Of a DNA stretch of 64,000 nucleotides, positions 1 to 64,000 are shown piece after piece. The translations under genes and the position numbers were made by a program. How positions within the stretch are numbered: the first letter of the stretch is position 1; every line of letters starts with the position of its first letter. Where the stretch lies: positions 4,096 through 68,095 of the forward strand of contig JAQUSB010000006.1 in the NCBI GenBank assembly GCA_028715345.1, written 5' to 3'. The notes beneath the pieces are model-generated. The model was not told where the DNA came from and made no database searches. It saw only the letters and a program-made list of their open reading frames with translations. The DNA comes from Candidatus Omnitrophota bacterium (GTDB taxonomy: Bacteria > Omnitrophota > Gorgyraeia > 2-01-FULL-45-10).

Positions 1-1552
1 GCTTCTCTATTATGACTTTGCCTTTGGCGTAAGCCCTGTCTTTAAAAATGAGCGAGCTGAAAGCGTCGTAAACCTCGCCGTTTATCAGTATGTCCAGTTT
101 TACTATGGTCGTGGGACGGTAGTCAAGCAGTTCGTAATCGAGCGAGCCGTATCCTTTTGTGACGGATTTTATCTTGTCGTAAAAATCGACTATTATCTCG
201 GAAAGAGGTATATCGTAAACTATTTGCGCCCTCGATTCATCCAGATATTCCGTGGAAACGTAAGAACCTCTTCTCGATTCCGACAGTTCCAATATATTAC
301 CTATCGTTTCTTTCGGCGTAATTATGTAAGCCCTGACATAAGGCTCTTCCACCTCTTCTATTTCTGCGGGATTCGGCAGCTTCATCGGATTGTCCACTTC
401 TATTATATCGCCCGATTTTTTCAGTATCCTGTATACGACGCTCGGTGTAGTCACAACAAGGTTAAGGTCAAATTCACGCTCCAGCCGTTCCTCGACTATC
501 TCCATATGTAGAAGGCCCAGGAAGCCGCAGCGGAAACCCATACCCAGAGAAGCGGACTTCTCCGGCTCGAATATGAACGACGCGTCGGAGAGTTTCAGTT
601 TCTCGACGGCCTCTTTCAGGGCGAGAAAATCGGCGGAGCTGGCCGGGTATATCCCGCTGAAGACCATCGGTTGTACTTTTTTGTAGCCGGGCAAAGCCAT
701 AAGCGCGGGATTTTCAGCATCCGTAACCGTATCACCTACGGAAACGTCTTTCGCGTCTCTGATGTTACACGTTATATAGCCTACCTCACCGCAGGAGAGC
801 CCGTTTATAGGCTGAGGCCTCGGGTTGAAGATGCCTACTTCGAGGACGTCATGGACGGTGCCTTTGGCCATCATCATTATCTTCGAGCCTTTTTTTATAA
901 CACCGTTCATCAGCCTTACCATTACGATAACGCCTTTATACGTATCGAATTTCGAATCGAACACAAGCGCCTGAAGAGGGTTCGTCGTCTCGCCTTTAGG
1001 CGGCGGTATTCTTTTTATTACGGCCTCGAGTATGTCCTCGGTCCCTATACCCTGTTTCGCGCTGGCCAGGATTATGTTTTCACTGTCGAGGGCAAGGATA
1101 TCGGATATCTCGTGCTTCACCTTGTCGACCTGCGCGCTCGGCAGGTCTATCTTATTTATGACCGGGATTATCGTAAGGTTGTGCTCCATCGCCAGATAAA
1201 GGTTGGCGACGGTCTGGGCCTCGACGCCCTGCGCGGCGTCGACGACGAGGAGCGCGCCTTCGCACGCCCCGATGGACTTCGACACCTCGTAAGTGAAATC
1301 GACGTGCCCGGGCGTATCGATGAGGTTGAGCTTGTAGGTATTCCCGTCTTTAGCCTTATAGCTGATACGGACGGCGCTCGCCTTTATGGTGATGCCCCGC
1401 TCGCGCTCAAGGTCCATGTCGTCGAGGAGCTGGTCGTGGAATTCCCTGTCGCTTATCGCGCCGGTGAACTGCAGTATCCGGTCGGCGAGCGTGGATTTGC
1501 CGTGGTCTATGTGGGCTATTATAGAGAAATTCCGTATTAAACTTTTGTCCAT
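1..1552 (-). CDS. lepA: Elongation factor 4 (LepA GTPase), C-terminal part cut by window edge
   Basis: Minus-strand ATG at 1550-1552. Translation reads [25 protein letters not shown]... and [17 protein letters not shown], the classic translational GTPase G1/G3 motifs. Plus-strand ORF 671..1540 is its antisense shadow. Confidence 0.9.
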
Positions 1553-1563
1553 GCGTTTTTAAA

Positions 1564-2991
1564 TTAGAGGCTGTACGCCAATTCCTTCCCGAATTCCAGT
1601 ATCGCAAGCGCCTTCTTTTCGGCCGGCGCTTCCGCATAGACTCTGAGTATGGGCTCCGTCCCGGACAACCTCATCATAAGCCATGAGTAATCTTCGCAGA
1701 TGAATTTGTAACCGTCCTTGGTATTCAGGGCTATGACTTTTTTGCCGAGCACTTCTTTTAACGGGTTCGTCTTCAGGTAATCCATCAGTTTCGCTTTTTT
1801 ATCGTCCGGATATTTCAGGTCGAGCCTTTTGTATTCGTATGTGCCGTATTCTTTATCGATCGATTTCAATATATCGAGGATCTTTTTCTTTCTCATCGCC
1901 ATCATCTCGACTATCAATAGGCCGGACAATATGCCGTCCCTTTCGGGGATAGAATTTTTGAACGCGACGCCGCCCGTCTCTTCTCCGCCGATCAGGATGT
2001 CCTCTTTCAGCATCAATTCGCAGATATATTTGAAACCTACGGGCGTCTCATACATCTTGAGCCCGTACTTCTTGCATATTTTGTCTATCAGGAATGTGCC
2101 GCAAAGGGTCTGGACCACTCCGCCCTTCATCTTCTTGTCTTCCAAAAGATGCAGGAATAAAAGCGTCATGACCTTGTGGCCGGTGAGTATCTTGCCGTTC
2201 GGCAGGGCTATGCCCAATCTATCGGCATCACCGTCGGTAGCTATGCCCAGGTCGTATTTGCCCGCTTTAACTTTATCCGCCAATTCTTTCAGGTTCGGCA
2301 ATATCGGTTCGGGATTTATCCCGCCGAAACCCGGATTATTTTCATTATGTATAACGTCTACCTTGCACTTCCCGCCCTTAAGAAGATCGGCGATGTAATC
2401 ATCTCCGGTGCCGTACATGGAATCGACGAGCAATTTCAGGCGCGATTTCTTCAACAAGCCCACGTTGACATATTTTTTGACGAATCCGAGATGTTTAGGG
2501 ATTATATCCTCGACGGTAATCATGCCCGACGCTTTAAGCTCGTCCAGAGAAGCGGTCTTGACCCCGCTCTTACCGAGGTACTCCTCGAATTTTTTGGTTA
2601 TTTCGGGGCCGGCAGAACCGCCGTAATACGCTTTATATTTTATGCCGTTGTACCTTGCAGGGTTATGACTGGCCGTGACCATTACCCCGCCCATAAGCCC
2701 CCTGTCTTTTATCGTGAAGCTTACCGACGGCGTCGGCGTAGGTTTCTCGGCGAGTATCGCCTTTATGCCGTTGGCTGCGATCACACAGGCGATCAGCTCC
2801 GCGTATTTAGCCGACAAGAATCTTGTGTCGTATCCTATGACTATCCTTTTGTCCCCGACTTTGGACGCCGGCCCGTCGTCGATCTTTATGTAATCCGCCA
2901 TCGCCTGCGCCAGTATCCTGACGTTATCGAATGTGAAATCTTCGCTTATTACCGCCCTCCACCCGTCCGTGCCGAATTTGATCCCGCCCAT
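1564..2991 (-). CDS. Phosphoglucomutase/phosphomannomutase family (alpha-D-phosphohexomutase)
   Basis: 475 aa. GTDGWRA N-terminus, active-site TASHNP(A) serine loop and GGEESGG sugar-binding loop typical of PGM/PMM/GlmM-like mutases. Confidence 0.85.
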   Translation of the reverse strand: MGGIKFGTDGWRAVISEDFTFDNVRILAQAMADYIKIDDGPASKVGDKRIVIGYDTRFLSAKYAELIACVIAANGIKAILAEKPTPTPSVSFTIKDRGLMGGVMVTASHNPARYNGIKYKAYYGGSAGPEITKKFEEYLGKSGVKTASLDELKASGMITVEDIIPKHLGFVKKYVNVGLLKKSRLKLLVDSMYGTGDDYIADLLKGGKCKVDVIHNENNPGFGGINPEPILPNLKELADKVKAGKYDLGIATDGDADRLGIALPNGKILTGHKVMTLLFLHLLEDKKMKGGVVQTLCGTFLIDKICKKYGLKMYETPVGFKYICELMLKEDILIGGEETGGVAFKNSIPERDGILSGLLIVEMMAMRKKKILDILKSIDKEYGTYEYKRLDLKYPDDKKAKLMDYLKTNPLKEVLGKKVIALNTKDGYKFICEDYSWLMMRLSGTEPILRVYAEAPAEKKALAILEFGKELAYSL

Positions 2992-3633
2992 TTATCTTCC
3001 CCCTCTTAAATTTTTTATAGCTTCTTTGTAATCTTTCGTACCGAAAACCGCGGTCCCGGCCACTATGACGTTAGCGCCGGCCGCAATCACTTCGGCCGCC
3101 GTGGACGCGTTTATCCCGCCGTCGACCTGTATATCCTTTTTAAAGATCTTGCGCAAGGCTTCTATCTTCGGGAGGCAATCTAGAATAAATTCCTGCCCGG
3201 CAAACCCCGGTTCTACCGTCATAATAAGGACCATGTCCACCATCGGTAGGAAAGGCTCTATGGCCTTCAGGTCCGTCTTAGGCCTGATCGAAACACCCGC
3301 CTTCTTCTTAAAATATTTTATGAGCTTTATCACTTCCCCGGGATCGTCCTCGGCTTCTATGTGAAATGTTATGATATCGGCTCCTGCCTTGGCGAAGCTC
3401 TCCACATATTTTTCGGGATTTTCTATCATCAAATGCACGTCGAACGGCAATCTGGTCACAGGCCTTATCGACTTCACGACGACAGGGCCGATGGTCAGGT
3501 TCGGCACGAAATGGCCGTCCATCACGTCGACGTGTATCCAGTCGGCGCCGCACCTTTCAACATCTTTTATTTCTTCCCCGAGCTCCGAAAAGTCCGCGGA
3601 CAATATACTTGGGGCGATCAAAATTTTATTCAT
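2992..3633 (-). CDS. rpe: Ribulose-phosphate 3-epimerase
   Basis: 213 aa. PSILSADF...HVDVMDGHFVPNLTIGP...GADIITFHIEA motifs of Rpe. Confidence 0.9.
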   Translation of the reverse strand: MNKILIAPSILSADFSELGEEIKDVERCGADWIHVDVMDGHFVPNLTIGPVVVKSIRPVTRLPFDVHLMIENPEKYVESFAKAGADIITFHIEAEDDPGEVIKLIKYFKKKAGVSIRPKTDLKAIEPFLPMVDMVLIMTVEPGFAGQEFILDCLPKIEALRKIFKKDIQVDGGINASTAAEVIAAGANVIVAGTAVFGTKDYKEAIKNLRGGR

Positions 3634-3636
3634 CTT

Positions 3637-4689
3637 TTAACCCTTCTGCGAGGCGATCGCGTATACTCTGCCTATATCCTCTATGGTAATGATACCCACG
3701 ACTTCGTTATCTTTCATAACGGGCAGCGCCCTCATACCTTTTTCGTGCATAATGTGCTGGACTTTGACGAGCGGATCCGTGTCCTTAACCTTGGGAAAAA
3801 CCTTCCGCATAACTTCCCCGACAGACTTCGACGTCCCGTATTGGTGCATCGCGCTCATTATATCATGACGGGTTATGAATCCCACCGGCATTTTACCGTC
3901 GATAACCGGGAAATCTTCCTGGTGCGAATGAAAAATGGCCTCTAGGACTTTTGCCAGGGTGGTGTTGCTCGTCAAAGAAATAAAATCGGGAGGCAGTATA
4001 TCGCGAACTCTGAATTTTTTCAAGGTTTCTTTTATGTCGACCTGCGCCTCTTCGCCGGATGCCGCCATATATATGAAGACCGCTATGACCACAAGTATTA
4101 TATTAAACTTCACGATCCCGAAATAAGCGAATATCACCGCGAAGGCGTGGCCGAAATTGACCGCTATCTTCGTCGCCTTCTGATAGCTGAACCTGGTGGC
4201 CAATAACGCTCTCAGTACCCTTCCGCCGTCCATCGGGAAAGCCGGAATAAGATTGAATGCCGCCAGCATCAGGTTCAACCAGTATAGATAAGCTATCGTG
4301 AGCGGCCAGGTCTGGGCCGAAAGCGGATGGAGCAGGTTTTCGGCGCCTATGAGATACTTGAGCGGGAAGAAAAATACGGCCACTACCGCCAGATTAAATA
4401 GCGGACCCGCTATCGATATGAGAAATTCCTGGACGGGCTTCTCGGGTATTTTCGACATCGAAGCGATGCCGCCTATCGGTAGAAGCGTTATTTCGCGGAC
4501 CGTGATACCGAAACGTTTTGCCATAAGAGAGTGGCACAATTCGTGCATAGTGACGAACGAGAATACGCCGATCACCAGAAATACCCATTTTATCCCGCCG
4601 GGGATGACCAGTAAAAGAAGCAGGAAAAAAGTTATATGTATATTTATCGAGATACCGAATACTTTAAATAATTTTATCGAGCCCCTCAT
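3637..4689 (-). CDS. Site-2 protease family (M50) zinc metalloprotease with C-terminal CBS pair
   Basis: 350 aa. Multi-TM N-terminal part with HELCH (HExxH) zinc motif. C-terminal region has two CBS-like repeats (VRDIL..., VMKDNEVVGIITIEDI). Confidence 0.8.
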   Translation of the reverse strand: MRGSIKLFKVFGISINIHITFFLLLLLVIPGGIKWVFLVIGVFSFVTMHELCHSLMAKRFGITVREITLLPIGGIASMSKIPEKPVQEFLISIAGPLFNLAVVAVFFFPLKYLIGAENLLHPLSAQTWPLTIAYLYWLNLMLAAFNLIPAFPMDGGRVLRALLATRFSYQKATKIAVNFGHAFAVIFAYFGIVKFNIILVVIAVFIYMAASGEEAQVDIKETLKKFRVRDILPPDFISLTSNTTLAKVLEAIFHSHQEDFPVIDGKMPVGFITRHDIMSAMHQYGTSKSVGEVMRKVFPKVKDTDPLVKVQHIMHEKGMRALPVMKDNEVVGIITIEDIGRVYAIASQKG

Positions 4690-5951
4690 GATATCTTAAG
4701 CACCTTCCTGACCTCTTTCTCGTCTTTGACAGGCCCTATCACCGCCAGGTTCATAGCTTCATTCTTTAACATCCCGCCTGCCGCGCGGATCAGGTCTTCA
4801 GGCTTCACGGCATCCACTTTGGACAGGATACTCTTCACGCTGAAATCTTTTTCGTTCGATATGACCTTCTCGCCCAGCCACAGCATGTGGCTCATGGTGT
4901 CTTCCAAAGCAAAGAGCAATTGACCTTTATAATATTCTTTCGCGCGCCTCAGCTCTTCGGCCCCTACAGGCTCCCTCTTCATCCTGGCGAGTTCCCGCAA
5001 TATGATTTCAAGCGCTTTTACCAATTTTTTATTATCGACCCCCCCGCTCACAATAAAAACTCCGCAATCTTCATACCGCCTGAGGCTGGAAGATATCTCG
5101 TAACAAAGGGCCATCTCGTCGCGGACTATGTGAAAAAGACGCGAAGACATATTCGCCCCCAGGATGACATTTATAAGGCTCAAGACATGCCTATCGGGAT
5201 GGAACCTGTCGATAGCGTGAAAACCCAGGGCAACGTGCGTCTGCTCCGTATCTTTGGTGATAAGCCTAAATTCCGGATTTTTCTGTTCGAGGACGACCTT
5301 TTGGAATTTCGATATCGGCCCGGGAGGCGAGGACCTGAAATATTTCTGCGAAAGGCCGGCCAGCGCATCCTCTTCGATCTTCCCCGTAGCGGCAACGAGT
5401 ATATTTTTGGGGTTATAATGCGTTTCTTTATATTTTACGATATCATCCTTCGTTATTGCCCTGACCGATTCGACGGTGCCGGCCAGAGGAAGGCCCAGCG
5501 GCTGGCCCGGCCACATCATTTCGGCCAATATCTCATGGACGTAATGAGAAGGCATATCTTTATACATATTGATCTCTTCTATTATCACGTCCTTCTCTTT
5601 TGCTATCTCATCCTCATCAAGTTTCGGGTGAAGCACCATGTCGCTTAAGATATCAAGCCCGAGCTCCGCGTCTTTCGAAAGGACTTTTACGAGATAGCAG
5701 GTATGTTCTTCCGAAGTGAATCCGTTGAAACTGCCGCCGCGCCCTTCTATCTCCTGCTTTATCGTCATCATATCGCGGTTAGCGGTGCCCTTGAAGAGAA
5801 GATGTTCCAGAAGATGGCTTATGCCGCTATTCTTCGCGTTTTCGAACCTCCCGCCGGCCTTTATCCATATTCCTATGGCGACCGATTCCATGTGGTTCAT
5901 CGGAAGCGTAGCTATCCTTAAACCATTCTCGAGCGTCTTTATCTTATGCAT
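4686..5951 (-). CDS. M16 family (pitrilysin/insulinase-like) zinc peptidase
   Basis: 421 aa. Inverted zinc-binding motif HLLEH..F.G near the N-terminus. ATGA-type overlap with the downstream M50 gene. Confidence 0.85.
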   Translation of the reverse strand: MHKIKTLENGLRIATLPMNHMESVAIGIWIKAGGRFENAKNSGISHLLEHLLFKGTANRDMMTIKQEIEGRGGSFNGFTSEEHTCYLVKVLSKDAELGLDILSDMVLHPKLDEDEIAKEKDVIIEEINMYKDMPSHYVHEILAEMMWPGQPLGLPLAGTVESVRAITKDDIVKYKETHYNPKNILVAATGKIEEDALAGLSQKYFRSSPPGPISKFQKVVLEQKNPEFRLITKDTEQTHVALGFHAIDRFHPDRHVLSLINVILGANMSSRLFHIVRDEMALCYEISSSLRRYEDCGVFIVSGGVDNKKLVKALEIILRELARMKREPVGAEELRRAKEYYKGQLLFALEDTMSHMLWLGEKVISNEKDFSVKSILSKVDAVKPEDLIRAAGGMLKNEAMNLAVIGPVKDEKEVRKVLKIS

Positions 5952-6374
5952 CTACTTTTGGCCTCTCTTTTGTGAATCTAAATAGTTCTGCAATATTATC
6001 TGGGCGGCAACCATGTCTATCGCCATTCTTCTCTTACCGCGGCTCATATTCGCTTCCAGGAGCGCTCGCTCCGCCTGGACAGTCGTCAGGCGCTCATCCC
6101 ACGTCTTAACGGGGATACTCACCGCTTTCGCCAGCCCATCCGCGAACTCCAGGACCTCTTTTGTCTTCGCGCTGTGCGTCCCGTTCATACTGATGGGAAG
6201 GCCGACGATTATCTCGCTCACGCCATTCTCCTCGGCCGTCTTTTTTATCCCGGCCATATCTGCCGCGGTGTTCGCGCGGTATATGGTTTCGGAGCCCTGC
6301 GCGGTCAGTAAAAGTTCGTCGCTCATCGCGACCCCTATGCGCTTGGTCCCTACGTCGAGCGCCATTATCCTCAT
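5952..6374 (-). CDS. ruvX: Putative pre-16S rRNA nuclease / Holliday-junction resolvase-like YqgF
   Basis: MRIMALDVGTKRIGVAMSD N-terminus characteristic of YqgF/RuvX. Start placed at the ATG 6372-6374, which forms an ATGA overlap with the upstream gene. The ORF-finder's longer version (to 6470) is an N-terminal over-extension. Confidence 0.8.
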   Translation of the reverse strand: MRIMALDVGTKRIGVAMSDELLLTAQGSETIYRANTAADMAGIKKTAEENGVSEIIVGLPISMNGTHSAKTKEVLEFADGLAKAVSIPVKTWDERLTTVQAERALLEANMSRGKRRMAIDMVAAQIILQNYLDSQKRGQK

Positions 6375-7264
6375 CTTATTTTCACTACCTTTCCGCCCCT
6401 CATCTCGAAGCCCCTTCCTTCGCGCGTCAATATCTTTATGAGGCTCTCGAAACCGCCGAGGTCGTGCCATTCATACGACGCTTCGACGCAATATATATTG
6501 CGGGCCTTTTCCATTATCGCGTAATCGATCGATATGTCCGGCGCGGTCCTGTACCCTGCTCTTACTCCGGACGGATGTGTAACCGCTTTGTATATTCTTG
6601 GCGACAATTTTTTGATCAAACCGAGCAGCGTACCTGCCTTAAAAATGAAAGCACCGGTATTCCACAGGTATTGCCCGCTCTTTATATATTTTTGCGCAAG
6701 CTTCCTGTCGGGTTTCTCCACGAATTTCTTAACTTTCAACATACCGCCGCGGCCTTTGCCTGCGGCGCGTCTATCGATCTTGATATATCCGAAATGCGCG
6801 GACGGGTATCTCGGCTTTACGCCCATGACCACTATGGCATCCGGATTACGTTTAATAAAATTTATCCCGCTCTTTACCGGGGCGACGAATTTCTCCTCTT
6901 CCTTAATATACTGGTCCGTGGGAAGCACGGCCATTATCGCGCCGGGGCTCATCTTTTCTACCGTTGCCGCGGCCAACGCTATGGCCGGAGCGGTATTTCT
7001 CGAGGCCGGCTCCAGGAGCAGGTTCTGCGGCGCTATTTCCGGAAAATCTTTCCTGACCAATTTCGCGTGCGCTTTGTTCGCGACTACGACTATATCCTTA
7101 TCCTTGGCGAAGGCGCGGACCCTGTCAAGGGTCCTGCGGAACATCGTCCTGCGGTCTTTAGTGATGGATAAAAATGCTTTCGGCAGAGCGGCCGTGGATA
7201 AAGGCATCAAACGTTTACCTTTACCGCCGACCAGAACTACCGCGTAAACTTTATTATTCACCAT
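6371..7264 (-). CDS. Nucleotidyltransferase, mannose-1-phosphate guanylyltransferase-like (ManC N-terminal domain type)
   Basis: 297 aa. VVLVGGKGKRLMPLS...PKAF signature of sugar-1-phosphate nucleotidyltransferases. Together with the phosphohexomutase this suggests GDP-mannose supply. Confidence 0.75.
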   Translation of the reverse strand: MVNNKVYAVVLVGGKGKRLMPLSTAALPKAFLSITKDRRTMFRRTLDRVRAFAKDKDIVVVANKAHAKLVRKDFPEIAPQNLLLEPASRNTAPAIALAAATVEKMSPGAIMAVLPTDQYIKEEEKFVAPVKSGINFIKRNPDAIVVMGVKPRYPSAHFGYIKIDRRAAGKGRGGMLKVKKFVEKPDRKLAQKYIKSGQYLWNTGAFIFKAGTLLGLIKKLSPRIYKAVTHPSGVRAGYRTAPDISIDYAIMEKARNIYCVEASYEWHDLGGFESLIKILTREGRGFEMRGGKVVKIR

Positions 7265-8060
7265 GTATGGCCCGCGCCAGGCTTTCGGCTAACTTCACAG
7301 TTTTACCGAGGGCGCCTTTCGTGCCGGCGCCCATCATCTTTACTATTGCGCTTCCGACAATAACACCATCCGCGCATTTCGCGATCGTGCGCGCCTGAGC
7401 CGCATCCGATATCCCGAACCCTACCGCGACAGGTTTATCGGTAATAGATTTTATGGCTTTCACGTTCGCCGCAACTTCCGGAGGAAGCTTCGTTCTCGCG
7501 CCCGTAACGCCGGTAAGCGAAACATAATAAATAAATCCCCTGGACTTGGCGGCGATCTCTTTTATTCTTTTGCGGGGTGATGTCGGCGCGGCCAAAAATA
7601 TCGTCGCTACGACGTTCTTTCTGCCCAAAGCGATAGTTTCACCGGCTTCTTCTATCGACAGGTCGGGGATTATGACGCCGTCTACACCGGCTTCGCGGCA
7701 TGTTTTAAAAAATTTCACAAGGCCGAACTTAAAGACCGGGTTAAAGTAGGTCATAAAAACGAGGGGCATTTCCGTCTTGCGCCTGAGCGCGCGCACCATG
7801 GCGAATATCTTTTTGAGGCTCGCCCCTTTTTTAAGCGCCCTCTGCGAAGCCGCCTGTATCGTAGGCCCGTCGGCAACTGGATCGGAGAACGGGATCCCCA
7901 GCTCGATGATATCGACGCCCGCGCCTTCCAGCGCGAGAACCGCCCTCTCGGTCATCGCGAGCGCGGGATCGCCCGCCGTAATATAAGCGATGAACGCTTT
8001 TTTGCCCTCTTTCTTCAGCTTTTTAAACTTTTTATCTACCCTGTTCATTTTTTGCCTCAT
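7254..8060 (-). CDS. trpA: Tryptophan synthase alpha subunit
   Basis: 268 aa. AFIAYITAGDP...IELGIPFSDPVADGPTIQ TrpA motifs. True start may be the internal MNRVDKK (8048). Confidence 0.9.
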   Translation of the reverse strand: MRQKMNRVDKKFKKLKKEGKKAFIAYITAGDPALAMTERAVLALEGAGVDIIELGIPFSDPVADGPTIQAASQRALKKGASLKKIFAMVRALRRKTEMPLVFMTYFNPVFKFGLVKFFKTCREAGVDGVIIPDLSIEEAGETIALGRKNVVATIFLAAPTSPRKRIKEIAAKSRGFIYYVSLTGVTGARTKLPPEVAANVKAIKSITDKPVAVGFGISDAAQARTIAKCADGVIVGSAIVKMMGAGTKGALGKTVKLAESLARAIHGE

Positions 8061-8436
8061 TCAGAATTATAGGATAATTTATGACCAACTCGTTATCGAG
8101 CAATATCTCGACCCAATATTTTCCCGGCCCCGGGAAAACAAGATTATTGAACCTGGAGATGAGCGTATGATGCCTGTCGATATCGGCAAGCTCGAATGCC
8201 TGCTCGTCCGTCTGGAATATCGGCTGGTTATTTTTGGGGTTCACGATACGTATCTTCTGCGTGAACGCCCCCTCGCCCTTGCACCATCTGTTTGCGACGA
8301 ATAGAGCGGCGTGCGTAGCCGGGAATTTCTTGGCGTTTATCGCTTCGAATAACCCGATGAGCATGAATTTACCGTTGTCCTCGCGTCTAACGTCGTCGCA
8401 CAATACCGAAAATTGCAGGTTTGGTTTTATCTTCAT
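8032..8436 (-). CDS. Hypothetical protein inserted between trpB and trpA
   Basis: 134 aa ORF exactly filling the trpB-trpA gap (TGAtATG junction with trpB, 29-nt overlap with trpA). GGGGAG upstream of the ATG. No motif I recognise. Confidence 0.5.
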   Translation of the reverse strand: MKIKPNLQFSVLCDDVRREDNGKFMLIGLFEAINAKKFPATHAALFVANRWCKGEGAFTQKIRIVNPKNNQPIFQTDEQAFELADIDRHHTLISRFNNLVFPGPGKYWVEILLDNELVINYPIILNEAKNEQGR

Positions 8437-8437
8437 A

Positions 8438-9610
8438 TCACAGCGCTCCCCTGACTATATCTATGTCTTTGTCGCCTCGTCCTGACAGGCAGACGATTAT
8501 AATTTTCTTCTTGGACAATTTTTTTGCCAGCCTCGTCGCATAATAGAGCGCGTGCGACGATTCCAGCGCCGGGATGATGCCTTCTATCTCGGTCAGCATC
8601 CTGAAACCTTCGAGGGCCTGCTTGTCGGTAACCGCGACATATTCTGCCCTGCCTGACTCTTTCAAGTACGAATGTTCAGGACCCACCCCGGGATAATCGA
8701 GCCCGGCCGATATCGAGTGCGCTATCTTTATCTGGCCGTCCTCGTTCTGTAAAAGATAACTCTTCGAGCCGTGCAGGACACCTACGGAACCTTTGCACAA
8801 AGTGGCCGCGTGTTTGTCCGTATTCATGCCGAGTCCCGCCGCCTCGACGCCTACCATTTTTACTTTGTCGTTCATGAACGGATAAAACAGGCCCATAGCG
8901 TTGGATCCTCCGCCCACGCACGCCACGAGATAATCGGGCAGCTTGTTCTCTCTGGCAATGATCTGGCGCCTGGCTTCCTTACCTATTATAGACTGGAAAT
9001 CCCTCACTATCATAGGATACGGGTGCGGCCCGGCAACGGTGCCTATCACATAATACGTATCGCGGACATTCGCCACCCAATCGCGTATCGTCTCGTTCAT
9101 CGCGTCTTTAAGCGTTTTAGACCCTGCGGAAACGCTCGTCACTTTAGCGCCCAAAAGCTTCATCTTGAATACGTTCACGGACTGGCGCCTTATATCTTCC
9201 TCGCCCATGAATATCTCGCACTCAAGGCCGAACAATGCGGCGATAGTGGCGGTAGATACGCCGTGCTGTCCGGCACCCGTCTCGGCTATCACGCGCTTCT
9301 TGCCCATGCGCCTGGCGAGCAGGACCTGTCCGAGCGTATTATTTATCTTATGCGCGCCCGTATGCAAAAGGTCTTCTCTCTTCAGGTATATGCGCGCGCC
9401 GCCCATCATTTCTGTAAGCCTTTTGGCAAAATATAAAGGCGTCTGCCTGCCGGCGTATTCTTTCAGGTAATATTCGTATTCTTTTTTGAACGCATTATCG
9501 GACATGGCCTTCTTATATTCATCCGAAAGTTCATAAAGCACCGGCATGAGCGTCTCCGGCATGAACCTGCCGCCAAAACCGTCAAAGTATCCTTTTTTAT
9601 CGGGTAACAT
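8438..9610 (-). CDS. trpB: Tryptophan synthase beta subunit
   Basis: 390 aa. [14 protein letters not shown]-lysine motif; typical TrpB length. Confidence 0.95.
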
Positions 9611-10233
9611 TATTCAGCCTTTCTCACATTTTCGACAAATTTTTTCAGAAGCTTCGCGTCTTTTTTACCGGGTGCGGATTCGACGCCGCTCGATACATCG
9701 ACCGCGAAGGGCGAAACTTCCTTTATGGCGTGCTTCACGTTATCGGGGTCGAGGCCGCCCGACAGGATCACCGGTTTCAATAACTCGAAATCTTTAAGCA
9801 TCGTCCAGTCGAACCTCTTCCCTGTCCCGCCGATGCAATCGCTCTGGTATGTATCGAATAGGTAATAATCGACGTCGTAATCGTTCACTTTTTTAAGGTC
9901 TGCCTTTGTTTTAAGCCTGAACGCTTTTATCACTTTATATTTCGGCCTGAAATAACTGCAATATTCCGGGGTTTCGTCGCCGTGAAATTGGAGCGTGTCC
10001 AGAAGCGCGTCCTCCGCTATTTTTATCACGTTATTTTTGTCTTCGTTCACGAATACGCCGACCTTCGAAACCTTCGGAGAGAGTTCGTTTATTATATCCT
10101 CGACTTCGGAAGGGTCCACATAACGCTTGGATTTGTTGTAAAGGACAAAACCGAGCATATCGACGCCGAGCCCGGACGCGGTAATAGCATCGACTTTATT
10201 CGTTACCCCGCATATCTTTATCTTTGTCATCAA
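9610..10233 (-). CDS. trpF: Phosphoribosylanthranilate isomerase
   Basis: 207 aa. KICGVT...GVDMLGFV TrpF-type TIM barrel N-terminus; position within the trp operon. Confidence 0.85.
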
Positions 10234-11006
10234 TACCTCATTATCTCGCGCATCTTCGCGGCTATATCACCGGCTTCCATGAACGTCTCTCCTATCAGGA
10301 CGGCGTTCACGCCCAGCGACTTTAAGAACATCACGTCTTCGTATGTCCGTATCCCGCTCTCGGAAACCCTTACTTTATTCTGCGGTATCAGCCGTATCAA
10401 TTTCTGCGTCACGGCCAGGTCCACTTTGAAAGTGTGGAGATCGCGGTTATTGATGCCTATGATGCTGCCGCCCGCGGCCAACGCCTTCTCCACGTCTTCC
10501 TCATTATGCGTCTCCATCAGGACATCCAGCCCGAGCGACGAAGCCGTATTATAAAGGCCTGTCATCTCGTTCGACGACAAGAGCTCGGCTATGAGCAGTA
10601 TGGCGTCCGCTCCGGCCGCGACCGATTCATATACCTGGTATTCATCGATGATAAAATCTTTCCTTAGTATAGGGAGCGAAACATTCTCTTTTACTTTCTT
10701 TATATACTCGAGTTTGCCTTCGAAGAACCGTTCGTCCGTAAGTATCGATATCGCGCTGGCGCCGTGCGCCTGGTAAGTGACGCCGATCTTCACGGGATTG
10801 AAATCGCCGCGTATTATACCTTTGGAAGGCGATGCCTTTTTTATCTCCGCTATCAGATTTATATGGTGCGGCCTCGAAATATTTTTCTTAAAAGAGCTTT
10901 TGACGCATATATTCTTAGTTTCGTTTATAAGCTCTTCTATGGGCTTAATACGTTTGGCCTCTTCGATCTCGCGCCGCTTCTCTTCTATTATCCGTGATAA
11001 TATCAT
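10230..11006 (-). CDS. trpC: Indole-3-glycerol phosphate synthase
   Basis: 258 aa. [12 protein letters not shown]...[10 protein letters not shown]...[11 protein letters not shown] TrpC motifs. Confidence 0.9.
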
Positions 11007-12055
11007 TTATTTGTGATCTCGATAAGCCGCAACAATTTTTCCAAAGCCCGCCCGGAATCTATGGATCCGGCGGCCATTTTTACGCCCGTCTTAAAGTCCT
11101 TCGCCTTGAAGCCGCTCACTAAAGCGGCGCTCGCGTTCATTAAAACCACGTCCCTGCACGGGCCCCGCTCGCCTTTTAGCACCGACATGATTATCGCCGC
11201 GTTCTCTTTGGCGTCACCGCCTTCGATATCTTCGAGTCTTGCTCTCTGCAAGCCGAAGTTTTTCGGAGTAATATAATAAGTCCTTATCCTCCCGGCTTTG
11301 AGTTCGGTGACGCGCGTTTTGCCCGTGACGGTTATCTCGTCGAGAGTATCCATGCCGTGTACCACAAATGCCCGCTTAACCCCCAGCCTTTTCAAAGCCA
11401 CAGCCATGACTTCCGTAAGCTTGGCGTCATATACGCCGAGAACCTGGCTGGTAGCGTTAGCCGGATTCGCAAGAGGCCCCAGAATATTGAATATCGTCCT
11501 TATACCTATCTCTTTTCTGGGTTCTACGGCATATTTCATGGCGTTATGGAATAACGGCGCATATAAAAAACCTATTCCGATCTCGATGAGGCAGCGCTGG
11601 ACGAGGTCAGGGGCCACATCCACCCTCACTCCAAGCTCTTCCAGCACATCTGCCGAACCGCAGACACTGGACGCGGCGCGATTGCCGTGCTTGGCGACTT
11701 TAAGGCCGCAGCCTGCCACAACGAACGCGGCCGCAGTCGATATATTAAAGGTATTCGTCCCGCTTCCGCCTGTCCCGCAAGTATCTACGATCGTTTCGCG
11801 ATCGATGTTTATATCTTCCCTGTCCATATCTACGGCTGATCTGCCCGAAGAAATGCGCAGAGACTTCTCCCGCATCGCTTTGGCCGCTCCGGTTATCTCA
11901 TCGGCAGTCTCGCCTTTCATCCTGAGCGCTGTCACGAACGCGCCTATCTGCGCGCCCGTCGCTTTGCCCGACATTATCTCGCCGAATGCCGTGTACATTT
12001 CATTTTCGGTCAGATCGATCCGTTTTACGGCTTTCTCTATGGCTTCGCGTATCAT
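11003..12055 (-). CDS. trpD: Anthranilate phosphoribosyltransferase
   Basis: 350 aa. [24 protein letters not shown]...AKHGNRA TrpD motifs. Confidence 0.9.
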
Positions 12056-12619
12056 TTATAGCTCCAGGAAATTTTTTAACAGCATTTTGCCTTCTGCGGT
12101 CAATATAGATTCGGGGTGGAACTGGACGCCGTATATAGGATACGTCTTGTGCTCCAGCCCCATTATCTCTTTTTCCTTCGTTTGGGCCGTTATCGACAGG
12201 CATTTGGGAAAACTTTTACGCTCGACCAGAAGAGAATGGTACCGGGTCGCGTTGAAAGGGTTTTTAATGCCTTTGAATATGCCTTTGCCGTTGTGGAATA
12301 TTTTCGACGTCTTGCCGTGCATGAGTTTTTTCGCGCCCACTATCCTGCCGCCGAACACTTCGCCTATCGCCTGGTGGCCGAGACAGACGCCGAGTATCGG
12401 CGTTTGCTTACCGAATTGTCGTATGACGTCTTCGGATATCCCCGCGTCTTTAGGCACGCCGGGGCCGGGCGAGATCAGTATCTTGGCAGGTTTCAACTTC
12501 TTTATCTGCGCTATCGTTATCTTGTCATTCCGGAAAATTTTAAGGTCCGCGCCGAGCTCGCCCAGATACTGGACGAGGTTATATGTGAACGAATCGTAAT
12601 TATCTATGACTAAGATCAT
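12056..12619 (-). CDS. trpG: Anthranilate synthase component II (class-I glutamine amidotransferase)
   Basis: 187 aa. GVCLGHQAIG catalytic Cys motif and HPES His motif. Confidence 0.9.
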   Translation of the reverse strand: MILVIDNYDSFTYNLVQYLGELGADLKIFRNDKITIAQIKKLKPAKILISPGPGVPKDAGISEDVIRQFGKQTPILGVCLGHQAIGEVFGGRIVGAKKLMHGKTSKIFHNGKGIFKGIKNPFNATRYHSLLVERKSFPKCLSITAQTKEKEIMGLEHKTYPIYGVQFHPESILTAEGKMLLKNFLEL

Positions 12620-14118
12620 TCTATCCCCCGCTCCGCCATCTCTATGGCCCTTACAAGCGCCTTGGCTTTATTCACGGTCTCCTCATATTCCCGTGCCGGC
12701 ACGGAATCGGCAACCAGCCCGCCGCCCGCCTGGATATACGCGGTATTATTTTTTATGAGGACCGTCCTTATCGTGATACAGCAATCCATATTACCGGAGA
12801 AACTGAAATATCCGACGCTGCCGGCGTAAGATTTGCGCTTTCTATTCTCGAGCTCGTCTATGATCTCCATCGCCCGGACTTTAGGCGCGCCGCTCACCGT
12901 CCCTGCCGGGAAAGTAGCGCGTATGACGTCAAAGGCGTCCTTGCCTTTGGAGAGACGGCCCGAAACGTCGCTTACGATATGCATCACGTGCGAATACTTT
13001 TCGATCGTCATCAGCTCCGAGACCTTCACCGTCCTGAAATCGCAGACGCGGCCTACGTCGTTGCGGCCGAGATCGACGAGCATTATGTGCTCGGCCCGCT
13101 CTTTAGGGTCTGCCAACAGGTTCTTTACGAGGCGCTCGTCTTCCTCGTCGGTCTTGCCGCGGCGGCGCGTCCCGGCGATCGGCCTGAGCTCGACCTTGCC
13201 GTCCTCGCAGCGCACCATGACCTCGGGCGACGACCCGACGAGCGAGAAATCGCCCAACTTCAGGTAGTACATGTAAGGCGACGGGTTTATAGAGCGCAGC
13301 GCCCTGTATATCTGGAAAGGATGGCTTCTTACAGGCGTTTCGAATCTCTGCGACAGGACTACCTGTATTATGTCGCCCGCCCTGATATATTCTTTCGCTT
13401 TCTTCACCGCGGCCTCGTATCCTTTTTTCGTGAAGTTCGACCTGAATTTCAAAGGGCCTGCCTTGCGCTTCGAAGCTCTATTTCCTTTTTCAGGCGGCGG
13501 CTGTTTTAACTTTTTGACTATCTTATCGATCTTACTCGTCGCAGCGTCATATGCTGCAGACGGGTCTCCTTTAATATGCGCGTTCGACACGACCTTTATC
13601 TTATGATCGACGTGGTCGAATATCAGTATCGTGTCGGTCATCATAAAAACAGAATCGGGGATATTCAGGTCGTCTCTATTTTTATCGGGCAATCTTTCCA
13701 TGAACCTGACCATGTCATAACCCATGAATCCCACGAACCCGCCGTAGAACCTGGGAAGGCCCGGCACATCCACCACCTTATATGCGCCGAGCAGTTTCTT
13801 AAGCTCGTCTATCGGATCGGCCGCGACGAAATTTTTTACGGACTTGCCTTCGCGCAGCGTAACTTTATTGCCGCAGCTCGAAAATATGAGCGCAGGCTCG
13901 GCGCCGAGGAACGAATACCGCGCGATCCTTTCGCCGCCTTCGACGGATTCGAGTAAAAAAGAATACGCGCTCCTGTCGATCTTCGTGTAACAGGATAGCG
14001 GCGTCTCAAAGTCCGCCATGATCTCCGTATAAACGGGTATCAGGTTCCCTTTTTTCGCCAACGCTATGAACTCTTTTTTATCCGGGTGATACATATATAC
14101 CTTATTTTTTATAGACAT
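12616..14118 (-). CDS. trpE: Anthranilate synthase component I
   Basis: 500 aa. Chorismate-binding domain motifs (GAGGGLVADS...E near the C-terminus). First gene of the trp block. Confidence 0.9.
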   Translation of the reverse strand: MSIKNKVYMYHPDKKEFIALAKKGNLIPVYTEIMADFETPLSCYTKIDRSAYSFLLESVEGGERIARYSFLGAEPALIFSSCGNKVTLREGKSVKNFVAADPIDELKKLLGAYKVVDVPGLPRFYGGFVGFMGYDMVRFMERLPDKNRDDLNIPDSVFMMTDTILIFDHVDHKIKVVSNAHIKGDPSAAYDAATSKIDKIVKKLKQPPPEKGNRASKRKAGPLKFRSNFTKKGYEAAVKKAKEYIRAGDIIQVVLSQRFETPVRSHPFQIYRALRSINPSPYMYYLKLGDFSLVGSSPEVMVRCEDGKVELRPIAGTRRRGKTDEEDERLVKNLLADPKERAEHIMLVDLGRNDVGRVCDFRTVKVSELMTIEKYSHVMHIVSDVSGRLSKGKDAFDVIRATFPAGTVSGAPKVRAMEIIDELENRKRKSYAGSVGYFSFSGNMDCCITIRTVLIKNNTAYIQAGGGLVADSVPAREYEETVNKAKALVRAIEMAERGIE

Positions 14119-14488
14119 CGGACGGGTCGAAAATACGCTTGCCTATCGCTTCGAACGTCCCATCCTTCTTAAGTTTCCTGAAATAACAGGTAAAATACCC
14201 TTCGTGGCAGGCCGCGCGTTCCTGATCGACTAAGAATAATAAAGAATTGCCTTCGCAATCTATGCTCATGCTCTTCACCGCCTGCGTGCAGCCGCTCGTC
14301 TCGCCCTTAAGCATCAGGCGTCCCTTCGAGCGCCTGAAGACGTGCACCTTGCCCTCTTCGAGAGTTTTCAGGAGGGCGTCCCGGTTCATGTAGCAAAGGG
14401 TAAGCACTTCTTTCGTCTTCTCGTCCTGGATTATCGCGGGGATCAGCCCCTTGTCGTTAAATTTCAATACATCGAATATTTTTTTCAT
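14102..14488 (-). CDS. hisI: Phosphoribosyl-AMP cyclohydrolase (monofunctional HisI)
   Basis: 128 aa. LIPAIIQD...[12 protein letters not shown]...[10 protein letters not shown] motifs. No fused HisE domain. Confidence 0.85.
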
Positions 14489-15255
14489 ATTCTCACCGAT
14501 ACTTTCCTTTTTTTAAGGTAATTTTTAGCTTCCCCGACCGAGTATTCCCTGAAATGGAATATCGACGCGGCCAGGACAGCGTCCGCCTTCCCGTCAGTCA
14601 ACGCCTCATACAGGTGCTCGAGCGACCCCGCTCCTCCGGACGCTATCACCGGTATCTTCACCGACTCGCTGATCCTGCTCGTCAGAGGAATATCATAACC
14701 TTCCTTCGTGCCGTCGTAGTCCATGCTCGTCAGCAGTATCTCGCCCGCGCCCAGCCTCTCCACCTTCTTCGCCCACTTCACCGCGTCGAGCCCGGTCGGC
14801 GTCCTGCCGCCGTTGACGAACACCTCCCACTCATTTCTCGAGCGCGTCTTCGCCCTGCAGCGCGCGTCGATCGCGACGACGATGCACTGGCTGCCGAACC
14901 TCGACGACGCCTTCGCGATAAAACCCGGATCCTTCACAGCCGACGTATTTATCGACACCTTGTCGCATCCGGCATTAAGGAGCGCCCTTATGTCCTCGAT
15001 GGTGCCGATGCCGCCGCCTACCGTGAACGGCAGGAATACGCTCTCCGCCACTTTCCGGGCAAGCTCAAGCGTAGTCTTGCGTTTTTCGTGGCTGGCCGTT
15101 ATATCGAGGAATACGAGTTCGTCGGCGCCTTCTTTATCGTAATATTTCGCGTTCTCGACCGGGTCGCCGGCGTCGCGCAGATTGATGAAATTTATCCCTT
15201 TTACGACCCTGCCGTCTTTTATATCCAAACACGGTATTATGCGTTTCGTGAGCAT
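14485..15255 (-). CDS. hisF: Imidazole glycerol phosphate synthase cyclase subunit
   Basis: 256 aa. [16 protein letters not shown]...GGGIG TIM-barrel HisF motifs. Confidence 0.9.
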
Positions 15256-15968
15256 ATATCTATAGCTTCTTTCAGATCGATCCTGCCTTCATACAGCGCT
15301 TTTCCTATTATCATGCCTTTCAGGCCTTCTTTAGCCAGCGATTTCAGCTTTTTCACGTCCTCGATAGTCGTTACCCCGCCGGCCGCTATTATGTCGGCTT
15401 TTGATATCTCCAGAAGTTCTTTGAGGCTGTGTATATTCGGCCCTTCCATCATCCCGTCTTTCGAGATATCCGTGTAGTTTACCGTTTTGATACCGAACTC
15501 ACCTACCTCTTTCACAAGGTCCGCGGCCCTTATTCCCGTCTTCTCGACCCAGCCTTTCGTGCGGACGAACCCGTCTTTCGCATCCACGCTTATTACGACC
15601 ATCTCGCGGAAATCGCTTTTGGATATGGCCGCTAAAAATTTCTTATCGAGCGCTTTGGTACCGACGCAGACTTTTTCTACGCCGGCATCGAGAACCCGCT
15701 CTATGGTCTCGATATCCCTTATGCCGCCGCCCAGCTCTATACTCGGCTTCACGGCCTTCACTATCTCGCTGACTATCTTAAGGTTTTTCAGTTCACCGCC
15801 TAAGGCGCCGTCGAGATCGACGATATGTAAAAGGCCCACACCGAACGACGCCCATTTCTCGGCCATTTCGACGGGAGATCCGGGATAGACCGTCTCCTTA
15901 TCCGCCCGGCCTTGCTCCAGACGCACCACCTTACCGCCTTTTATGTCGATCGCAGGTATTACAAGCAT
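15237..15968 (-). CDS. hisA: ProFAR isomerase (HisA)
   Basis: 243 aa. [18 protein letters not shown]-terminus; paralogous to HisF. Confidence 0.9.
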
Positions 15969-16591
15969 TAAACCCTCACGAAATTCTTAAGTATCGCCAA
16001 TCCTGTCCCCTGGCTCTTCTCGGGGTGGAACTGAAAACCGTAAATATTGCCCTTACATACGCCCGAAACAAAATCGATCCCGTAACCGGTGGTCGTCAAT
16101 ATCACGTCCTTGTCTTCCGGCTTAACATAATACGAGTGGACAAAATACATGTATGACCCGTCCGGTATGCCTTTTAACAATTTCGAACCACGGGCCCCCG
16201 CCCCGGAATTTTTATTTATGTTATTCCAGCCCATATGCGGCACTTTAAGGGCGTTTCCTTTAAATTTAAACCTCTTCGATTCGCCCTTTAATACGCACAA
16301 CCCTTTTACGCCCGGGTTTTCCCCGCTCCTCTCGAATAAAAGCTGGAGCCCGAGGCATAACCCGAGAAACGGTTTACCGGCGGCAATAGCGTCTTTGATC
16401 GGGCCGGCAAGTTTTAAACGCTTTAGCTCTTTCATCGCTTCGCCGAACGCGCCGACGCCAGGGAATACGATCTTATCGCACTTCCCGATGTCTTTAGGGT
16501 TCGATGTGACCTTTGCTTTACCCCCGGCGACTTCGAGCGCCTTCTGGACACTGCGCAAATTTCCCATCCCGTAATCTATTACCGCTATCAT
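15968..16591 (-). CDS. hisH: Imidazole glycerol phosphate synthase glutaminase subunit
   Basis: 207 aa. MIAVIDYGMGNLRSV...LGLCLGLQ catalytic Cys; FHPEKS. Confidence 0.9.
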   Translation of the reverse strand: MIAVIDYGMGNLRSVQKALEVAGGKAKVTSNPKDIGKCDKIVFPGVGAFGEAMKELKRLKLAGPIKDAIAAGKPFLGLCLGLQLLFERSGENPGVKGLCVLKGESKRFKFKGNALKVPHMGWNNINKNSGAGARGSKLLKGIPDGSYMYFVHSYYVKPEDKDVILTTTGYGIDFVSGVCKGNIYGFQFHPEKSQGTGLAILKNFVRV

Positions 16592-16598
16592 ATCTTTC

Positions 16599-17204
16599 CT
16601 AATCTATCGTTCCTTTTGTCGACGGCACGCCTTTGCGGCGGGCATCTATCTGCGTCGCCTCGTCGAGCGCTATACCCAGCGCTTTGAACGAAGCTTCAAG
16701 CACGTGGTGCGTATCCTGCCCCGAATATATCTCAACATGCAGGTTTATATTCGCGTTCTTGGCGAACGTGTCGAGGAAATCTTTCCCATCCTCTATAGTA
16801 TAACCTTCGGACGCGAGCGTATTTCCGTACGGCGGCATCTTCCATAGGAAAGCGTACCTGCCGCCGATGTCTATCATCACTTTGGCCGCGGCAAGGTCCA
16901 TCGGCACTTCCTTCGACCCGTAACGCCTGATGCCTTTGCAGTCGCCGAGCGCTTCTTTGAAAGCTTTGCCCAGACATATAGCCGCATCTTCGTTCGTGTG
17001 ATGCGCGTCGACCTTCAGGTCGCCTTTAACTTTGAGAGTAAGATCGAACAGGCCGTGAAAAGCGAATAAATTCAGCATGTGATCGAGGAACCCTATACCT
17101 GTATCGATATCTGTCTTACCGGTACCATCGACTACAAGCTTGCCCGATATGTCGGTCTCCGTAGTCTTGCGTTTTATCGTTGCGCTGCGTAATTTTTTAG
17201 CCAT
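16599..17204 (-). CDS. hisB: Imidazoleglycerol-phosphate dehydratase
   Basis: 201 aa. TTETDI...GIGFLDHML...HHxxE motifs of IGPD. Confidence 0.9.
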   Translation of the reverse strand: MAKKLRSATIKRKTTETDISGKLVVDGTGKTDIDTGIGFLDHMLNLFAFHGLFDLTLKVKGDLKVDAHHTNEDAAICLGKAFKEALGDCKGIRRYGSKEVPMDLAAAKVMIDIGGRYAFLWKMPPYGNTLASEGYTIEDGKDFLDTFAKNANINLHVEIYSGQDTHHVLEASFKALGIALDEATQIDARRKGVPSTKGTID

Positions 17205-17217
17205 TTTATCGCTCCTC

Positions 17218-18438
17218 TTATTCGAATCTCGCCCTCACCGAATCCAAATGCTTCGTCAATTTCTCTATCCCCGCCACCTTTTCGAGCGGTTCGCGCACTT
17301 TCTCGAGCGCTTTCTTCGTATATGAAATTATATGCGAACTTTTGTAGAAATCGGACACCCCGAGCCCCGAGAAGAATCTGGCGCTCCCGCCCGTCGGCAG
17401 GACGTGGCTCGGCCCCGCCACGTAATCGCCAACAGCCACCGGCGTGTACGGCCCTAAAAATATAGCTCCTGCGTGCATTATGCGCTTTGCGACCTTTTTG
17501 GGGTTATTCGTCAATATCTGCAGATGTTCGGGCGCGAGCATATTCGCGACATCAGCCGCTTCGTCCATATTTTTCACTAAAATTATGTAGCCGTGTATAT
17601 TTTCTTTTTTAAGAGCCTGCGCCAATTTCCTGGAATTGGTTATGAGTATCGACAGTCCCATGAAATGTTCCGCCTGCGCCTCGAGGTCCGCCCGTATGAA
17701 ATTTATATTAGACTGCTGGTTCGCTATTATGGCGACCTCGGTCGGGCCGGCCAGCATATCGATATCGCAATACCCGAACACCTGCCTCTTCGCTTCGGTA
17801 ACGTACGCGTTGCCGGGGCCTACTATCTTGTCGACCTTCGGCACGCTCTTCGTCCCGAACGCGAGCGCGGCTATCGCCTGGGCGCCGCCTATCTTGTAGA
17901 TCTCATCCACTTTCAGAAGGTCCGCCACCACTAGGATATGCGGATCCACCGACCTGTACTGGTTCGGCGGAGTAACGAGCACTATCTTTTTTACGCCGGC
18001 CATTTTCGCAGGTATCACGGTCATATAAACGCTCGATACGAGCGGGACGGTGCCGCTCGGCACGTAAACGCCTACCCGTTCGAGCGGCGTTACCTGCTCA
18101 CCCAGGAGCACGCCGTCCTCGTCCTTTATCTTCCATGACTTTTTCAGCTGTTTCTTGTAAAATTTCTGGACGTTCTCGAGGACGACTTTTAAGGTAGAGA
18201 CAAATTCCGGTTTTATGTCCTGGTATGCGCCGGAGGCCTCGCACTCCGATACCCGCAAGTCTTTGGCCGTGAGCTTCACACCGTCGAATTTTTTCGTATA
18301 TTTCAGGACGGCGTCGTCCCCTGAAAGTTTGACGTTATCTATGATATTGCGCACGCTCTCCGTCACGCGTTTATTGCGCCCGGAATTGCGCTGACAAAGT
18401 TTCTTGAAGCTGTTACTGCCGACCCTGACGAGTTTCAT
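17218..18438 (-). CDS. hisD: Histidinol dehydrogenase
   Basis: Start placed at ATG 18436-18438 (MKLVRV...) with GGGAGA 6 nt upstream. The ORF-finder's extension to 18465 is unsupported. HisD-length protein with a conserved C-terminal His/Glu region. Confidence 0.85.
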   Translation of the reverse strand: MKLVRVGSNSFKKLCQRNSGRNKRVTESVRNIIDNVKLSGDDAVLKYTKKFDGVKLTAKDLRVSECEASGAYQDIKPEFVSTLKVVLENVQKFYKKQLKKSWKIKDEDGVLLGEQVTPLERVGVYVPSGTVPLVSSVYMTVIPAKMAGVKKIVLVTPPNQYRSVDPHILVVADLLKVDEIYKIGGAQAIAALAFGTKSVPKVDKIVGPGNAYVTEAKRQVFGYCDIDMLAGPTEVAIIANQQSNINFIRADLEAQAEHFMGLSILITNSRKLAQALKKENIHGYIILVKNMDEAADVANMLAPEHLQILTNNPKKVAKRIMHAGAIFLGPYTPVAVGDYVAGPSHVLPTGGSARFFSGLGVSDFYKSSHIISYTKKALEKVREPLEKVAGIEKLTKHLDSVRARFE

Positions 18439-18466
18439 AGCCGATCTCCCTAAAGTTATCCACAAT

Positions 18467-18492
18467 GTAGGTCACCCTTAAGGGTGACCTAC
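18467..18492. repeat. Perfect 26-bp palindrome GTAGGTCACCCTT|AAGGGTGACCTAC in the alaS-hisD junction
   Basis: 13-bp arms with no spacer. It overlaps the alaS stop codon (18489-18491) and sits 29 nt upstream of the hisD ATG. Confidence 0.8.
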
Positions 18493-21038
18493 TTAAGCTT
18501 CTTCGCGATAATTTCCGCTATATTCTTTAACGCGCCGTCCAGCTTCGCGGGGTCTTTACCGCCGCCCTGCGCAAAGGCAGGCTTGCCTCCGCCCGAGCCT
18601 CCCAGTAGAGCGGCAAATTCTTTTGCCACGTCCCCGGCGTTCAGGCCTTTTTTATTCAATGCCTCCGTGATCGAAACCACGAAGGAGACTTTGCCGTCGC
18701 TTTTCGCGGCTAAGACCACCGCCGCGAGGTTTTCTTTAGCTTTTATCATGTCGCTCAATGCCCTCAACCCTTCCGCGTTCAAGTCTTCGATGGCCTCGGC
18801 GACTATCTTTACACCGCCCGCATTTTTAGCCTTTGCCAGCAGTCCGTCGATCCCGGACGCAGCTTTATCCAGGCGTTCCCGGCTAGCCTTCTTCTCTTTT
18901 TCTCTGAGCTCTTCGGCTTCCAGCCTCTTCTTCACCTCTTCCGCGCGCATGGCGATCCATTCATCCGCCGCACGGCCGGTAACTGCCTCTATGCGCCGGA
19001 TCCCCGACGCGATCGAACTTTCGCTCGTTATCTTGAATAAGCCTATCTCTTTAGTGTTATCGACGTGCGTGCCGCCGCAAAGTTCTTTAGATACGTCCTT
19101 TATCGAAACGACCCGCACTTTATCCTCGTATTTTTCGCCGAATAGCGCCATTGCGCCTTCGCGCCTGGCCGATGCCAGGTCTTCTATCTTTTTATGCACC
19201 GCGACGGAAGCTTTCACCCATTCGTTCACAAGCTCCTCTACGCGGGCGATCTCGCGATCTTCCATCTTCTTCATATGCGTAAAATCGAATCTCAGGTGTT
19301 CGGTGTCGACGAGCGAGCCGGTCTGATGAACGTGCTCGCCCAGCACTTTACGTAAGGCCGCCTGCAACAGATGCGTAGCTGTGTGATTTGCGGCGGTTTT
19401 CTTTCGCGCTTCTTCGTTTATCGAAACCTTTGCCGTCTCGCCTTTCGCTATCTTACCGCGTAAGATCTTGCCTATATGAACAATGGTATTGCCTATCTTT
19501 TTCGCGTCCTCGACTTCCAGAGCGCCGGACGGCGTCTCAATCTTGCCCCAATCCCCTGCCTGCCCGCCCGACTCGCCGTAAAACGGCGTCCTGTCGAGTA
19601 TCACCTCGCCGCCTTCGAGGACGGCAACGACTTTAGCTTCGGCGTGCGCCTTCTCGTATCCTAAAAATTCCGTCTTCAGGCCGAGCGCTTCGACCTTCTT
19701 GGCGAATGTCTCGGAAAATATCTCGCCTTTTATTTTGGTCTTCGCGCGCGAGCGCTCCCTCTGACTTTCCAACAGTTTTTCGAACGCGCCCCTGTCGATC
19801 TTCAGATCAAATTTTTCGGCGATGTCCTCGAGCATATCGTAAGGCATACCGTAAGTATCGTAAAAATTGAATGCCATACCGGCAAGCGCGCCGGACGAGG
19901 AGTCCTTCGCCATCTTCCCGAAAGCCTCTTCGACTTTCGGCAGCTGGGTCGAGATGACCGAAAAGAAGCTCTCCTCTTCGCGCTTTATTATCTGCGCGAT
20001 CTCTTCCCGCTTCTCTTTCACTTCGGGATAGGCGCCGCCCATTACTTCGCAAACCGTACTTACAAGTTTATACAAAAAATGTTCTTTTATGCCGATGTCC
20101 TGGCCGTGCACCATCGCCCGCCGGATGAGCTTGCGCACCACATAACCATGCTCTTCGTTCGACGGCATAACGCCGTCTGCAATACAAAAAGTCACCGCCC
20201 TGATGTGGTCCGCGATGGCTTTAACTTTCGCCTCCGACCCCGCGCCGAGGCCCTTCGCCATCTTTCGTATCTCGCCCGTTATCGGCGTAAATATGTCTAT
20301 CTCGAAATTCGTCTTAACGCCCTGCATAACGGATGCGAGCCGCTCGAGCCCCATTCCCGTATCGATATTCTTCGCGGGTAAAGGCTTCAATTTACCGTCT
20401 GGCTGGCGGTCGAATTGAGTAAAGACCATGTTCCAGACCTCAACGAACCTGCCGCAATTGCAGGCGGGCGTGCACTCCTGTTTTTTACACCCGACATCCT
20501 TGCCGTAATCATAAAATATTTCCGAGCAGGGCCCGCACGGCCCGTTAGGCCCTTTTGTCGGAGCCTCCGAAGGCCAGAAATTGTCCTTTTCGCCGAAGCG
20601 CATTATCTTCCGCTCGGGCATCTTTACAACATCCCGCCATATCGCGTATGCCTCATCGTCGTCTTTATAAACCGATGCCCATAACCTTTCGGGATCGATC
20701 TTCAGGACTTTGGTAAAATATTCCCACGCCCATTGTATCGCTTCTTTTTTGAAGTAATCGCCGAAAGAGAAATTGCCCAGCATTTCGAAGAACGTGTGAT
20801 GGCCGGAAGTTTTCCCGACATTGTCGAGATCGCCCGTGCGGAGGCACTTCTGGCTCGACGTTGCGCGCCGATAGGTAACGTTGCGCCCGAGGAATTTCTC
20901 TTTGAACTGGTTCATTCCCGCGCCGGTAAAAAGGAGCGTCGGGTCATCTTTAGGCACAAGCGAATCGCTCGGCACTATCGTATGGCCTTTAGATTTGAAG
21001 AAATCCAGGTAACTTTTTCTTATGTCGTCAGTCCGCAT
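18489..21038 (-). CDS. alaS: Alanine--tRNA ligase
   Basis: 849 aa. MRTDDIRKSYLDFFKSKGH...FTGAGMNQF class-II motif; editing-domain HxxxH and C-terminal DHHA1-like region. Confidence 0.95.
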   Translation of the reverse strand: MRTDDIRKSYLDFFKSKGHTIVPSDSLVPKDDPTLLFTGAGMNQFKEKFLGRNVTYRRATSSQKCLRTGDLDNVGKTSGHHTFFEMLGNFSFGDYFKKEAIQWAWEYFTKVLKIDPERLWASVYKDDDEAYAIWRDVVKMPERKIMRFGEKDNFWPSEAPTKGPNGPCGPCSEIFYDYGKDVGCKKQECTPACNCGRFVEVWNMVFTQFDRQPDGKLKPLPAKNIDTGMGLERLASVMQGVKTNFEIDIFTPITGEIRKMAKGLGAGSEAKVKAIADHIRAVTFCIADGVMPSNEEHGYVVRKLIRRAMVHGQDIGIKEHFLYKLVSTVCEVMGGAYPEVKEKREEIAQIIKREEESFFSVISTQLPKVEEAFGKMAKDSSSGALAGMAFNFYDTYGMPYDMLEDIAEKFDLKIDRGAFEKLLESQRERSRAKTKIKGEIFSETFAKKVEALGLKTEFLGYEKAHAEAKVVAVLEGGEVILDRTPFYGESGGQAGDWGKIETPSGALEVEDAKKIGNTIVHIGKILRGKIAKGETAKVSINEEARKKTAANHTATHLLQAALRKVLGEHVHQTGSLVDTEHLRFDFTHMKKMEDREIARVEELVNEWVKASVAVHKKIEDLASARREGAMALFGEKYEDKVRVVSIKDVSKELCGGTHVDNTKEIGLFKITSESSIASGIRRIEAVTGRAADEWIAMRAEEVKKRLEAEELREKEKKASRERLDKAASGIDGLLAKAKNAGGVKIVAEAIEDLNAEGLRALSDMIKAKENLAAVVLAAKSDGKVSFVVSITEALNKKGLNAGDVAKEFAALLGGSGGGKPAFAQGGGKDPAKLDGALKNIAEIIAKKLK

Positions 21039-21504
21039 CGGTTAAATTTTCGACTATCTTTCGCACCGTTTCGTATTTGAAGCCGCGGCGCAGTAAAAAA
21101 TCGTATACACGCTTAAGCGCCTTCCGGCGGTCGATCTTTTTGAGGCGGGCGAATTGCTCGCGCGCCATGTTAAGAGCGATCGCATACTCGTCGTATTCAT
21201 CAGCCTTCTTACTGAGGGCGTCTTCAATGAGCGGATCGGCCACGCCCTTTTCTTTAAGCTCATGGCGCAGGACGACGTCGCCGACCGGGTTTAAATGCAT
21301 CCGGCTTTCGATCCACAGTTTCGCAAATCGCGCGTCGTCGATCTCACCGATCCGTCTTAAGGATCCGACGACGAAGTCTATGACTTCGCCGCCGTAACCC
21401 TTCATCTTCAGGCGGTTACGTATCTCGAATTCGCTCCTCGGGCGCTGGCGCAGGAGCGCATAAGCGTTATTCCTCGCCCTTGTCTTTATCTTGTCGAGGT
21501 CCAA
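21028..21504 (-). CDS. recX: RecA regulator RecX
   Basis: 158 aa three-helix-repeat protein immediately downstream of recA. Overlaps the alaS start by 11 nt. Confidence 0.8.
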   Translation of the reverse strand: MDLDKIKTRARNNAYALLRQRPRSEFEIRNRLKMKGYGGEVIDFVVGSLRRIGEIDDARFAKLWIESRMHLNPVGDVVLRHELKEKGVADPLIEDALSKKADEYDEYAIALNMAREQFARLKKIDRRKALKRVYDFLLRRGFKYETVRKIVENLTDAD

Positions 21505-21505
21505 A

Positions 21506-22612
21506 CTATTTCAGTGCCTTCTCGAGCACTTCCTTCTCGATCTTGGCCATAACTTTAGGGTTCTCTTTCAGGAATACGCGGGCGTTCTCTTTACCCTGGC
21601 CTATTTTTTCTTCTCCGTAGATCACCCAAGCGCCGCTCTTCTGTGTCACGCCGTAAGTTTCTGCCATATCGAGCACGCTGCCGGATTTCGAGATACCTTC
21701 GTCGAACATTATATCGAATTCGGCTTTCCGGAACGGCGGCGCTACTTTATTTTTCACTATCGACGCCCTGACGCGGTTACCGACGGCGACTTCGCCTTTT
21801 TTAAGCGACGCTATGCGGCGCAGGTCGATCCTCACCGACGCGTAGAATTTCAGCGCCCTGCCGCCCGGCGTAGTTTCGGGATTACCGAACATCACACCTA
21901 TCTTCTCGCGTACCTGGTTAATGAATATGACGCAGGTCTTCGACTTTGCGATAGCACCTGAGAGCTTCCTTAAAGCATGGCTCATAAGGCGCGCTTGCAG
22001 GCCCATATGCGACTGCCCCATCTCGCCCTCTATTTCCGCCTTCGGAGTGAGCGCAGCGACGGAGTCTATGACGAGCACGTCTATCGCGTTCGATTTGACG
22101 AGCGTCTCCGCTATCTCGAGCGCCTGCTCGCCGGTATCCGGCTGTGACATCAGGAGATTATCGAGGTTTACGCCGATGATCTTGGCATAGCCCGGATCGA
22201 ACGCGTGTTCAGCGTCTATGAACGCGGCCTGCCCGCCCAGCTTCTGCGCGTTCGCGATTATGCTCAAAGTCAGCGTAGTCTTTCCGCTCGATTCGGGGCC
22301 GAATATCTCGATGACCCTTCCGCGGGGCACCCCGCCCACGCCGAGCGCTATATCGATAGCGGCCGAGCCCGTAGAAATGGCCGGCACGTCGAGCTTAAAG
22401 TCCTGTCCCAGCTTCATTATAGAGCCTTTACCGAACTGCTTCTCTATATGTTCAAGCGCCAGATCGAGCGCCTTCGTCTTCTGTTCCGTTACTTTTGCCT
22501 TCAATTCCGCGGCTGTGTCTTTATCCTGCTTAACGTTTTCCTTTTTAATGTCTTCTTTTTCCTTCCCGCCGGCGGCGGATCCGCTTTTGGCGGAAGTCTT
22601 TGCTTTTACCAT
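21506..22612 (-). CDS. recA: Recombinase RecA (with ~30-aa Lys/Glu-rich N-terminal extension)
   Basis: 368 aa. [12 protein letters not shown] Walker A, L1/L2 loops. AAGGAGA RBS 8 nt upstream of ATG 22610-22612 supports the extended start. Confidence 0.95.
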
Positions 22613-22642
22613 TGCACCTTCTCCTTGTTGGTTTTAATCAGT

Positions 22643-22703
22643 TAATAGTATTATTAGCTTATTTGGAGCATATATTATACATTTATCACCTCCTTTATGT
22701 AAA
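22643..22703 (-). promoter_or_regulatory. Candidate recA promoter (-35 TTTACA / 18 nt / -10 TATAAT) with downstream TAATAgTATTA palindrome
   Basis: On the minus strand: TTTACA (22698-22703), TATAAT (22674-22679), an 11-bp palindrome at 22643-22653, then the AAGGAGA RBS. Confidence 0.45.
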
Positions 22704-22717
22704 GGCAATTTGTGCTT

Positions 22718-23254
22718 CTATGGGTGAAATCCTATCCTGCCCTTTGGTTTTTCTTGCGGCGGCGCCATTAACTGGCGGATCGCTTCGAATATAAGGCCTA
22801 TATCGGCATCGTGCTTGCCTATTTTCTGCTCAAGTTCCGCTAGCTTATGGGCAAGCTCCTTATGAGTCGCGAGAATCTCCCGCAATTTCACAAAGGCGCG
22901 CATAATAGCTATATTGACTTGCGCAGCTCTTTCACTATTAAGAACGCTAGATAGCATAGCTACCCCTTGCTCTGTAAAGACATAAGGAAGGTACTTAATA
23001 TTTTTACCTTTCTTCAAGGTCGCAATTTGCGACCTTGAACCTGATGTTCCATATTGAGAAATCAAGGCTTCTTCCTTTGTTAGTTGAAACATGAAATCAA
23101 CCGGAAAACGCATTATATTCCGCTTTACCTGTTCGTTAAGCCTTTTCGTCGGTACTCCATAAAGCCGGGATAGATCTCTATCAATCATTACCCTGTGACC
23201 GCGAATCATGAAAATTTTATTTTCCACAGTCTCAACTACAGCAACTCCCTTCAT
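22718..23254 (-). CDS. ORF6N/KilA-N-like domain protein (paralog 1)
   Basis: Start placed at ATG 23252-23254 (MKGVAVVE...) with GGAGGG 4 nt upstream. Conserved core IRGxxVMIDRDLxxLYGVxTKxLNxQVKRNIxRFPxxFMFQLTKxE...FTEQGVAMLSSVLNSExA...IMxxFVKLRE recalled as the ORF6N domain family. Confidence 0.75.
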   Translation of the reverse strand: MKGVAVVETVENKIFMIRGHRVMIDRDLSRLYGVPTKRLNEQVKRNIMRFPVDFMFQLTKEEALISQYGTSGSRSQIATLKKGKNIKYLPYVFTEQGVAMLSSVLNSERAAQVNIAIMRAFVKLREILATHKELAHKLAELEQKIGKHDADIGLIFEAIRQLMAPPQEKPKGRIGFHP

Positions 23255-23371
23255 TTTACCCTCCAATCTTGAAGTCACAACTTGTGACATCCTCCCATCT
23301 ATAAAGACGGTTTTCGCCCCGATTTGTTGCAGCCGATTTTAAAATAATTTTGGCGTCTATTTTTCCGGATG

Positions 23372-23380
23372 TGGTATAAT
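23372..23380 (+). promoter_or_regulatory. Extended -10 promoter element (TGgTATAAT) 7 nt upstream of the cinA ATG
   Basis: TGG TATAAT at 23372-23380; cinA ATG at 23388-23390; no SD between them. This implies a leaderless or near-leaderless transcript. Confidence 0.5.
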
Positions 23381-23387
23381 TCGAAAT

Positions 23388-24620
23388 ATGACCGCAGAAA
23401 TAATATCGATAGGCACCGAACTACTGCTTGGCCATATCATAAACACCAATACAGCCTTCCTATCCCAGAAACTCGCTGAAGCAGGCATCGACGTATATCA
23501 TACTTCGGTAGTCGGCGATAATCCTAAACGCCTGGTCGAGTCATTGAAACAGGCGCTCGCGCGCGCCGATATCATCATCACCACCGGCGGCCTCGGCCCG
23601 ACAGTAGACGACATCACGATCGAAACGATAGCGAAATTTTTCGGCAGGAAACTCGTCCGCAATAAAATGGTCGTGAAATGCCTTCGGGATTATTTCAAAC
23701 TGCGCGGAACGAAAATACTTTCAGCAACTATGCGGCAGGCCTATACGCCGGAAGGCGTAAAGTGCATCCGCAATAACGTCGGCACCGCTCCGGGCCTTCT
23801 GATAGATCATAATAAGAAACTCGTTGTCTGCCTGCCCGGCCCGCCCAGAGAATTGAACCCGATGTTCGAGAATGCCATCCTACCCCGCCTTAGAAAAATG
23901 TCAAAAGCGGCATGGGTGATAAAGTCACGTACCATAAAAATATCGGGCGGAGCGGAATCGCAGGTAAATAAGGCGGTAAAGAAACTCCTCGAATTGAAGC
24001 CGCCGACCACTGTGGGAATTTACGCGAAACTCGGCCATGTCGAATTAAGGATAATGACGAAAGCAAAGAATGAAAAACTCGCGCAGGCCGCGATAGATAG
24101 AATAGAAAAGAAGGTCCGCGCAAAATTGGGCGGTTATATATTCGGCGCGGACGACGAAACGCTGGAAGGCGCCGTCGCCGGGCTTCTGGCTGGAAAGAAA
24201 ATGACGATAGCGGCCGCCGAATCCTGCACCGGCGGGCTCTTGTCCGACAGGCTCACAAATATAAGCGGCAGTTCGCGTTATTTCGTTATGGGGCTTGTCG
24301 CCTACTCGAATTCCGTCAAAGAAAACGTACTCGGCGTTTCGAAATATACCTTACGGGATCACGGGGCAGTTTCCGAAGAAGTCGCGCTGGAGATGGCCAA
24401 ACGGATAAGATCGCTCGGCGGAACGGACATTGGCATAGGGATAACAGGCATTGCCGGCCCCAAGGGCGGGACGAAGAAAAAACCTGTTGGCCTCGTCTAT
24501 ATAGCGCTCGTCCTGCCGCGTAAAAAAGTGGTAAAAGAATTCCGTTTCAAAGGTTCGCGTGATGAGATAAAATTTTTATCCACGCAAGTAGCGCTCGACC
24601 TCATTCGAAAAAATATATAA
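23388..24620 (+). CDS. cinA: Competence/damage-inducible protein CinA (MoeA-like N-domain + CinA C-domain)
   Basis: 410 aa. IISIGTELLLGHIINTN...TTGGLGPTVDDIT N-terminal motifs. C-terminal CinA domain (ESCTGG). Confidence 0.9.
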   Translation: MTAEIISIGTELLLGHIINTNTAFLSQKLAEAGIDVYHTSVVGDNPKRLVESLKQALARADIIITTGGLGPTVDDITIETIAKFFGRKLVRNKMVVKCLRDYFKLRGTKILSATMRQAYTPEGVKCIRNNVGTAPGLLIDHNKKLVVCLPGPPRELNPMFENAILPRLRKMSKAAWVIKSRTIKISGGAESQVNKAVKKLLELKPPTTVGIYAKLGHVELRIMTKAKNEKLAQAAIDRIEKKVRAKLGGYIFGADDETLEGAVAGLLAGKKMTIAAAESCTGGLLSDRLTNISGSSRYFVMGLVAYSNSVKENVLGVSKYTLRDHGAVSEEVALEMAKRIRSLGGTDIGIGITGIAGPKGGTKKKPVGLVYIALVLPRKKVVKEFRFKGSRDEIKFLSTQVALDLIRKNI

Positions 24621-24630
24621 TTCGGTCCTT

Positions 24631-25194
24631 ATGAGAACTTTTGTTGCCATAGAACTTTCCGAAGATATCAAATCGGCTCTCGACCAGGTCGAATCGCACC
24701 TGAAATATTCCGGCGCCGATGTTAAATGGGTTGCTAAAGAAAATATCCATCTCACTCTGAAATTCTTGGGCGAGATCGACGAGGCAAAGTGCGAAAAGGT
24801 AAAGTCGATCCTCGATACGATCGCTAAATCGACCAAACCCTTCGAAATTTCGTTAAAGGATATCGGCGCGTTCCCGAATATCGATCACCCTAAAGTGATC
24901 TGGGTGGGCCTCGATAAAGGCGCTGTTGAGTCGATCGAGCTTGCGGGTAAAATAGATTCCGAGCTCGCGAAGATCGGATTCGAAAAAGAGACCCGCCCGT
25001 TTACTGCGCACCTGACCATCGGCCGTGTCCGTTCTCCGAAAAATAAGCAAGCGATGAAAGAGAAAATTACGGGTTACCAATTGCCAGCGGCTAGCACCCC
25101 GCACTTTAGCGCGGGCACTCTTACGCTCTTTCAGAGCAAACTTACTCCTTCCGGCTCGATCTACACAAAACTTCACGAGGCAAAACTCGCTTAA
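24631..25194 (+). CDS. thpR: RNA 2',3'-cyclic phosphodiesterase (2H family, ThpR/LigT)
   Basis: 187 aa. Two HxT/S-x motifs (HLTLKF and HLTIGR) about 80 aa apart. Confidence 0.85.
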   Translation: MRTFVAIELSEDIKSALDQVESHLKYSGADVKWVAKENIHLTLKFLGEIDEAKCEKVKSILDTIAKSTKPFEISLKDIGAFPNIDHPKVIWVGLDKGAVESIELAGKIDSELAKIGFEKETRPFTAHLTIGRVRSPKNKQAMKEKITGYQLPAASTPHFSAGTLTLFQSKLTPSGSIYTKLHEAKLA

Positions 25195-25703
25195 GGGTGA
25201 AACCCTATCTGCCGCTTCGCTTTTTCCGGCGGCGCCATTAATTGCCTTATAGCTTCAAATATTAACCCTATGTCAGAATCATGCTTATCTATTTTTCTTT
25301 CAAGCTCAGCCAATTTGTACGCAAGTTCTTTATGCGCACTTATAACCTCGCGCAACTTCATGAACGTTTTTATTATGCCTATATTTATGTTTATCGCTTT
25401 TTCGCTGTTCAAAACACTTGAAAGCATCGCTACACCATGTTCGGTAAAAGCATGCGGCAGTACATACGAATGCTTCATTCTTGTGAACTGGTGCCAATTT
25501 GGCACCAGTTCACCCATCTCTTTTTTGGTTAACTGAAACATAAATTCTCCAGGAAAGCGTTGAATATTACGCTTAACCTGCCTATTAAGATGCTTAGTTT
25601 TTACACCATATAATTCGGCTAAGTCTCTATCTATCATAACTTTAACACCTCTTATTACAAATATTTTCTTCTCGATAACTTCCTGTGGTACAAATACTTT
25701 CAT
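25191..25703 (-). CDS. ORF6N/KilA-N-like domain protein (paralog 2)
   Basis: Start placed at ATG 25701-25703 (MKVFVPQE...) with GGAGG 5 nt upstream. The ORF-finder's TTG start at 25757 is rejected. About 55-60% identical to paralog 1 over the core; last ~45 aa nearly identical. Its stop codon overlaps the thpR stop codon (convergent). Confidence 0.75.
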   Translation of the reverse strand: MKVFVPQEVIEKKIFVIRGVKVMIDRDLAELYGVKTKHLNRQVKRNIQRFPGEFMFQLTKKEMGELVPNWHQFTRMKHSYVLPHAFTEHGVAMLSSVLNSEKAININIGIIKTFMKLREVISAHKELAYKLAELERKIDKHDSDIGLIFEAIRQLMAPPEKAKRQIGFHP

Positions 25704-25802
25704 CTTTTCCTCCATTTTTTCTAAGGCAAAACTTGATGTTCCAATTTGGCACTTCAAGATGTCTTCACATATAAAGACGATTTTTCCGGTAGATTTATTG
25801 CG

Positions 25803-25888
25803 AAATATTTTAAAATAAAATGCCCGGGCGCGGGATTTAGGTACGCTAACTCGGGGGGAAGCGCCCTAAATCCCGTTTAACCCGGGCA
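25803..25888 (-). terminator. Rho-independent terminator of the giant gene
   Basis: On the minus strand, a GC-rich imperfect hairpin (GCCCGGG...GGGAUUUAGG / CCUAAAUCCC...CCCGGGC, about 19 bp paired; 25821-25888) is followed by UUUUAUUUUAAAAUAUUU (25803-25820). It lies 16 nt after the giant-ORF stop (25904-25906). Confidence 0.8.
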
Positions 25889-25903
25889 TAAATTTGTCTT
25901 CGA

Positions 25904-28900
25904 TTACGCGGCCATTAGCGCGTCTTCGACCATCTTCTTGTAATGATTCAGCCTGTCCTCTACGTCGATCTTTGTAACAGGTTTAAATCTGAGTATTACG
26001 CTAAGCGCTAATGCCAGCGAATCCGTAAGGATCTCGTCGGTAACCTGCACATCGCCGAAGAGGAAATTCATCCCCATCTTTATACGGGCAGTGTCTTTCT
26101 CCATCATCGCTTTCGCAAGGTCTGCCACCGCTTCAAGGTAAAGGTAGTTGGTCCCCTCGAGTTTGCTTATGACAAGTATCGTCGCCTTCAACTTCTCAGG
26201 ATTCTGCTCGAGACCGCGCTGTTTGCATAATCTTGTAAATTCATCGCGCGTCATTATGCAGGCCGCCGTCCCCTCGCCCGCCGTCCTGTCTACATCTTCC
26301 CTCGACGCTATCTCTTTTATCTCATCGAAGGACCCGACCCTGACCGGCTTATCGTTACCGACGAGTCCTCTGAGATGCTCGGCGTCCTCTGTTTCGAAGA
26401 GCCTTTCCGAAAATACTATCTGCGCGCCGGCGGGAAGAGGGGTTGCCGCGAGGCTCTCCCTGAACCTTCTATCTGCCGCGGTTATCATATCGCTTACCTC
26501 ATCACCCGCATTCGCGCCGGCGGCATCGGTGACTATTTGCGTCTCATCGGCCAAATCGTCTTCGCCATCCGAACTTCGGCGCTCCGACGCGGCGCTTGGC
26601 TCTTGCTCGGGTGACGGTTCGACCGGGTAAAAGCTTTTCATAAAACTATCGACTTTGGCCATTGCCTTCTTGATAAATTCTTCAGCTTCGGGACTTGAAC
26701 GTATGTGTCTGTATGCATTATCAAGCTGATCCCTGAAGTTTATAATCCATGCTGAGCTTTGCCAGACACCTGTAGATTCTGCATTAGCCGCACCGTATTT
26801 TTTGATTATCGCCCTTGATAATGTCAAATAAACTTCCGTCCCGATATCCATGAGGTCGCACAAGGCGTTAAAATCTACTTCTGCGCTATTTGAATAACCT
26901 CTGCTGATATTACCCGAAATCGCATCGGGATCGCCTATCTCTTTCTGCAATTCATCAGGGGTCATGACACCCCAGAAAAGCCAGTTAATATTCCCGTTTA
27001 CTATATCGCGCGTAGATTGGTTTAAAACGGGATGGCGTTTATTCACAGTGTCCTGTATAAGCTTGGCAATAAAACGATATGCCGTTACTTGTTTTTCATT
27101 TCCTATAGCCTTATTATATTCAAAGCGGCCGCCTTCTACCATTTCCGCAAGCGTTTGTTCCGTAACATTTTCATTCCAGATAAGCTCCTCCGCCCCGGCG
27201 CTTGGCGCAGGCGACGGTGCGGCGGGAGCAATGCCAGTATTGTCTACAAAACTTATTCCTAATAAGTGCGCTAAAGATCCGAGCTTTTCGCAAATAATAG
27301 GCAGGGTTTTACGCAGAGGATGAAGATCAGGGATAGCTGACCTTGATTCCAACCTTATGCCTTTACTTTTTTGCGCTAAAGATATTCCGGCAACTAAGCT
27401 AGGCATATTGTCTTGTGTTGATAATTCGTTTGTATCATAAAACTCTATCCTCCATTCGTCATAACTGGCTGAAATTGTCCAGGCAATACTAGGACATTCA
27501 CTGGATAATGGTTTTCCAACTCCAAAATGTAGCTCAATATAAGAAAATGGATCTCTCGTATACCTAGCCCTTGCAAATTTAACCACGCCTGGGATGCCCG
27601 AAGCTTCTTCCGGCTTTTCAGGCATACCGCTGGCAAATCTCAGCGCTCCGCCCGACCTCAAAGGACTCTGCATTTCTCTTAGCGCCTGCGTATCGGGCGC
27701 GGTCGGGCCTCCGGCCTGCGGAAATATAGCGCGGTGTTTCGCGCCATCGTCTCTACGCATCGCACCGTCTACTTTATGCGCTTCACTTATTTTCGTCGTG
27801 TCGTCTCCGACCTGCGAGCTTCCGCGCCCGAGAGCAGCGGCAGGCATAGATGCGTCGATATCAAAAAGTAATTTTCCGTCCTGGTTAAAGACTCTAAGGG
27901 ATCTATCAGGGAATTCTTTTACGAAGAAATCCCTGAACTCTTCCGCATATTGGTCGTATACTATTACCCCGACAATAGCTTCAGGGGGGACATATTTTGT
28001 ATGCACCTCATCATGGGTAGGATCCTTTACTAAATGCGCTTCTTCGTATCTTATATTGCTATATATACTACCGGTTTCATCCCTGTAATTTGAAGACATA
28101 ACATGCGTATCTTTAAAAAATTCGCCGCAAGCTGTAAAGTCATTGATATGCTGCCGCAGGTAATACGGGCTGATTATCAGCGCTAAATCAAATTTATGAT
28201 CTTTCCAAAGCTCGTCGCTGTCTATACGCCATTTCAGAGCCGGATCTGGGGCGCCCCAAATGCTATTGCATGCAGATGTAGAGGAATAACCCAACTTGCC
28301 CACCATAGATAGCGACACCTTGCTGGGATCACCGCGCCCGACAAAATCATATTTTTTGAATCTAGGAGGAAGGTCATTCCACGGTTTAATGCCTTCCCTG
28401 AATATCGATAATAAACTATCTACTCGATCTTCAGGATCAAGGTGAGCTGCAACATGCCCATGGATAAGAAGCCCCGGCGTATTAATATCGGTTACTGTCG
28501 TAAATAGCGCAACGTAAGTTCGTCTTAGCAGCGCCTTGTTTTTATACAATACCGGCGTTGCGTTCGGCAGCATATTCTTACGCCAGTCTATCTGACTACT
28601 GGCGTCAAGAAGATTTCTATCGCCCATAGCCGCCCGCATTGCGCTCGTCTGCGTTCCATGGCCAAATGCCACTACTGTACGATTTTTGTATTGCGAATTA
28701 AGTTTTATCATGAGGTCTCGGCTGCGTTTTATCATATCGATAAAACTCTGCCCGCCCTTAGGCCGGATCGTCGCGTCTAATCCTTTGCGATACCTTGTTG
28801 CTAATGCCGCCTCTTCCGCGCTTAATTGATCTTCTCTTTTATTATCCCATATGCCGAAATTGATCTCGTTTAAAAGCTCGTCCGGGGCCGTCTCTACAAC

Positions 28901-31900
28901 TACGCCCGTTCTCTCTTTGACTAGATCTACGAAGGCCTTTGCCGTATCCTTTGCGCGGCTAAGCTGGCTTGTAAGAATTACTATCTTTTCGCCGGATATT
29001 ATCCTGACTTCCAGCTGCCTGAACAATTCTATAGCTGCCGAGCCGGCCTGCTCCAGGCCTCTTTTATTCAGTTTATTTATCGGCTCATCGAGCATTCCCT
29101 GGAATATGCCTTCTGCGTTCCCGTACGTTTCTCCGTGCCTGACCATCCATAGGTCGAATTCGGGCTCTATGAACCCGGCCTCGCCGAATCTTATTCTGCC
29201 CGTACTGTCATCTACGAGAATGCTGCCCCCCATATCCTCCGGCCGCACTGCAGCGTAAGGATCGGTACCGGTTTTCCTTTGGGGCACGGATTTTTTCGGC
29301 GGCACAATCACAACTTCTTCGACAATCTTGTCTATACCCCCCTTGCGGTAGATCTCTGCTCTTACATCCAAATCGAACTCGCTTAACATTATGGCAATGT
29401 TTTTAACTAAAATAGACCGCTGTGAAATAGCCCGCGCCAATTCGTTCTTAAGGTTATCTTTACCTGTATCTATGCCTACGGCCTGCAGAAGAGCTTTAAC
29501 GTGGGGGTTATCCAAACAGACCTCTGCAAACATTCTCTCATCCAGCGTAGTCAGCCTTGTTAATGTCCTCATCGTTGCGTCTATTTCTGAAACGACATCT
29601 CCGCTGGCATTCGTGGCCATATGGTCTATCTCATGCGGTATGCTGAAATGTTCAAACTTTGCCCTGCGCGCGCTCGTAGCCCTGCCGGTAATAATATCGC
29701 TCACTTCTTTCTCCGAAACATAAATAATAAATCTGCCGTTAATAAGCCTTATGATGGAATCCGTAGGCAAATCGGGACTGATTGCGAATCCTATATCCCT
29801 GCCCGTCCCCGCCGCGTCATGCACAGCTTTAATATTGACTAAGTAGGACAATTCTTCCGGAGTAGGCTGCCTGTTTTTTACTGAATCCGCAAAAGCGCTG
29901 CTGCCTACCGAGACGACAAATGGTGAGCGGGATTCCCGCCTATGAAGGCTCACACCCACGAACAGGCATCTTATCTCATCTTCCGTATATGGAAATTTCA
30001 TAATTGATTTTTCCGGATCGTATTCCGAGCCAAATAGGTCATTACCGTTATCGATGAAATCCTCTCTTCGGAAAGGATTTTTCATGAAATGTCCGGCGAT
30101 CCTTTCATCAAGAAATACGCCTTCTATTTCGGTAAAAGAATCGGCGATACGCTTGTTAAATGAATCGATATTATCGACAAACTCCCTGGCAGCATCCGCT
30201 GATTCGGAAATATCTCCCACGTCAAAAATAGTCAAATCATCGTCTGATTTTCTTATCCCGTAATTTCCCACGATATTATGAGTATCGATGTCGACGACAC
30301 CTCTCTTATACATCGCGATAACGAGCCGTTTGAATTTATCGACATAACTTATCGCGCGCTTCAATTCATCGTCACTGCACCCTTTCCGCCCCAATGGTTT
30401 TAAATAATCTATAAGAGGCAAAACCTTTCTTTGCACGATCGCTACTTTGCTCTCAACGCGTCCCTGGGTTTCAGTATAAAAAACGAACGGTTTTTGCTGT
30501 GCGGCGCGCGTATCTATTATCATGAGATCCGCGGCAGGGCCCTGACCCAATCTCTTCATCGCTATCTTCGCGCCATCCAGCGAATAGATATCGGCATACG
30601 CCATCGCATGTTCACCGTTCGGCACTTTAGCCACAAACCCGTCTGCCGGATCTTCGTCTTTGTAGCAAATCAAGTATCTGCCGACACCTCCATAGCTAAG
30701 CATATCTGTCCATACAACGGCTTTCCCGGAGGTTTCAGCGGACGGTTTTAAATTTTCATGAACTTTCCTTATAGCGCTTACAAGGTATGCTGCATCTACT
30801 TCCAGCGCTTCTTCTATTCCTATCCGATTAAGAATATCTCTCTTCTCTCCGATATTCTTGGCCGTCTCCGCCTTTTCTATAACTTCGAAATCGACAGTAT
30901 TTAACTTCCTAATAAACCTGTCAAATACATCCCACCTGCTTTCCTTGCGATCCGATCGCCTTCTCGGGCGACCGCCAAAAGGCGAAGATGCCGGCCTGTC
31001 ATTATTGAGAAACTCGTCCCCACCCAGCGAGCTTCCGTGCTCCGCCGCCACGTCCGGTTCTGTTTTCGTCGCAGCCGGCTTTGTTGCGCTATATTCATCT
31101 GTCTTCTTTACAAAAACCATACTCGGGAAGGAAGGTACCATTGAATTCGGAACTTTGTAACCGGTAAATCGCGCCGCAGGAAAGAACTTTTCGAAGTAAT
31201 TATCGGCCGTTGTAAGATTAAGAATGATAAACATTGCGCCGGGCTTAGCCTGACCGGCAAAGTTCCTGTAAAGGGTCTCCTGTTCACGCGGAAAAGCGCC
31301 CCTATCCACATAGACGACTATATCGTATCCGCTCAGATCCTTCTTTGTAAAATCATTATCGTTGCGTTCAGCCGGAATATTAACTATGCCTTTACCGATA
31401 ATGTTTTCACCCTCGAGGGCCGTCCTGATTTTAGCGGTCAAACCCCTTAGTTTATCATCCAATTCCGATCCGTCGGCCAGACCGGCTCCGCAGACAGCCG
31501 CCGTAAATAGAACGTCACCTCTTCCCGAGCCGGCATCGAATAACTTCTTACCCTTTATGCTGACGGGCTGTAAATTCTCATCACACAGATTGGCGAACAA
31601 CTCCCGGAGAGCGTAGATATCCGAACCGACATAAATGCCGACATCGCCGTCGACGCCTGTCGCATCGCCTTGTTGATACGGAGACTGATATTCCGGTCTT
31701 GAAAGGACACTGGAAAGGCGGGCTATTTTTCCATCTTCGATCCTAGAAGCCGCTTTGGCCTCTTCGCCCTGCGTGTTTCGAGGCAGCGGTATTTGAATCT
31801 TAATAATGTGTCCTCCGGGTTTCGGCCCTTCATGCAAAATATCGTCCTGCCAGCCTACTGTAATAGACGCTCCTTCCGGCATTGCTATAGATTCCTCGAT

Positions 31901-34900
31901 CGTTTCCAGCGCATAAAACATCGCGGATACACCTCCGCCGGCTCCCGTTTTTACGCCTCTTGCCGAGTTGGGCGCTTTTTCACCGGGCCACGGCCTGTCT
32001 TTTGTCGTAAACCATTCTTTTGCGGTCAATTCTTCGGGCAATTTGTTAGAACCAGGACCCCATATTTCAAGACGAATCCCGTCATAAGGCTCATTGCATG
32101 GATAAATTCTGGCCACAACATAATTACTAGCCGTCCCTCCTCCGCCGAATGAATAGCGATATTCATGATGCTTTAAATTTGCGATTATGTTCATCAGTAC
32201 ATGTTTAAGGAATAATTCCATCGCCTCCGGCGCGCTCGCTTCGACTCCGGCATCCTTACGTAATTGAACGCTGAAATTATTTTCTTCAGCCGCTTTCATT
32301 ACTTTTTCCGCAAGCGGCTTACCGGTATCTATTTTAAACAGATCAACTTTGGTAAGGTCTATTTCTGTTTCGGCAAAAGCAGGCACAGGCCCTGTCTTGC
32401 GAGAGGTATGCACAGGAATGCCTGCGGCATCCGGCTCAATACGCGCATATTTACCGGGCTTCGGTATCGCCGTGTCTTTGCCTTCTGCCACAGCGGTTTG
32501 TTGCGGCGTTGCCGCCTCGGCTGGCTTCTCCGACACTGCGGCATCTTCCCGCAAAACAGCCTGCTTGGCCTCTTGCCATGCCTGTCTCCATACGGCCCTT
32601 TCTTTGCTCCAGTAAGCGTTAAATGCCTGGGCGCCTTTACTTTGGAAAATCATACTACGCATATCATCCGGCAGAACTCTGCCCAGGACACGCATCACGC
32701 CTGAAAGTTTTTCACTCGCATAGCCGAAACGCTTTTCTACATCCGTATACACCAGCCGCGCCCATATTTTACGTTCAGATGTCTTGAAGCGAACAATGCG
32801 AGCCTCGGGTATACCCATGATTATGATGTCTCTACCTGTCATAGGGGTAACCTTAAATATCGCCTTAGTAAGCTCCTCAAATGCCGCCGATGATGCCTCC
32901 TGATCAAGCTCCAGAGCTCTTTTGATACGACGCGCCACCTCATCTGGGCCTTTATAAAACATGTCTTCCAACCATCTTAATAAAAGTATTTCTTTCCTGC
33001 TATTAAGCGACAATTCGCCTTGCAACGCTTCTGTTATCGTTCCGCGGAAATCTCTATCTGCGAACATAGGCTCAGCCTGCAGGCATATATCATTTACCAT
33101 ACTGTTAAGTTTCGCGTCAGCTTCCTGCATAGATATGGCGGGAGCAGCCTTATCGTGGAATGCTTCATCCAAAGACACATCTTCAGGGACTGAATCTGTC
33201 CAATCTTTAGAGTCAGTCGGCAATAGTTTATATTGGATCACCCCTCTGCCTAACCCCGCCTCAGCCATTCTCACCTTATAAATAGCTTCCATCACTACTT
33301 GACCATACTGCCTGCGTATAAAGCCCGGTATATCAGGATATAGCCGAGCTACATTAAGTTCTGTTCTTAGTCTCGTAAATAAAGTCGGATTCTGTGAAAA
33401 TACATAGACTATGCGCGCCCAATCTTTATTTGCCTCGGGAGTGCCGAGGTTTTCCATAGATTTAAAAGCGGCGATAACACCTTCTCCGTCGGGTACGGCC
33501 AGGCCTTTCGCCATGGCTGCCGTCCATTTCATAAAATCGCGCCTTGAAACCTGCGGCTGCCAGACGCCCCTCGCTTCAGACGGCAGAGGATGCAGAGGGT
33601 TACCGCCGAAATCATCCAAAGCCTTAATTCGGCCTCGCATGGCTTGCGGAACAGCAGTTTTAGCTACGCTTAGCTGATTTGCGGCGCCTCCCTGCGGCTT
33701 CGCGGGTTCGGCCGAGGCAGCTATGGCCATATCTACGGCAGCTCTCATCTCCTTGAAACTTTTATACATACCACTTTTTATTTGGCTGATCATTTCGGCA
33801 AAAGGCAGCCAATCTCCTGAGCCGGATCCTGTTATATATTCTTTAAGCTTGTCAGGGTTTTCCACTCCGCCCGGAATATTCACCTCGCCGGTAGCGAGAA
33901 CCGCAAGTGTATCACCTATCTTCCATTGATATGTTTCAAAAACATTCTGTCTATCGCCTGAAATGAACCATGAACCAAAATCCGTAAGCCTGAACCCTCC
34001 CTCGGCCGTTACAAGCATATGGCTGATCTTATAATCACTATAAACAATGCCCTCTTCCGAAAGCTTATCGGCGGCATCGATAAACTCTTTCACAGCCCCC
34101 AGCACCGTTTCAGGTTTTTTGCCCCTCGACCAAGTCAGTATGTCTTCGCCTTCGATCCATTCCATGGCATACCAACTGTTGTCCGGCGCCGCGTCTATAA
34201 AACGCGGAATAAATTTATATCCGCGCGTGCTGAGTCTTTTGGCCATAGCTATTTCATTAATAAAATCGGCTTCTATCAGTTTGACATTATATTTAATCGC
34301 TACTTTTGAGCTAGCCCCTATATCTTCCGCTTCATATATATTAGACATGGCATGCTGCCTGGGGCCCAAGCCGGTTATAACGAAAGAACGAGCCTGGCCT
34401 TTGACAGTTTGGCCGGGAATAAATTTTTCGCCTTTACCTTCACCCGGCATCTGCGCCCGGACGACTGCATTATCGCCGGATGGAACCGGAGCAGCCTCTT
34501 TATTTTGCACAGCAGCGCCAGATCTCGATAAGCGGTTAGCGATAAATTCACCCCACTTTTCTCCGTAGATCGGCGCGTTGGCCCTGATATTTGTCTTAAA
34601 TATTTCGACGGCCCCGTGATAGTGTTTAATACGCTCATCACATAATTTTATTATTGTTTCACGCTGCGCGTCGTCTGTATGTTTTGCGAATTCCCTTAAC
34701 GCAGCTATCGCTTTTTCATTTTGCACGATCCTTTCCCTCAATGATCGCTCTAAATTTTCATATTCTTCCCCGCCTTCTTTAGCTTTCCGGATCTTCTCAA
34801 GAAGCTCATTTTCAGTGTCAATTGAGTCCATCCTTCTGGCTATTAAATAATCCACCTGCCTGCCAAGGTCTAGTTTATTCTGTGCCGCGTTCTTTCTTGT

Positions 34901-37900
34901 AGAATCATAAATGGTATTCCCTGTCAATCTATCTAGCAGTATGGGATATAGCTCTATAGGCCCTTCCCCGGACGCGACTATATCGCGATATCTCTTTATC
35001 TTCGCAATAAGAGCATCCCCTCTCGACAGCAAGCGTCTGGCTATATATGCCGAGATCGACTCACCGATCGATCTTCCGGTTTCTTTTTGAAGCTTAGCTA
35101 TCTCGGCAGGGTAAGCATCTACATACGCATATGCATGATCTTCCTGGATCCTATCCCAGTATTCCACGGTGGTTTCAGGTAAACATTTTCCGAATAGATC
35201 GGTATATACCGCTTCGATCGCTTCGGCGGGTATACCGCTACTAGAGGCCACTTTTCCCACAATAATATGTCCAAGCGGCGATATTTGGAACGGGGACATC
35301 AAGCCTGCTTCCAGAAATGCCCGTCTATCCATTCCTTCTTTTCCCGGCTGCATTTCCGGCTTATCGGGCACACCTGCAGCTGCCGCTTGCGCCTTTTCAA
35401 CTTGCGGCTTCGCATCTCTATCCGGGGCGGGCAGGCTTTCGCGGCCTGTCTTTTCCTTGATATGCAAAGACCTTATTTCTTCCTGCAGCACACTTAACTC
35501 TATCTCTTCTCCCACAGCATCGATACGGGCCGGGGCAAGCTCCAGTTTTGCGGGTTGCTGGCTTATAATACCGCGGTTGATCGTGCAAGGTATGATATTA
35601 CCTGCCGTATCAACTCCGCCGACATAACGAGCGGGTGCGCGCAAAGAAGCCTCAAGCCATATCGCGGCGTCTTCTATATTCTTTTGTTTTATTTCGTCAA
35701 AACCAACCGTATCGTTAAAACCCGGTATATCGAGATTTGCGTCAGGATGCCGTGCAAATAAAATACAATTTTTGTTTCTCTCGAGGGGGGCAAAACGCCC
35801 GGGATACAAAATTTCAAGATATTCATTCAACCTATCGATCGCATGCCCATCCCACATGACATCTACCATCCGGGCATGCCGCTCGTCATTACCTACTATA
35901 TTTTTATTTTTCCGGAGATAGCTCAATATCCCATCTTTCGGGCTTCTTTCGTAAATAGTCCTGGGAAAATCGAGATATTTTATATCTGCATCGGGATCCA
36001 GCCCAAAGTCCGGAGCTAAAAACCTCGCTAACACATAAAGTTTGTATCCCGCCCCACCGATAAATACCATATACTCTTGTTTGGCATCGAGCCTACGCAT
36101 CTCGCTTGCAAGAAACTCATAAATAATCGATGCATGCTTTTTAGCCTCCGTCTTTATCCAGTCATACTCCGCACCCGGCGCGGATGCATTCTCGGTCTTC
36201 GGCGCTGGGCGCGGCGTGTTCGTCCTACCGATATCCGACTCGCCCCACGGGTCCGTCTCTTCGGGCGGATTACCTACGACGATCCTCACCTGCTCCTCGG
36301 GTCCGACATCCATAGTATCGCCGATCCCGAATGTCCACACCGCTCCGGACGAAGTTTTATACGGAGATATCTGCCTGCCAGCCGGATAAGTTCTCATAAG
36401 GGCGTTTTTACCGTAAGACGGCGCGGGCAAACGCACCATACCGATCGAGTCAAGATATCCCGATAGCTGTTTTATTATCCTGCCGGAACTTGTAACAGCC
36501 GCGGAAGAATCGGGCAAGAACGGCAGTTCGGATATCATGCTCCTTATTTCCGCGGTTAATCTTTTCACATCATCATTTTCGCCGTAAGCCTGGTACGCCT
36601 CCTTCGCGACGCACTCCGCTATGCCAAGCAGCGCCCGCAGATCGCCATACAGGCACATACGATAATCCCGCTCGCCGTCGCGGTATGGTATCTCATAATC
36701 TACGATATGCGGTAACCCGCTCGAGTAGAGTATATGAGGCCTTTCCGCGTCTACAGCGCCGTGAGCGATGCCCTTAGAGTGCATCTCGCTTACGGCTTCA
36801 TACAGCCAGATGATCTCATTGACCCTCGCGCTCAGATATTCTCTTAGAGGCATGCCTTCGAGAGCGCTGTAACGTATATGTTCGGCAAGGGACAGGGTCC
36901 CGTAATCGGGCATTAAATAGACGCCTTCATCCTTATACACGGCGTGCACTTTAGCGTGGCACGGGTGCTTTAAAAAGCCGCCGCACAGCTCTATCTCTTT
37001 TTCCCGGCCCTCTATTGGTTCGATAATAAATCGCAGACCCGTATCGACTTCCACGACTAACTTTTTATCGTCGCCGCCATGAGCAAAATTGCGTTTTTCT
37101 ACTTCATATTCTTTGCCGCCGAGGATAATTGCTTGACCAGTATTGAGACGGCTTATATCGATCTTCGCCGGGGCCCGGGTTATTTTTGGCTGTCCGCCTT
37201 TATCATTAGATATTACCCGCAGTACTTGCTCAAGATACGCATGAAGGTCGGAGGCTCTGACAACAGCACTGCCGTAAGGCGCGGGTTCGGAGATTAGCGG
37301 GGAATCCGGATAAAGGGCTCTGATCGCTTCCTGAAGATTATCTATACACCACAATAAGGAAAAGTCTTCGTTAAGTATGCCTATATTTAACGGCGGGGTA
37401 AGCTTTTCTTTAAGAGGCAACTCCCCGATCCGCAAACGCTCCGCGGCCGCCGCAACCACCGCGAGAGTATTATAGTACGATTCGACCCTGCCTTTATTTA
37501 CCTCCGGGTCAAGTCTCGCTTTCTGCCATGCCTCGGAAGCCCACCTCAAATAATAGTCGCCCAGCATATTCCATGCCAATATACCTGCGAACGCCGCTGT
37601 CATTACTGCGGCCGCCGGCACTAAACCATAGTTATAATACACGGCGAGTGCAACAAGCGCTAACGGCAGTATCTTAATAATGTTAAAAATCGGAGCGCTT
37701 CCCGATTCGCCCAATCCGTCCAAACCCTTATTTTCCGCAGTAACGCTTTGCGATAACTCACCTTCGAGACCATAAGCGGCGATTATTTTCTTTTTAACGG
37801 CCGCATTCTTTTCCGCGGCTGCTTCACTGACTCTTTTCGCAAGCGCATTGTAATGATCGTTGCGTATGTGCCTGCCATCGGGAGTAATACTCTGCCCAAA

Positions 37901-40900
37901 TCCATAAGCAGAAACATCGGAAATGTAGAATATCGTAAGTATCTTAAAGAAATTTTCCAGGCCTACGCCCGATTTTATCGCCATATCCTTGATCTCGGCA
38001 AAAGCTTCGTCGACGCTTTTTATGCCGCGCACCATCAGACCTATAGAGTCTTTCTCGATTAATGAGACCACAAAATCTATCTCCGCCGGGGTAAATTTCA
38101 GCCTATTCATCAGCTTTCGTATTATCTGAGGAGTGTAAGTATATTGGCGGTTTTTATCTCCTTCATCTTCGGCCATAGGTTTACCTATATCGTGCAGCAT
38201 AAGGGTCAGCCTGAAGAGCGCCGGCACATCGAGGTTGGGTATTTTCGGCAGATCGCCCGCCATGCCCGACCGCTCGAAATTTCTGGCTACTATCAGTGTG
38301 TGCCCGTATAGTTTTCGGCCGGCCGCGGTAAACGCCTTCGCGTATCCGAGCCTGTCACTACTAACAAAATCGAGCGTTTTCCTTATATCATACTGCCCTC
38401 CCCTGCCTCCCCATAAAAGGAGCTCATTTAGAGATTCCCGCAAAGCCGTGCTTTCGCTGTCCGGGCCGGGAAGCGCTTCTTCCAATAGCCTACTGACTTC
38501 ATTTACGTCTTCGAAACCGAGCACCGAGGCTATCTTTTGGCTGTCAGGCAACGGGAAATCCGGAGATATGAATGACAAGGCCACCAAAGCCTTTATCAAT
38601 TCCTTTTTCGAATCATCCGTCAATGCCGACAGCGGGACAGCTTTATTACTGATGACGCCGAAATCCGGGGAAAAAGATATGCCTAAATCTACTAATTTTT
38701 TGGCATCGAAAGCGAGAGCTATAGAGGGTGTCTCTAAAATTTTTCTTCCAAGGCCCATGCCTTTGGCCACCTCTAAAAGAGGGACGCGATTCAGGAACCA
38801 CGTGGGGCGTCTAAGAGATACCTCATTACGGCTTAATATCAACCATATAACGCCGATCCAGGTGCGGTGATAAAGCCATCCTTTATTGGAAGGATTTTCC
38901 TGAAGATATCGGTTAAGGAATCCGGACGATGTATATGCCACCGGAATTAACGGCGCGGGGCGGGATACGGGCGCCATACTTGCGGTATCGGCAAGCAAAT
39001 CGCTGTGCGCCGGCGCGCGTATCCTGTAAGAACCTAATCCTATAGAGCTTCTGACATTAATATGGCGGTTGCCCGACGAGGCCGCGCAAAGCTGAGGAAA
39101 AACTTTTACGGGAAAATCATCCTGCAGGAAATACAACGCCGAGCCTACACAACCGCTCAAATCCTCATCCGCAACGCGCACGCCGCCGGAAGATGAAAAT
39201 TCGGCCAGCTCTCCGCCGAAAGGCGATATCTCTTCCACTCCCATCTCTCTCATTGCAACAACCAGCTTCTTCCAGGCAGGCCTGCAGCCTTCCGTAGTAT
39301 CAAGATCGACCCGCACTCCTATCGAAGGCGTAGGGTTATATGGCGTAACTGACGGCACATCCACGATAACCGCTCTCGTCTCCACGTCCTGCAAATTCTC
39401 ATAATCTCCGCCTATGACAAAAACTACGCCTGTCTCTTCACGTAACGCAGTCTTCAGGTTGGCAAGATAAACCTCTCTTTCATGCGGATCCGCAACGTAC
39501 TTACCTCCTATATGCACGTACAGAGCCGCCCTGCCCTCATGACGCGATATTATCTTAAGCAGATCATTTTTGCGCGCAAGCGCCTCCTGCCAGCTTATCC
39601 TGCGCGACGATATCGGGCCCGGCATAACCTTGCCACCTGATGCGAATAAATCCCGCGGCGCCGGCATTGCAAGCCGCTTTTTCAAGCGCTCTATCAAGTC
39701 TCTTTCGGCAGTCCCGGACGGGAATAACGCCTCTCCCCTTCTCATAGATTCGGCGCGCAGATATTCTTTATAAGCAGCAACGATTCTCTGTTCGGTGCGC
39801 CGCCCTTGAGGCATACCGGACAAGGCCTCGGCGTCGGCTATACTCATCCCCAGCTCCGTCAATATTTCCGTAAAAAAGGTTCTCATATCTTTAAGGTGTC
39901 TGTCCTTCTTCGAATACGGCCCGACTATTATCGTATCTTTATATTCGGATCCAAACCGGCCGAATGCGGCGTCGATATACAAGGCGGGTTTTTCGTTCCC
40001 TGTATACACGGCTGCCCACGCATGATATATATCAGGGGCATCTTTATTTTTGTATAGCCCCGGGGTAACTTCTATTCTCACCTCATCGTTTCCGCCTATC
40101 GGAACATTAAACCGTTCGGACAATAATTCCGCCAAGAGAACGGATATTACGCCAGATTCCCGGGATTGAAGATCGGACACCCCTTCTTCTTTCAGCGCGG
40201 CAAAGAGATCGCCCTCGATACTCTTAATGAAATCGCTTATTTCCGCGTGGCTGACACCCGGATCTGCCCGGTATCCATCCTGCAGTTCTTTCATATCATT
40301 CCGCTCCGTTGGATGCAGCCAATGCTTATAATTCGGCTGGACGTGATAGCGAGCTATGTCTACTCCTTCTTTTTTTAATGCCTCTATAAAGGTCCCATTA
40401 CTTTCTGCCAGGGCTATGACCGTGCCTTTCACAGGGACAGCGTCAAAGAGCCCTTCTTCTTTATATAATGCCGCTGCCGCAGCTATATGATCCGCTATAA
40501 CCTGGCAGGCCCTTGAGGAAAGTTTATTGCTATTTACGAAAATTTTTATACGCGCTCCCGGAACAAGATCGGATGTATTTAACATAATACCACCCGCGTC
40601 AAACCTGTTTTTTATCGGTGAAACCCCTCCGCCTCTTTCGATCATACTATATTCTATTTTAAGATCTTCCCGGAAATTCAAGCCTGCGCTTAACAATATC
40701 GAGGCCATCGCGCCAGCCGGTTTCCCGTGCATATCAACATTCAGCGTCGCAATGGCGCTGGCTTCCCCGTAAGCAGGTGCGCCGCCGCCCTGCAAGTCCT
40801 CAACTGAACGAAATGCCCTTGCGCCGAAATTGCGCGCGGTTCGGATCATTTCGTTTCCGATCTCACGGCCAAGCGTACCGAGAATGTCACCCTTGATCAC

Positions 40901-43900
40901 CGCACTGGCAGCTGCCGCGGCCCACTGGGCACCGTGCCTGCCCGGCCACGGCCTTTGTCTTCCCCCTCCGACTGCCGCTTTCCGGCCTTCCGTCTTCACC
41001 TGCGCCCGGGAGTCCGCCCTAATAACCTTTAACTCATAAACGCGCTTGTCATATTCAAAGATGCGGCCCGTTTCTTTTATTTCGTATCCGCACATCTTGC
41101 CGATCCTTATCAGCGATCCGATCATTTGCGGTTCTTTGTCCCGGGAAAGCGCTGACAACAAAATTACTCCGTCCGGCTTGGACAATGGTAAGACCGCCGC
41201 GATCAGATCATTTCTTTCGCTATCGCCTAATTCATCTAATACGTTCAACAGGAATATCTTAGAGTAATGATTTTTAGGCAAATCAACATCCTGAACGCGG
41301 CCTCGATATGTTCCCGTATCTATGCGCTCGCCTATCATGTCGTAGCCGAATATTTTTTCCATGAGCCTTTTGTAAAAATTTACTTTTCCTTCAAAGCATT
41401 TCGTCTGTTCTATAGCCCCTATATCACGTATTTCATAATATGGCGGCTGACATAAGTCCACTCTTGCACCTTTTATTGCAGAAAAAACGGCATGATCCGC
41501 AAGGGGGCCGCTGCCGATACACAATACGTCATCATCCTGCCCAATGCCGATCCCATCGATCATATAGGCTGTATTAGAACGCATCCAATCATATGTACCT
41601 AACTCCCGATCCATAGCATCGGCTATCACTGAAGCAGTTATGGGCTTAGTCACGGTTGGGCCGGTTTGCCGGTTTTCAGGCGCCATTTTTATATGCACAT
41701 AGGCTGTCTCTTCCACCGTTCCACTAATATCATCAATATAAGGGACATTCAGGCTGAACTTTCCGACAAACCGCACGAAGGGGTCTTCCGGATATCTCGT
41801 AATCGCAAAAGGCTCTACCGAAATATGTATACCGCCGGGTTTAAGGATACGCCCGATCTCTTTCCGCGCTTGAGCGGCCTGGCCGCGGTCAAAGGGCATC
41901 GCCTTTACCGTATCGAAAATGCACCTCTCCGTTACAATGTCCATCATACCGGTAAACTCTTCAGGCAATTCAAGAACGTTCATGCGATATCCGTATATCT
42001 TGGGTGTCGGTTTTCCATGAAATTGCTCGTCGAGGAAATAGTCTAATGCGTAGAAAACGTCCCAACTGACGTCAACAAGATGTATGGCGCCTATCTCCGG
42101 GTATTGCTTGATCAATCTGGTAATTGCTTTAGGATTCGTTCCCGGCCCTATAAAAAGAACGTTAGCGCCTTTAAGGTCCGGCTTGAAAGAATAGGGCCCC
42201 GTATCGGTTTTCATGGCTTCTTCGATAAAATTACCGACGAAATGATATCTGGTGTTCTCCTGCGGGGCAATACTTGTAGAAACATACGCATCTTCTGTAT
42301 TAAAATCGGGTGAAGTGACTCTGTATTTCATCCCGGCTTCCATAATTTGCTGCGCAGTTAACCATTCACGCAGTTCTATAACTTTTAATTTGGGCATTTT
42401 ATCATTTTCTAGTTCACCCAGGCGCTTCTCTATTCTTATTGCTTTCTTCGCGGGGCCATACATACCTATTGCGTTAACGGCCATACCAGGACGCGATTCT
42501 TCTCTCCTGGGGAATACGCGGTCTTCTCCGTTATCCGGCGAGCGCCTGATATCTAAATAGGGGTCGGGATTTGATTTCGATGCCGTTTTTTGTTTATCCG
42601 GCAACGGTACACTAGCCATGAAAACTAATCGCCCGCCCTCGAGTTTAATCCCTATATTTAGTCTTTTAGCGATCTTCGCATACGCTTTAATCTCTTTCTT
42701 GACTATACTGGGCATAACAACATCTTTTTTATATCCCTTGGCATCCTCTAATACCAATTTCATTAAACGGAACCGCACGTCCTCTTTACGCGTTTCATCA
42801 TATACATATAAATAATTTACGTATATTTTGCCCGGGTAATTTACGGGGTCGAGATCATATTTAATATCTCCTAGTCTATGAGGGCCGGACTTTATGGTAA
42901 AATAAACTTTGTGATGCCCTTCCTGATATCGCTCATGTTCGATTTTGAGACTTGCGGGCATAAGGGGTTCTTTGGGGAAAAGTTTGTTATATACCATTAT
43001 GATAATGTTGACTATAACATGGGTAATAACATACCCGGCATAAAGACATATAGCAGGCGCGCCGGGAGATTTAAATGTCCACCAGAGGCTTATAAGCATT
43101 ACCGCAATAGGAGCGGTAAAAACACCCTGGATCGTATCGCTTGCAGAGGGTTCCTTATTATTATTGGCTTTATATAACGAGACATACCTTGGGACATTTA
43201 CATCATGCAATAAAACCAATAGCAGCGACGCGAAGATCACTCCTGCTAACCCGCCAATAATACCGCCAACCCCTTCACCCATATTATGCCCCATGACTCT
43301 GACGCCCTCTTCCAGTAACGGCATTATGATCAAACTGCTGAACCAACTTATACCGGAACTAGAGCTCAACGCTATCGAGCCTGACGGGCGGTCATCATCC
43401 ATATCTTCCAGAGATACAACCGGGGCCTTATCTATTTTCCCGCTGAGAAGGTTCGCTGATTCCCCATCCTCTTTTACCCGCGACCCGGGAAGCCGATCCT
43501 GCGGCGCCGGACGCGGAGTGCCGCCGCCCAGATCTTCCGGCATACCGTCCGACGTTAACCAGTCACCGGCGGGTTTTAAATAGCTTCGCGGGCCATCCGT
43601 GCTTTTCAATGGATTCTGCGGCACGCGGCCTGCGGCCATCTTCTTCACCGCGCCCTGCGGCCGTGCCTCGGACGGAGCCGTTGTGCTCGTTAGAACCTTC
43701 AAATTATTCTCTAAACGCCCTATTTCAGTTTCTATGAGCAAATAATCTATGACATCGCCTCTTATTCCGTTAAAATATTTACCATCCCGCATATCAGCCA
43801 GAAAAACCTTTAATCTCACGATATCTTTTTCTAATTGCCTGAGGGCCTTTCGCTTTATTTCCGGCAGGTTCAACCCCTCGCCTCTTCCTATTCTCGCATC

Positions 43901-46900
43901 AAGCTCTGCCAGATCTTGATGTGGCATGGAGCCGAGCGCCCTTTCTACCTCAAGTTGTTGCGGAAGTATCTTGGCTATGACTTCGTTAAAGCACCCTGTT
44001 TCTGTCAATTCTCTTCTTGTTTCTTTATTGACAAAGCCTATCTGTATATAAGGCAAAAATTTCCTTCTTTCAGAAATGGAAATACCTGATTCATTTAATT
44101 CAGCGGCCAAATACCTCTGCCAGGAAGGATGGCGCTTCCTTACTTTGTCCCGCGCCTTCTCTTCCGCTGCCGCTACCTTATCCTTAAGGGATTTATTTTC
44201 AGGCAGATCTATTATCCTGTGCCATTCTTTAAGAAGCATCCCCTGAGAAACCAGAAATATATTTATCATTTGATTATTGAGCGGGACCCGCACATTACCC
44301 GATTCCGCCTGCGCCCTGAATGCCCTATCTATCGCATCGTAACCTTCTATGTTAGTACGAGCCCTGATCGGCATCGGCTCATCTAAAAGTGTGCTATCCG
44401 TTCTGCTTTCTGCGTACGTTTTTATAACCTCACCCATAGGACGCAGTAAAGAAAAACGCGATAACATACTGCCCGCGCCATACATTACGTTCATCGCGGT
44501 AAAATCAAATTGCCTTCGGGTTACGTCAAGCCGGGACGGCGCCAGCCGTTTCGCGAAAATCTCTTGTTCGTACTTAAAATATTTCAGGTTTTGTTCATGG
44601 TGGATGCCGGAGGTGCGGTAATAGATCAGCGCGGCTAATATTACGGCGGCGGCAAGAGGCAGGACCGCGGCAAGGTAAAGAATAGATACTACAAACAAAG
44701 GAACCGCGTTCAATAAAGCTATCGCTAACGCGTCGGACAGCGGGGGCCCTCTTACTCCCGGAGCAGATATGGCATGAGCGGCGAAGAATAAGGTCCAGGT
44801 GACTGCGATAGAACCGCACAGGGCAAGTAAAAGGTTATAATCCGAAAAATACGCCAAAGCGGCCGAAAGCAATAGATTGCCTATGCCAAACCACTTCTGC
44901 TCGAAGCGGGATTGCCCCCTCTTGTCCCATCCCTTCTTATCGAAAAGATAACTCACCCACGGGATCATTCCGACTATATCGCGTCCTGTTTCCGTTTTGC
45001 GCAGTAAAGTATTTACCGCCTCTGCCGAAAGTTCATACACACCCAGACATTTCTTGACTTCGTAATGTTTCAGATAGCCCAGGATGGTTAAACTGCCGCT
45101 ATCCGGAGACACCGTTAACCCAAAAACTTTACCGAAAGGTACGGGAATATAACCGGCTTCCCTGAAGCCTTCTGCGGTCTCGGTATATAAATGTATGCGC
45201 GCCGGAGACGAAACTGTCTCTTCCGCTATATAAAACCTGGTCCCCGTCCCGTCCCGCCCGTGCATAATACCGACAGGCTGGTTAATAATATAGTTGAATA
45301 CGGCCGCAGCAGGGTTGGCCGCTCCTTCCGCCGATGCTTTTTTGTCATTTACGAACGCTTTCCTGTCAATATCGAAAAAATTGACTATGCTCACCGGCAT
45401 GACGTAGACTTCAGGATGGCCGGCCACTATAAGTATGCGGTTCACCCGATCGATACTCAGGTGCACCTCCATGCATTCCGTGCGGTCATAACCATTACCT
45501 CCGTAAAGCGAAGACCCGACCCTCTCCTTTTCACCGCTCGTAAGATCCATGACCATTATCGATTGCCGGGCATAGTCCCAGTAATATAACTTCCTTTCGA
45601 AAACGGCCATAGACGCAGGCTCCGCCTCCATCTCTTTATCGGCTGTATCGTATTCTTTTATGAAACGACCGTCCGGACCGTATTCAAATACCCGCCCGTC
45701 CCCGGCCGCAGCAAATATGGACTCTTTCTCGTCCACAGTAATGCAATTCGCGTTACTAATATAGTTGCCTTCACCGTCCGCAAGAGAAACGTAAGCGCCC
45801 GTATCCATATTGCGTATCTGCGGGCGGCCCCTTACTACAAATACGATGTTGCCGTTCGCAAGCCTTTCGGCGGAATTTGTCTCGTTGTCGCTTGTCGAAG
45901 TCAATAGCTCGAAAGAATCGGAATATTCGGGGTAATCATAAATTATCGCGCGGGCCCTGAGAGAACCGTCTTTAAGCAATCCTGCCGTCTTAGCTCCGAT
46001 ACCTTTTACTCTATTCGCATATCTGCGCATATCGGCCCCGGCCTGGATATTCAGCGGGATCGCTCTCCACTTTCCGGCTATAGCAGCCTGATCTTTACGG
46101 CTTTTTATCGCATCAGCCTCTTTACGCAGTCTTTTAGCCGCCGCATTCTCTATCTTTTTCCTGTGGTTACTAGCCTCGCGCCATGCCTTTTCCTGTTCAT
46201 CTACCAGCGCTTCATCTTCCGAGTCCATATTCACAAAATATGTGTCAGATGCGGCATACTGTTTATCGCGCCCGACGGCCAGCCGTTTTACCATCCTTCT
46301 TACATAAGAGACAGGTAATGCGTTTAAACCTTCCTTATAACACCGCAGGCTCTCTCTTGCCGCGTCAAGCACATCTAACACTCTGTACAAAACAGCCGGG
46401 GTCAGCTTCCTGTCCCAGCCGGGCATAGAGCTTTTTAACCGGTCTGCAAGTTCGTCCCATACCCTCGCTCGCATCTCTTCGCCCGGCGGCACTATACCGT
46501 CTTTGCATATTCTATCGTAAAAAACTTTCGGGGCGAACATGTCCGCTTTTTCACGCATAGCTTTTAATATCTTTCCGGCCGTATCGGAGTTTAACTCTCC
46601 GGGTTCCAGCCGCCTTAAAGCGGATAGTCTATTAAGAGCGTCGCTCCTATTTCCGTCAAGAAGCATCTTTTCTAACAATGTCTCTGCGCCGAAATCAACT
46701 CTGTCCGCACCCCAATTGGCCTTCACTATACCTACTATTCGAGCCTCTTCATTTATAGCCGCGATAAGCCACTCTCTGCCTTCCGTTATTTCGGTTTCGG
46801 AGATCGAGGCCGGCGGGACGCTTCTTATGGTATATCCCTGGCTTCTCATGAATCTCTCTTCCGCGCCGTATTCTTTTATCATCCGACGTATCTCATGAAT

Positions 46901-49900
46901 ATACAAAATTTCATCGGGGATCCTATCCAGCGACGTTATCCCGAATTGTTCCCGCATCATAACCAGGAATTTTTCTTCCGGCAGTTCAGCTTGCTCCATC
47001 AATGCGCGAAGCTTCGCTATCTGCTCTCCGGATATGGGTGTGCGGAAAAGCTGGGGGCTTGCCGGCATAAGCGGCGTTTTCGGGAAAATTTTATTGTGCA
47101 GTATAACTATGATGTTCGCAAGGACATGATAGATCAAATATTCTTTATAAAGGAATGAAGCAGGCGCCGCGGCATATACATACGTCAACCACAGACTGAT
47201 CAGCGCGACGACCGAAGGCATTATGAAAACAGCCATAGCTGTACCGGCGGCAGAAGGCGCCTTACCGTTATGGTATTTATATATTTCTACATACCTCTTC
47301 GTATTAACATCGTGCAATAGGATCAAGATGGCCGAAGCCGCTATAAGGCCTATCCATCCTCCGGCAAGGCCTCCGATCCCCTTACCCATCTCATACCAGC
47401 ATACCCTGACCCATGCTTCTAAAGGCGGTAATAATGCCAAAGAATAAAACCACCCTATCCCGGAAGGAGGCCTTGACGCAAATCCGCTCTCGCTTTCAGC
47501 ATTCCTTTTAACGGGAACAGCGGCATGTTTGATCTTTTTTACCCGCGCCTTCAAAACATCCGCGATCTTGCGCGAGCCGACCGCGCCCAGCACGCCCTCC
47601 TGCTCCCATTCGCTTTTATTCAAATAAAGAGGCGTATATCCGTTTCCGATCAATAGATAATTCATTAAAAACCATGCCAGGCGATGGTGGCCGCTTGCGG
47701 GATGCGTATTGCCGCCCGAAAGATCCGGTATCGTATCGAATCCCCGTAATAGCACATCCTCTCCGGAAAAATCTGCTCTCCGCCCGCCGCCTATAAATAT
47801 CTCCCGCTGAATGATGTGCGCATAGATATCGCCGGCGTAAGCAATAACATTCTCGCCATTGGCGTATTTATGGTTTACCAGTTCTAGAATATAGCCCAGG
47901 CTTTCTTCGGCTGAACTTATCCTTTGCTGTTTTATTTCATCAGTATATTCCGGATTTTGCCTGTCGCCGCGGTATAATTCGAAGAGAGTGATGATCTTAG
48001 GCCATGTAAGCGGCTCGCCAGATACTGAATTAAAATACTCTGCCGCCTCTATAAAATGGCTATCGCATCCGAGTTTCCGCAAAATATCTATGTCAAGTTT
48101 ACCTATTTGCCGGTCATCCGCCGTTACTGCAAGCGACTGATTTCCCGGGATACGATAATGGCAGATATATGTAGGAGGCAGCTTTCCGGCCGGACGGCAA
48201 TCTACGATATTAACTTCCGGTTCGCTTACCGGCTCCATCTCAGGGAATGAGACCTCCGGATAAAGGTTATCTATACGCAAATTGTACATCTTCCGGCCAC
48301 TGCCTTGGGCTTCATAATGCCTGTATTGGGGTTTTTCCGAAGCGGCATTCAGCCAGTCGCAAAGCTCGCCCGGATCCATAACCCTGCCGGATCCGTCACA
48401 GACGTCAAAACACTCTACGCCTTCGATAAAAGCGATGCCGCCTTTCTTTAGAACCCGTTTGCACTCACGCAGGATCATATTCTTTTGCCGCATATATCGC
48501 AAAGACTCGAACGTAATTATCAGCACATCGAACGAGCCGTCCGGGAAAGGCAGCCCCCGGTCGACATCATGCTCCCTGATATTTTTAAAGAAATAATCGG
48601 TAAATTCCTGATAGTCGGGGCCGAGAAGCCTGTAATGCCTCTCATGCAGCCTTATATTATTTTTATTTATAAAATCGAGCGATAATTCCGGAAATTGCTT
48701 CCTCATATCATAGATATAATGGCCTGCTCCGGCGCCTATGACCAGTCCCCTGGGAGAATGCCCTGCGCTGCGCGCCTCCTGCATTACACCGCGTATAGCC
48801 GGCGCGGCCTCACCGCCGAACATCTCTTCTGTTTTACTGAACCGCCTGCTAACCCAGATAAGCGCAAGGAACTCGTTTTGCTCGGTATTTACTTCAGCTT
48901 CTTTATCATTTTGCAGGACCTCATTTCCCGTATCTGTTCGCCCCTGTCCGGAGATCTCGTCCATGCGCAGGAATGCCTTCGCGCCGAATCTTTGCGCGGT
49001 GCGGGCCATCTCGCGGCCGATCTCGAACCCGGGAGCGCCTATAAGAGCACCTGCCGCCGCATCATAGACGGCTGCCGGGACCCATTGCGCGCCTCGCCTG
49101 CCCGACCACCACGCCGGCCTGCTCTTGCCGCCGCCGGCCTTCCGCCTCTGGCCTGTCTTACCTTTTTTAACCGTGACGGGTTCAGATGGGCCAATATTTT
49201 CATTTTCATCACCGTATTCGTCGTCTTCGTCATCTCCATCCATTTCGTCATCATCGGGCTTCCCTGCAACGGCTTTCCTTAAAAAGTCAGTATCCGATAT
49301 CTGCAGGTCTCCGGCGGAGATGGTCCCGCTTATAATAAGTTTTTTCAGCTTATATTGGGCGGTGGTAAGCAGCATCTTACGGTCATTGGACCTTCTAAGG
49401 TTGAGTCTTTCGACTACGTCTTTTAAGGCCGGCTTCCTTATATAGCCGCTCTCCATATATAATTCAAACGCTGTAGAAATAATCTCCTCAACAGGGAAAA
49501 GAGGTTCCGGATCCATAATAACAGCTTCTTTTCTCCCCATATCTCGCTGCATTTGAACGACATCTAATTCATCTTCAGGATCCATTATTTTCATGAATTT
49601 TTTCGCAGCGGCAGGCGATGGGGCGATAGACCGGCTGAGAGCTTTCAATACCATAAGCGGAAGCGTTTTCGCCAGCGCGTCATTTCCTTTCTCGGGATCC
49701 AGGATATAACTGCACACATATAATCCGCGCTCATCGCAAAAAATAAGCTTCGGCGCTTTCCCGCGTTCCCGTATCTTTTGCGCTTCGAATTCGTACAACA
49801 ATCCATCTTTAAGATATGCTTCCATACGTTCATATGAAGCATTTAAGATTCTCGATATTTCTCCGGAAGATATACCATTGTGCCGGGCGAGCTCCTCTAT

Positions 49901-52900
49901 AAGCCCCCTATTGTCGATCATATCTTTGACTTTCCCTATGGCAACCCTTATAGCCGTCCCTACCTTATCGTATGAGGAATAATCCTTATGCATTTTTTTA
50001 ATCGCGCCGCCCAGCACATAATAGCCTGCGCTGTTCATCTCGGCCATGCGTACCGTTTGAACACCATCCCTGGAACGCGTAAAAATACACTCGATCATTT
50101 CGGTCGCGGAATTTAAACGCATTTCTATTATGAGAGGAGAATAAGAGCTGCCGCCTGTTTCGATTTCGTGCTGAACGCCCCATACCTCGTATTTATATTT
50201 ACCCTTATCATCAGTGAAATCCCGGAATTTAATGCCGTTACGTTTTAAAGGATTGTTGGTATCGACATCCGCGAGGACGGCGCTCAAAATATGTCTGCCG
50301 GCTTCTAGTTCGACATTCACGATTGCCGGCGATGTCGCGCCGGCTTCGGCGGCCTGCGGTTTTGCGCCGGATTTTTTACTTAGCTCAATAATATGCGCCG
50401 GGGCGCTGCGATATTCCTCATCTTTTAAGGAATAATACCTCCACCCGAAAGATTCCTTACTGCCTTTTATATCAAATATATCGCCGCAAACAGCCTTGCG
50501 GAATTCCGCATCTATATCCGGCTCGGCAGGACCTGCCATATTATAATAGATCTTTCCGCCGTCTTTATTCAAAGAGCTTTTGATTATATTCACCAGCGAG
50601 ATCAGGCCGGCCCTTCCCGTTATCCCCGGCGCTTTATCCACCCAGCCCTCAGACTTATACGATCTCGGATTGATGATGTTAACGCAAACTATCCTGTCAA
50701 ATTGAGAACCTATATTCGCGGTTTTAACAGTATCGGATATGCTGCCGGCATGGATAGAAAGCGCTTCTTCCAGGTCGATGCCTGACCGGCCGAAAAATCT
50801 CCTATGGGTCGATACGACCCCTTTCCACTCTTCGATAATATAGCGATTCCCTATATCATATACGACTACCTGTCGCGCCCCTGTCGCAAGCATAAACAGC
50901 GGAATTAAATCCGGGCCTTCGGCTATATAAAGGACGCTCTTGCCTTTCACATCAAGCTCGTCGATTGCCGCGCTTAGGTCGTCCCAATCCATACCCCTTT
51001 TAAATATTGTCCCGTTTTCGAGAATTAAATGCTGATGCCCTCTATTAACCGCTATATCGATAAAGTCTGCCAGAGCGCTATACCCTGTTTCATGCACGGT
51101 ATTTTCGGCCGGCTCTTTTTCCTGTTCCGGTCCAGCCTGATCTAAACTATCTGCCGCCTTGCCCTTTTTCTTTATTGCCGCCTTCTCGATCCTAAATTTG
51201 ATACCGAGAGATTTCAGTTTCTGATTTATATCCGGGACGAGCATATTAATGGCCGAGTGGATAAGCATAGCCACAAGCACGGCTGATACGTTCGCGGCTA
51301 TGGCGGATACGCCTGTGGCATTTATGGCTATAATGGCGGGCAGGGTTACTATGACTGATATGAGGCTAGGGATCGCGGTCTTCTCGATAAATTGTGCAGG
51401 ACTTCTTGCGCTGAATAGGTGCAGTGCGATAAACGCCAATCTGAACAAAATGAAAACGCCGAATGAATTCGGATAGAGAGCCAGAGGCAGTCCCGTAAAT
51501 ATGCCTTCCTCTATTATCGGAGCGATCTCGTCATCGTATTCGTCATCGTCGATCTGCTTACCCAGCTTCCCGGCCAGCCATATTACAGGACGCTTTAATA
51601 TCCATAGAACGCCTTTGGCCGCCGCTGCATTATCAGACATCGTCTTTTCATTCAGATAATTAATGAATTTTTCGACCTTTGCAAGCGGCGGAATGCCTAT
51701 ATCCGGCTGTATTTCTATAATAGTGTGAGAGCTTACTGCGTGCCCACGTCCGAAGCTGCGGCTGATGCCGATATATCCGCATTTATTTTCTCCGTCATAT
51801 ATATCAAGCTGTCCTTCTGCCTTATCTTTTTCATGCTTAAGCATTAAACCGGCAGCCGCGGCCGCCTCTTCTATAAGTTTAATATTAAAAAGGTATTTAA
51901 AGCGTATATGATTGTGCATTACATATTCAACTGCAGGAATTTTTTCTACGCGCTCCGAAAATTTATCTACATGGTTGGATACAAAATAAGCGCTATGAGG
52001 CCTTTGGGACGCGATATGCAGAAGTTCAGCGATAACGGATTTTTCCTCATCGGAAATAGAATATTTTCTCAGCAGAGGGTGCCCGGGATGAAAATACAGC
52101 ATCATGCTATCGCATAATTCATGCCTTGGGTCACTCGCCCCTGAGCGGCTTATTCTCTCCAGACTTTTCTTTTCCCTGTATAAAAAGACAGTTTTAAACC
52201 AGGCGTCTAAATGCGGATACATCGCATGCGAAAAAACTTCCCCTACCTCGTGCGCGATCACCAGTTTATACGTTTCCCTCAAAAATTCTACCTGGTCCGC
52301 TTCGGAAAGTAACGGCCTGGACGGCGCAACCTCTGTGTCGATCATTGCCTGCACCGCGCTAGCTAAAAGATCGCGCGGTATATCCGGTATAGCGATCTCA
52401 CCCCTGTATATAACCCCATCGGGAAGTTGATCCTGAAAGGATATAGCGCCAATATCGCCTTCCATGGGGTCGATCCTGCGGTAAGTGATATCTTTTAGCA
52501 GGAAATCCGGCAAAGGCGCCACCGCATCCTGGATGTCCTTATCACTGAGTATCCGGATAAACCCTTCTCTGGGCCCTTCGACAGGAGCAGTCCTGCCATA
52601 TTTTTTATACTCCTCATTAATATCCCTTTTGATCTCTTCCGGATCCATTTTTTGCGCGCGCGCGGCTTCCCGTACTCCTTTAAAATAATTACGAAGCACG
52701 TACAGCGGAGTTCCGTACATTTCGGCCGAGGAAAGCAATCTGCGCCGCGCCTTTGCATCGGCCATTACCAGATCCGGATATTCTACATCCGCAACCGCGC
52801 CGGCTCTATTGGGATCCGCTATCCTGAGGATGTCATCTGCCCTGGCATAAACGTCGGGATCAAGGTATGGTATCATGACTATATCTTTTGCCACATTTGC

Positions 52901-55900
52901 CGCTTCACTCAAAATACGTGATCCGTATTTTTTATCGCCCACTATACCGGCGGTCCGATGCGTTTCCTCACATAATCGCAAATAGGCATTGAGTACATAT
53001 CTGGCTCCATCCTTTACATTCCGGGTAACGGGGTCGTCTTTGTATTCTTTAAATAGCTGATACGATCTGGACAATGTGACCGATGCGTTATAGTATTTAC
53101 CTGCCCTGACGAATGAGAGGGCTATTTTATTTTGGATATTCATCATCGGCTTTACCTGTGCTTTTAGATTTGTAGTAGCAGGCTTTAATTCATTCAATAA
53201 ACGGCAGGCGCGGCCAAGCATCTTATCCGCCTTATAAAGCATATCCAGCCGCGCTTTATCTTTCATATTCATTTCCCAAAAAATATTACCCAGATTATTA
53301 TGAGTAATTATGAAGTGATGGGCGTTTGACCTAATGGCTTCGAATGCTTCCTTGTTAGGCTTCGATCCTTCGTATATTTCACAGGCTGTGTCAAGAGCCG
53401 CTTCGGCGCCTTCAGGGTCTGTCTGGGCAAGCGTAACCGCGATATTCTGGTACCCGGCCATTACAAATGCCGCTTCCTTATTCATACCCACTGCCGCAGG
53501 GTCATCCTTATACAGGTCGAATATCCTGCGGGCTTTCTCAACCATCAATCGCGCCGTCTTTATATCTTTGCCTTTGATAATGGTAGCCAGATCGCAATAA
53601 CAGCCTTCGATATATTGAAGCTGCGGCTTGATCTCTTCCACCAGGGCATCCTCTTTTCTGATCTTTAAAAATAAGAATATTCGATACGCTCTGTCGAGAA
53701 GCTCTTTTGTTTCCGGATAATTCTCACCGCCCCTTGCCCTCATAAGATCATTTGCCAGGAGAGAAGACGCCTTGGCAATAAGCGGCCCTTTCGCCCTCGT
53801 GATATCGTTGTAAAGCCCTATCCTGAATTCCGCGAACAACCTGTACATCCTGTCGACAACGATCTTTTCTCTGTCAAGCTGTCCTTTTTTACTAAGGCGG
53901 ATTAATAAACTCCTAAGGGTGTCTATAACGTGACCGACCTCTTTTCTTACATCGGCAGTTTCCGGGTCGTCTTTATTCTTATCCAATATAGAACAGGCCT
54001 CTTCTATAGCGGCGTATGCCTCATCAAATTTACCCGGCGCAATAAGGGCTATCGCTTTTTTGTTTAATGCAACGATGGCTTTCCTCGGGGCAGAATGCCT
54101 GGGCGATGTTTTCTTTACCGGCTCGGTCAAGAGGTTCCCGCTTATTGATACACCTGCAACAACGGCAAGCCACGGTACGGCCTCTTTTAGAAATTCATTA
54201 AATCCAGGGATGAGGCCCAATGCTATCAATATTTTTATGATACTTACGCCCAGGATCGCAAACACCAGCACCGCTTTCGCTGTCATACCTATGCCTAAAG
54301 CCGCGCTCTCGGATTTGATAAAGTCGGTAAGGTTCCCCCGCTTCGTCTTGAGCCAATCGAAAAGTCTCGGGAATGCGATAACAGGAACAATGCCTACCAT
54401 AATGACGGGCGTAGGGCCTTTTTTGGGGGTTACCGGCAGACGAAATGTAAAGGTAGTGCCTCTTTCGGGTCCGTCATATACAGCGCTCGCCTTAACACTG
54501 CCTCTTTTTTGTATCATTTCTCTTATAATATTTAAACCGCTGCCTATGCGATCCGGGGCTTTATCTGATCCTACTATGGCGTCTTCGTTGAAAAGCCTGA
54601 CTTTTTCCGGTTCCATTCCGGGGCCGTTATCCGATATAGTCAACACGATCTCATTCCCGTCCATAACCGCATCTATGGTTACACGGCCGCCGTCTATTTC
54701 GGCTACTTTCTCGCGGGCATTGCGCAATACATTGAGCACCGCCCTGAATATCTCGCTCTTAACGCCAAATGCGGCAATATTGCCGGATGATATTTCACAC
54801 CTGATATTATGACGGCGAAGCTCCCAATGAACAGCCACATCCAGTATCTCATTGATATCGAATTCATAGGGTTGATCTGCAGTACCAAGTATCCACGCTA
54901 CTGTCTTTACGCTATATTCGAAGTCGCGCGGGTCTACAGGTTTTTCCTCACCGGGATATTGAGAATCATATTCGTTCAATAGCCTGCCGATGTTATCGTC
55001 CGACAGGAGAGGCAGAAGTCCCCGGCACGATCCCGTAAAATTACGTATATCAGATTCCATCTTCTCCCTGTTCTCTCCCGTCGCGTTGTACCAGCCTGCG
55101 TCTATACTTATAAGGCGCAGGCAGTCGCAATATGCTGTAATGGCACTGCAATATGCGAGGATTTCCCTATTTTGCGTCTTACTCATCTGGACAAATTCGG
55201 CCAATGTAAGAATGGTCCTCATGCAGGAGTCGAAATCGTGGCCGAATTCTTTTACTTTCTCAACCATAATGCCATAATCATCCCCGCGTTGACCGTGTGG
55301 CCTGCTTATGATGGCGGCGATAAAATCGATGCAAGCTCTCAGCTTCCTATCTAGCAAATCTTTCAGTCCCGGGAAAAGTGTCAGCACTATAAGCCCCAGC
55401 ATAAGCGGCCCGGAACGCATCCTCTTTTTGCTCAGTACATCCCACACAGAATCTATGTCGGAACGATTGGATGCTATGTCATCACGGAAGACCGAAGCGT
55501 CCTGAGAAGCAACCACTTTACACCTGTCGAAATCGAAGCGTTGACCCAGCTCCTTTACGCTGAATCCGCTGCGTGTAAGCTGGTCGGGATTGGCGGCATA
55601 AGACAGGTACACGCCGCCGGTTCTCATTACACGCTTCGTCTCTTCCAGCCATAACGGTATCGTGTGATTTATAAAACCGGCATTGGTTATCCCGCCCAGT
55701 GAATCGTCGATCACATAATTAGACATTTCCGCATCGAACCGTCCGCCGTCAAAACATGACATTCTATCGAAACTTGTATGCGCAAGAACTATTTTATCCT
55801 TTCCTCGTATATCCCGGCGCGCCTCCAGCATATTTTTTATTTCGAAAAGGTTGTTCCAGTTAATATCGGCTACGGTAATTTCTGCATCGGGGAAAACATG

Positions 55901-58048
55901 CCTCAAAGCTACTATCTCCTGGATGTGCCTGCCGGGCCCTCTTAATAATATCCTGCCGCTATTTATCCTCCTTACTACATCCGGTTTCAGGGCATCGACC
56001 AAGATCTCTGTATACGCGATCGCCAATTCTTCGCTTATCTCAAAACCAAAGATAACAGCCTCGGCATTAGTATCTTTAACTATAGTCTCATAGTAAGGCC
56101 GGGGCGATAATCCAGGATCATAGCCTGTTATGATCTTAATATCTCCGGAGTCGACATATCCTTTAGCCGCGGAAGTAAATACTGCTTCGCAGGCATTGTA
56201 GATCAGGCTCGCCCATTCCTGCTTCGCACTTATTACCTGCACAATAAGAGTCTCCGGCTTCATTTGTAATTCGGACATTGTATCCTTAAGCCATGCCGAC
56301 CTATCGCAGTTATCCAGCAGGTCCCTCGCCAAAGCGGGTATGCCCACTTTTGGCCCATCATCATACTCCCATAAATACAGGCGTTTCATGGCCCCGGCAT
56401 GGTTTCCTTCCGCTACCATTTGCTGTAAAGGCGTTATTAAACGTTCAACCGCCGCCTCGACATAACCGGCCTGAAAAGACTTTATGTAATCAAAAACTTC
56501 TTTAAATGCCTGCTTTCTCCATTTCAATATTTCATCCAAATGTTCTATCCAGCCTTCAGGGGGTTGGCAGGATTCGAATATGCCGGGACGAATACCGGAA
56601 AGATATTTATACAACTCCTCGGTCGATTTAAAAGAAGGGTGATCTATATTTAACGTATCATGAATAAATTTATCCGCCTCGGCAACTGTCCATTGAGTTT
56701 TATTGTCGGGATCATCCGGTTTAGGAGCATTACTGAAATACGCCGTCGCCGCAATACCTGAAAATATACCTATGAGAATAGCTCCTATGGCAAGAACACT
56801 GCTCCCTGACAATTTGCCTCCCGCGGCGCCGAGCGTAGCCGCGAGAAGATCGCTCTGCAAGATCAGCACAAGGGCTGTGGCAAATATACCGTAAAGCGTA
56901 AATCTATTAAGTATGGCCGCGGCTATTCTTCTCCAGAAAGGAGACGCGCTTACGGCCGTGTCAGGTTTCTGAACTTCAGGCGCCGGAGAAGATGCGGCGT
57001 TAATTGCAGGCGAAAATTTTTGTAGCGCAGGGGCATCGAACGCGGAAATTATTTCTCCGTAGTAATGGTTCCCCTTACCCCACACGCCTTTTATTTGCGC
57101 TTCACGTCTTTTCAAATAGTTTTTATGCGACGCTACTGCATCTTTTACGCTTACAAACCAGAATTTCGCGATGCCCGCTCTCCATAATTCCATAAGAGCA
57201 AGGTCCATAAGGAGAGTGCCTGTGCGCTCTTCTCTATAAGCAGGCAATACCGCCCTGTAAGCTATATACCCTACCTCTCCGGTGTCGCCTTTATCGATAG
57301 TATAGGCCGTAAAACCTATCACACGGCCGCCCTTGTCGACAGCAAGTACCACGGTATTATTTTTAAGCATAGAAAGGAATTTTTCTCTTAAGCCTCTATC
57401 CGCACCTTCCCTGGAGAGATACCATATATTAAACAGCTTCGTGGTGAGATTATCGACATCGTCCTCATATTGCTTCATATAGTCGCCGGGACGATAGTAG
57501 GAAATGTCGTGCTTCCGGGCGGGTTCTGTTTGTTCATGCGGCGGCGTAGCTTTTTTAGGCGCCGGCAATTTCCCGGTCTTGAGATATTGTATCCGGATGG
57601 GACTTCCCTCAGGCATTTCTAGCTCTTTGATGGGCTCGGTCGAATATTTGGACGGCCCGGCATTGCGGTCGTAGAACCTGAGCATATTTCCGCCGGCTAA
57701 CGTCACGAATATTTCGGTTTCACCTTCGGAGTAAGGCGTGGCCCTGAAATTCTCATTTTCGAGCTTATTCAGGACGCTCCTTACGGCAGGCAATTGGACA
57801 GTGGCAAGAGGTAATCTCGATTTTATTATTTGATAAAGATATGCGGCATAAGCATCATCTGAGGCATGCTTAAATAAAGATTCGGGAGCGAGTTTACTAT
57901 TTTCGGACCTCGAGCATGAGATCGGATCGGGATGGGCCCAGGCAATATCCTGAGCAAGGAAAGTCACGACCAGGATCGACGCTATGATCCTGACCGCTTT
58001 CGGAAACCTGCGTGGTAGTGGTTTTTCTGCGCTCGCTTCGCTATTCAT
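25904..58048 (-). CDS. Giant multidomain secreted/membrane protein (~10,714 aa from ATG 58048)
   Basis: Single uninterrupted reading frame of 32.2 kb. The ORF-finder extends it to a TTG at 58108.
Domains (plus-strand nt): signal peptide (~57950-58020); GNAT fold (~57050-57400); SAM-MTase folds (~55560-55990, 50480-50960, 48400-48780, 41800-42180, 41140-41560, 31220-31570); GHKL ATPase (~54430-54880); HD domain (~38060-38400); kinase-like domains (~36600-37100, 33750-34400, 30000-30600); histidine phosphatase RHGETYGN (~28560-29170).
TM clusters (plus-strand nt): 56720-56930, 54180-54420, 51250-51520, 47040-47470, 44590-44900, 43030-43470, 37560-37720. Confidence 0.85.
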   Translation of the reverse strand: MNSEASAEKPLPRRFPKAVRIIASILVVTFLAQDIAWAHPDPISCSRSENSKLAPESLFKHASDDAYAAYLYQIIKSRLPLATVQLPAVRSVLNKLENENFRATPYSEGETEIFVTLAGGNMLRFYDRNAGPSKYSTEPIKELEMPEGSPIRIQYLKTGKLPAPKKATPPHEQTEPARKHDISYYRPGDYMKQYEDDVDNLTTKLFNIWYLSREGADRGLREKFLSMLKNNTVVLAVDKGGRVIGFTAYTIDKGDTGEVGYIAYRAVLPAYREERTGTLLMDLALMELWRAGIAKFWFVSVKDAVASHKNYLKRREAQIKGVWGKGNHYYGEIISAFDAPALQKFSPAINAASSPAPEVQKPDTAVSASPFWRRIAAAILNRFTLYGIFATALVLILQSDLLAATLGAAGGKLSGSSVLAIGAILIGIFSGIAATAYFSNAPKPDDPDNKTQWTVAEADKFIHDTLNIDHPSFKSTEELYKYLSGIRPGIFESCQPPEGWIEHLDEILKWRKQAFKEVFDYIKSFQAGYVEAAVERLITPLQQMVAEGNHAGAMKRLYLWEYDDGPKVGIPALARDLLDNCDRSAWLKDTMSELQMKPETLIVQVISAKQEWASLIYNACEAVFTSAAKGYVDSGDIKIITGYDPGLSPRPYYETIVKDTNAEAVIFGFEISEELAIAYTEILVDALKPDVVRRINSGRILLRGPGRHIQEIVALRHVFPDAEITVADINWNNLFEIKNMLEARRDIRGKDKIVLAHTSFDRMSCFDGGRFDAEMSNYVIDDSLGGITNAGFINHTIPLWLEETKRVMRTGGVYLSYAANPDQLTRSGFSVKELGQRFDFDRCKVVASQDASVFRDDIASNRSDIDSVWDVLSKKRMRSGPLMLGLIVLTLFPGLKDLLDRKLRACIDFIAAIISRPHGQRGDDYGIMVEKVKEFGHDFDSCMRTILTLAEFVQMSKTQNREILAYCSAITAYCDCLRLISIDAGWYNATGENREKMESDIRNFTGSCRGLLPLLSDDNIGRLLNEYDSQYPGEEKPVDPRDFEYSVKTVAWILGTADQPYEFDINEILDVAVHWELRRHNIRCEISSGNIAAFGVKSEIFRAVLNVLRNAREKVAEIDGGRVTIDAVMDGNEIVLTISDNGPGMEPEKVRLFNEDAIVGSDKAPDRIGSGLNIIREMIQKRGSVKASAVYDGPERGTTFTFRLPVTPKKGPTPVIMVGIVPVIAFPRLFDWLKTKRGNLTDFIKSESAALGIGMTAKAVLVFAILGVSIIKILIALGLIPGFNEFLKEAVPWLAVVAGVSISGNLLTEPVKKTSPRHSAPRKAIVALNKKAIALIAPGKFDEAYAAIEEACSILDKNKDDPETADVRKEVGHVIDTLRSLLIRLSKKGQLDREKIVVDRMYRLFAEFRIGLYNDITRAKGPLIAKASSLLANDLMRARGGENYPETKELLDRAYRIFLFLKIRKEDALVEEIKPQLQYIEGCYCDLATIIKGKDIKTARLMVEKARRIFDLYKDDPAAVGMNKEAAFVMAGYQNIAVTLAQTDPEGAEAALDTACEIYEGSKPNKEAFEAIRSNAHHFIITHNNLGNIFWEMNMKDKARLDMLYKADKMLGRACRLLNELKPATTNLKAQVKPMMNIQNKIALSFVRAGKYYNASVTLSRSYQLFKEYKDDPVTRNVKDGARYVLNAYLRLCEETHRTAGIVGDKKYGSRILSEAANVAKDIVMIPYLDPDVYARADDILRIADPNRAGAVADVEYPDLVMADAKARRRLLSSAEMYGTPLYVLRNYFKGVREAARAQKMDPEEIKRDINEEYKKYGRTAPVEGPREGFIRILSDKDIQDAVAPLPDFLLKDITYRRIDPMEGDIGAISFQDQLPDGVIYRGEIAIPDIPRDLLASAVQAMIDTEVAPSRPLLSEADQVEFLRETYKLVIAHEVGEVFSHAMYPHLDAWFKTVFLYREKKSLERISRSGASDPRHELCDSMMLYFHPGHPLLRKYSISDEEKSVIAELLHIASQRPHSAYFVSNHVDKFSERVEKIPAVEYVMHNHIRFKYLFNIKLIEEAAAAAGLMLKHEKDKAEGQLDIYDGENKCGYIGISRSFGRGHAVSSHTIIEIQPDIGIPPLAKVEKFINYLNEKTMSDNAAAAKGVLWILKRPVIWLAGKLGKQIDDDEYDDEIAPIIEEGIFTGLPLALYPNSFGVFILFRLAFIALHLFSARSPAQFIEKTAIPSLISVIVTLPAIIAINATGVSAIAANVSAVLVAMLIHSAINMLVPDINQKLKSLGIKFRIEKAAIKKKGKAADSLDQAGPEQEKEPAENTVHETGYSALADFIDIAVNRGHQHLILENGTIFKRGMDWDDLSAAIDELDVKGKSVLYIAEGPDLIPLFMLATGARQVVVYDIGNRYIIEEWKGVVSTHRRFFGRSGIDLEEALSIHAGSISDTVKTANIGSQFDRIVCVNIINPRSYKSEGWVDKAPGITGRAGLISLVNIIKSSLNKDGGKIYYNMAGPAEPDIDAEFRKAVCGDIFDIKGSKESFGWRYYSLKDEEYRSAPAHIIELSKKSGAKPQAAEAGATSPAIVNVELEAGRHILSAVLADVDTNNPLKRNGIKFRDFTDDKGKYKYEVWGVQHEIETGGSSYSPLIIEMRLNSATEMIECIFTRSRDGVQTVRMAEMNSAGYYVLGGAIKKMHKDYSSYDKVGTAIRVAIGKVKDMIDNRGLIEELARHNGISSGEISRILNASYERMEAYLKDGLLYEFEAQKIRERGKAPKLIFCDERGLYVCSYILDPEKGNDALAKTLPLMVLKALSRSIAPSPAAAKKFMKIMDPEDELDVVQMQRDMGRKEAVIMDPEPLFPVEEIISTAFELYMESGYIRKPALKDVVERLNLRRSNDRKMLLTTAQYKLKKLIISGTISAGDLQISDTDFLRKAVAGKPDDDEMDGDDEDDEYGDENENIGPSEPVTVKKGKTGQRRKAGGGKSRPAWWSGRRGAQWVPAAVYDAAAGALIGAPGFEIGREMARTAQRFGAKAFLRMDEISGQGRTDTGNEVLQNDKEAEVNTEQNEFLALIWVSRRFSKTEEMFGGEAAPAIRGVMQEARSAGHSPRGLVIGAGAGHYIYDMRKQFPELSLDFINKNNIRLHERHYRLLGPDYQEFTDYFFKNIREHDVDRGLPFPDGSFDVLIITFESLRYMRQKNMILRECKRVLKKGGIAFIEGVECFDVCDGSGRVMDPGELCDWLNAASEKPQYRHYEAQGSGRKMYNLRIDNLYPEVSFPEMEPVSEPEVNIVDCRPAGKLPPTYICHYRIPGNQSLAVTADDRQIGKLDIDILRKLGCDSHFIEAAEYFNSVSGEPLTWPKIITLFELYRGDRQNPEYTDEIKQQRISSAEESLGYILELVNHKYANGENVIAYAGDIYAHIIQREIFIGGGRRADFSGEDVLLRGFDTIPDLSGGNTHPASGHHRLAWFLMNYLLIGNGYTPLYLNKSEWEQEGVLGAVGSRKIADVLKARVKKIKHAAVPVKRNAESESGFASRPPSGIGWFYSLALLPPLEAWVRVCWYEMGKGIGGLAGGWIGLIAASAILILLHDVNTKRYVEIYKYHNGKAPSAAGTAMAVFIMPSVVALISLWLTYVYAAAPASFLYKEYLIYHVLANIIVILHNKIFPKTPLMPASPQLFRTPISGEQIAKLRALMEQAELPEEKFLVMMREQFGITSLDRIPDEILYIHEIRRMIKEYGAEERFMRSQGYTIRSVPPASISETEITEGREWLIAAINEEARIVGIVKANWGADRVDFGAETLLEKMLLDGNRSDALNRLSALRRLEPGELNSDTAGKILKAMREKADMFAPKVFYDRICKDGIVPPGEEMRARVWDELADRLKSSMPGWDRKLTPAVLYRVLDVLDAARESLRCYKEGLNALPVSYVRRMVKRLAVGRDKQYAASDTYFVNMDSEDEALVDEQEKAWREASNHRKKIENAAAKRLRKEADAIKSRKDQAAIAGKWRAIPLNIQAGADMRRYANRVKGIGAKTAGLLKDGSLRARAIIYDYPEYSDSFELLTSTSDNETNSAERLANGNIVFVVRGRPQIRNMDTGAYVSLADGEGNYISNANCITVDEKESIFAAAGDGRVFEYGPDGRFIKEYDTADKEMEAEPASMAVFERKLYYWDYARQSIMVMDLTSGEKERVGSSLYGGNGYDRTECMEVHLSIDRVNRILIVAGHPEVYVMPVSIVNFFDIDRKAFVNDKKASAEGAANPAAAVFNYIINQPVGIMHGRDGTGTRFYIAEETVSSPARIHLYTETAEGFREAGYIPVPFGKVFGLTVSPDSGSLTILGYLKHYEVKKCLGVYELSAEAVNTLLRKTETGRDIVGMIPWVSYLFDKKGWDKRGQSRFEQKWFGIGNLLLSAALAYFSDYNLLLALCGSIAVTWTLFFAAHAISAPGVRGPPLSDALAIALLNAVPLFVVSILYLAAVLPLAAAVILAALIYYRTSGIHHEQNLKYFKYEQEIFAKRLAPSRLDVTRRQFDFTAMNVMYGAGSMLSRFSLLRPMGEVIKTYAESRTDSTLLDEPMPIRARTNIEGYDAIDRAFRAQAESGNVRVPLNNQMINIFLVSQGMLLKEWHRIIDLPENKSLKDKVAAAEEKARDKVRKRHPSWQRYLAAELNESGISISERRKFLPYIQIGFVNKETRRELTETGCFNEVIAKILPQQLEVERALGSMPHQDLAELDARIGRGEGLNLPEIKRKALRQLEKDIVRLKVFLADMRDGKYFNGIRGDVIDYLLIETEIGRLENNLKVLTSTTAPSEARPQGAVKKMAAGRVPQNPLKSTDGPRSYLKPAGDWLTSDGMPEDLGGGTPRPAPQDRLPGSRVKEDGESANLLSGKIDKAPVVSLEDMDDDRPSGSIALSSSSGISWFSSLIIMPLLEEGVRVMGHNMGEGVGGIIGGLAGVIFASLLLVLLHDVNVPRYVSLYKANNNKEPSASDTIQGVFTAPIAVMLISLWWTFKSPGAPAICLYAGYVITHVIVNIIIMVYNKLFPKEPLMPASLKIEHERYQEGHHKVYFTIKSGPHRLGDIKYDLDPVNYPGKIYVNYLYVYDETRKEDVRFRLMKLVLEDAKGYKKDVVMPSIVKKEIKAYAKIAKRLNIGIKLEGGRLVFMASVPLPDKQKTASKSNPDPYLDIRRSPDNGEDRVFPRREESRPGMAVNAIGMYGPAKKAIRIEKRLGELENDKMPKLKVIELREWLTAQQIMEAGMKYRVTSPDFNTEDAYVSTSIAPQENTRYHFVGNFIEEAMKTDTGPYSFKPDLKGANVLFIGPGTNPKAITRLIKQYPEIGAIHLVDVSWDVFYALDYFLDEQFHGKPTPKIYGYRMNVLELPEEFTGMMDIVTERCIFDTVKAMPFDRGQAAQARKEIGRILKPGGIHISVEPFAITRYPEDPFVRFVGKFSLNVPYIDDISGTVEETAYVHIKMAPENRQTGPTVTKPITASVIADAMDRELGTYDWMRSNTAYMIDGIGIGQDDDVLCIGSGPLADHAVFSAIKGARVDLCQPPYYEIRDIGAIEQTKCFEGKVNFYKRLMEKIFGYDMIGERIDTGTYRGRVQDVDLPKNHYSKIFLLNVLDELGDSERNDLIAAVLPLSKPDGVILLSALSRDKEPQMIGSLIRIGKMCGYEIKETGRIFEYDKRVYELKVIRADSRAQVKTEGRKAAVGGGRQRPWPGRHGAQWAAAAASAVIKGDILGTLGREIGNEMIRTARNFGARAFRSVEDLQGGGAPAYGEASAIATLNVDMHGKPAGAMASILLSAGLNFREDLKIEYSMIERGGGVSPIKNRFDAGGIMLNTSDLVPGARIKIFVNSNKLSSRACQVIADHIAAAAALYKEEGLFDAVPVKGTVIALAESNGTFIEALKKEGVDIARYHVQPNYKHWLHPTERNDMKELQDGYRADPGVSHAEISDFIKSIEGDLFAALKEEGVSDLQSRESGVISVLLAELLSERFNVPIGGNDEVRIEVTPGLYKNKDAPDIYHAWAAVYTGNEKPALYIDAAFGRFGSEYKDTIIVGPYSKKDRHLKDMRTFFTEILTELGMSIADAEALSGMPQGRRTEQRIVAAYKEYLRAESMRRGEALFPSGTAERDLIERLKKRLAMPAPRDLFASGGKVMPGPISSRRISWQEALARKNDLLKIISRHEGRAALYVHIGGKYVADPHEREVYLANLKTALREETGVVFVIGGDYENLQDVETRAVIVDVPSVTPYNPTPSIGVRVDLDTTEGCRPAWKKLVVAMREMGVEEISPFGGELAEFSSSGGVRVADEDLSGCVGSALYFLQDDFPVKVFPQLCAASSGNRHINVRSSIGLGSYRIRAPAHSDLLADTASMAPVSRPAPLIPVAYTSSGFLNRYLQENPSNKGWLYHRTWIGVIWLILSRNEVSLRRPTWFLNRVPLLEVAKGMGLGRKILETPSIALAFDAKKLVDLGISFSPDFGVISNKAVPLSALTDDSKKELIKALVALSFISPDFPLPDSQKIASVLGFEDVNEVSRLLEEALPGPDSESTALRESLNELLLWGGRGGQYDIRKTLDFVSSDRLGYAKAFTAAGRKLYGHTLIVARNFERSGMAGDLPKIPNLDVPALFRLTLMLHDIGKPMAEDEGDKNRQYTYTPQIIRKLMNRLKFTPAEIDFVVSLIEKDSIGLMVRGIKSVDEAFAEIKDMAIKSGVGLENFFKILTIFYISDVSAYGFGQSITPDGRHIRNDHYNALAKRVSEAAAEKNAAVKKKIIAAYGLEGELSQSVTAENKGLDGLGESGSAPIFNIIKILPLALVALAVYYNYGLVPAAAVMTAAFAGILAWNMLGDYYLRWASEAWQKARLDPEVNKGRVESYYNTLAVVAAAAERLRIGELPLKEKLTPPLNIGILNEDFSLLWCIDNLQEAIRALYPDSPLISEPAPYGSAVVRASDLHAYLEQVLRVISNDKGGQPKITRAPAKIDISRLNTGQAIILGGKEYEVEKRNFAHGGDDKKLVVEVDTGLRFIIEPIEGREKEIELCGGFLKHPCHAKVHAVYKDEGVYLMPDYGTLSLAEHIRYSALEGMPLREYLSARVNEIIWLYEAVSEMHSKGIAHGAVDAERPHILYSSGLPHIVDYEIPYRDGERDYRMCLYGDLRALLGIAECVAKEAYQAYGENDDVKRLTAEIRSMISELPFLPDSSAAVTSSGRIIKQLSGYLDSIGMVRLPAPSYGKNALMRTYPAGRQISPYKTSSGAVWTFGIGDTMDVGPEEQVRIVVGNPPEETDPWGESDIGRTNTPRPAPKTENASAPGAEYDWIKTEAKKHASIIYEFLASEMRRLDAKQEYMVFIGGAGYKLYVLARFLAPDFGLDPDADIKYLDFPRTIYERSPKDGILSYLRKNKNIVGNDERHARMVDVMWDGHAIDRLNEYLEILYPGRFAPLERNKNCILFARHPDANLDIPGFNDTVGFDEIKQKNIEDAAIWLEASLRAPARYVGGVDTAGNIIPCTINRGIISQQPAKLELAPARIDAVGEEIELSVLQEEIRSLHIKEKTGRESLPAPDRDAKPQVEKAQAAAAGVPDKPEMQPGKEGMDRRAFLEAGLMSPFQISPLGHIIVGKVASSSGIPAEAIEAVYTDLFGKCLPETTVEYWDRIQEDHAYAYVDAYPAEIAKLQKETGRSIGESISAYIARRLLSRGDALIAKIKRYRDIVASGEGPIELYPILLDRLTGNTIYDSTRKNAAQNKLDLGRQVDYLIARRMDSIDTENELLEKIRKAKEGGEEYENLERSLRERIVQNEKAIAALREFAKHTDDAQRETIIKLCDERIKHYHGAVEIFKTNIRANAPIYGEKWGEFIANRLSRSGAAVQNKEAAPVPSGDNAVVRAQMPGEGKGEKFIPGQTVKGQARSFVITGLGPRQHAMSNIYEAEDIGASSKVAIKYNVKLIEADFINEIAMAKRLSTRGYKFIPRFIDAAPDNSWYAMEWIEGEDILTWSRGKKPETVLGAVKEFIDAADKLSEEGIVYSDYKISHMLVTAEGGFRLTDFGSWFISGDRQNVFETYQWKIGDTLAVLATGEVNIPGGVENPDKLKEYITGSGSGDWLPFAEMISQIKSGMYKSFKEMRAAVDMAIAASAEPAKPQGGAANQLSVAKTAVPQAMRGRIKALDDFGGNPLHPLPSEARGVWQPQVSRRDFMKWTAAMAKGLAVPDGEGVIAAFKSMENLGTPEANKDWARIVYVFSQNPTLFTRLRTELNVARLYPDIPGFIRRQYGQVVMEAIYKVRMAEAGLGRGVIQYKLLPTDSKDWTDSVPEDVSLDEAFHDKAAPAISMQEADAKLNSMVNDICLQAEPMFADRDFRGTITEALQGELSLNSRKEILLLRWLEDMFYKGPDEVARRIKRALELDQEASSAAFEELTKAIFKVTPMTGRDIIIMGIPEARIVRFKTSERKIWARLVYTDVEKRFGYASEKLSGVMRVLGRVLPDDMRSMIFQSKGAQAFNAYWSKERAVWRQAWQEAKQAVLREDAAVSEKPAEAATPQQTAVAEGKDTAIPKPGKYARIEPDAAGIPVHTSRKTGPVPAFAETEIDLTKVDLFKIDTGKPLAEKVMKAAEENNFSVQLRKDAGVEASAPEAMELFLKHVLMNIIANLKHHEYRYSFGGGGTASNYVVARIYPCNEPYDGIRLEIWGPGSNKLPEELTAKEWFTTKDRPWPGEKAPNSARGVKTGAGGGVSAMFYALETIEESIAMPEGASITVGWQDDILHEGPKPGGHIIKIQIPLPRNTQGEEAKAASRIEDGKIARLSSVLSRPEYQSPYQQGDATGVDGDVGIYVGSDIYALRELFANLCDENLQPVSIKGKKLFDAGSGRGDVLFTAAVCGAGLADGSELDDKLRGLTAKIRTALEGENIIGKGIVNIPAERNDNDFTKKDLSGYDIVVYVDRGAFPREQETLYRNFAGQAKPGAMFIILNLTTADNYFEKFFPAARFTGYKVPNSMVPSFPSMVFVKKTDEYSATKPAATKTEPDVAAEHGSSLGGDEFLNNDRPASSPFGGRPRRRSDRKESRWDVFDRFIRKLNTVDFEVIEKAETAKNIGEKRDILNRIGIEEALEVDAAYLVSAIRKVHENLKPSAETSGKAVVWTDMLSYGGVGRYLICYKDEDPADGFVAKVPNGEHAMAYADIYSLDGAKIAMKRLGQGPAADLMIIDTRAAQQKPFVFYTETQGRVESKVAIVQRKVLPLIDYLKPLGRKGCSDDELKRAISYVDKFKRLVIAMYKRGVVDIDTHNIVGNYGIRKSDDDLTIFDVGDISESADAAREFVDNIDSFNKRIADSFTEIEGVFLDERIAGHFMKNPFRREDFIDNGNDLFGSEYDPEKSIMKFPYTEDEIRCLFVGVSLHRRESRSPFVVSVGSSAFADSVKNRQPTPEELSYLVNIKAVHDAAGTGRDIGFAISPDLPTDSIIRLINGRFIIYVSEKEVSDIITGRATSARRAKFEHFSIPHEIDHMATNASGDVVSEIDATMRTLTRLTTLDERMFAEVCLDNPHVKALLQAVGIDTGKDNLKNELARAISQRSILVKNIAIMLSEFDLDVRAEIYRKGGIDKIVEEVVIVPPKKSVPQRKTGTDPYAAVRPEDMGGSILVDDSTGRIRFGEAGFIEPEFDLWMVRHGETYGNAEGIFQGMLDEPINKLNKRGLEQAGSAAIELFRQLEVRIISGEKIVILTSQLSRAKDTAKAFVDLVKERTGVVVETAPDELLNEINFGIWDNKREDQLSAEEAALATRYRKGLDATIRPKGGQSFIDMIKRSRDLMIKLNSQYKNRTVVAFGHGTQTSAMRAAMGDRNLLDASSQIDWRKNMLPNATPVLYKNKALLRRTYVALFTTVTDINTPGLLIHGHVAAHLDPEDRVDSLLSIFREGIKPWNDLPPRFKKYDFVGRGDPSKVSLSMVGKLGYSSTSACNSIWGAPDPALKWRIDSDELWKDHKFDLALIISPYYLRQHINDFTACGEFFKDTHVMSSNYRDETGSIYSNIRYEEAHLVKDPTHDEVHTKYVPPEAIVGVIVYDQYAEEFRDFFVKEFPDRSLRVFNQDGKLLFDIDASMPAAALGRGSSQVGDDTTKISEAHKVDGAMRRDDGAKHRAIFPQAGGPTAPDTQALREMQSPLRSGGALRFASGMPEKPEEASGIPGVVKFARARYTRDPFSYIELHFGVGKPLSSECPSIAWTISASYDEWRIEFYDTNELSTQDNMPSLVAGISLAQKSKGIRLESRSAIPDLHPLRKTLPIICEKLGSLAHLLGISFVDNTGIAPAAPSPAPSAGAEELIWNENVTEQTLAEMVEGGRFEYNKAIGNEKQVTAYRFIAKLIQDTVNKRHPVLNQSTRDIVNGNINWLFWGVMTPDELQKEIGDPDAISGNISRGYSNSAEVDFNALCDLMDIGTEVYLTLSRAIIKKYGAANAESTGVWQSSAWIINFRDQLDNAYRHIRSSPEAEEFIKKAMAKVDSFMKSFYPVEPSPEQEPSAASERRSSDGEDDLADETQIVTDAAGANAGDEVSDMITAADRRFRESLAATPLPAGAQIVFSERLFETEDAEHLRGLVGNDKPVRVGSFDEIKEIASREDVDRTAGEGTAACIMTRDEFTRLCKQRGLEQNPEKLKATILVISKLEGTNYLYLEAVADLAKAMMEKDTARIKMGMNFLFGDVQVTDEILTDSLALALSVILRFKPVTKIDVEDRLNHYKKMVEDALMAA

Positions 58049-58092
58049 TTGCCCTATATAATGTTTTATTCTTTTAACAAGACAAAAATAAA

Positions 58093-58131
58093 AAGACCAG
58101 ATCGCCAAGCGTCTCTAGGCTATCTGGTCTT
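58093..58131 (-). other. Perfect 10-bp inverted repeat hairpin plus T-tract in the giant-gene leader (terminator/attenuator-like)
   Basis: AAGACCAGAT (58093-58102) and ATCTGGTCTT (58122-58131) flank a 19-nt loop. On the minus strand the hairpin is followed directly by UUUAUUUUUGUCUUGUU (58072-58092), about 25 nt upstream of ATG 58046-58048. Confidence 0.5.
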
Positions 58132-58293
58132 ATATTAAGATATATTTATCGTAAAATGTAGCTAAATATATTTTTCTTAAGACCCTCAACTCCCCCGAGT
58201 TTTTTAGCGGGGATCCTAGAAAATATGTATTGTAAGAATACCATATTCCAGGATATGAGTCAAGTGCTTAAAGCTAACTTTTTTTACTTTAAC

Positions 58294-58482
58294 CTATTCC
58301 TCGCCCTTTTTGAAGAATTTTGTCCTGATACCGCTGAAATCCTCGATGAATATTCTGCAGAGGTAATTGATCACTTCGCTCACTTCCCTGTTATTCTCGG
58401 TGCACATTCCTTTTATCTTCTCTTCGATAGATTTACTCGTCCTGCACCCCAGGAACCCATCGCATCTCTTTAACTTTTTCAT
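58294..58482 (-). CDS. Small Lys-rich, 4-Cys protein (62 aa) directly upstream of the giant gene
   Basis: ATG 58480-58482 preceded by perfect AGGAGG (58486-58491) at 3-nt spacing. MKKLKRCDGFLGCRTSK...GMCTENN...YLCRIF. The ORF-finder's longer TTG-initiated version is rejected. Same strand as the giant gene. Confidence 0.45.
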   Translation of the reverse strand: MKKLKRCDGFLGCRTSKSIEEKIKGMCTENNREVSEVINYLCRIFIEDFSGIRTKFFKKGEE

Positions 58483-58593
58483 ACGCCTCCTAAACTTGTA
58501 TATCAAATATTATACACATAAATACCTATCTTGGCAAGTTTATTCTGCCACGAGCTAGCTAAGTGCCGCGAGTTCTACGAGCGGCCAAGTTTA

Positions 58594-59046
58594 TTATAGG
58601 CGGATAATAAACCTGAATATCACCTGGAGTATAAGGTTCGTGTATATCGCGGCTACGATATCGTCGAACATTACGCCGAGCGAGCCGGTCAATTTTTCCA
58701 TCCTCTTCGCGGGCGGCGGTTTCAATATATCGAATATCCTGAACAGGAAAAACCCGAGTATCACAGCCAAAGCGCTGAACGGCACGAAGAAAAGAGCAAG
58801 CAGCATCCCGCACGCCTCGTCTATCACTATCATGTTGGCGTCTTTTCTCTTGTATATCTTTTCGGCTTCGCCGGAGAATATTATTCCCAGCACGAAAAGG
58901 AACAGGATGGAAAAACCGTACAGTACGTCTACGTTCCTTACAAGAAAATACACCGCTAACCCGCCGAGAGAACCTACCGTCCCCGGCATAAAAGGAGAAT
59001 GGCCGAGGTAGAAAAAACTTGTGATCATCTTAATCCGTTTTTTCAT
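58594..59046 (-). CDS. pgpA: Phosphatidylglycerophosphatase A
   Basis: 150 aa. GTVGSLGG...IDEACGM...FRIFDILKPPPA PgpA family motifs. Confidence 0.85.
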   Translation of the reverse strand: MKKRIKMITSFFYLGHSPFMPGTVGSLGGLAVYFLVRNVDVLYGFSILFLFVLGIIFSGEAEKIYKRKDANMIVIDEACGMLLALFFVPFSALAVILGFFLFRIFDILKPPPAKRMEKLTGSLGVMFDDIVAAIYTNLILQVIFRFIIRL

Positions 59047-59620
59047 TAGAGTATACCTCCCTGTTTTTTATAAGATATGCCAGCCCGCTCGTCAAGGTAA
59101 AGGTAACCGCTATTAACATTATAACGAATATGAAATCCTTGTAAAGAAATTCCAAACGCGTGTTCCAGAATCCGAATCGGGCAGCGCCGCCTTCCTTCAA
59201 TATGAAAAATACCAGTATCGCCATAATGGTCAAAAGCTGCCATACGGTCTTATGCTTCCCGCCGCCGTCCGCCTGCAGCACTTTGCCCTTACTGAGAGCA
59301 AAAAGGCGCAAACCGGTAACCGCCACCTCCCTGAAAATTATTATTACGACCATCCAGGCGGGAACGACGCCGCGCTCCACAAAAGCCAGGAACGCAGCCA
59401 GGACGAGCACCTTGTCGGCTATCGGGTCCATAAGCCTGCCGAAATCGGTTATCTCGTTATTTTTTTTGGCCAGGTACCCGTCGAGCGCGTCGGTCAATGA
59501 GGCAACGAGGAACACAAGGAGCGCCGCCGTTTTTGCAAGGACGCCGTGCATATAAAAAAATGCCATGAATACGAAGGTCAGCGCTATCCGTAATACGGTA
59601 AGCTTATTCGGAAGGTTCAT
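59030..59620 (-). CDS. pgsA: CDP-diacylglycerol--glycerol-3-phosphate 3-phosphatidyltransferase
   Basis: 196 aa. CDP-alcohol phosphotransferase motif DALDGYLAKK...GRLMDPIADK. Confidence 0.9.
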   Translation of the reverse strand: MNLPNKLTVLRIALTFVFMAFFYMHGVLAKTAALLVFLVASLTDALDGYLAKKNNEITDFGRLMDPIADKVLVLAAFLAFVERGVVPAWMVVIIIFREVAVTGLRLFALSKGKVLQADGGGKHKTVWQLLTIMAILVFFILKEGGAARFGFWNTRLEFLYKDFIFVIMLIAVTFTLTSGLAYLIKNREVYSNEKTD

Positions 59621-60975
59621 ATCTTATTCCCCACGAGGTCGTATTCAAGAGTGTCTTTTATCCTGACATCACAGATCTGCCCCACCCTTATCCCCTTTCC
59701 CGTGACATAAACTATCCCGTCGACTTCGGGCGCATCGCCTCCGGTGCGGCCGAGGAATTTTTCTTTCTCGCCTTCGCATTTCTCGTCTATCAGTACCCCG
59801 AGCGTCCTGCCCAGGTAACGCTTATTTATGCCGAGCGATATGCGCTTCTGTTCTTCCATTATAGCGTCGAGTCTTTGCCGCTTTACTTTTTCAGGCACCT
59901 GTTTTTCAAATCTTGCCGCGGGAGTCCCTTCTTCCCTGGAATAAACGAAAGCCCCCAAACGCTCGAACCTTGTATCCCGCAGAAATTTCACAAGCTCGTT
60001 AAAGTCTTTATCGGTTTCGCCGGGGAAACCCGTTATTACCGATGTCCTGAGGACAAGCCCCGGTATCTTCCTGCGCAATTTTTCTATAAGGGTTATTATA
60101 TCTCTTTTCGTGACGCACCTGTTCATTTTTTTGAGGATGCGGTCGGAGATATGCTGGATGGGCAGGTCGAGGTATTTGCAGATCTTTTTCTCCCGTCTTA
60201 TTACGGATATGAGCTCGTCGGTGTAATGGGCCGGGTGCGTATACAGTATCCTGAACCATTCTACGCTCGTTTCGATCCCGCAAAGCCTGCGCAAAAGTTC
60301 GCCCAACATCATCCTTCCGTACCGGTCGACGCCGAATAATGTAGTATCCTGCCCTATTAGATTTATTTCTTTTAGCCGGCCTGAACGCGATAAACTTTTT
60401 GTTTCTTTGGTCACCGACTCTATCGACCGGCTCCTGAAAACACCGCGCAGGCGCGATATTATGCAGTAACTGCAGAAATTACTGCAGCCTTCCGAGATCT
60501 TAAGGTAAGCGTAATGCGGCGGCGTGAAACTTATCCTGGGCGAGCGTTCATCGTACAAATAGTCCGGCACGGCCGATACCACGGAACGCGCGCCGGGCTT
60601 GCGTATATTCTTTAAAAGGCGCGGCAATTCCGGAAAATCACTCGTCCCGATCATGAGATCCGCTTCGCTCAATTCCGACGCCAATTTTTCTTTGTATAAC
60701 TGAGGCAGGCACCCGCATACTACAAGATACCCGATCTTGCCCCCTTTCTTGAGCTCGGCCGCCTCAAGGATGGAATCGACGGACTCTTCCCTCGCACTCT
60801 TTATAAAAGCGCAGGTATTTATCACACATATATCGGCTCCGCCGGTCATGTCGACTATGGAGAAACCGGCTTTTTTGAGAGAGCCTGCGATCACTTCCGA
60901 ATCGAGCTGATTGCGCGGGCATCCCAGGGATATGATACCGACAGTGGAATTGGAATTGCGGTTTTTCTTAGACAT
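59617..60975 (-). CDS. rimO: MiaB-family radical-SAM methylthiotransferase, RimO-like
   Basis: 452 aa. N-terminal MTTase domain Cys triad (LGCPRNQ...INTCAF...VCGC). Radical-SAM CSNFCSYC. C-terminal TRAM-like region. Adjacency to pgsA favours RimO over MiaB. Confidence 0.7.
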   Translation of the reverse strand: MSKKNRNSNSTVGIISLGCPRNQLDSEVIAGSLKKAGFSIVDMTGGADICVINTCAFIKSAREESVDSILEAAELKKGGKIGYLVVCGCLPQLYKEKLASELSEADLMIGTSDFPELPRLLKNIRKPGARSVVSAVPDYLYDERSPRISFTPPHYAYLKISEGCSNFCSYCIISRLRGVFRSRSIESVTKETKSLSRSGRLKEINLIGQDTTLFGVDRYGRMMLGELLRRLCGIETSVEWFRILYTHPAHYTDELISVIRREKKICKYLDLPIQHISDRILKKMNRCVTKRDIITLIEKLRRKIPGLVLRTSVITGFPGETDKDFNELVKFLRDTRFERLGAFVYSREEGTPAARFEKQVPEKVKRQRLDAIMEEQKRISLGINKRYLGRTLGVLIDEKCEGEKEKFLGRTGGDAPEVDGIVYVTGKGIRVGQICDVRIKDTLEYDLVGNKI

Positions 60976-60989
60976 TGGTTCCTAAAAGG

Positions 60990-61811
60990 CTACCTGACCC
61001 TGAAACCGTTCGAGGTGACTTCGATATTCCGGATAACGCCTCTGCCCGGGGCGCCCAGAGATTTGCCGTTCACGATGATCTCTACGGATTCCGCCCTGCC
61101 TACGAACATGTTGACGGAATTATTTACCGAGAAGGTTTCTTCTATCCCCTTCGGCAGGACCCTTTTAAATATGAGAACGCCGTCTTTCTTTAACTGGACC
61201 ATGACGGGATTTTTGATCTTCAGGGTCATGGTGAACGGGACGTTCCTGGACGGCAGCGCCAGGCGCGCGGGCGCTTTCTCGCCTACGGATTTTGACGCGG
61301 CGGCCTTTGACGCAGATGCCTTTGCCACGCGCGATGATGCTTTAATGGCTTTGTCCGGCCGGATCTTTTTGGATGGGCCCAGATTTTTAAAATGACCGAC
61401 GGCCTTGGATCCGACAAATACCGCTAACGCTATGAGAACGATAAAGATCAGCACGCTTCTCGCGACTCGTATGGTCCGTGAAATGTCCGCGGAAGCTTTT
61501 ATGTCCGATGGGTTAATGCCTCTATTAATATGCCCGCTCTTCAGCTCCGGGTGGAGGGTAAGGTATTCGGCAATTATGGCCCGGTGGTCGAACCCGAGAT
61601 AATTCGAGTACTCTTTAAGGAAGCTTTTGACATAGTTAGGCGTAAGGATATCATCGCACCGCCCGTTCTCCATGGCGCTTAAAACCGTCGAATGTATATG
61701 GGTCTGCTTCTGCGCCTGGTCGAGCGTAAGGCCTTTCTTCTCCCTGGCCTGGCGCAGCCTGTCGCCTATCTCCGTTACCGATACGGCCTTTTCCTCAGGT
61801 GGGTTGGGCAT
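60990..61811 (-). CDS. rodZ: RodZ-like cytoskeleton protein (HTH-XRE, single TM, C-terminal DUF4115-like)
   Basis: 273 aa. N-terminal LRQAREKKGLTLDQAQKQTHIHSTVLSAMENG HTH, central TM helix (VLIFIVLIALAVFVG), Lys/Ala-rich linker, C-terminal beta-rich domain. Lies in the ftsK-rodZ-pgsA synteny. Confidence 0.7.
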   Translation of the reverse strand: MPNPPEEKAVSVTEIGDRLRQAREKKGLTLDQAQKQTHIHSTVLSAMENGRCDDILTPNYVKSFLKEYSNYLGFDHRAIIAEYLTLHPELKSGHINRGINPSDIKASADISRTIRVARSVLIFIVLIALAVFVGSKAVGHFKNLGPSKKIRPDKAIKASSRVAKASASKAAASKSVGEKAPARLALPSRNVPFTMTLKIKNPVMVQLKKDGVLIFKRVLPKGIEETFSVNNSVNMFVGRAESVEIIVNGKSLGAPGRGVIRNIEVTSNGFRVR

Positions 61812-64000
61812 TTTTAGATTCGTACTCCTCTACGCTCATAAGTATATCGCGCGGTTTCGAGCCCTGATACGGTCCGACGAGCCCCTCGTCTTCCATCATG
61901 TCTATGAGCCGCGCGGCCCTCGTGTAGCCTAAGCCCAGCCGCCTCTGCAGAACAGAAACGGAAGCCTGGCGCGATTCCAATATCAATTTGACGGCCTCGT
62001 CGTAAACTTCGTCTTTATCGAACTTTTTGAAAGAGGTCTTTTTCTGTATGTCGAGTATCCCGTTCACATACTCCGGGCCGCGCTGGGCTTTTATGAAATT
62101 CGTTATCCGCTCTATCTCTTTGTCGCTTATCAGGCTGCACTGCGCCCTGACAGGCTTCGACGCGCCCGGCTCAACGAACAACATATCGCCCCTGCCCAAA
62201 AGCTTGTCCGCGCCGTTTATGTCGAGAACCGTGCGCGAATCGACTTTCGAGGCGACCTTAAAAGATATCCTCGCCGGGAAATTGGCTTTGATGACGCCCG
62301 TTATGACGTCTACCGACGGCCTCTGGGTCGCTATGATGATGTGTATGCCGACAGCTCTGGACAGCTGGGCAAGCCGCGTGATCGCGCCTTCGACGTCATT
62401 CTGCGCCACCATCATGAGATCGGCCAGCTCGTCTATGACTATGACTATGTACGGCAGCCCGCCGCTCGGTTCTTTGCCGAATTTTTCGTTGTAAAGCGCG
62501 ATATTCCTGACCCCGGACTTGGCGAAAAGCTCATATCTTGAATCCATTTCGCTCACTACCCAGTCGAGCGTACTGGCGACTTTCTTCGCATCGGTAACTA
62601 CCGGCGACAACAGGTGCGGCATATCATTAAAAACTGCCAGCTCGACCCTCTTCGGGTCTATCATGATAAATTTGACCTCGTCGGGTGTGGCATTATAAAG
62701 AATGGTCGTGATTATAGTGTTAACGCAGACGGTTTTGCCTGAACCGGTAGCGCCGGCTATCAAAAGGTGCGGCATCGAAGCCAGATCGGCTATCACCGGG
62801 GTGCCCGCGATGTCTTTGCCGAGAGCGAGCTTCAGTTTCGATTGCGGCTGGCGATACTCTTTCGAATCGAGCACGTCTTTCAAGTAAACGAGCGAGCTGG
62901 ACGAATTCGGGACCTCGAATCCTATCGTGCCTTTGCCGGGTATCGGGGCGACTATCCTGACCGACTGCGCTTTCATCGCGAGCGCAATATTGTCGCTTAA
63001 AGAAGTGATCCTGTGTATCTTTACCCCCGGGGCCGGCTCAAGCTCATACCTCGTTATCACGGGGCCCTTGTTTATTTCGACGACTTTGCCTTCTATGTCG
63101 AAGTCCATTAAAGTCTCTTCGAGGATACGCGCGTTGCCTTCGAGGTCATCCTTTATGCGCCTGGACTCCATCGGCGGAGGATTGTCGAGAAGGTCGAGCC
63201 CTGGCAGAGTGAATTTATCAGATTTGGCCTGGTCTGTCCTCAGGACTTCCTGTGGCTGCGTCTTAACCTGGGCCGTCTGAGCCTCCTGCCTCTTAACCAC
63301 AGGCGCTTCCTTCTTAGGTTCTCTGGTCTCTTCCGAGGAGAATATCTTTATCGGATCGCGCTTTTCTACCTTCGCAAGCGCTTTTACGGGTTTTTGTTCT
63401 ACGAACGGAAGCTTTATGGCAGGTTTTTTCAGCGCAAGCTGCGCACTGGGCCTCTTCGGCCGTTCTTCGCGTGCCGGCTTTTTAGCGTCTTTCAATCCTT
63501 TTATCTTACCGAATAAATTCGCAAGGAACGGCAGGAGCAAAAACTCAGTCGCCAACAGGACTGATAGAAGGAACAGGACAACTATCACAAGTATCGCGCC
63601 GCCGCGGCCGAGATATTTTATCAGAAAATCGGAAAATATAAGGCCGGTGATGCCGCCGAGAGAAAAACGGAAAGAGTTATCGCCTTTACCGATAATAGAA
63701 AAGATCGAGCTGGACGCGAGTATGAGGAAGAACGTGCCAAATAATTTGAAATGTATCTTCTGCGGGGTTATGCCGTAAAGCCGCGCCACCGCCCAGCTTA
63801 TGACAAGGAGCGGTATGACGTATGAACTGAGTCCCATAAGGAAAAATAACGCCGCGCCCAGGTAAACACCGACGAGCCCGGCTAGATTTTTCACCGGGAC
63901 ATTAGGCTTTGACGTGAACATGGACAGGTCCGAGAAACTGAATGTGATGAGGCTTGTGAAGATGAGGATAGCTATAGCAAAGAGAATTATTGCCTGTATT
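61795..64000 (-). CDS. ftsK: DNA translocase FtsK/SpoIIIE, N-terminus beyond window edge
   Basis: Walker A GATGSGKTVCVN, IDPKRVEL..., C-terminal gamma winged-helix. The in-frame minus-strand reading continues without a stop past 64000 (...QAIILFAIAILIFTSLITFSFSDLS-MFTSKP), so the MFTSKP start listed at 63921 is internal. Confidence 0.9.
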   Translation of the reverse strand, partial: IQAIILFAIAILIFTSLITFSFSDLSMFTSKPNVPVKNLAGLVGVYLGAALFFLMGLSSYVIPLLVISWAVARLYGITPQKIHFKLFGTFFLILASSSIFSIIGKGDNSFRFSLGGITGLIFSDFLIKYLGRGGAILVIVVLFLLSVLLATEFLLLPFLANLFGKIKGLKDAKKPAREERPKRPSAQLALKKPAIKLPFVEQKPVKALAKVEKRDPIKIFSSEETREPKKEAPVVKRQEAQTAQVKTQPQEVLRTDQAKSDKFTLPGLDLLDNPPPMESRRIKDDLEGNARILEETLMDFDIEGKVVEINKGPVITRYELEPAPGVKIHRITSLSDNIALAMKAQSVRIVAPIPGKGTIGFEVPNSSSSLVYLKDVLDSKEYRQPQSKLKLALGKDIAGTPVIADLASMPHLLIAGATGSGKTVCVNTIITTILYNATPDEVKFIMIDPKRVELAVFNDMPHLLSPVVTDAKKVASTLDWVVSEMDSRYELFAKSGVRNIALYNEKFGKEPSGGLPYIVIVIDELADLMMVAQNDVEGAITRLAQLSRAVGIHIIIATQRPSVDVITGVIKANFPARISFKVASKVDSRTVLDINGADKLLGRGDMLFVEPGASKPVRAQCSLISDKEIERITNFIKAQRGPEYVNGILDIQKKTSFKKFDKDEVYDEAVKLILESRQASVSVLQRRLGLGYTRAARLIDMMEDEGLVGPYQGSKPRDILMSVEEYESKNAQPT

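Follow-up and report, generated by a model that had tools for sequence, protein, structure and literature searches.

Relation to described giant proteins

Among 916 Omnitrophota proteins of at least 10 kaa (thousand amino acids), Nielsen & Lui (2026, bioRxiv 10.64898/2026.06.07.730766) described a 'multi-enzyme' class and, by Pfam co-occurrence, a Module 1 made up of PF08241, PF02518 and PF00583, accompanied by HAD and HD. In the same catalogue, proteins of at least 10 kaa carry a mean of 22 transmembrane (TM) helices, 80% of clusters are singletons, and flanks were examined only for giants of at least 80 kaa. A second group, the archaeovorin-type giants, with Velamenicoccus archaeovorus as the type, was reported by West-Roberts et al. 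(2023, bioRxiv 10.1101/2023.11.21.568195).

We analyzed a giant gene in a 64-kb stretch of DNA, hereafter the window, whose positions serve as coordinates; unless stated otherwise, the features below lie on the minus strand, as the gene does. Judged by its Pfam set, TM helices and length, the predicted protein belongs to the multi-enzyme class, a further addition to the thousands of examples already catalogued. A sequence-only reading of the window had found the architecture unassignable to any described family, a view that did not hold, as all three Module 1 core families are present. Protein and class also agree in phylum (on the best available evidence), in length above 10 kaa, in a signal-like N-terminus with about 20 TM helices, in a sequence that is unique at full length, in having no single Pfam family dominant by copy number, and, marginally, in HD. 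They differ in that HAD was not detected in our protein, and the flanks examined contained no secretion, pilus or glycoside-hydrolase genes.

With archaeovorin-type giants the protein shares the phylum, many TM helices, methyltransferase, GNAT and HATPase_c domains, strong domain divergence and a largely unannotatable sequence. However, it is shorter by a factor of three to eight, searches of it revealed no glycosyl transferase, glycoside hydrolase, peptidase, NUDIX or SecA_DEAD domain, and no type II secretion or carbohydrate-import system adjoins the gene in the window. MARTX-type toxins likewise combine several unrelated enzyme modules in one very long polypeptide. Here the likeness is one of functional analogy only; our protein has no RTX repeats, no cysteine protease (CPD) domain, and no sequence or fold relationship to them.

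A single 32-kb gene in a variable chromosomal slot

Counted from its first TTG, the open reading frame (25904..58108) comprises 10,734 codons, and it ends in TAA at 25904-25906. None of its codons is a stop, compared with 283-757 stops in each of the five other frames of the same DNA, where a stop occurs every 14-38 codons on average. A log-odds model of codon usage, trained on neighbouring housekeeping genes, favoured frame 0 in each of 35 consecutive segments of 300 codons, confirming the single uninterrupted frame of the sequence-only reading; the score of the giant gene was lower than that of the housekeeping genes and lowest over the final ~800 codons. The ORF contains no tandem or direct DNA repeats able to cause misassembly, and only 2.2% of the protein residues are of low complexity, as the same reading had maintained. 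The 32-kb ORF is a genuine single gene.

Sequence inspection suggested that the ATG at codon 21 (58046..58048), directly 5' of a signal-like segment, is the likelier start, giving a product of 10,714 aa. This segment (aa 21-58, 57935..58048), a putative signal peptide or signal anchor, consists of a positively charged n-region (KPLPRRFPK) and a hydrophobic core (38-56), followed by AWA↓HP, in line with the Sec-type signal peptide claimed earlier. At the other end, a strong intrinsic terminator (25820..25889), a 70-nt hairpin (-47.7 kcal/mol, z -5.95) followed by UUUUAUUUU, lies 15 nt past the stop codon. A promoter-like site, TTGACT-17-TATTCT with an extended TG (58235..58263), was located ~190 nt upstream of the ATG by consensus match, the count of such sites being not above that in shuffles. 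Between pgpA and the giant gene lies a 62-aa ORF (58294..58482) with an AGGAGG Shine-Dalgarno sequence and an upstream TTGCCA-17-TATAAT site; it had no Pfam match.

The gene is surrounded by the trp and his operons, alaS, recA, cinA, pgsA and ftsK. The best genome matches of RimO were two Omnitrophota MAGs (51% and 47% identity), and FtsK matched the same contigs at 54-64% identity. All named relatives of the giant-protein modules, such as MDD5495714.1 and HPS19383.1, are likewise Omnitrophota proteins. Flanking housekeeping genes, at 47-64% identity to MAG contigs, and named relatives therefore point to a Candidatus Omnitrophota origin and bear out the parallel with Omnitrophota giant genes that had been drawn earlier. 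In one MAG (L002), the order ftsK-rodZ-rimO-pgsA-pgpA ... thpR-cinA is conserved, and in place of the giant gene the interval between pgpA and thpR/cinA contains ordinary genes over 5 kb, encoding BaxI, a methyltransferase-GT2 fusion, a methyltransferase and two membrane proteins. By this comparison, the chromosomal slot that the giant gene occupies, bounded by pgpA and thpR/cinA, is variable.

A mosaic of modules shared within the phylum

An exhaustive HMMER search returned 121 module-level matches to the giant protein. The relatives, found within Omnitrophota proteins of 1-7.7 kaa, matched at the level of modules only (25-48% identity), and their module order is shuffled among P0001, P0102, P0013 and P0009. 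The search yielded no relative collinear with the whole protein, and therefore none is an orthologue; at full length the protein appears sequence-unique. Module-sharing proteins from Omnitrophota MAGs include MDD5495714.1 (4,428 aa, annotated 'GNAT family N-acetyltransferase'), HPS19383.1 (7,381 aa), MDD5427994.1 (5,057 aa) and MDD5422919.1 (partial). What these large proteins share with the giant protein are individual modules among M2, M3, M5, the 4-helix TM module, the module at aa 3323-3525 and the GHKL domain (all described below), whereas module order and other content differ, the relatives having glycogen phosphorylase, sugar transferase and HAD. On this evidence, the giant protein is a mosaic in which modules from a phylum-wide pool are joined in a lineage-specific order.

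Enzyme domains

Folds were assigned above threshold using Pfam at the gathering score, plus phmmer against PDB sequences. Recognizable content had been called dense along the whole length, but Pfam domains at or above the gathering score cover only 4.5% of residues (8.4% with weak matches), and neither a fold nor a relative could be assigned to about 69% of the protein. Four Pfam families exceeded the gathering score, and Pkinase and HD matched weakly. Among the predicted folds that stood were a GNAT acetyltransferase (PF00583; aa 247-331, 57116..57370; E 3.5e-7, 31 bits against a gathering score of 20.7), one histidine-kinase-type GHKL ATPase (PF02518 HATPase_c; aa 1117-1227, 54428..54760; E 2.8e-14), at which no HisKA/H-box was detected, and a histidine phosphatase with an RHGE motif (PF00300 His_Phos_1; aa 9653-9828, 28625..29152; E 1.9e-25). 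The HD phosphohydrolase was marginal: a probable H...HD motif region (aa 6601-6671, 38096..38308) gave a Pfam E of 0.027 and E values of 0.1-0.25 with several NCBIfam HD models. For a possible second GHKL there was no lenient Pfam match and no homologue in two word-indexed searches.

Where at least six methyltransferases had been proposed, four methyltransferase-fold modules were supported, three of them indirectly. The direct case is a class I SAM methyltransferase (PF08241 and relatives; aa 3122-3230, 48419..48745; Methyltransf_11 at aa 3124-3228, E 9.5e-9). Module searches and relatives identified M2 (aa 5232-5453, 41750..42415), a methyltransferase/spermidine-synthase-like Rossmann fold whose relative P0030 matches PF01564 (E 5.7e-6), and M3 (aa 5497-5737, 40898..41620), a class I methyltransferase fold. 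A paralogue of M2 at aa 717-841 (55586..55960) matched the M2-family HMM (E 8e-7) and has the relatives P0100 and P0035. The remaining candidates, at ~aa 2380-2560 and 8845-8960, had neither a lenient Pfam match nor a homologue in two word-indexed searches. The same was true of two of the three proposed kinase-like regions (~aa 7000-7150 and 9130-9330). The third (aa 7922-8046, 33971..34345) scored 28.5 bits with Pkinase, under the gathering score of 31.7, and contains VAIK, the catalytic D-x-K and DFG (at 8043).

Structure prediction allowed us to recognize the 4-helix membrane module and a Pfam-invisible module, M5 (aa 5950-6100, 39809..40261), with a transglutaminase/papain-like fold. In M5 the His and Asp are conserved and a Ser (~aa 5986) stands in place of the nucleophile Cys.

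Membrane segments and topology

About 20 hydrophobic helices are grouped in 8-9 clusters, in agreement with the 'about eight' noticed earlier. These include a hairpin at aa 399-458 (56735..56914), a cluster of 2-3 helices at aa 1235-1328 (54125..54406) and one of about 4 at aa 4395-4495 (44624..44926). The last hairpin lies at aa 6805-6846 (37571..37696), and the remaining ~3,900 aa contain no hydrophobic helix. No Ig, cadherin or RHS arrays were found. As had been noted, the protein does not belong to the classical repeat adhesins or toxins; the broader description of a giant gene for a membrane-associated protein alternating TM modules with group-transfer enzymes and phosphatases also stands.

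Two clear copies of a 4-helix membrane module, aa 3550-3690 (47039..47461, ending in LMPAS) and aa 4913-5063 (42920..43372; AF2 model with 4 helices, pLDDT 82), are 54% identical, and further copies occur in four other Omnitrophota giants. The module has the invariant residues E21, R25, H56, N59, H118 and N122 and is bracketed by MP[GA][SN] motifs that are absent elsewhere in these proteins. A weaker third copy (aa 2195-2294, 51227..51526), with EE / FxxxH / HxxxN motifs, marginally matches the Rce1-like family PF02517 (E 0.16, profile positions 14-92 of 93). Compared with CPBP/Rce1-like proteases, the family threshold is not reached and motif 1 is spaced EExxR rather than the canonical EExxxR. 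Neither clear copy matched Pfam at or near threshold, a profile search of PDB sequences found nothing, and structural similarity to CPBP proteases was no better than to generic helical bundles.

Most soluble segments are probably cytoplasmic, because the clusters seem even-numbered, their flanks positive and the short loops poor in Lys/Arg (a heuristic K+R density of ~4% in odd short loops versus ~14% in flanks and ~15% in middle loops). This conflicts with the Sec-signal-like N-terminus: a cleavable signal, if functional, would place the GNAT region outside the cytoplasm and, with even TM clusters, everything else too.

Possible functions

We consider it reasonably probable that this single Omnitrophota gene encodes a membrane-tethered scaffold, a mosaic of several enzyme classes with mostly cytoplasmic enzyme segments. 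Its parts would be a GNAT, at least four methyltransferase-fold domains, a histidine-kinase-type ATPase, a kinase-like domain and a histidine phosphatase, together with a probable HD domain, a transglutaminase-like domain and the repeated 4-helix membrane module. The polypeptide would enter the cytoplasmic membrane during its translation, and about eight helical hairpins or 4-helix bundles would hold it in place. Most large soluble segments, including the whole C-terminal ~3,900 aa, would then face the cytoplasm, which would supply acetyl-CoA, SAM and ATP to the enzyme modules, and the scaffold would co-localize acetyl-, methyl- and phosphoryl-transfer with phosphate removal at the envelope. 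We infer both the topology and the catalytic competence of individual domains, and the substrates may, as a guess, be proteins or envelope precursors. [quoted passage not shown] West-Roberts et al. (2023) likewise regard such giants as extracytoplasmic effectors, and the signal-peptide-like N-terminus with its AxA site would suit a rather unlikely alternative, an exported, surface-tethered effector for an episymbiotic or predatory lifestyle. The chain would be exported through Sec by the N-terminal signal peptide and re-anchored by the TM clusters, and its modules would act on a host or prey cell or within it, using the acetyl-CoA, SAM and ATP of that cell, much like a multi-effector toxin of the MARTX kind or the cell-wall-attack model proposed for Omnitrophota giants. 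However, Lys and Arg near the TM clusters are distributed in a way that favours cytoplasmic flanks, and enzymes that depend on cofactors would not work outside a cell. Searches of the protein revealed no glycoside hydrolase, peptidase, adhesin, dockerin or SecA_DEAD domain, nor do type II/IV secretion or pilus genes lie within 25 kb downstream or 6 kb upstream.

Compatible with either topology, though improbable in our estimate, is a self-processing polyprotein in which the 4-helix modules act as intramembrane proteases and split the chain into several separate enzymes, with internal twin-arginine-like motifs possibly routing some fragments for export. The recurrence of the module (two clear copies and one weaker here, more in four other Omnitrophota giants), its invariant residues, bracketing MP[GA][SN] motifs and CPBP-like motif order, the marginal PF02517 match of the weaker copy and the two motifs at aa 7558 and 8187 are consistent with such processing, and C39/S8 self-cleavage has been proposed in other giants (West-Roberts et al. 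2023). Yet the clear copies match neither Pfam families, at or near threshold, nor PDB sequences, the EExxR spacing departs from the canonical motif, the transglutaminase-like module has no Cys, and the twin-arginine-like motifs fall short of the gathering score and may be remnants of fused genes. As internal, N-terminus-like elements, these motifs suggest that once-separate genes were fused. Nothing positive favours an artefact, be it an assembly chimera, fused pseudogenes or an ORF untranslated as one unit, and we regard it as highly implausible; the only hints are these motifs and the depressed codon-usage score, lowest near the 3' end. A stop-free run of this length cannot come from chance or random indel errors, the coding signal stays in frame 0 without repeats that could mislead an assembler, the modules have conserved homologues in other genomes with evident purifying selection, and the gene ends in its own terminator.

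Other modules and motifs

A helical TPR-like repeat region (aa ~1340-1800, 52709..54091) gave weak TPR_12/TPR_1/TPR_2 matches, and two copies of an Arg/Gly-rich linker repeat (aa 2986-3056, 48941..49153; aa 5708-5776, 40781..40987) are 46% identical. No fold was assigned to the conserved module at aa 3323-3525 (47534..48142; HPAxGHHRLxWFLMN), common to two Omnitrophota proteins, or to M4 (aa 5768-5944, 40277..40807), which has an invariant His and 5 relatives. The module at aa 9872-10091 (27836..28495) is shared with the Omnitrophota protein P0013 at 33% identity, and that at aa 10538-10734 (25907..26497) is C-terminal in the relative P0009 too. A twin-arginine-signal-like motif, SRRDFMKW, lies at aa 8187-8200 (33509..33550; E 0.003, under the gathering score), and a second internal motif of this kind, MDRRAFLEAGL, is present at aa 7558.

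A 32.2-kb open reading frame forms a single gene

The giant open reading frame (ORF) lies on the minus strand at window positions 25904..58108, exactly where an earlier sequence-only reading had located it, and terminates with a TAA stop; counting from the first in-frame TTG, it has 10,734 sense codons. Residues are numbered from this TTG; counted from the ATG at codon 21, which is the likelier start, the 32.2-kb gene encodes 10,714 aa. The remaining five frames over the same DNA carry 283-757 stops each, and a log-odds model of codon usage, built from 20 housekeeping genes in the window, preferred frame 0 in 35/35 consecutive 300-codon windows. The giant scored lower than the housekeeping genes in this model, with the lowest values over its last ~800 codons. 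Tandem Repeats Finder and a repeat finder detected no tandem or direct DNA repeats, making misassembly via repeats unlikely, and low-complexity residues make up 2.2% of the protein. The giant is a real gene, with a chance frame excluded, and we regard an artefact as an extremely remote explanation. Stop-codon reassignment was rejected, as all three stops are absent from the giant frame and the adjoining genes terminate normally.

Recognisable domains cover a small part of the protein

We scanned the giant with Pfam in overlapping 1,200-aa tiles. Scores above the gathering score, the Pfam family cut-off, were obtained for GNAT (PF00583, aa 247-331), HATPase_c (PF02518, aa 1117-1227) and Methyltransf_11 (PF08241, aa 3124-3228). 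Pfam also matched His_Phos_1 (aa 9653-9828), weak TPR at about aa 1350-1700, and Pkinase at aa 7922-8046, the last with 28.5 bits against a gathering score of 31.7. PDB phmmer and NCBIfam concurred with this inventory and added no new domains. The GNAT, GHKL ATPase and histidine phosphatase named in the sequence-only reading were thereby recovered. The density of recognisable content that it described reflects motif reading rather than detectable homology, as domains at or above the gathering score hold 4.5% of residues.

Rescanning at lenient settings (E up to 5) returned marginal matches to HD at aa 6601-6671 (E 0.027-0.16), where several HD-type models converge, and to Methyltransf_11 at aa 5388-5429 (E 0.15). 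Across ten suspected regions (five methyltransferases, two kinases, HD, a second GHKL and a Fic-like stretch), lenient Pfam gave the marginal HD match and nothing else. The proposed HD phosphohydrolase therefore stays at marginal matches; among the proposed kinases, the one at aa 7922-8046 keeps its sub-threshold Pkinase match while the other candidates have none, and the possible second GHKL found no match at all.

The GHKL domain is predicted to be of the histidine-kinase type. Unlike a two-component sensor histidine kinase, it has no HisKA/DHp domain, or H-box with a phospho-acceptor His, detectable upstream of HATPase_c by Pfam or NCBIfam; full-length histidine kinase models begin to align at about aa 1076, with scores far under their cut-offs. 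A single HEIDH (HExxH) motif occurs at window 29621-29635 (aa 9492-9496), within otherwise unannotated sequence N-terminal to the histidine phosphatase; a metalloprotease at this place was rejected, the motif being alone and matching no metalloprotease family.

Two internal motifs resemble twin-arginine signals, MDRRAFLEAGL at window 35384-35437 (aa 7558-7575) and SRRDFMKWTAAMAKGLA at window 33509-33550 (aa 8187-8200), the latter matching Pfam TAT_signal below threshold (E 0.003). They look like the N-termini of once-separate exported proteins, an appearance that would fit a giant enlarged through gene fusion.

The giant is a mosaic of modules found in other Omnitrophota giants

A word-indexed protein search with aa 3541-4740, 6900-8100 and 8540-9400 returned no match, not even the giant itself, and hence gave nothing to align with the candidate kinase-like and C-terminal regions. 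A collection of 185,579 species genomes contained no relative of the first 1,280 aa. When aa 4901-6100 were searched exhaustively with HMMER against 1.84 billion representatives, 121 proteins were identified at E <= 1e-3, each matching one module of the tile only and many measuring 2,000-7,700 aa themselves. All named matches were proteins of Candidatus Omnitrophota MAGs, with PGAP names taken from whichever single domain had been recognised.

When the whole giant was compared by BLAST with 128 relative proteins, common modules appeared in shuffled order and none of the relatives was collinear with it. One Omnitrophota protein (P0001) carries the aa 3323-3525 module, then module M5 (aa 5950-6100), then a four-helix membrane module (the TM module); another (P0013) combines M3 (aa 5497-5737) with a module matching aa 9872-10091; a third (P0009) combines M3 with the giant's C-terminal module, which is C-terminal there too. 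Further domains in the relatives include glycogen phosphorylase, sugar transferase, HAD and methyltransferases, as in published multi-enzyme giants. These comparisons indicate that the giant is a mosaic of modules common to other Omnitrophota giants and, as a whole, sequence-unique. The sequence that Pfam leaves dark can be broken down into discrete modules, which reappear in a different order in other Omnitrophota giants. Two of them can be described: a transglutaminase-like fold, and a conserved four-helix membrane unit whose polar residues form a catalytic-looking set.

M2 (aa 5232-5453) and M3 are assigned by profile evidence to class I methyltransferase-fold families. One M2 relative, a stand-alone protein, matched Spermine_synth above threshold, an M3 relative matched Methyltransf_23 weakly, and both profiles gave weak but mutually consistent, in-register PDB matches to spermidine synthases and SAM methyltransferases. 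The M2 profile also picked up aa 717-841 (E 8e-7). Counting the Pfam domain, support extends to four methyltransferase-fold modules; six had been proposed from the sequence, leaving two that were not supported.

Profiles of M4 (aa 5768-5944), M5 and the TM module found no matches among PDB sequences. M5 is modelled as a transglutaminase-like/papain fold invisible to Pfam. His80 and Asp97 are invariant, and the Cys present in 10/12 aligned sequences is Ser in the giant. M5 resembles transglutaminase-like/papain-fold cysteine enzymes in fold but has their Cys-His-Asp triad without the Cys. This Pfam-invisible module may be novel at the level of detail. An HPr-like fold for M4 was rejected, as the resemblance was by eye and had no profile support. 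The aa 3323-3525 module (window 47534-48142), common to the giant and two other Omnitrophota giants, contains a conserved HPAxGHHRLxWFLMNxLLxxNG(Y/F) segment superficially like a Fic active-site helix; a Fic domain at aa ~3480-3510 was rejected because the GNGR core is absent and HMM support was lacking.

An Arg/Gly-rich linker of ~70 aa (..GGG.xRPW.GRxGAQW...GREIxxEMxRTAxxFGAxAF) occurs in two copies, 46% identical, at window 48941-49153 (aa 2986-3056) and 40781-40987 (aa 5708-5776), whose order differs relative to the duplicated TM modules. Tandem duplication as the giant's origin was rejected, since internal repeat pairs number only two and block order is not kept.

Membrane modules and a proposed cytoplasmic orientation

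Hydropathy analysis gave ~20 helices in 8-9 clusters, none beyond aa 6846, close to the roughly eight clusters seen from the sequence alone. The two clear copies of the TM module (aa 3550-3690 and 4913-5063) are 54% identical, and the module is also present in four other Omnitrophota giants. A six-copy alignment showed invariant E21, R25, H56, N59, Y67, K68, H118 and N122 and a terminal M-P-A motif; the pattern MP[GA][SN] is confined to TM module borders. AF2 modelled the module as four helices (pLDDT 82), and a Foldseek search against the PDB was uninformative. Its motif order is similar to that of CPBP/Rce1 proteases, with invariant E-x-x-x-R, x-x-x-H-x-x-N and H-x-x-x-N in the six sequences, but the relatives space the first motif as EExxR against EExxxR in CPBP. 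A weaker third cluster (aa 2195-2294; EE / FxxxH / HxxxN) is the source of a marginal Rce1-like/CPBP match in the lenient rescan (PF02517, aa 2195-2289, E 0.16, 12.7 bits against a gathering score of 22.4), whereas the clear copies have no such match. This recurrent four-helix E/R/H/N/H/N module with MPxS borders may be novel at the level of detail.

The clusters appear even in helix number. The first and third short loops have a Lys+Arg density of ~4%, compared with ~14% for the flanks and ~15% for the middle loops, a distribution that under the positive-inside rule would put the long soluble segments on the cytoplasmic side. A signal peptide that functions at the N-terminus would be in conflict with this reading. 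From the ATG, the N-terminus reads MNSEASAEKPLPRRFPKAVRIIASILVVTFLAQDIAWA, followed by HP after the putative cleavage point, and is shaped like a signal anchor or a Sec signal peptide.

The gene occupies a variable slot in a conserved neighbourhood

The neighbours of the giant are all housekeeping genes on the same strand, with the trp and his operons, alaS, recX, recA, cinA and thpR downstream and pgpA, pgsA, rimO, a RodZ-like gene and ftsK upstream; genes for secretion or pili are absent from the window. The top two RimO matches in 185,579 species genomes came from Candidatus Omnitrophota MAGs (51% and 47% identity), and FtsK matched the same contigs at 54-64% identity. Together with synteny and the named module relatives, these matches place the giant in an Omnitrophota(-like) genome.

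In an Omnitrophota MAG contig (JAKQAH010000139), the order ftsK-RodZ-like-rimO-pgsA-pgpA is kept and thpR and cinA follow in unchanged relative orientation. The gap between pgpA and thpR is ~5 kb there (11129-16232) and encodes a BaxI (Bax-inhibitor)-like protein, a methyltransferase-GT2 fusion, another methyltransferase and a pair of polytopic membrane proteins that are dark to Pfam. These genes are stand-alone versions of part types fused in the giant. The conserved gene order around a differing interval shows that the giant occupies a variable slot in a conserved housekeeping neighbourhood; such conserved-slot insertion may be novel at the level of detail, and the two slots offer a concrete before-and-after pair for studying giant-gene origin.

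Two ORF6N-domain paralogues, 59% identical, lie on the minus strand at window 22718-23290 and 25191-25757, flanking cinA-thpR on both sides immediately downstream of the giant, and are absent from the equivalent place in JAKQAH010000139. The ORF6N domain is KilA-N-like and often associated with phage or mobile elements. The pair may indicate that the slot is mobile or hypervariable.

Comparison with described giants and possible modes of action

Giant, TM-rich, domain-divergent genes were reported to be concentrated in Omnitrophota (West-Roberts 2023, 10.1101/2023.11.21.568195). A later survey catalogued 916 Omnitrophota proteins of at least 10 kaa, or 5,761 with NCBI MAGs, with singletons making up 80% of clusters; it described a multi-enzyme class whose Module 1, defined by Pfam co-occurrence, combines PF08241, PF02518, PF00583, HAD and HD, and found SP+TM topology in 39% and a mean of 22 TM helices (Nielsen & Lui 2026, 10.64898/2026.06.07.730766). 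The giant shares with Module 1 the phylum, a length of at least 10,000 aa, a non-repeat sequence and the co-occurrence of PF08241, PF02518 and PF00583, all above the gathering score; among the accessories, HAD was not detected and HD was marginal. Its ~20 helices and signal-like N-terminus, determined by hydropathy, resemble the SP+TM/TM classes of DeepTMHMM. It differs from the Archaeovorin type in length (32 kb against >90 kb), in having no glycosyl transferase, glycoside hydrolase, peptidase or NUDIX match in Pfam/NCBIfam (E up to 5), and in lacking SecA_DEAD and SecA preprotein-binding matches and a Walker A motif. Dockerin and TSP3 repeats of the dockerin type (West-Roberts 2023) are absent. 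In contrast to repeat adhesins, RTX/MARTX, RHS and NRPS/PKS proteins, it has no Ig/cadherin/RTX/YD repeats or condensation/KS modules; the sequence-only reading had rightly seen no Ig/cadherin/RHS arrays, for which Pfam gave no matches, and internal tandem repeats were found at neither protein nor DNA level.

On these features, the giant appears to belong to the already described Omnitrophota multi-enzyme class. The likeness to Omnitrophota giant genes inferred in the sequence-only reading was correct and can be upgraded, given the match in length, phylum and Module 1 core, and its view of the architecture as unassignable is superseded by that class. Omnitrophota giant genes are an open problem, with thousands catalogued and nearly all sequence singletons. 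We know of none with a demonstrated function. The present gene adds little to the catalogue beyond three reusable points: its slot, its modules and its topology.

The giant was shown to combine several enzyme folds with a multi-anchor membrane architecture. It would insert into the membrane co-translationally, leaving most enzyme modules at the cytoplasmic face, where acetyl-CoA, SAM and ATP are present, and would act as a scaffold, tethered to the membrane, for acetyl-, methyl- and phosphoryl-transfer activities and phosphatase activities. TM-flank composition and the cofactors that the enzymes require argue for this cytoplasm-facing scaffold, a picture unlike the cell-wall-attack model preferred for the largest giants. 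We lean modestly towards this mechanism as a whole, a real mosaic gene encoding a cytoplasm-facing, membrane-tethered enzyme scaffold. The signal-like N-terminus and the way in which SP+TM giants have been interpreted in the literature would instead suit an exported, surface-tethered effector, but the charge distribution around the TM clusters and the absence of CAZymes, adhesins and a secretion context speak against export, and we consider it rather unlikely. A self-processing polyprotein cut by its membrane modules would fit either topology and seems quite improbable. In its specific form, the TM module would be an unrecognised, Omnitrophota-giant-specific intramembrane protease family, module-bounded fragments would be set free as separate enzymes, and internal twin-arginine-like signals would re-target some of them; we hold this to be highly doubtful. 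If true, self-cleavage would account for the cellular use of 10-150-kaa ORFs.

Transcription signals around the giant gene

A 70-nt hairpin (-47.7 kcal/mol, z = -5.95 against shuffles) 15 nt past the giant stop, followed by UUUUAUUUU, is predicted to be an intrinsic terminator. Another terminator-like hairpin at window 57966-57997 (minus strand), within the first 50 codons and over the signal-peptide coding region, is probably a chance consensus match. Rfam identified no structured RNA in the window, the giant's leader included. Two sigma-70-like sites lie upstream of the giant; because the promoter count was no higher than in shuffles, they serve as leads only. Between pgpA and the giant gene, a 62-aa ORF (MKKLKRCDGFLGC...) on the minus strand at window 58294-58482 has no Pfam match. 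It has a strong AGGAGG Shine-Dalgarno sequence and an upstream sigma-70-like promoter (11/12, 58537..58509), and could be a candidate small regulator of the giant gene.

Follow-up and report, generated by a model that had tools for sequence, protein, structure and literature searches.

The question raised by this locus is whether a very long open reading frame encodes working phosphatase domains, and of which kind. We have analysed the reading frame within a window of 64,000 nucleotides, in which the initial annotation had placed two different phosphatase folds, a histidine phosphatase and an HD domain, in the C-terminal soluble third of the giant protein (Table 1). We consider it likely that the protein carries an intact phosphatase, probably a sugar- or glycoside-phosphate monoesterase, as one module of a fused Omnitrophota giant, and in addition a divergent domain of the HD superfamily. 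The RecA encoded in the neighbourhood was 71-73% identical to those of Omnitrophota MAGs, which ranked top among 594 matches in similarity, not phylogeny, and by this similarity the giant protein is assigned to an Omnitrophota genome.

Pfam scans of the giant protein found GNAT, HATPase_c (aa 1117-1227), Methyltransf_11, weak Pkinase and His_Phos_1 families, and its domains were divergent, most of them without annotation. Internal repeats were not found in the protein, and an orthologous giant protein was looked for and not found. The Kyte-Doolittle profile showed 18 hydrophobic segments, mostly paired, and the last pair stands between the HD domain and a tail of 3,888 residues, in which there is no Kyte-Doolittle segment above 1.6. 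This agrees with the earlier estimate of about 3,900 residues without hydrophobic segments after the last transmembrane cluster (~37560), the tail being counted here from aa 6846. Since the HD signature lies upstream of the last hydrophobic pair, it is outside the C-terminal soluble third, and of the two folds placed there the histidine phosphatase alone lies in it. The membrane topology of the protein was judged from hydropathy alone. On the one hand, if the last pair forms a helical hairpin, the HD domain and the tail would be on the same side of the membrane. On the other hand, if this 42-residue stretch is a single span, they would be on opposite sides. The domains of the giant protein are presumably located in the cytoplasm.

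Table 1. Positions of the giant reading frame, its modules and the catalytic residues of the phosphatase domain in the window
Feature	Residues (aa)	Window position	Strand	Basis or remark
Giant ORF	10,734 in length	25904..58108	-	Single ORF; TTG start, first ATG is codon 21
HD-superfamily domain of unnamed family	6570-6785	37754..38401	-	Family profile, conservation, model
Last hydrophobic pair	6805-6846	37571..37696	-	Two ~19-residue segments, 4-residue joiner YYNY
Divergent protein-kinase-like domain	~7919-8047	33968..34354	-	VAIK K7938; YSDYKISH for HRDxKxxN; DFG at 8043
Weak SAM-methyltransferase motif I region	8845-8893	31430..31576	-	LFDAGSGRGD
Module with kinase-like motifs	9051-9400	29909..30958	-	Putative fold
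Histidine phosphatase (His_Phos_1) domain	9628-9857	28538..29227	-	Pfam, alignment, AF2 model, Foldseek
VRHGETYGN motif		29117..29143	-	R9657 29138-29140; nucleophile H9658 29135-29137; N9664 29117-29119
Second phosphate-binding arginine (LSRAKDTA)	R9718	28955..28957	-	Alignment
Proton-donor glutamate (LNEINFG)	E9748	28865..28867	-	Aligned with Glu of LRETHLG in GpgP (4pz9)
Second catalytic histidine (FGHGT)	H9817	28658..28660	-	Alignment
C-terminal domain	10541-10734	25907..26488	-	45% identical to C-terminus of a 926-aa protein, metagenome contig L088

The Pfam profile PF00300 (His_Phos_1) matched aa 9653-9828 (window 28625-29152, reverse strand) with 89.8 bits (E=2.3e-25), and with 92.4 bits (E=4e-26) on a shorter piece of the protein, against a cut-off of 21.7, so that the histidine-phosphatase signature is far above chance. 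The initial annotation had proposed searches with the His_Phos_1 and HD profiles, together with an inspection of the RHG...R...H...E residues, and for the histidine phosphatase both bore it out. Its signature LWMVRHGETYGN, which had been expected at ~29126-29162, comprises aa 9653-9664 at 29117-29152 of the reverse strand, and the second catalytic histidine lies, as had been predicted for 28640-28690, in VVAFGHGTQTS (aa 9812-9822, 28643-28675). The catalytic set is complete with R9657, H9658, N9664, R9718, E9748 and H9817. R9657-H9658-G9659 follow the strand DLWMV, where the RHG of the superfamily is placed at the end of beta-strand 1, and R9657, H9658, R9718 and H9817 were unchanged across an alignment of 13 relatives. 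The residue-by-residue alignment to glucosyl-3-phosphoglycerate phosphatase (GpgP; 4pz9, E=2.7e-11) also kept the RHG, R, E and H residues.

The AF2 model of the domain (pLDDT 88.1, pTM 0.87) has the alpha/beta/alpha fold of the superfamily. Foldseek returned 295 PDB matches at E<=0.001 with GpgP as the best (E=5e-16), followed by PspA phosphoserine phosphatase, CobC and TIGAR, and the matches to these and to cofactor-dependent phosphoglycerate mutase (dPGM) were in the range of E=5e-16 to 1e-11. Profile, alignment and model together fully support a branch 1 histidine phosphatase with an intact predicted catalytic set. In a protein of which about 90% is otherwise unannotatable, this domain of about 230 residues is a firm point at which assays can start.

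A different reading of the same residues is that the giant protein evolves fast and that the phosphatase, the HD domain or both have lost catalysis, persisting only as relics for binding or as scaffold. In the phosphatase domain, the GGES motif reads GGQSF, with Gln in place of its semi-conserved Glu, which would suit such decay. The GC3 of the giant gene is lower, at 0.495, than the 0.60-0.67 of neighbouring housekeeping genes; this is consistent with weak codon adaptation and can be counted on the same side. However, the R-H-N-R-E-H set is whole and the phosphatase model is confident. For the HD domain, this reading can draw on Y6656, a position held by His in 127 of 152 relatives (84%), and on missed curated thresholds, but the tetrad H...HD...D is intact and Tyr recurs at this position in 17 of the 152 relatives, which indicates a tolerated state rather than decay. 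Considering these points, we regard dead relics as highly unlikely.

The HD domain itself was identified with less sharpness than the phosphatase. The initial annotation had given its signature at 38060-38400; the two peptides are present within 38177-38311 of the reverse strand (LYGHTL, aa 6600-6605; LMLHDIGKP, aa 6636-6644), but the proposed HD profile search stayed below the gathering score of Pfam HD (PF01966; 13.9-15.3 bits against 22), and NCBIfam HDIG (TIGR00277) gave 14.7 bits against 27.6. The conserved residues are H6603, H6639-D6640, D6687 and D6731, of which the metal-binding set (H6603, H6639-D6640, D6731) was conserved in 143-151 of the 152 relatives. These relatives belong to an HD-like family of 720 cluster representatives without a Pfam model, which keeps H...HD...D, occurs as proteins of ~200 aa as well as in parts of large proteins, and touches PF01966 in 28 of 55 members; a family of this size is worth flagging in its own right.

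The family profile matched the solved HD domain of tRNA nucleotidyltransferase 3wfo (E=3.5e-4). The model of the domain (pLDDT 82) had HD proteins as its fold neighbours, with modest matches (TM ~0.5, Foldseek E=5e-3). For family profile and model alike, the top solved match was the HD domain of the class II tRNA nucleotidyltransferase of Aquifex aeolicus (PDB 3wfo-3wfs; TM 0.50-0.56, probability 1.0), which has the motifs EHTL...HDIGKP...H in common with the domain. However, the identity is ~17%, no nucleotidyltransferase is fused to members of the HD-like family, and D-P-I-G and D-A-x-S-Y are conserved motifs of its own. Conservation, family profile and model support the HD assignment at the superfamily level only, and the best explanation is a divergent, putatively metal-dependent phosphohydrolase of a large uncharacterised family. 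HD proteins are metal-dependent phosphohydrolases in general, including mono- and diesterases and nucleases, and not phosphatases specifically.

We also considered a glycolytic role for the histidine phosphatase domain, as a cofactor-dependent phosphoglycerate mutase or a mutase akin to it. Such an activity would have a parallel in the giant Omnitrophota proteins named 'Archaeovorins', some of which are reported to contain domains of glycolytic enzymes (West-Roberts et al., bioRxiv 10.1101/2023.11.21.568195). Mutases and phosphatases share a superfamily, and weak NCBIfam matches to GpmB and dPGM models were obtained. However, the dPGM equivalogs scored 15-35 bits against cut-offs of 225-366 (35.3, 32.0 and 27.3 bits for the best, against 261, 225 and 316), so the domain stayed below every dPGM cut-off. 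The Pfam match reaches no further than position 158 of the 194 in the profile, indicating that the C-terminal tail is absent, the residues after the second His read GHGTQ, and branch 1 phosphatases ranked above mutases whether the search was by sequence or by fold. A mutase is therefore hardly credible. Alpha-ribazole phosphatase CobC was set aside likewise (TIGR03162, 65.8 bits against 162.9); because all NCBIfam equivalogs miss their cut-offs, the domain is neither a mutase nor CobC.

In sequence and in fold, the top solved match of the domain was GpgP of M. tuberculosis (Rv2419c; PDB 4pz9, 4qih and 6s2q), a branch 1 histidine phosphatase that acts on small-molecule glycoside phosphates in polysaccharide synthesis (PMC3240985). 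GpgP is free-standing, whereas the present domain is part of the giant chain. Both a beta-hairpin that extends its N-terminus (TGRIRF, aa 9636-9641) and a distinct C-terminal segment (IDWRKNMLPNA) are limited to its small subfamily. Since the identity to GpgP is just ~30%, the substrate cannot be taken over from it, and within this superfamily sequence does not predict specificity, a point also made in PMC3240985. The closest relatives were three uncharacterised, separate small genes from metagenomes, P0001 (291 aa), P0002 (245 aa) and P0003 (302 aa), with whole-domain identities of 49%, 39% and 28%, respectively. They have the TGRIRF hairpin and the C-terminal segment in common with the embedded domain, and by these sequence features we assign them as its actual subfamily. 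Each of the three immediately follows, in the same orientation, a gene of carbohydrate metabolism, namely a GT9 glycosyltransferase (gap of 101 nt), an epimerase that follows GT4 and GT2 genes (27 nt) and a mannitol dehydrogenase (10 nt). We infer the substrate class from this neighbourhood of three relatives at 28-49% identity.

The most likely activity of the domain is that of a phosphomonoesterase whose substrate is a small phosphorylated metabolite, probably the phosphate of a sugar or glycoside. If it follows the mechanism established for the superfamily, the nucleophile H9658 would take over the phosphate from the substrate as a phospho-histidine intermediate. The phosphate would be bound by R9657, N9664, R9718 and H9817, and E9748 would donate the proton to the leaving group.

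The other modules of the tail bear on a further possibility, namely that the domain is a phosphoprotein phosphatase of the SixA, PGAM5 or STS type, which would undo phosphorylation by the kinase-like or HATPase_c domains of its own chain or target proteins of a prey or host. The tail had been described as carrying two kinase-like domains, MTase 6 and the histidine phosphatase. Beside the phosphatase, the kinase-like domain at aa ~7919-8047 (Pkinase 25.8-28.6 bits, under the cut-off of 31.7; PAK3 E=4e-5) and the methyltransferase (E=0.0033) could be retained as weak matches, but the second kinase-like stretch (aa ~9130-9310) has motifs only, with no Pfam or PDB match. The kinase-like domain, the module at aa 9051-9400 just ~230 residues upstream of the phosphatase and the HATPase_c domain in the same polypeptide all favour a protein substrate, and in a preprint these Pfam families are grouped as a 'signal-transduction / regulatory' module (10.64898/2026.06.07.730766). 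Kinase-like and HATPase_c domains in one chain would fit a protein-phosphatase role equally well. However, every top match by sequence or by fold is a phosphatase of small molecules (GpgP, PspA, CobC, PhoE), with no SixA or STS entry among the matches listed, the closest free-standing relatives adjoin carbohydrate genes and not kinases, and in other genomes the relatives of the kinase-like modules are not linked to those of the phosphatase module. We therefore consider a phosphoprotein phosphatase unlikely, and the small-molecule phosphatase is the reading that we follow.

As an analogy, 6-phosphofructo-2-kinase / fructose-2,6-bisphosphatase has a kinase module ahead of a His_Phos_1 phosphatase module in one chain. 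In that enzyme the kinase is of the P-loop fold and directly adjacent to the phosphatase, whereas the upstream modules here are protein-kinase-like at best and ~230 residues away, and homology to it beyond the superfamily level was not found.

The boundaries of the modules point to how the protein arose. The nearest relatives of the phosphatase, HD-like and aa 9051-9400 modules include free-standing genes, and the last of these aligns over its full length with two free-standing proteins of 348/349 aa on archaeal contigs (52% and 48% identity), its only detectable relatives, one of them from a Woesearchaeota (DPANN) MAG. Such end-to-end matches to small genes support an origin by gene fusion, and they also mean that the modules can be examined one at a time. 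The GNAT, HATPase_c, methyltransferase, kinase-like, HD-like and phosphatase modules would thus be whole genes fused into one polypeptide, in which each may fold independently, tethered to the membrane by the paired hydrophobic segments. Going further, the chain could consist of formerly free-standing genes from different donors, and the tail, with its kinase-like, methyltransferase, archaeal-type and histidine phosphatase modules, might be a tethered line of phosphorylation and dephosphorylation on glycan or prey substrates. We regard this extension as speculative and rather improbable; if true, it would link the gain of modules with the contact to archaea, predatory or episymbiotic, that has been proposed for Omnitrophota.

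Giant multi-enzyme membrane proteins of Omnitrophota, including ones with HD domains, are described in two preprints (bioRxiv 10.1101/2023.11.21.568195; 10.64898/2026.06.07.730766). The present protein, with its many unrelated enzyme Pfam families, fits this already described kind; the domain annotation is correct but fairly ordinary, and the current picture of membrane-anchored multi-enzyme mosaics is unchanged. It resembles those proteins in its Omnitrophota host, its length above 10,000 aa, its many hydrophobic segments and its divergent domains. 'Module 1' of the second preprint comprises PF08241, PF02518, PF00583, HAD and HD in Omnitrophota long proteins, and the PF08241, PF02518, PF00583 and HD-type content is common to the present protein. 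His_Phos_1 is unmentioned in the text of both preprints. According to West-Roberts et al. (bioRxiv 10.1101/2023.11.21.568195), most full-length giant genes encode a SecA_DEAD-like domain; Pfam scans of the whole protein (aa 6001-6400 at E<=0.01 only) found no SecA_DEAD, dockerin or TSP3. With 10.7 kaa, the present protein is small for the class.

The giant protein is encoded by a single 10,734-aa ORF, and all four peptides quoted in the initial annotation were found in its translation at the correct coordinates. The observation made there, of two phosphatase folds in this protein, was confirmed, and its interpretation was borne out in part. His_Phos_1 is a common domain, and its Pfam model matches aa 9653-9828 far over the cut-off (E=2.3e-25, 89.8 bits, cut-off 21.7; 92.4 bits on a shorter piece of the protein), the match ending at profile position 158 of 194. 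The proposed RHG...R...H...E catalytic set is conserved: aligned with 12 relatives from the database, the domain shows no variation at R9657, H9658, a Gly, a Glu, R9718 or H9817, and N9664 and E9748 are also in place. Among 32 PDB-sequence matches (phmmer), the top ones were glucosyl-3-phosphoglycerate phosphatase (4pz9, E=2.7e-11), PhoE (1h2e) and CobC, with LWMVRHGET aligned to LVMLRHGQT, LSRAKDTA to LRRAYDTA, LNEINFGIW to LRETHLGDW and AFGHG to LVAHG. The AlphaFold2 model computed from the alignment with the 12 relatives (mean pLDDT 88.1, pTM 0.87) is ordered over aa ~9628-9857 and has an extra N-terminal beta-hairpin. Foldseek gave this model 295 PDB matches at E<=0.001, the best being GpgP (6s2q, 4qih; E=5e-16 to 1e-15), followed by the phosphoserine phosphatase PspA, Rv3214, CobC and TIGAR, and the mutases rank below the phosphatases. 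We conclude that this region belongs to the phosphatase type of the branch-1 histidine phosphatases, with a complete catalytic set, and is neither a mutase nor any named enzyme. No NCBIfam equivalog passes for the domain: CobC scores 65.8 against a cut-off of 162.9, the dPGM models reach at most 35 bits against cut-offs of at least 225, and PspA, GpmB and RNase H/acid phosphatase fall far under theirs. The opposite strand across this region holds short ORFs only, the longest of which (135 aa) gave no match in a Pfam scan and was taken as spurious.

During the search for relatives, a word-indexed comparison with 5.8 billion proteins returned 15 matches to the histidine phosphatase and no more. 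The three closest are free-standing proteins of 291, 245 and 302 aa (identity 49%, 39% and 28%), which share with the domain a TGRIRF hairpin and a C-terminal IDW..N.LPNA segment. Each lies directly downstream of a co-directional carbohydrate gene, and the 302-aa protein could form a mannitol-1-phosphate dehydrogenase/phosphatase pair with the product of its neighbor. The closest characterised enzyme, GpgP, removes phosphate from a glycoside phosphate during polysaccharide synthesis (PMC3240985). Because the relatives adjoin carbohydrate genes and GpgP acts on a glycoside phosphate, our best inference is that the domain may be a phosphomonoesterase acting on a sugar or metabolite phosphate, in a superfamily whose substrate specificity is not readable from sequence (PMC3240985). 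Catalysis would proceed by way of a phospho-histidine, as is standard (Rigden 2008, cited in PMC3240985).

By curated thresholds, the segment carrying the HD signature stands outside the HD family, with 13.9-15.3 bits for Pfam HD (PF01966; cut-off 22) and 14.7 for NCBIfam HDIG (cut-off 27.6). At the superfamily level, however, the conserved residues support the signature, together with a profile match and modest fold matches. Searched exhaustively with HMMER, 1.84 billion representatives yielded 720 relatives at E<=0.001 (219 at E<=1e-10), among them a membrane protein of 1,576 aa from Candidatus Omnitrophus magneticus. Members range from ~200-aa proteins to domains inside larger ones; among the best 150 of the 720, 65 have <=300 aa, 61 have 300-1000 aa and 25 have >1000 aa, the longest reaching 5,538 aa. 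Conserved in the family are H6603, H6639, D6640, a Gly, a Lys, Q6655, T6659, D6687, G6690, D6731 and Y6735; position 6656, Tyr in the window, is His in 127/152 relatives and Tyr in 17/152. The family consensus reads EHTLMV..QFEKYF...LHDIGKP...GDK..QH.YT...DPIG...YY..DA.SYT.DAGG. A 55-member profile matches the HD region of Aquifex tRNA nucleotidyltransferase (3wfo, E=3.5e-4) and, weakly, Cas3 HD domains, and 28 of the 55 members touch PF01966 (best E-value 1.8e-5). The AF2 model is all-helical (pLDDT 82.4, pTM 0.81), and its Foldseek neighbors include 3wfo-3wfs (TM 0.50-0.56, probability 1.0, E=5e-3), the C-terminal domain of PPX/GppA, Rel, dGTPases, PhnZ, PDEs and SAMHD1, the non-HD entries in the list being 14-3-3 and a small number of designed helical repeats. 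Accordingly, from family conservation, the 3wfo profile match, the PF01966 matches and the HD-type fold neighbors, the segment is most likely a divergent member of the HD superfamily, from an unnamed family, with its H...HD...D set intact. The family is large and has no Pfam model. The label "HD" would imply some metal-dependent phosphohydrolase rather than specifically a phosphatase.

By Kyte-Doolittle hydropathy (19-residue window, threshold 1.6), the giant protein has 18 hydrophobic segments, mostly paired. The last pair consists of two ~19-residue segments joined by the four residues YYNY, and the following 3,888 residues contain none, in agreement with the soluble tail described earlier. 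The title of the initial annotation put both folds in the C-terminal soluble third, but the HD signature lies upstream of the last pair. If this pair is a hairpin, the HD domain and the tail would share one membrane side. The hydrophobic pairs may anchor the chain to the membrane, with each module folding and acting independently. Given modules that depend on SAM, acetyl-CoA and ATP, the greater part of the chain, both phosphohydrolase domains included, would be on the cytoplasmic side. At the other end of the protein, TTG is the listed start codon, and an ATG first appears at codon 21; from Met21, MNSEASAEKPLPRRFPKAVRIIASILVVTFLAQDIAWA/HP resembles a signal peptide of the Sec type or a signal anchor. 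Such a start appears hard to reconcile with the GNAT domain at aa 247-331, barring an uncleaved anchor or a different topology.

This kind of giant protein is already known, and the window protein is a further example. Omnitrophota have been described as carrying giant multi-enzyme proteins associated with the membrane (10.1101/2023.11.21.568195), and "Module 1" of their long proteins contains PF08241, PF02518, PF00583, HAD and HD domains, read as anchored in the inner membrane with the bulk cytoplasmic (10.64898/2026.06.07.730766). PF08241, PF02518 and PF00583 are all present here, and therefore the giant protein belongs to the Module 1 kind. His_Phos_1, PF00300 and "histidine phosphatase" are absent from the main text and one supplement of 10.64898/2026.06.07.730766; the main text of 10.1101/2023.11.21.568195 has no His_Phos_1 and uses "phosphatase" solely within fructose 1,6-bisphosphatase. 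The genes around the giant ORF encode PGM/PMM, M50 and M16 peptidases, TrpE, HisD, AlaRS, RecA, a MiaB-like enzyme and FtsK, and RecA is closest to Omnitrophota MAGs (71-73% identity).

Two kinase-like domains had also been assigned to the tail. On the one hand, the first is weakly supported as protein-kinase-like, with Pkinase at 25.8-28.6 bits (cut-off 31.7), a PAK3 match at E=4e-5, and VAIK and DFG kept, YSDYKISH standing for HRDxKxxN. On the other hand, the second is an unverified candidate suggested by the motifs VAKVPN, DIDTHNIVGNYG and IFDVGD, and aa 9101-9400 had no match in Pfam, nor in the PDB by single sequence or 3-sequence profile. Methyltransferase motif I gave a single weak PDB match (E=0.0033). 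Midway along the soluble tail stands a twin-arginine signal-like motif, VSRRDFMKWTAAMA (Pfam TAT_signal 20.4 bits, cut-off 22.7), which may be a relic of the N-terminus of an exported protein that once stood alone. An HExxH motif, PHEIDHM, follows the archaeal-type module and precedes the histidine phosphatase, in a region that Pfam and the PDB left without a match.

Features of the giant protein, its surroundings and related loci (L087-L091, contigs carrying relatives of its modules)
Feature	Residues (aa)	Position (nt)	Strand	Remark
Giant ORF	1-10734	25904-58108	-	
N-terminal region from TTG start	1-57	57937-58108	-	
Module shared with L088 protein	5499-5654			42% identity
HD-like domain	6570-6785	37754-38401	-	
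LYGHTL	6600-6605	38177-38311	-	span with LMLHDIGKP
LMLHDIGKP	6636-6644	38177-38311	-	span with LYGHTL
Last hydrophobic pair	6805-6846			
First kinase-like domain	~7919-8047			
Twin-arginine-like motif	8187-8200	33509-33550	-	
Methyltransferase motif I	8845-8893			
Archaeal-type module	9051-9400	29909-30958	-	
Second kinase-like candidate	~9130-9310			
PHEIDHM	9491-9497	29618-29638	-	
Histidine phosphatase	~9628-9857			
LWMVRHGETYGN	9653-9664	29117-29152	-	
VVAFGHGTQTS	9812-9822	28643-28675	-	
C-terminal domain	10541-10734	25907-26488	-	45% identity to L088 protein
Antisense ORF		28851-29258	+	
Housekeeping neighbors		18489-22612, 59617-63921		
GT9 glycosyltransferase 5' of a phosphatase relative			same as relative	gap 101 nt
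NAD-epimerase 5' of a phosphatase relative				gap 27 nt; itself after GT4 and GT2 genes
Mannitol dehydrogenase (657 aa) and, 3' of it, P0003, the 302-aa relative		L087 6017-8909	same as relative	gap 10 nt
Relatives of archaeal-type module		L089/L090 7398-8444; L091 8001-9050		
926-aa protein		L088 51-2831	+	

The most interesting points are peripheral to the two domains, namely the unmodelled HD-type family and the whole-gene modules, one of apparently archaeal affinity. This module aligns end to end with two free-standing hypothetical proteins of 348 and 349 aa (52% and 48% identity), its only relatives in the 5.8-billion-protein search. One is encoded on a Woesearchaeota MAG contig of 250 kb, in the company of genes for RFC and aminoacyl-tRNA synthetases, and the other is on a contig carrying Nre (Nre_N/Nre_C) and TFIIB zinc ribbon genes. 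Because the module matches whole proteins on archaeal-type contigs, a whole-gene fusion is suggested, possibly with gene exchange between archaeal and bacterial lineages. In a search for orthologous giant proteins, a scan of genome contigs with the final 1,334 residues found no relative, and a scan of metagenome contigs found one 5.4-kb contig, sharing only the C-terminal ~194 residues and a second module. Both parts occur in its 926-aa protein, at that protein's own C-terminus in the first case, and therefore a much smaller protein reuses two modules of the giant one; Pfam has no match to the common regions in either protein. Self-BLAST revealed no repeats at E<=1e-5, so none of the enzyme modules is a recent duplicate. 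The giant polypeptide is built as a mosaic from unrelated modules, without internal repeats, and the nearest relatives of every module are among small free-standing genes. A recent foreign origin of both phosphatase modules was considered and gave no signal, as their GC and GC3 deviate from those of the remaining gene by no more than about 1 sd. GC3 is 0.495 for the giant gene, and only its C-terminal domain (0.634) approaches the housekeeping neighbors RecA (0.672), AlaRS (0.648), FtsK (0.645) and the MiaB-like enzyme (0.596).

Follow-up and report, generated by a model that had tools for sequence, protein, structure and literature searches.

Introduction

Giant multi-enzyme proteins, with at least 10,000 amino acids (aa) as the length criterion, have been described in the Omnitrophota; the methyltransferase (MTase) domain PF08241 is among their commonest domains, and most of them carry repeated domains (10.64898/2026.06.07.730766, 10.1101/2023.11.21.568195). 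For the long proteins of this phylum, a Pfam co-occurrence "Module 1" that includes PF08241, PF02518 (HATPase_c), and PF00583 (GNAT) was reported (Nielsen & Lui 2026, bioRxiv 10.64898/2026.06.07.730766). West-Roberts et al. 2023 (10.1101/2023.11.21.568195) identified a SAM-dependent MTase fold by AF2 only and a divergent SecA_DEAD helicase domain in "most" of their giants; this domain and secretion or import genes in the neighborhood occur in many published giants, though not in all.

Here, we analyzed a stretch of 64,000 nucleotides from a Candidatus Omnitrophota bacterium (the window), which carries one giant open reading frame (ORF). A preliminary description had proposed that six class-I SAM-methyltransferase folds are scattered through its product. 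Judged from sequence, at least five of the six sites (S1 to S6, numbered from the N terminus) are very divergent SAM-methyltransferase domains, S2 being unproven. The giant gene very probably encodes a membrane-tethered multi-enzyme protein of the Omnitrophota type, with at least five MTase folds from at least four families.

Results

The giant ORF and its genomic context

The ORF lies on the minus strand (25904..58108), as do all the features described below. It has 10,734 aa when counted from a TTG codon, which places it above the length criterion for Omnitrophota giants, and 10,714 aa when counted from the first ATG (58048). This ATG, at aa 21, is likely the true start; a signal-peptide/anchor-like N terminus comes after it. 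GC content is 48%, composition and strand skew are even along the whole ORF, and we infer that the protein is made as a single polypeptide. An Rfam scan of the 5' leader gave nothing above noise, and scans of the genome-contig and metagenome-contig collections with the giant protein found no relatives. A word-seeded homologue search with a 5,000-aa query returned a single match, the metagenome protein P0001 (5,362 aa).

The giant gene sits at a variable position that is flanked by conserved genes. Its neighbors are the trp and his operons and the genes for AlaRS, RecX, RecA, CinA, LigT, PgpA, PgsA, a MiaB-like protein, RodZ, and FtsK. The two best genome matches of the MiaB-like neighbor come from Ca. 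Omnitrophota MAGs (51% and 47% identity), and the synteny FtsK-RodZ-MiaB-PgsA-PgpA...LigT-CinA is shared with these MAGs.

Other domains and membrane segments

Pfam detected a GNAT acetyltransferase (aa 247 to 331, 57116..57370; PF00583, E=1.3e-6), a histidine-kinase/GyrB/Hsp90-like ATPase, HATPase_c (aa 1117 to 1227, 54428..54760; PF02518, E=1.1e-13), and a histidine phosphatase, His_Phos_1 (aa 9653 to 9828, 28625..29152; PF00300, E=6.8e-25). A weak protein-kinase-like region (aa 7922 to 8046, 33971..34345; PF00069, E=1.2e-5) stayed below the cutoff, with 25.4 bits against 31.7.

A transmembrane (TM)-hairpin module is present in two copies that are 47 to 56% identical, the first at aa 3516 to 3684 (47057..47563; hydropathy peaks at 3580 to 3598 and 3624 to 3642) and the second at aa 4885 to 5053 (42950..43456). 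The match to P0001 runs solely through this module, as the two proteins share nothing but copy 2, and an alignment of the module found no relatives among metagenome contigs. Overall, we counted about 16 hydrophobic segments, mostly paired (Kyte-Doolittle peaks of ≥1.7), and a signal-like N terminus; this hydropathy count is crude and gives no topology. A naive topology, with a cleavable-looking signal peptide and helix pairs, would put S1, the GNAT domain, and HATPase_c outside the cytoplasm, which counts against reading them as enzymes because SAM, acetyl-CoA, and ATP are lacking there. In our reading, the enzyme domains would be cytoplasmic.

Six methyltransferase-like sites in one reading frame

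The recurrence of MTase motifs at six sites of one polypeptide, as first proposed, is borne out: all 13 quoted motif strings fall in one frame of the single ORF, exactly where they had been placed. The motifs span aa 720 to 835 (S1), 2392 to 2522 (S2), 3121 to 3228 (S3), 5317 to 5429 (S4), 5528 to 5651 (S5), and 8856 to 8963 (S6). A composite regular expression for motif I, the acidic beta2 end, and motif III matched 8 times, compared to 1.2 ± 1.2 times in 200 shuffles. This ad hoc expression is suggestive; it missed S4 and caught unrelated positions, and we replaced it by scans in which every 240-aa tile of the protein was compared to MTase profiles built without window sequences. The six best nonoverlapping MTase-like sites of the whole protein were exactly S1 to S6, and all of them aligned with their motifs in the correct register. 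S2 ranked sixth and was marginally above background (23.3 versus 20.6 for the best unrelated tile). A seventh site, at aa 6667 to 6714, reached z=3.8 with one profile; since its z was ≤1.6 with the other two and its probability with the superfamily profile was 2.9%, we consider it background.

The glycine loop of motif I reads LLRGPGRH in S1, VIGAGAGH in S3, LFIGPGTN in S4, LCIGSGPL in S5, and FDAGSGRG in S6, whereas that of S2 (IAEGPD) is degenerate, with one glycine. In all six segments, the predicted beta2 strand ends with an acidic residue (ITVAD, VVVYD, LSLD, IHLVD, ARVD, and GSELD in S1 to S6), a position assigned by sequence and profile register, with structural confirmation for S5 only.

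When scanned singly, S1, S2, S4, S5, and S6 had no Pfam or NCBIfam MTase match even at E≤10, and S1, S2, S4, and S5 had no PDB match with phmmer; we regard these null scans of S1, S2, S4, and S5 as uninformative rather than negative. The same five weak segments (all but S3), when concatenated, yielded nothing at E≤10 in a word-seeded homologue search. Only S3 passed the PF08241 cutoff of 21.2 bits, and the other five are not members of the current model. AF2 was run on a 1,198-aa concatenation of S1 to S6 with no alignment; the mean pLDDT was 32 and S3, the positive control, was also unfolded, so this run has no bearing on the fold.

Assignment of the segments to methyltransferase families

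S3 (aa 3122 to 3231, 48416..48745) is a canonical Methyltransf_11/25-type class-I SAM MTase domain. It matched PF08241 with 39.3 bits (E=1e-9), as well as PF13649, PF08242, and PF13847, NCBIfam models of the UbiE/MenG type, and MTases of the PDB. HHalign gave 98.8% against an MTase profile and 94% against the S4-family profile. From 7 weak matches of a word-seeded search with S3, we built an independent MTase profile (mt7).

An exhaustive HMMER search with aa 5250 to 5720 recovered 90 matches that form two families, about 50 of S4 type and about 40 of S5 type, whose named carriers are all Candidatus Omnitrophota long proteins. The profiles of both families were built without window sequences. 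S4 (aa 5290 to 5444, 41777..42241) scored 160 bits with the HMM of its family, a divergent class-I MTase family found repeatedly in long proteins of the Omnitrophota. This family profile aligned to mt7 with 96.5% probability (E=8e-10) and to the S5-family profile with 91.8%, its PDB matches were almost all MTases, and Pfam recognized Methyltransf_25 in 13 of 31 members and Methyltransf_11 in 12. Both families show strongly conserved positions across at least 30 members, a pattern in their alignments that indicates purifying selection.

S1 (aa ~715 to 859, 55532..55966), with the motifs LLRGPGRH (motif I), ITVAD (beta2 end), and VMRTGGVYL (motif III), is a divergent class-I MTase-like domain and a paralog of the S4 family. 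The S4-family HMM gave it 29.8 bits over aa 712 to 840, and jackhmmer started from S1 converged on the S4 family. HHalign yielded 75% (z=9.8) against mt7 and 96.2% (z=23) against the superfamily profile. S1 carries AHTSFDRM in its beta3-beta4 region in place of GYxxNxLELP of the S4 family.

S5 (aa 5501 to 5707, 40988..41608) represents a second divergent family of class-I MTase domains, in which VD(I/L)xQP is conserved after beta2, a helical insert separates beta2 from beta3, and the KPGG of motif III is not conserved. The family profile aligned to mt7 with 96.5% and mostly to MTases in the PDB, and 7 of 30 members have a Pfam MTase match. S5 is the only segment with a confident 3D model, which predicts a seven-stranded alpha/beta/alpha sandwich with a C-terminal antiparallel beta6-beta7 hairpin. 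The structures nearest to this model are small-molecule, tRNA, lipid, and protein MTases and, because they span four substrate classes, substrate specificity is not readable from the fold.

S6 (aa 8852 to 8986, 31151..31555) is a probable class-I MTase domain and a singleton. It has a canonical motif I (LFDAGSGRGD), GSELD at the beta2 end, and AKPGAMFIIL as motif III. HHalign against the superfamily profile covered the full domain in register (85%, E=6e-6, 132 columns, z=11.3), and z reached 6.3 against mt7. We detected no homologues and hence no family, so that the comparisons that support S6 are all of a single sequence to a profile. Its best solved matches with phmmer were the methionine S-methyltransferase MmtN (PDB 7vvv, E=1.2e-3; PMC9135737) and the H3K79 methyltransferase Dot1 (7k6p, E=0.18); they take in the helix preceding motif I, motif I itself, and beta2, cover only ~50 to 60 residues, and are silent on the substrate. 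Pfam gave no DOT1 match for S6.

S2 (aa ~2375 to 2526, 50531..50986) is a candidate Rossmann/MTase-like segment. Besides its degenerate loop and VVVYD, it contains a motif III-like NKDGGKIYY. It matched no MTase of Pfam, NCBIfam, or the PDB, and we found no homologues from which to build a profile. HHalign stayed at or below 10% probability against mt7 (z=0.2) and the S4- and S5-family profiles (z=2.5 to 2.9), and gave 7.6% (z=3.6) against the superfamily profile, a score that 1 of 200 shuffles reached.

The five domains belong to at least four MTase families: the Methyltransf_11 type (S3), the S4 family with S1, the S5 family, and the singleton S6. The proposal of six MTase folds holds for S1, S3, S4, S5, and S6 by profile comparison and is not supported for S2. 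Its authors had conceded that it would fall if profile searches recovered no Methyltransf_11/12/23/25-type match; taken literally, this is the outcome for five of the six segments scanned singly, and the family profiles overturn it. They were right to discard recent duplication on the grounds of divergence: S1 and S4 are ~19% identical, and the others belong to families related at the superfamily level only.

Discussion

We propose that hydrophobic helix pairs anchor the giant chain to the membrane at intervals and that independent globular enzyme domains sit between the anchors. Most likely, each MTase domain would bind SAM and methylate its own substrate, SAM being held by the glycine-rich loop that follows strand 1 and by the acidic residue ending strand 2; five domains keep both features. 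The MTases may work alongside the GNAT domain, HATPase_c, the kinase-like region, and the histidine phosphatase of the same chain, and the domain set would have been built by accretion of separate modules rather than by recent internal duplication.

S2 may be a sixth, degenerate MTase copy. There is nevertheless a sizable chance, somewhat short of even, that S2 is unrelated to MTases and matches the motifs by accident inside another alpha/beta domain: its z of 0.2 against the Methyltransf_11-type profile, its low probability with every profile, the composition-matched shuffle that attains its score, and its weak PDB matches, all to unrelated proteins, point in this direction. Conversely, S2 scores best among the ~165 background, non-MTase tiles, and its motif I, beta2, and beta4 are in register against three different profiles. 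If S2 is counted in, all six domains could be functional SAM methyltransferases with a separate substrate class for each, as the preliminary description implied. We consider this unlikely, even though S1 to S6 rank highest among the MTase-like positions of the protein and are in correct register, the beta2 acidic residue is found in all six, the families are mutually very divergent, and the secondary structure of S2 alternates strands and helices in a low-confidence, single-sequence AF2 prediction. S2 lacks a significant match to MTase models and has a single glycine in its loop, S1 and S4 are of one family and could share a type of substrate, and the substrates cannot be read from these folds. 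It is possible, if doubtful, that only some copies are catalytic and that several domains, chiefly S2 and perhaps S1, are pseudo-enzymes whose fold is kept as a scaffold, for SAM/SAH sensing, or for substrate binding. The degenerate loop of S2, the departure of S1 from the S4-family consensus at AHTSFDRM, the nonconserved KPGG of motif III in the S5 family, and the extreme divergence and lack of close homologues, which are consistent with relaxed constraint, would all fit. Yet S1, S3, S4, S5, and S6 keep both the G-x-G loop and the acidic residue of beta2, and the conservation within the S4 and S5 families indicates purifying selection. Glycine N-methyltransferase is active although the first position of its loop is an alanine, which also speaks against pseudo-enzymes.

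Two further readings concern the chain as a whole. The ORF might be a polyprotein precursor or an assembly artifact, in which case the MTases would not act within one chain; proteolytic processing of giant proteins was raised as a possibility by West-Roberts et al. (10.1101/2023.11.21.568195), and there is no close homologue against which the integrity of the gene could be checked. This is quite improbable, as a stop-free frame of 32 kb cannot be due to chance at 48% GC, composition and skew are uniform, Pfam found no peptidase domain in the protein, and comparable long multidomain proteins are encoded on many independent contigs. A more daring idea, to which we likewise give little credence, is that of a membrane-tethered assembly line for covalent modification, in which repeated helix-hairpin anchors would keep the five or six methyltransferases, the acetyltransferase, the kinase-like domain, the ATPase, and the phosphatase in fixed order along the membrane, acting sequentially on one common polymeric substrate, for example, a cell-envelope polymer, a prey-derived polymer, or the giant protein itself. 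If true, it would be a new kind of nontemplated, multistep tailoring machine, as opposed to a loose set of unrelated enzymes.

In the multi-enzyme protein that we favor, Pfam sees one methyltransferase where at least five exist, which shows that the enzymatic content of giant bacterial proteins can be invisible to standard annotation. The S4/S1-type and S5-type families are recurrent, Pfam-invisible, and common to dozens of Omnitrophota long proteins, and they could become new profile models. With many SAM-dependent domains next to acetyl- and phospho-transfer domains, the protein is a good test case for the function of Omnitrophota giants, being short (10.7 kaa) and mapped well enough for domain-by-domain expression.

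More than one class-I MTase domain per polypeptide is also found in the phosphoethanolamine N-methyltransferases of plants and nematodes, which carry two MTase domains in one chain. These enzymes (PDB 5wp4, 4krh) are among the best profile and fold matches of S5 in the PDB. They are soluble proteins of ~490 aa, in which the two tandem domains catalyze successive steps of one pathway, whereas the giant protein has five or six domains of unrelated families, spread over 8,000 residues with membrane anchors and other enzymes in between. As for the UbiE/MenG-like small-molecule MTases (Methyltransf_11/25/12/23), they are free-standing proteins of 200 to 300 aa; in contrast, S1, S4, S5, and S6 form part of a giant chain, escape all Pfam and NCBIfam models, and have 8 to 18% identity to solved MTases.

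The Archaeovorin-type giants (10.1101/2023.11.21.568195) resemble our protein as membrane-associated chains with methyltransferase and other enzyme domains and TPR-type repeats, and their domains, too, have diverged to the point that seeing them takes structure prediction or profile building. They differ by their size (at least 30 kaa versus 10.7 kaa), and our protein lacks SecA_DEAD or any SecA-related domain as well as glycosyltransferase, glycoside hydrolase, peptidase, and NUDIX domains according to Pfam, with no genes for type II secretion or carbohydrate import nearby. Compared to Module 1, the protein has only one MTase visible to Pfam and no detected HAD or HD domains, but PF08241, PF02518, and PF00583 are all present. 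Like the long proteins of that module, it exceeds 10,000 aa, has multiple TM helices and a repeated domain type, is unique in sequence, and has Omnitrophota-like neighbors. It contains five or six MTase-fold domains, against 1 to 3 detectable in each of 28 related long proteins. The preliminary description called six methyltransferases in one chain highly unusual, which is an overstatement, since giant multi-enzyme proteins of Omnitrophota had already been described and relatives carry up to three such domains. The giant protein is a further example of the phenomenon described in the two preprints and overturns no current view.

A single ORF contains the six methyltransferase-like sites

The giant ORF (25904..58108, minus strand) encodes a protein of 10,734 aa that contains all six sites of the preliminary description, whose 13 peptide strings were all found in its frame at the coordinates reported: S1 (aa 720-835), S2 (aa 2392-2522), S3 (aa 3121-3228), S4 (aa 5317-5429), S5 (aa 5528-5651), and S6 (aa 8856-8963). 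Strand skew and composition are uniform throughout the ORF. The 5' leader (window 58084-58129 and 58263) contains a sigma-70-like promoter (TTGACT..17..TATTCT), followed by a terminator-like hairpin and a T-run (GACCAGAT...ATCTGGTC TTTTTATTTTT). Because this hairpin and the listed TTG start overlap, translation probably begins at the first ATG, aa 21 (nt 58048), after which comes MNSEASAEKPLPRRFPKAVRIIASILVVTFLAQDIAWAHP, an N-terminus that looks signal-peptide- or anchor-like. The hairpin may act as an attenuator, or it may terminate a small upstream ORF of 62 aa (58294-58482, minus strand), which has its own promoter and an AGGAGG ribosome-binding site; Rfam gave no match on the leader.

In the whole protein, Pfam identified a GNAT domain (aa 247-331), an HATPase_c domain (aa 1117-1227, window 54428-54760), a weak TPR, a weak, sub-threshold protein-kinase-like region (aa 7922-8046, window 33971-34345), and a strong His_Phos_1 match (aa 9653-9828, window 28625-29152, E=7e-25). 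The sole methyltransferase domain found was S3 (Methyltransf_11, E=1e-9, with further matches to Methyltransf_25, _12, and _31). The histidine phosphatase, kinase-like, and HATPase_c domains thus share a chain with the methyltransferases and GNAT, which implies phospho-transfer chemistry beside methyl and acetyl transfer. Scanned singly at E<=10, S1, S2, S4, S5, and S6 gave no Pfam or NCBIfam methyltransferase match, and S1, S2, S4, and S5 had no match among PDB sequences. The preliminary description had held that a failure of profile searches would speak against methyltransferases; such a failure was found for five of the six sites taken singly, but family and superfamily profiles later recovered S1, S4, S5, and S6.

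S4 and S5 represent two methyltransferase families

The giant protein is close to being an orphan. When 5,000 aa of it were searched against 5.8 billion proteins, the one match, a weak one to the 5,362-aa metagenome protein P0001, was confined to a transmembrane-hairpin module. S3 alone retrieved seven ordinary small methyltransferases (31-47% identity, partial alignments), the five weak segments concatenated as one query had no match at E<=10, and pattern scans of genome and metagenome collections yielded no relatives of the giant protein. AlphaFold2 run without alignment on a concatenation of the six segments gave a mean pLDDT of 32, which carries no weight either way because the positive control, S3, was unfolded too.

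We then scanned 1.84 billion representatives with HMMER, using aa 5250-5720 (S4 and S5) as the query. At E<=1e-3 the scan yielded 90 proteins, of which 43 passed E<=1e-10, and the set splits cleanly into an S4-type and an S5-type family. Members of both families are found in many long proteins (3,000-7,700 aa), all of the named ones from Candidatus Omnitrophota, as well as in short ORFs that in part probably represent fragments at contig ends. Family HMMs made from these relatives, leaving out the window sequence, scored S4 at 160 bits and S5 at 200 bits. They also scored S1 at 29.8 bits (aa 712-840), and jackhmmer started from S1 converged on the S4 family; S1, which is ∼19% identical to S4, is therefore its old paralog.

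Several independent routes indicate that both families are methyltransferases. Each family profile matched mt7, a profile of the seven unrelated methyltransferases found with S3 and devoid of window sequences, with 96.5% probability (E ∼1e-9, 110 columns, motif I to motif III). The S4 family matched the Pfam-confirmed S3 at 94% and the S5 family at 91.8%. Single members matched Methyltransf_25 (13/31) and Methyltransf_11 (12/31) for the S4 family and Methyltransf_23 (7/30) for the S5 family, and NCBI names one S4-family member a "class I SAM-dependent methyltransferase." PDB matches of the S4-family profile were almost all SAM-dependent methyltransferases (CheR, LahSB, and NNMT); such enzymes (PIMT and PEAMT) also topped the S5-family list, with unrelated proteins lower down. 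The main value of the analysis is to expose two recurrent, Pfam-invisible methyltransferase families and to offer a giant protein that is tractable for study.

Profile scans support five of the six sites

HHalign was used to score the giant protein against mt7 in 240-aa tiles covering its whole length. S3 ranked first (score 110, 98.8%), followed by S1 (score 40, 75-77%, 97 columns spanning motifs I to III), S4 (score 39, 72%, 111 columns), and S6 (score 30, 25%, motif I only). Relative to 150 composition-matched shuffles per site, S4 had a z-score of 11.5, S1 of 9.8, S6 of 6.3, S5 of 2.5, and S2 of 0.2. A superfamily profile was also made by combining mt7 with both families (51 sequences, window sequences excluded). 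In the scan of the whole protein, S4 (99.8%) and S5 (99.7%) came first, partly by construction since the profile holds their homologs; the ranks of S3 (97.1%), S1 (96.2%), S6 (85%), and S2 (10%) are independent, and the best unrelated tile reached 4%.

S6 aligned with the superfamily profile over 132 columns (from KGKKLFDAGSGRGD via GSELD and YDIVV to AKPGAMFIILN; E=6e-6, z=11.3), and none of 200 shuffles reached its score. Among PDB sequences, S6 matched 7vvv (E=1.2e-3 to 0.002), which is MmtN, a methionine S-methyltransferase (PMC9135737), and Dot1 at E=0.18. S6 is thus a probable methyltransferase domain with no detectable family. S2, whose glycine loop reads IAEGPD, is in register with the superfamily profile at motif I, beta2, and beta4, and no homolog was found among the retrieved giants. 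Of the six methyltransferases proposed in the preliminary description, S1, S3, S4, S5, and S6 are supported, and S2 stays no more than a candidate (7.6%, z=3.6, with 1/200 shuffles reaching its score). These profile comparisons show that one ORF holds at least five domains with the class-I methyltransferase fold, which belong to at least four families. S1, S3, S4, S5, and S6 all keep the glycine loop and the acidic residue of beta2; given what is established about this fold, each would bind SAM through these elements and would methylate its own substrate.

Membrane topology and internal repeats

In a hydropathy scan, paired hydrophobic helices, together with the other enzyme domains, separate the methyltransferase-fold domains, and a three-helix cluster lies at aa 2216-2292. 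The N-terminus (aa 21-56, window 57940-58048) resembles a cleavable Sec signal peptide (AWA-HP). Read naively, a cleaved signal and helix pairs would leave GNAT, S1, and HATPase_c, all ahead of this cluster, outside the cytoplasm, a location at odds with the acetyl-CoA, SAM, and ATP that these domains require. Either the N-terminus is an anchor that stays uncleaved and points the other way, or the crude scan missed some helices or called too many.

The transmembrane-hairpin module (∼170 aa) is present in two copies with 47-56% identity (aa 3516-3684, window 47057-47563, and aa 4885-5053, window 42950-43456); its invariant motifs include LLHDVN..RYV and NK.FPK.PLMPAS. No other region is common to the giant protein and the otherwise unrelated P0001 (aa 441-595). 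The module resembles a membrane-anchor cassette that giant proteins reuse; in metagenomes, a pattern scan detected no further copies. A second repeat (∼70 aa, 46% identity, consensus GGG.xRP.W.GRxGAQW...G.EIG.EM.RTA..FGA.AF) occurs just upstream of S3 (aa 2986-3056, window 48941-49153) and directly downstream of S5 (aa 5708-5776, window 40781-40987).

Genomic context

Outside the giant gene, the window contains housekeeping genes: trp and his operons, AlaRS, RecX, RecA, CinA, and LigT on one flank and PgpA, PgsA, a MiaB-like radical-SAM enzyme, RodZ, and FtsK on the other. The trp (trpE-G-D-C-F-B-A, window 7254-14118) and his (hisD-B-H-A-F, window 14485-18465) clusters, both on the minus strand, lie back to back downstream of AlaRS-RecX-RecA and look complete, so the genome keeps amino-acid biosynthesis. 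For the MiaB-like gene, the best two matches among genomes came from Candidatus Omnitrophota MAGs (51% and 47% identity). The order FtsK-RodZ-MiaB-PgsA-PgpA...LigT-CinA is common to the window (23388-59046) and to a contig of one of these two MAGs (JAKQAH010000139.1, 10656-17308), where the PgpA-LigT gap has ∼5 kb of ordinary genes in place of the 32-kb giant gene. The giant gene therefore occupies a variable slot between conserved flanks. Adjoining its 3' end, the CinA-LigT pair is bracketed by two paralogous ORF6N-domain genes (window 22718-23290 and 25191-25757, minus strand). ORF6N domains are common in antirepressor-like proteins of phages and mobile elements. Neither gene has a counterpart in the syntenic contig, which suggests a mobile-element history of the variable region that holds the giant gene.

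Comparison with known giant proteins

The giant protein is a member of an already described class of Omnitrophota giant multi-enzyme proteins. Such giants combine methyltransferases with further enzyme types and numerous transmembrane helices; part of their domains, among them a SAM-dependent methyltransferase fold, came to light only through AF2 on fragments (West-Roberts et al., 10.1101/2023.11.21.568195). In a catalogue of 916 proteins of at least 10 kaa, singletons make up 80% of the sequence clusters, and a Pfam domain is repeated in 65% of the Pfam-positive proteins (Nielsen & Lui, 10.64898/2026.06.07.730766). The combination PF08241 + PF02518 + PF00583 (+HAD), Module 1 of that study's Pfam co-occurrence sets in Omnitrophota long proteins, has its first three domains in our protein too. 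Unlike many published giants, the protein has no SecA-like domain detected by Pfam, and no secretion genes are among its neighbors in the window. With three HMMs, we counted one methyltransferase-like domain in 19 of 28 related long proteins, two in 6, and three in 3. To call six methyltransferases in one chain "highly unusual," as had been done, is thus an overstatement: next to relatives carrying one to three such domains, five or six stand at the high end but are the same in kind.

Follow-up and report, generated by a model that had tools for sequence, protein, structure and literature searches.

A giant mosaic membrane protein

The window, by which we mean the whole 64,000-nucleotide stretch of Omnitrophota DNA that was analysed, carries a giant ORF on its minus strand. 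The product of this ORF is a multi-pass membrane mosaic with approximately 17 hydrophobic segments. The 64-kb window was also scanned for rRNAs, tRNAs and Rfam families, and no match was found. The AlaRS and RecA that it encodes had no identical entry in an exact-match index of proteins. The ORF and its principal modules are the following.

25904-58108, minus strand: giant ORF of 10,734 amino acids; the listed start is TTG, and the likely ATG start is at 58046-58048
aa 247-331 of the giant protein: GNAT module (Pfam)
aa 1117-1227 of the giant protein: HATPase_c module (Pfam)
aa 3122-3230 of the giant protein: methyltransferase (Methyltransf_11) module (Pfam)
37571-37696, minus strand: last pair of hydrophobic (transmembrane-like) segments, aa 6805-6846
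36404-37183, minus strand: K2, predicted kinase-derived pseudokinase module, aa 6976-7235 (hhalign, homologue P0151)
33689-34423, minus strand: K1, Hanks-type kinase-fold domain, aa 7896-8140
29927-30970, minus strand: K3, conserved module, aa 9047-9394, colinear with whole stand-alone archaeal proteins of 348/349 aa
28625-29152, minus strand: histidine phosphatase (His_Phos_1), aa 9653-9828 (Pfam, E 8.9e-25)

The giant or long mosaic membrane proteins of Omnitrophota exceed 10 kaa, have numerous TM helices or else a signal peptide, and are tiled with enzyme domains such as methyltransferase, HATPase_c and GNAT. The window protein, which exceeds 10 kaa and has many TM-like segments and tiled enzyme domains, belongs to this class. 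Its GNAT, HATPase_c and methyltransferase content fits 'Module 1' of a catalogue of Omnitrophota long proteins, which covers 916 long proteins and 176 complete genomes (bioRxiv 10.64898/2026.06.07.730766). Those homologues of K1 and K2 that have a named source organism (P0151, P0013 and P0010) are all from Omnitrophota.

A preliminary description had placed a eukaryotic-type protein kinase, two degenerate kinase-like regions, a histidine phosphatase and an HD domain in this protein. The peptides that it quoted all lie in the minus-strand translation of the single ORF 25904-58108. The histidine phosphatase is borne out by its Pfam match and contains the RHG motif, whereas Pfam searches at E<=0.01 over the giant protein reported no HD domain. 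K1, K2 and K3 are not internal duplicates of one another, as a phmmer search with each against the giant protein returned only itself.

K1 is related to Hanks-type protein kinases

The similarity of K1 to kinases is far above chance. A 301-aa piece containing K1 matches the Pfam Pkinase family (PF00069) with E 4e-7 and 30.2 bits, or 25.2 bits within a 5,000-aa chunk. This is a near miss of the PF00069 gathering cutoff of 31.7 bits, with positions 13-144 of the 263 in the profile matched, and it falls short because C-lobe motifs are missing. Against kinases in the PDB the best E is 2.9e-5, and the alignment has VAIK, NEI, DFG and the catalytic Asp all in register. Weak matches to the NCBIfam Bud32 family (22.5 bits, far below its curated cutoff) and to ABC1 (15 bits) were also seen.

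Relatives of K1 are distant. A word-indexed homologue search returned nothing at E<=1e-3, and relatives surfaced only in an exhaustive search of 1.84 billion representatives, which yielded 391 matches at a library-wide E<=1e-3. Those relatives that were compared with Pfam proved to be genuine Pkinase domains (P0004, 854 bits; P0013, 55.6 bits). A scan of species-representative genome contigs found only a distant kinase from Planctomycetota (L001, 25% identity) and no orthologue.

An AF2 model of K1 is confidently kinase-like and bilobal, although it was built from an alignment of kinases and so gives no independent support to the homology call. The structures nearest to the model are the bacterial kinases PknB and YabT, and helices alphaF to alphaI of the modelled C-lobe are of the ePK type. 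The beta3 Lys, alphaC Glu, catalytic Asp and DFG Asp all fall on the right profile columns, without misalignment, and the proposal of a bilobal protein kinase domain is thus upheld. The term 'eukaryotic-type' applies in the Hanks sense only, given that the nearest structures are bacterial.

Conserved and missing features of K1

The motifs of K1, from its N- to its C-terminal side, are listed below.

34334-34372, minus strand: degenerate glycine-rich loop GLGPRQHAMSNIY, aa 7913-7925; the glycine columns of GxGxxG are Arg, His and Ser (RQHAMS)
34292-34294, minus strand: beta3 (VAIK) Lys7939; invariant column K44 of the K1-family alignment, aligned to the VAIK of PAK3
34253-34255, minus strand: alphaC Glu7952 (NEI); invariant column E57 of the K1-family alignment, aligned to the NEI of PAK3
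34019-34042, minus strand: catalytic loop, aa 8023-8030 (YSDYKISH); Asp8025 and Lys8027 are kept, Tyr-Ser replaces the His-Arg of HRD, and His8030 lies on the Asn column
33974-33982, minus strand: DFG motif, aa 8043-8045, on conserved columns
33929-33973, minus strand: remnant of the activation segment, aa 8046-8060, without P+1 loop and without APE

Two of the peptides by which K1 had been recognized lie where they were reported to be: ASSKVAIKYNVKL, which includes the beta3 Lys, at 34277-34315 exactly, and RLTDFGSWF at 33965-33991. The catalytic-loop peptide, GIVYSDYKISHMLV, is present at 34010-34051, inside the overall range given for the domain but slightly beyond the interval 33960-33990 to which it had been assigned. 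Columns K44, E57, D130, K132 and D148-F-G are invariant or nearly so in the K1-family alignment, and all are kept in K1. The earlier statement that VAIK and DFG are intact therefore holds for these two motifs, but the glycine loop, the Asn, the activation segment with its P+1 loop and APE, and the subdomain XI Arg have been lost.

The largest of these changes is a deletion. Only 22 residues separate the DFG Asp from the alphaF Gly in K1, compared with a median of 46 in its relatives (5th-95th percentile 39-63), and the deletion of ~24 residues has taken away activation segment, P+1 loop and APE. The alphaF Asp of subdomain IX is absent, and the column of the subdomain XI Arg is occupied by Met (aa 8114). 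Among 225 related domains, the Asn column of the catalytic loop holds Asn in 207 and His in 5. An Omnitrophota protein, P0010 (MFH1790490.1), shares the His with K1 in a kinase domain that is otherwise canonical and keeps its activation segment.

Compared with Hanks kinases such as PknB of M. tuberculosis and YabT of B. subtilis, K1 thus differs by the absence of the GxGxxG glycines, by YSD in place of HRD and by His in place of Asn, as well as by the deletion and the missing alphaF Asp and subdomain XI Arg. The setting also differs. Bacterial Hanks kinase domains are N-terminal in receptor kinases of ~600 aa, whereas K1 lies within a membrane protein of 10.7 kaa, around residue 7,900. RIO, Bud32 and NleH/OspG kinases have a compact core that, like K1, lacks the activation segment. 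However, K1 retains ePK-type helices alphaF to alphaI and is closest to canonical ePKs, so that the likeness concerns how K1 might work and not the family to which it belongs.

The named relatives of K1 reside in other giant mosaic proteins of Omnitrophota, with which it shares only 28-29% identity. Both P0010 and P0013 (NQT06012.1, 3,700 aa, partial) are fragments of such proteins. P0013 is a whole-domain relative (E 3e-18) in which the activation segment is kept, and its mosaic of GT, HD, Pkinase, MTase and GNAT domains resembles that of the window protein. P0002 (3,834 aa) is among the closest whole-domain relatives (102 bits) and has the same activation-segment deletion, but is without a catalytic loop. 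The long relatives do not share a giant-protein backbone with the window protein, as the kinase module is the only part that matches. The [RK]SE[LM]R punctuation motif that lies between the kinase repeats of P0003, P0005 and P0006 is absent from the window protein.

K2 is a predicted pseudokinase

Of the two further regions that had been called kinase-like, K2 is indeed related to kinases and K3 has no detectable kinase similarity. An hhalign comparison of the K2 family with the K1 family gives a probability of 96.5% and E 7.3e-10 over 188 columns that span the N-lobe through alphaF. A K2-family HMM matches many kinases, with up to 24 bits, around alphaE, the catalytic loop and DFG. The weak matches of K2 itself in PDB and NCBIfam are nearly all kinases, including Bud32 at 14 bits, far below the curated cutoff.

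The peptides GIAHGAVDAERPHIL (36728-36772) and IVDYE (36692-36706) were found as described. In K2 the beta3 Lys is replaced by Glu (FIIE), HRD has become HGA with loss of the catalytic Asp, the Asn is His, and DFG is DYE, in which the Asp is kept. The suspected loss of the catalytic Asp is thus correct, and the beta3 Lys has been lost too. P0151, a protein from an Omnitrophota MAG, is 46% identical to K2 and still has FIIK, with its Lys, and HTD, with its Asp.

An atlas of bacterial Ser/Thr kinases (bSTKs) regards as a pseudokinase any kinase-homologous domain in which the VAIK Lys, HRD Asp or DFG Asp is lost (bioRxiv 10.1101/2025.01.12.632604). Both the homology and the substitutions are present in K2, which on its sequence is a pseudokinase in this sense. 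The pseudokinase families of the atlas (for example ActPs3/MviN and DYD) were drawn from RefSeq/UniProt proteins of ordinary size, and Omnitrophota are absent from the text of that study.

K3 is a distinct conserved module

K3 aligns end to end with a stand-alone 348-aa archaeal protein, at 52% identity. Its conserved motifs are SYGG[VI]GRY, V[AV]K[VI]P, DIDxxN and FD[VL]GD, and the peptides VVDIDTHNIV (30269-30298) and IFDVGD (30212-30229), which had drawn attention to it, are present. Searches of K3 against Pfam, NCBIfam, kinase families and PDB sequences gave no significant match, and the K1-family kinase profile misses it. Comparison with kinases by hhalign gave probabilities of 3.3-3.7% (E 0.011-0.013), covering only the catalytic loop and DFG region. 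By these profile searches, all of which were negative or insignificant, K3 is not recognizable as a kinase at the level of sequence.

The order of the K3 motifs is kinase-like: a Gly-rich loop, 18 aa, a Lys, 112 aa, DxxxxN, 18 aa and DxG, invariant in all three members. A D..N..DxG pair in a hydrophobic context occurs in 1.3% of shuffles, by a post hoc calculation. An AF2 model, built from only three sequences, has a pLDDT of 42.1 and a pTM of 0.33, which is too low to use, and a scan of metagenome contigs for further homologues recovered a single 41-residue fragment. The view of K3 as a degenerate kinase-like region is not sustained; its link to kinases is insignificant and, should it prove kinase-like, its motif set is full and conserved, not degenerate. 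Its homologues, which include stand-alone archaeal proteins, mark K3 as a module of its own.

Is K1 an active kinase?

We lean, with moderate confidence, towards the view that K1 is a divergent, minimal Hanks-type Ser/Thr kinase module within a mosaic giant protein and probably still transfers phosphate, with K2 dead and K3 separate. All five catalytic residues of K1 are kept at <30% identity to its nearest relatives, which suggests selection on the active site. An alternative, which we consider possible but doubtful, is that K1, too, is a pseudokinase: it would bind nucleotide or have only a structural part, serving like K2 as a scaffold or switch within the giant protein, without phosphotransfer. 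K1 has lost all three loop glycines, so that its phosphate-binding loop contains no glycine, and HRD has become YSD. Its activation segment, its APE and its subdomain XI Arg are gone as well, and the second-metal ligand Asn has changed to His. In its nearest full-length relative, P0002, which carries the same deletion, the catalytic loop has been lost entirely (GSIFLRNQ), and so members of the K1/P0002 sub-lineage can evidently dispense with catalysis. Bacterial pseudokinase families with activation-loop deletions are also documented, among them ActPs3/MviN (bioRxiv 10.1101/2025.01.12.632604). ActPs3, as described, resembles K1 in its attenuated activation loop, whereas K1 keeps the full catalytic triad. 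By the atlas definition K1 is not a pseudokinase, as the VAIK Lys, HRD Asp and DFG Asp are all present, together with the alphaC Glu and the Lys at +2, and such complete retention at this level of divergence would be unexpected without selection for catalysis.

Aminoglycoside kinases and Kdo/WaaP-type kinases likewise lack an activation segment. K1 is missing the platform that binds peptides (P+1 loop and APE), some relatives occur in proteins with sugar enzymes (a glycosyltransferase in P0013, and P0010 itself carries the name 4-alpha-glucanotransferase), and there is the weak ABC1 match, all of which could fit a kinase of small molecules or sugars. Such a substrate is nonetheless very improbable: the D-x-K of the catalytic loop is the arrangement of Ser/Thr protein kinases, the best neighbours in sequence and structure are all protein kinases, PknB, YabT and PAK foremost, and the C-lobe is of the ePK type from alphaF to alphaI.

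If K1 is an active minimal protein kinase, as we favour, its conserved residues suggest that it most likely binds ATP and transfers phosphate. It would be constitutive and independent of an activation loop, peptide substrates would not be held in the canonical groove, and His8030 may change its metal preference. The most economical candidates for its substrates would be parts of the same giant protein or immediate partners. K2, ~700 residues upstream, would be a dead kinase-derived module that probably acts as a scaffold or regulator, and the histidine phosphatase, ~1,500 residues downstream, could serve as an eraser.

Location of the C-terminal tail

No more hydrophobic segments occur downstream of aa 6846, and the remaining tail of ~3.9 kaa holds K2, K1, K3 and the phosphatase. 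Minimal kinases without an activation loop are typical among bacterial effectors, such as NleH and OspG, and K1 resembles these in form. It could accordingly be imagined that K1 is an effector acting on the proteins of another cell, with the tail outside the cytoplasm or passed into a host or prey cell. The protein has an N-terminal segment like a signal peptide, ending in AWA/HP with a putative cleavage site between A and H, as well as many membrane segments, and K3 is a module in common with DPANN-type archaea. Omnitrophota are reported to be host-dependent or predatory, and a cell-surface role has been proposed for their giant proteins (bioRxiv 10.1101/2023.11.21.568195). We nevertheless judge an effector role quite unlikely. 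Counts of 14 and 17 hydrophobic segments place the tail on opposite sides of the membrane, and positive-inside counts are too crude to choose between them, so that the earlier description of the protein as exported is not upheld. Kinase, HATPase_c, methyltransferase and GNAT domains need ATP, SAM and acetyl-CoA, which argues for the cytoplasm, and the surroundings of K1 showed no signal for secretion or delivery. Localization predictions for Omnitrophota giants have been called unreliable or unvalidated (bioRxiv 10.1101/2023.11.21.568195; bioRxiv 10.64898/2026.06.07.730766).

A more elaborate idea, which we regard as speculative and unlikely, is that the tail forms a self-contained phospho-signalling cassette that acts where the cell meets an archaeal host or prey. 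It would consist of the pseudokinase K2, the minimal kinase K1 with a His-for-Asn metal site, K3 as an unrecognized archaeal-type kinase-like family with full ATP-site motifs, and the histidine phosphatase, and K3 would have been exchanged between DPANN-type archaea and Omnitrophota.

Implications for Omnitrophota giant proteins

Two preprints describe Omnitrophota giants with histidine-kinase-like ATPases, methyltransferases and sugar enzymes (bioRxiv 10.1101/2023.11.21.568195; bioRxiv 10.64898/2026.06.07.730766), and Hanks-type kinases are not among the contents reported there; searches of the supplements for PF00069 gave no match. Bacterial Hanks kinases, pseudokinases and mosaic giants were already known, so the present findings are a modest extension of known biology and overturn nothing. 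The giant proteins of Omnitrophota are mostly unannotated, and are now seen to carry a recurrent divergent module of Ser/Thr-kinase type. K1 amounts to a natural experiment on the minimal kinase core, with a full triad but no glycine loop, Asn or activation loop. An active-looking minimal K1, an apparently dead K2 and a histidine phosphatase on one polypeptide offer a testable handle on how giant proteins may be regulated, through a construct of ~250 aa.

The giant gene and its surroundings

The three kinase-like regions flagged in the preliminary description, K1 (aa 7896-8140), K2 (aa 6976-7235) and K3 (aa 9047-9394), lie in one ORF, and all quoted peptides are found where they had been placed, give or take a few tens of bases. 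Their signatures are VAIK, YSDYKISH and DFG (K1), GIAHGAVDAERPHIL and IVDYE (K2), and VVDIDTHNIV and IFDVGD (K3). A phmmer search of each region against the whole giant protein finds only itself, so we rejected the idea that they are duplicates of each other.

Features of the window and of the giant protein
25904-58108, minus: giant ORF, 10,734 codons, holding all three flagged regions
58594-59046: pgpA, neighbour of the giant gene
25191-25757, minus: ORF6N-domain gene 1, directly downstream of the giant gene
23388-24620: cinA, neighbour of the giant gene
22718-23290, minus: ORF6N-domain gene 2, between the giant gene and recA
aa 247-331: GNAT (Pfam)
aa 1117-1227: HATPase_c (Pfam)
aa 3122-3230: SAM methyltransferase (Pfam)
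aa 7922-8046: Pkinase, sub-threshold match (Pfam)
aa 9653-9828: His_Phos_1 (Pfam, E 8.9e-25), RHG motif present

Upstream of the giant gene are ftsK, a MiaB/RimO-type radical-SAM gene, pgsA and pgpA, and downstream are an ORF6N gene, ligT, cinA, a second ORF6N gene, recA and alaS. Thus, otherwise ordinary bacterial housekeeping genes flank this 32-kb gene, with pgsA-pgpA on one side and cinA-recA-alaS on the other. Between the giant gene and recA, ligT-cinA is bracketed by the two ORF6N-domain genes; this domain is frequent in mobile or phage-derived genes.

Few modules are recognized in the protein, and about 90% of it carries no Pfam annotation. The histidine phosphatase proposed earlier is present, as its His_Phos_1 match and RHG motif attest. 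For the proposed HD domain, Pfam has no match at E<=0.01 in any of three overlapping chunks that together span the giant protein.

K1 is a stripped-down kinase domain

Sequence comparison identifies K1 as a genuine kinase domain, in agreement with the preliminary description. Pfam Pkinase matches a 301-aa piece at 30.2 bits (E 4e-7), just below the cutoff of 31.7 bits, and the match spans only profile positions 13-144 of 263. Against PDB sequences, phmmer gives 268 chains with E<=1; all 60 matches listed are protein kinases. The best is PAK3, whose core motifs are in register with those of K1 (VAIK with VAIK, NEI with NEI, HRDIKSDN with YSDYKISH, DFG with DFG). A word-indexed homologue search with K1 gave no match at E<=1e-3; when HMMER was run exhaustively over 1.84 billion representatives, 391 proteins passed a library-wide E<=1e-3.

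Long proteins lead these matches. P0002 (3,834 aa) covers K1 end to end at 102 bits, and P0013 (NQT06012.1; 3,700 aa) aligns to aa 7861-8146 (E 3e-18) and has a Pkinase match above the Pfam cutoff (55.6 bits). P0013 is a mosaic of glycosyltransferase, HD, kinase, methyltransferase, GNAT and pterin-binding domains. By their NCBI names, P0013 and another relative, P0010 (MFH1790490.1), are partial proteins from Candidatus Omnitrophota MAGs. A profile of the relatives retrieves K1 at full length (203-258 bits), and the giant protein shares with its long relatives the kinase module only. K1 adds a new, pared-down form to the bacterial Hanks-type kinase domains.

Three other long proteins outside the window, P0003, P0005 and P0006, carry arrays of 3-6 kinase-like domains, with 8-11 copies of [RK]SE[LM]R (for example, KRSELR) at domain boundaries. 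This motif could be a linker or processing site; the giant protein has 0 copies versus 0.04 expected.

We assigned K1 columns with a 21-sequence alignment of its family. Lys7939, Glu7952, Asp8025, Lys8027 and Asp8043-Phe-Gly fall on invariant or near-invariant columns, and the beta3 Lys, alphaC Glu, catalytic Asp and DFG Asp are in register. VAIK and DFG are intact, as the preliminary description says; K1 departs from the canonical domain in the glycine loop, the catalytic-loop Asn and the activation segment. The GxGxxG glycine columns hold Arg, His and Ser, the HR of HRD is YS, and the Asn column holds His8030. Of 225 related domains, 207 have Asn in this last column and 5 have His, P0010 being one of the 5. 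Because the DFG Asp is only 22 residues from the alphaF Gly (median 46, 5th-95th percentile 39-63), K1 lacks an activation segment, P+1 loop and APE, a deletion common to P0002. The subdomain XI Arg, the usual partner of the APE Glu, is replaced by Met.

We lean toward K1 being an active, constitutive kinase that would bind its substrate non-canonically. Kinases without an activation loop can be active, for example RIO, Bud32 and NleH/OspG, and K1 has weak matches to Bud32. A nucleotide-binding or structural pseudokinase is a doubtful but serious candidate: the loop has no glycines, His replaces Asn, and P0002, the nearest relative, has a dead catalytic loop (GSIFLRNQ). Against a pseudokinase, K1 has kept every one of the five core residues although its identity to each of its relatives is below 30%, which argues for selection on its catalysis. 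The bacterial STK atlas defines pseudokinases by loss of the VAIK Lys, HRD Asp or DFG Asp (bioRxiv 10.1101/2025.01.12.632604), and since K1 has all three, it is not a pseudokinase under that definition.

K2 is a degenerate relative

A search with aa 6850-9650 found one homologue, in the K2 region: P0151, a 2,601-aa hypothetical protein from an Omnitrophota MAG, residues 1282-1516 of which are 46% identical to aa 6982-7223. hhalign matches the profile of these two sequences to that of the K1 family with a probability of 96.5% (E 7.3e-10), and the 188 aligned columns reach from the N-lobe to alphaF. Nearly all of the weak K2 matches in PDB and NCBIfam fall on protein kinases (MSK1, CDK2, Rio2, Bud32), and the K2 HMM matches many kinases in the alphaE, catalytic-loop and DFG region. 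In kinase register, the alphaC Glu is retained, the beta3 Lys is Glu (FIIE), HRD is HGA, the +2 Lys is Ala, Asn is His, and DFG is DYE. Judged by these residues, K2 is a pseudokinase, and the suspected loss of its catalytic Asp is borne out. It is more degenerate than P0151, because the latter retains FIIK and HTD.

K3 is a conserved module

A dedicated search found two K3 homologues, P0152 (348 aa, 52% identity) and P0153 (349 aa, 48%). Since both align from first to last residue with aa 9047-9394, K3 is a complete module that is a free-standing gene elsewhere. A metagenome scan for further homologues yielded one fragment only.

K3 module and free-standing counterparts (colinear, 48-52% identity)
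window 29927-30970, minus
locus L003, 7398-8444
locus L007, 8001-9050

Both free-standing genes have archaeal surroundings: the P0152 gene lies in Woesearchaeota genome GCA_019322805.1 amid genes for RFC, RNA polymerase subunit L and aminoacyl-tRNA synthetases, and the P0153 gene, on another contig, adjoins Nre and TFIIB-type zinc-ribbon genes. This suggests that DPANN-type archaea and the lineage of the giant protein have exchanged the module.

Of the three kinase-like regions proposed, homology is shown for K1 and K2 and not for K3, for which hhalign against the kinase profile gives a probability of 3.3-3.7% (E ~0.01) over the catalytic-loop and DFG stretch only. K3, P0152 and P0153 have no significant Pfam match and no NCBIfam, kinase-family or PDB sequence match, and an AlphaFold model of K3 from the three sequences is unusable at pLDDT 42.1. 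All three share a Gly-rich SYGG[VI]GRY, a Lys in V[AV]K[VI]P 18 residues on, D-I-D-x-x-N 112 residues past that Lys, and FD[VL]GD 18 residues beyond. The order and spacing of these motifs are kinase-like, and when hhalign is extended greedily, K3 runs colinear with the kinase domain. In a post hoc test, 1.3% of whole-protein shuffles contain such a D..N..DxG pair in hydrophobic context. We consider a kinase-like K3 unproven, with a near-even chance of being correct. A kinase-like K3 would be no degenerate copy: it would represent a conserved family in which the set of ATP-site motifs is complete.

Membrane segments and sidedness

A hydropathy scan detects ~17 transmembrane-like segments, mostly paired. 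Because the last is at aa 6805-6846, K1, K2, K3 and the phosphatase reside in a 3.9-kaa tail free of membrane segments.

Transmembrane hairpins with similar flanks
47159-47401, minus: hairpin 1, aa 3580-3642, flank GKGIGGLAGGWIGLIAASAILILLHDVNTKRYV
42974-43291, minus: hairpin 2, aa 4949-5038, flank GEGVGGIIGGLAGVIFASLLLVLLHDVNVPRYV

The nearly identical flanks indicate internal duplication of a membrane-anchoring unit.

The mechanical start of the ORF is a TTG, and an ATG (MNSEAS...) lies 20 codons further in (58046-58108, minus). The sequence from this ATG, MNSEASAEKPLPRRFPKAVRIIASILVVTFLAQDIAWA followed by HP, is a signal-peptide-like N-terminus: a positively charged stretch, then a hydrophobic helix, then a signal-peptidase-like site between AWA and HP. 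Cleavage there would put the GNAT domain outside the cytoplasm, an odd place for an enzyme that uses acetyl-CoA. Export of the protein, assumed in the preliminary description, is a possibility: the predicted side of the tail changes with the inclusion or omission of three weak hydrophobic segments, and the ATP-, SAM- and acetyl-CoA-using modules argue for a cytoplasmic tail. The same ambiguity of localization applies to the Omnitrophota giant proteins described previously (bioRxiv 10.1101/2023.11.21.568195; bioRxiv 10.64898/2026.06.07.730766).

Implications for Omnitrophota giant proteins

The GNAT, HATPase_c and methyltransferase domains match the module that the catalogue of Omnitrophota long proteins (bioRxiv 10.64898/2026.06.07.730766) calls "signal-transduction/regulatory". 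Hanks-type kinases are unmentioned in the texts of that preprint and of bioRxiv 10.1101/2023.11.21.568195, and a supplement search found none. K1 merits a biochemical test and is no categorical novelty. It is part of a set of kinase modules that recurs in Omnitrophota giant proteins. Of the two roles envisaged in the preliminary description, built-in phospho-regulation may reasonably be supposed, as one polypeptide combines a kinase with a pseudokinase and a histidine phosphatase. The other role, in which the protein would manipulate the phosphoproteome of another cell, is speculation.
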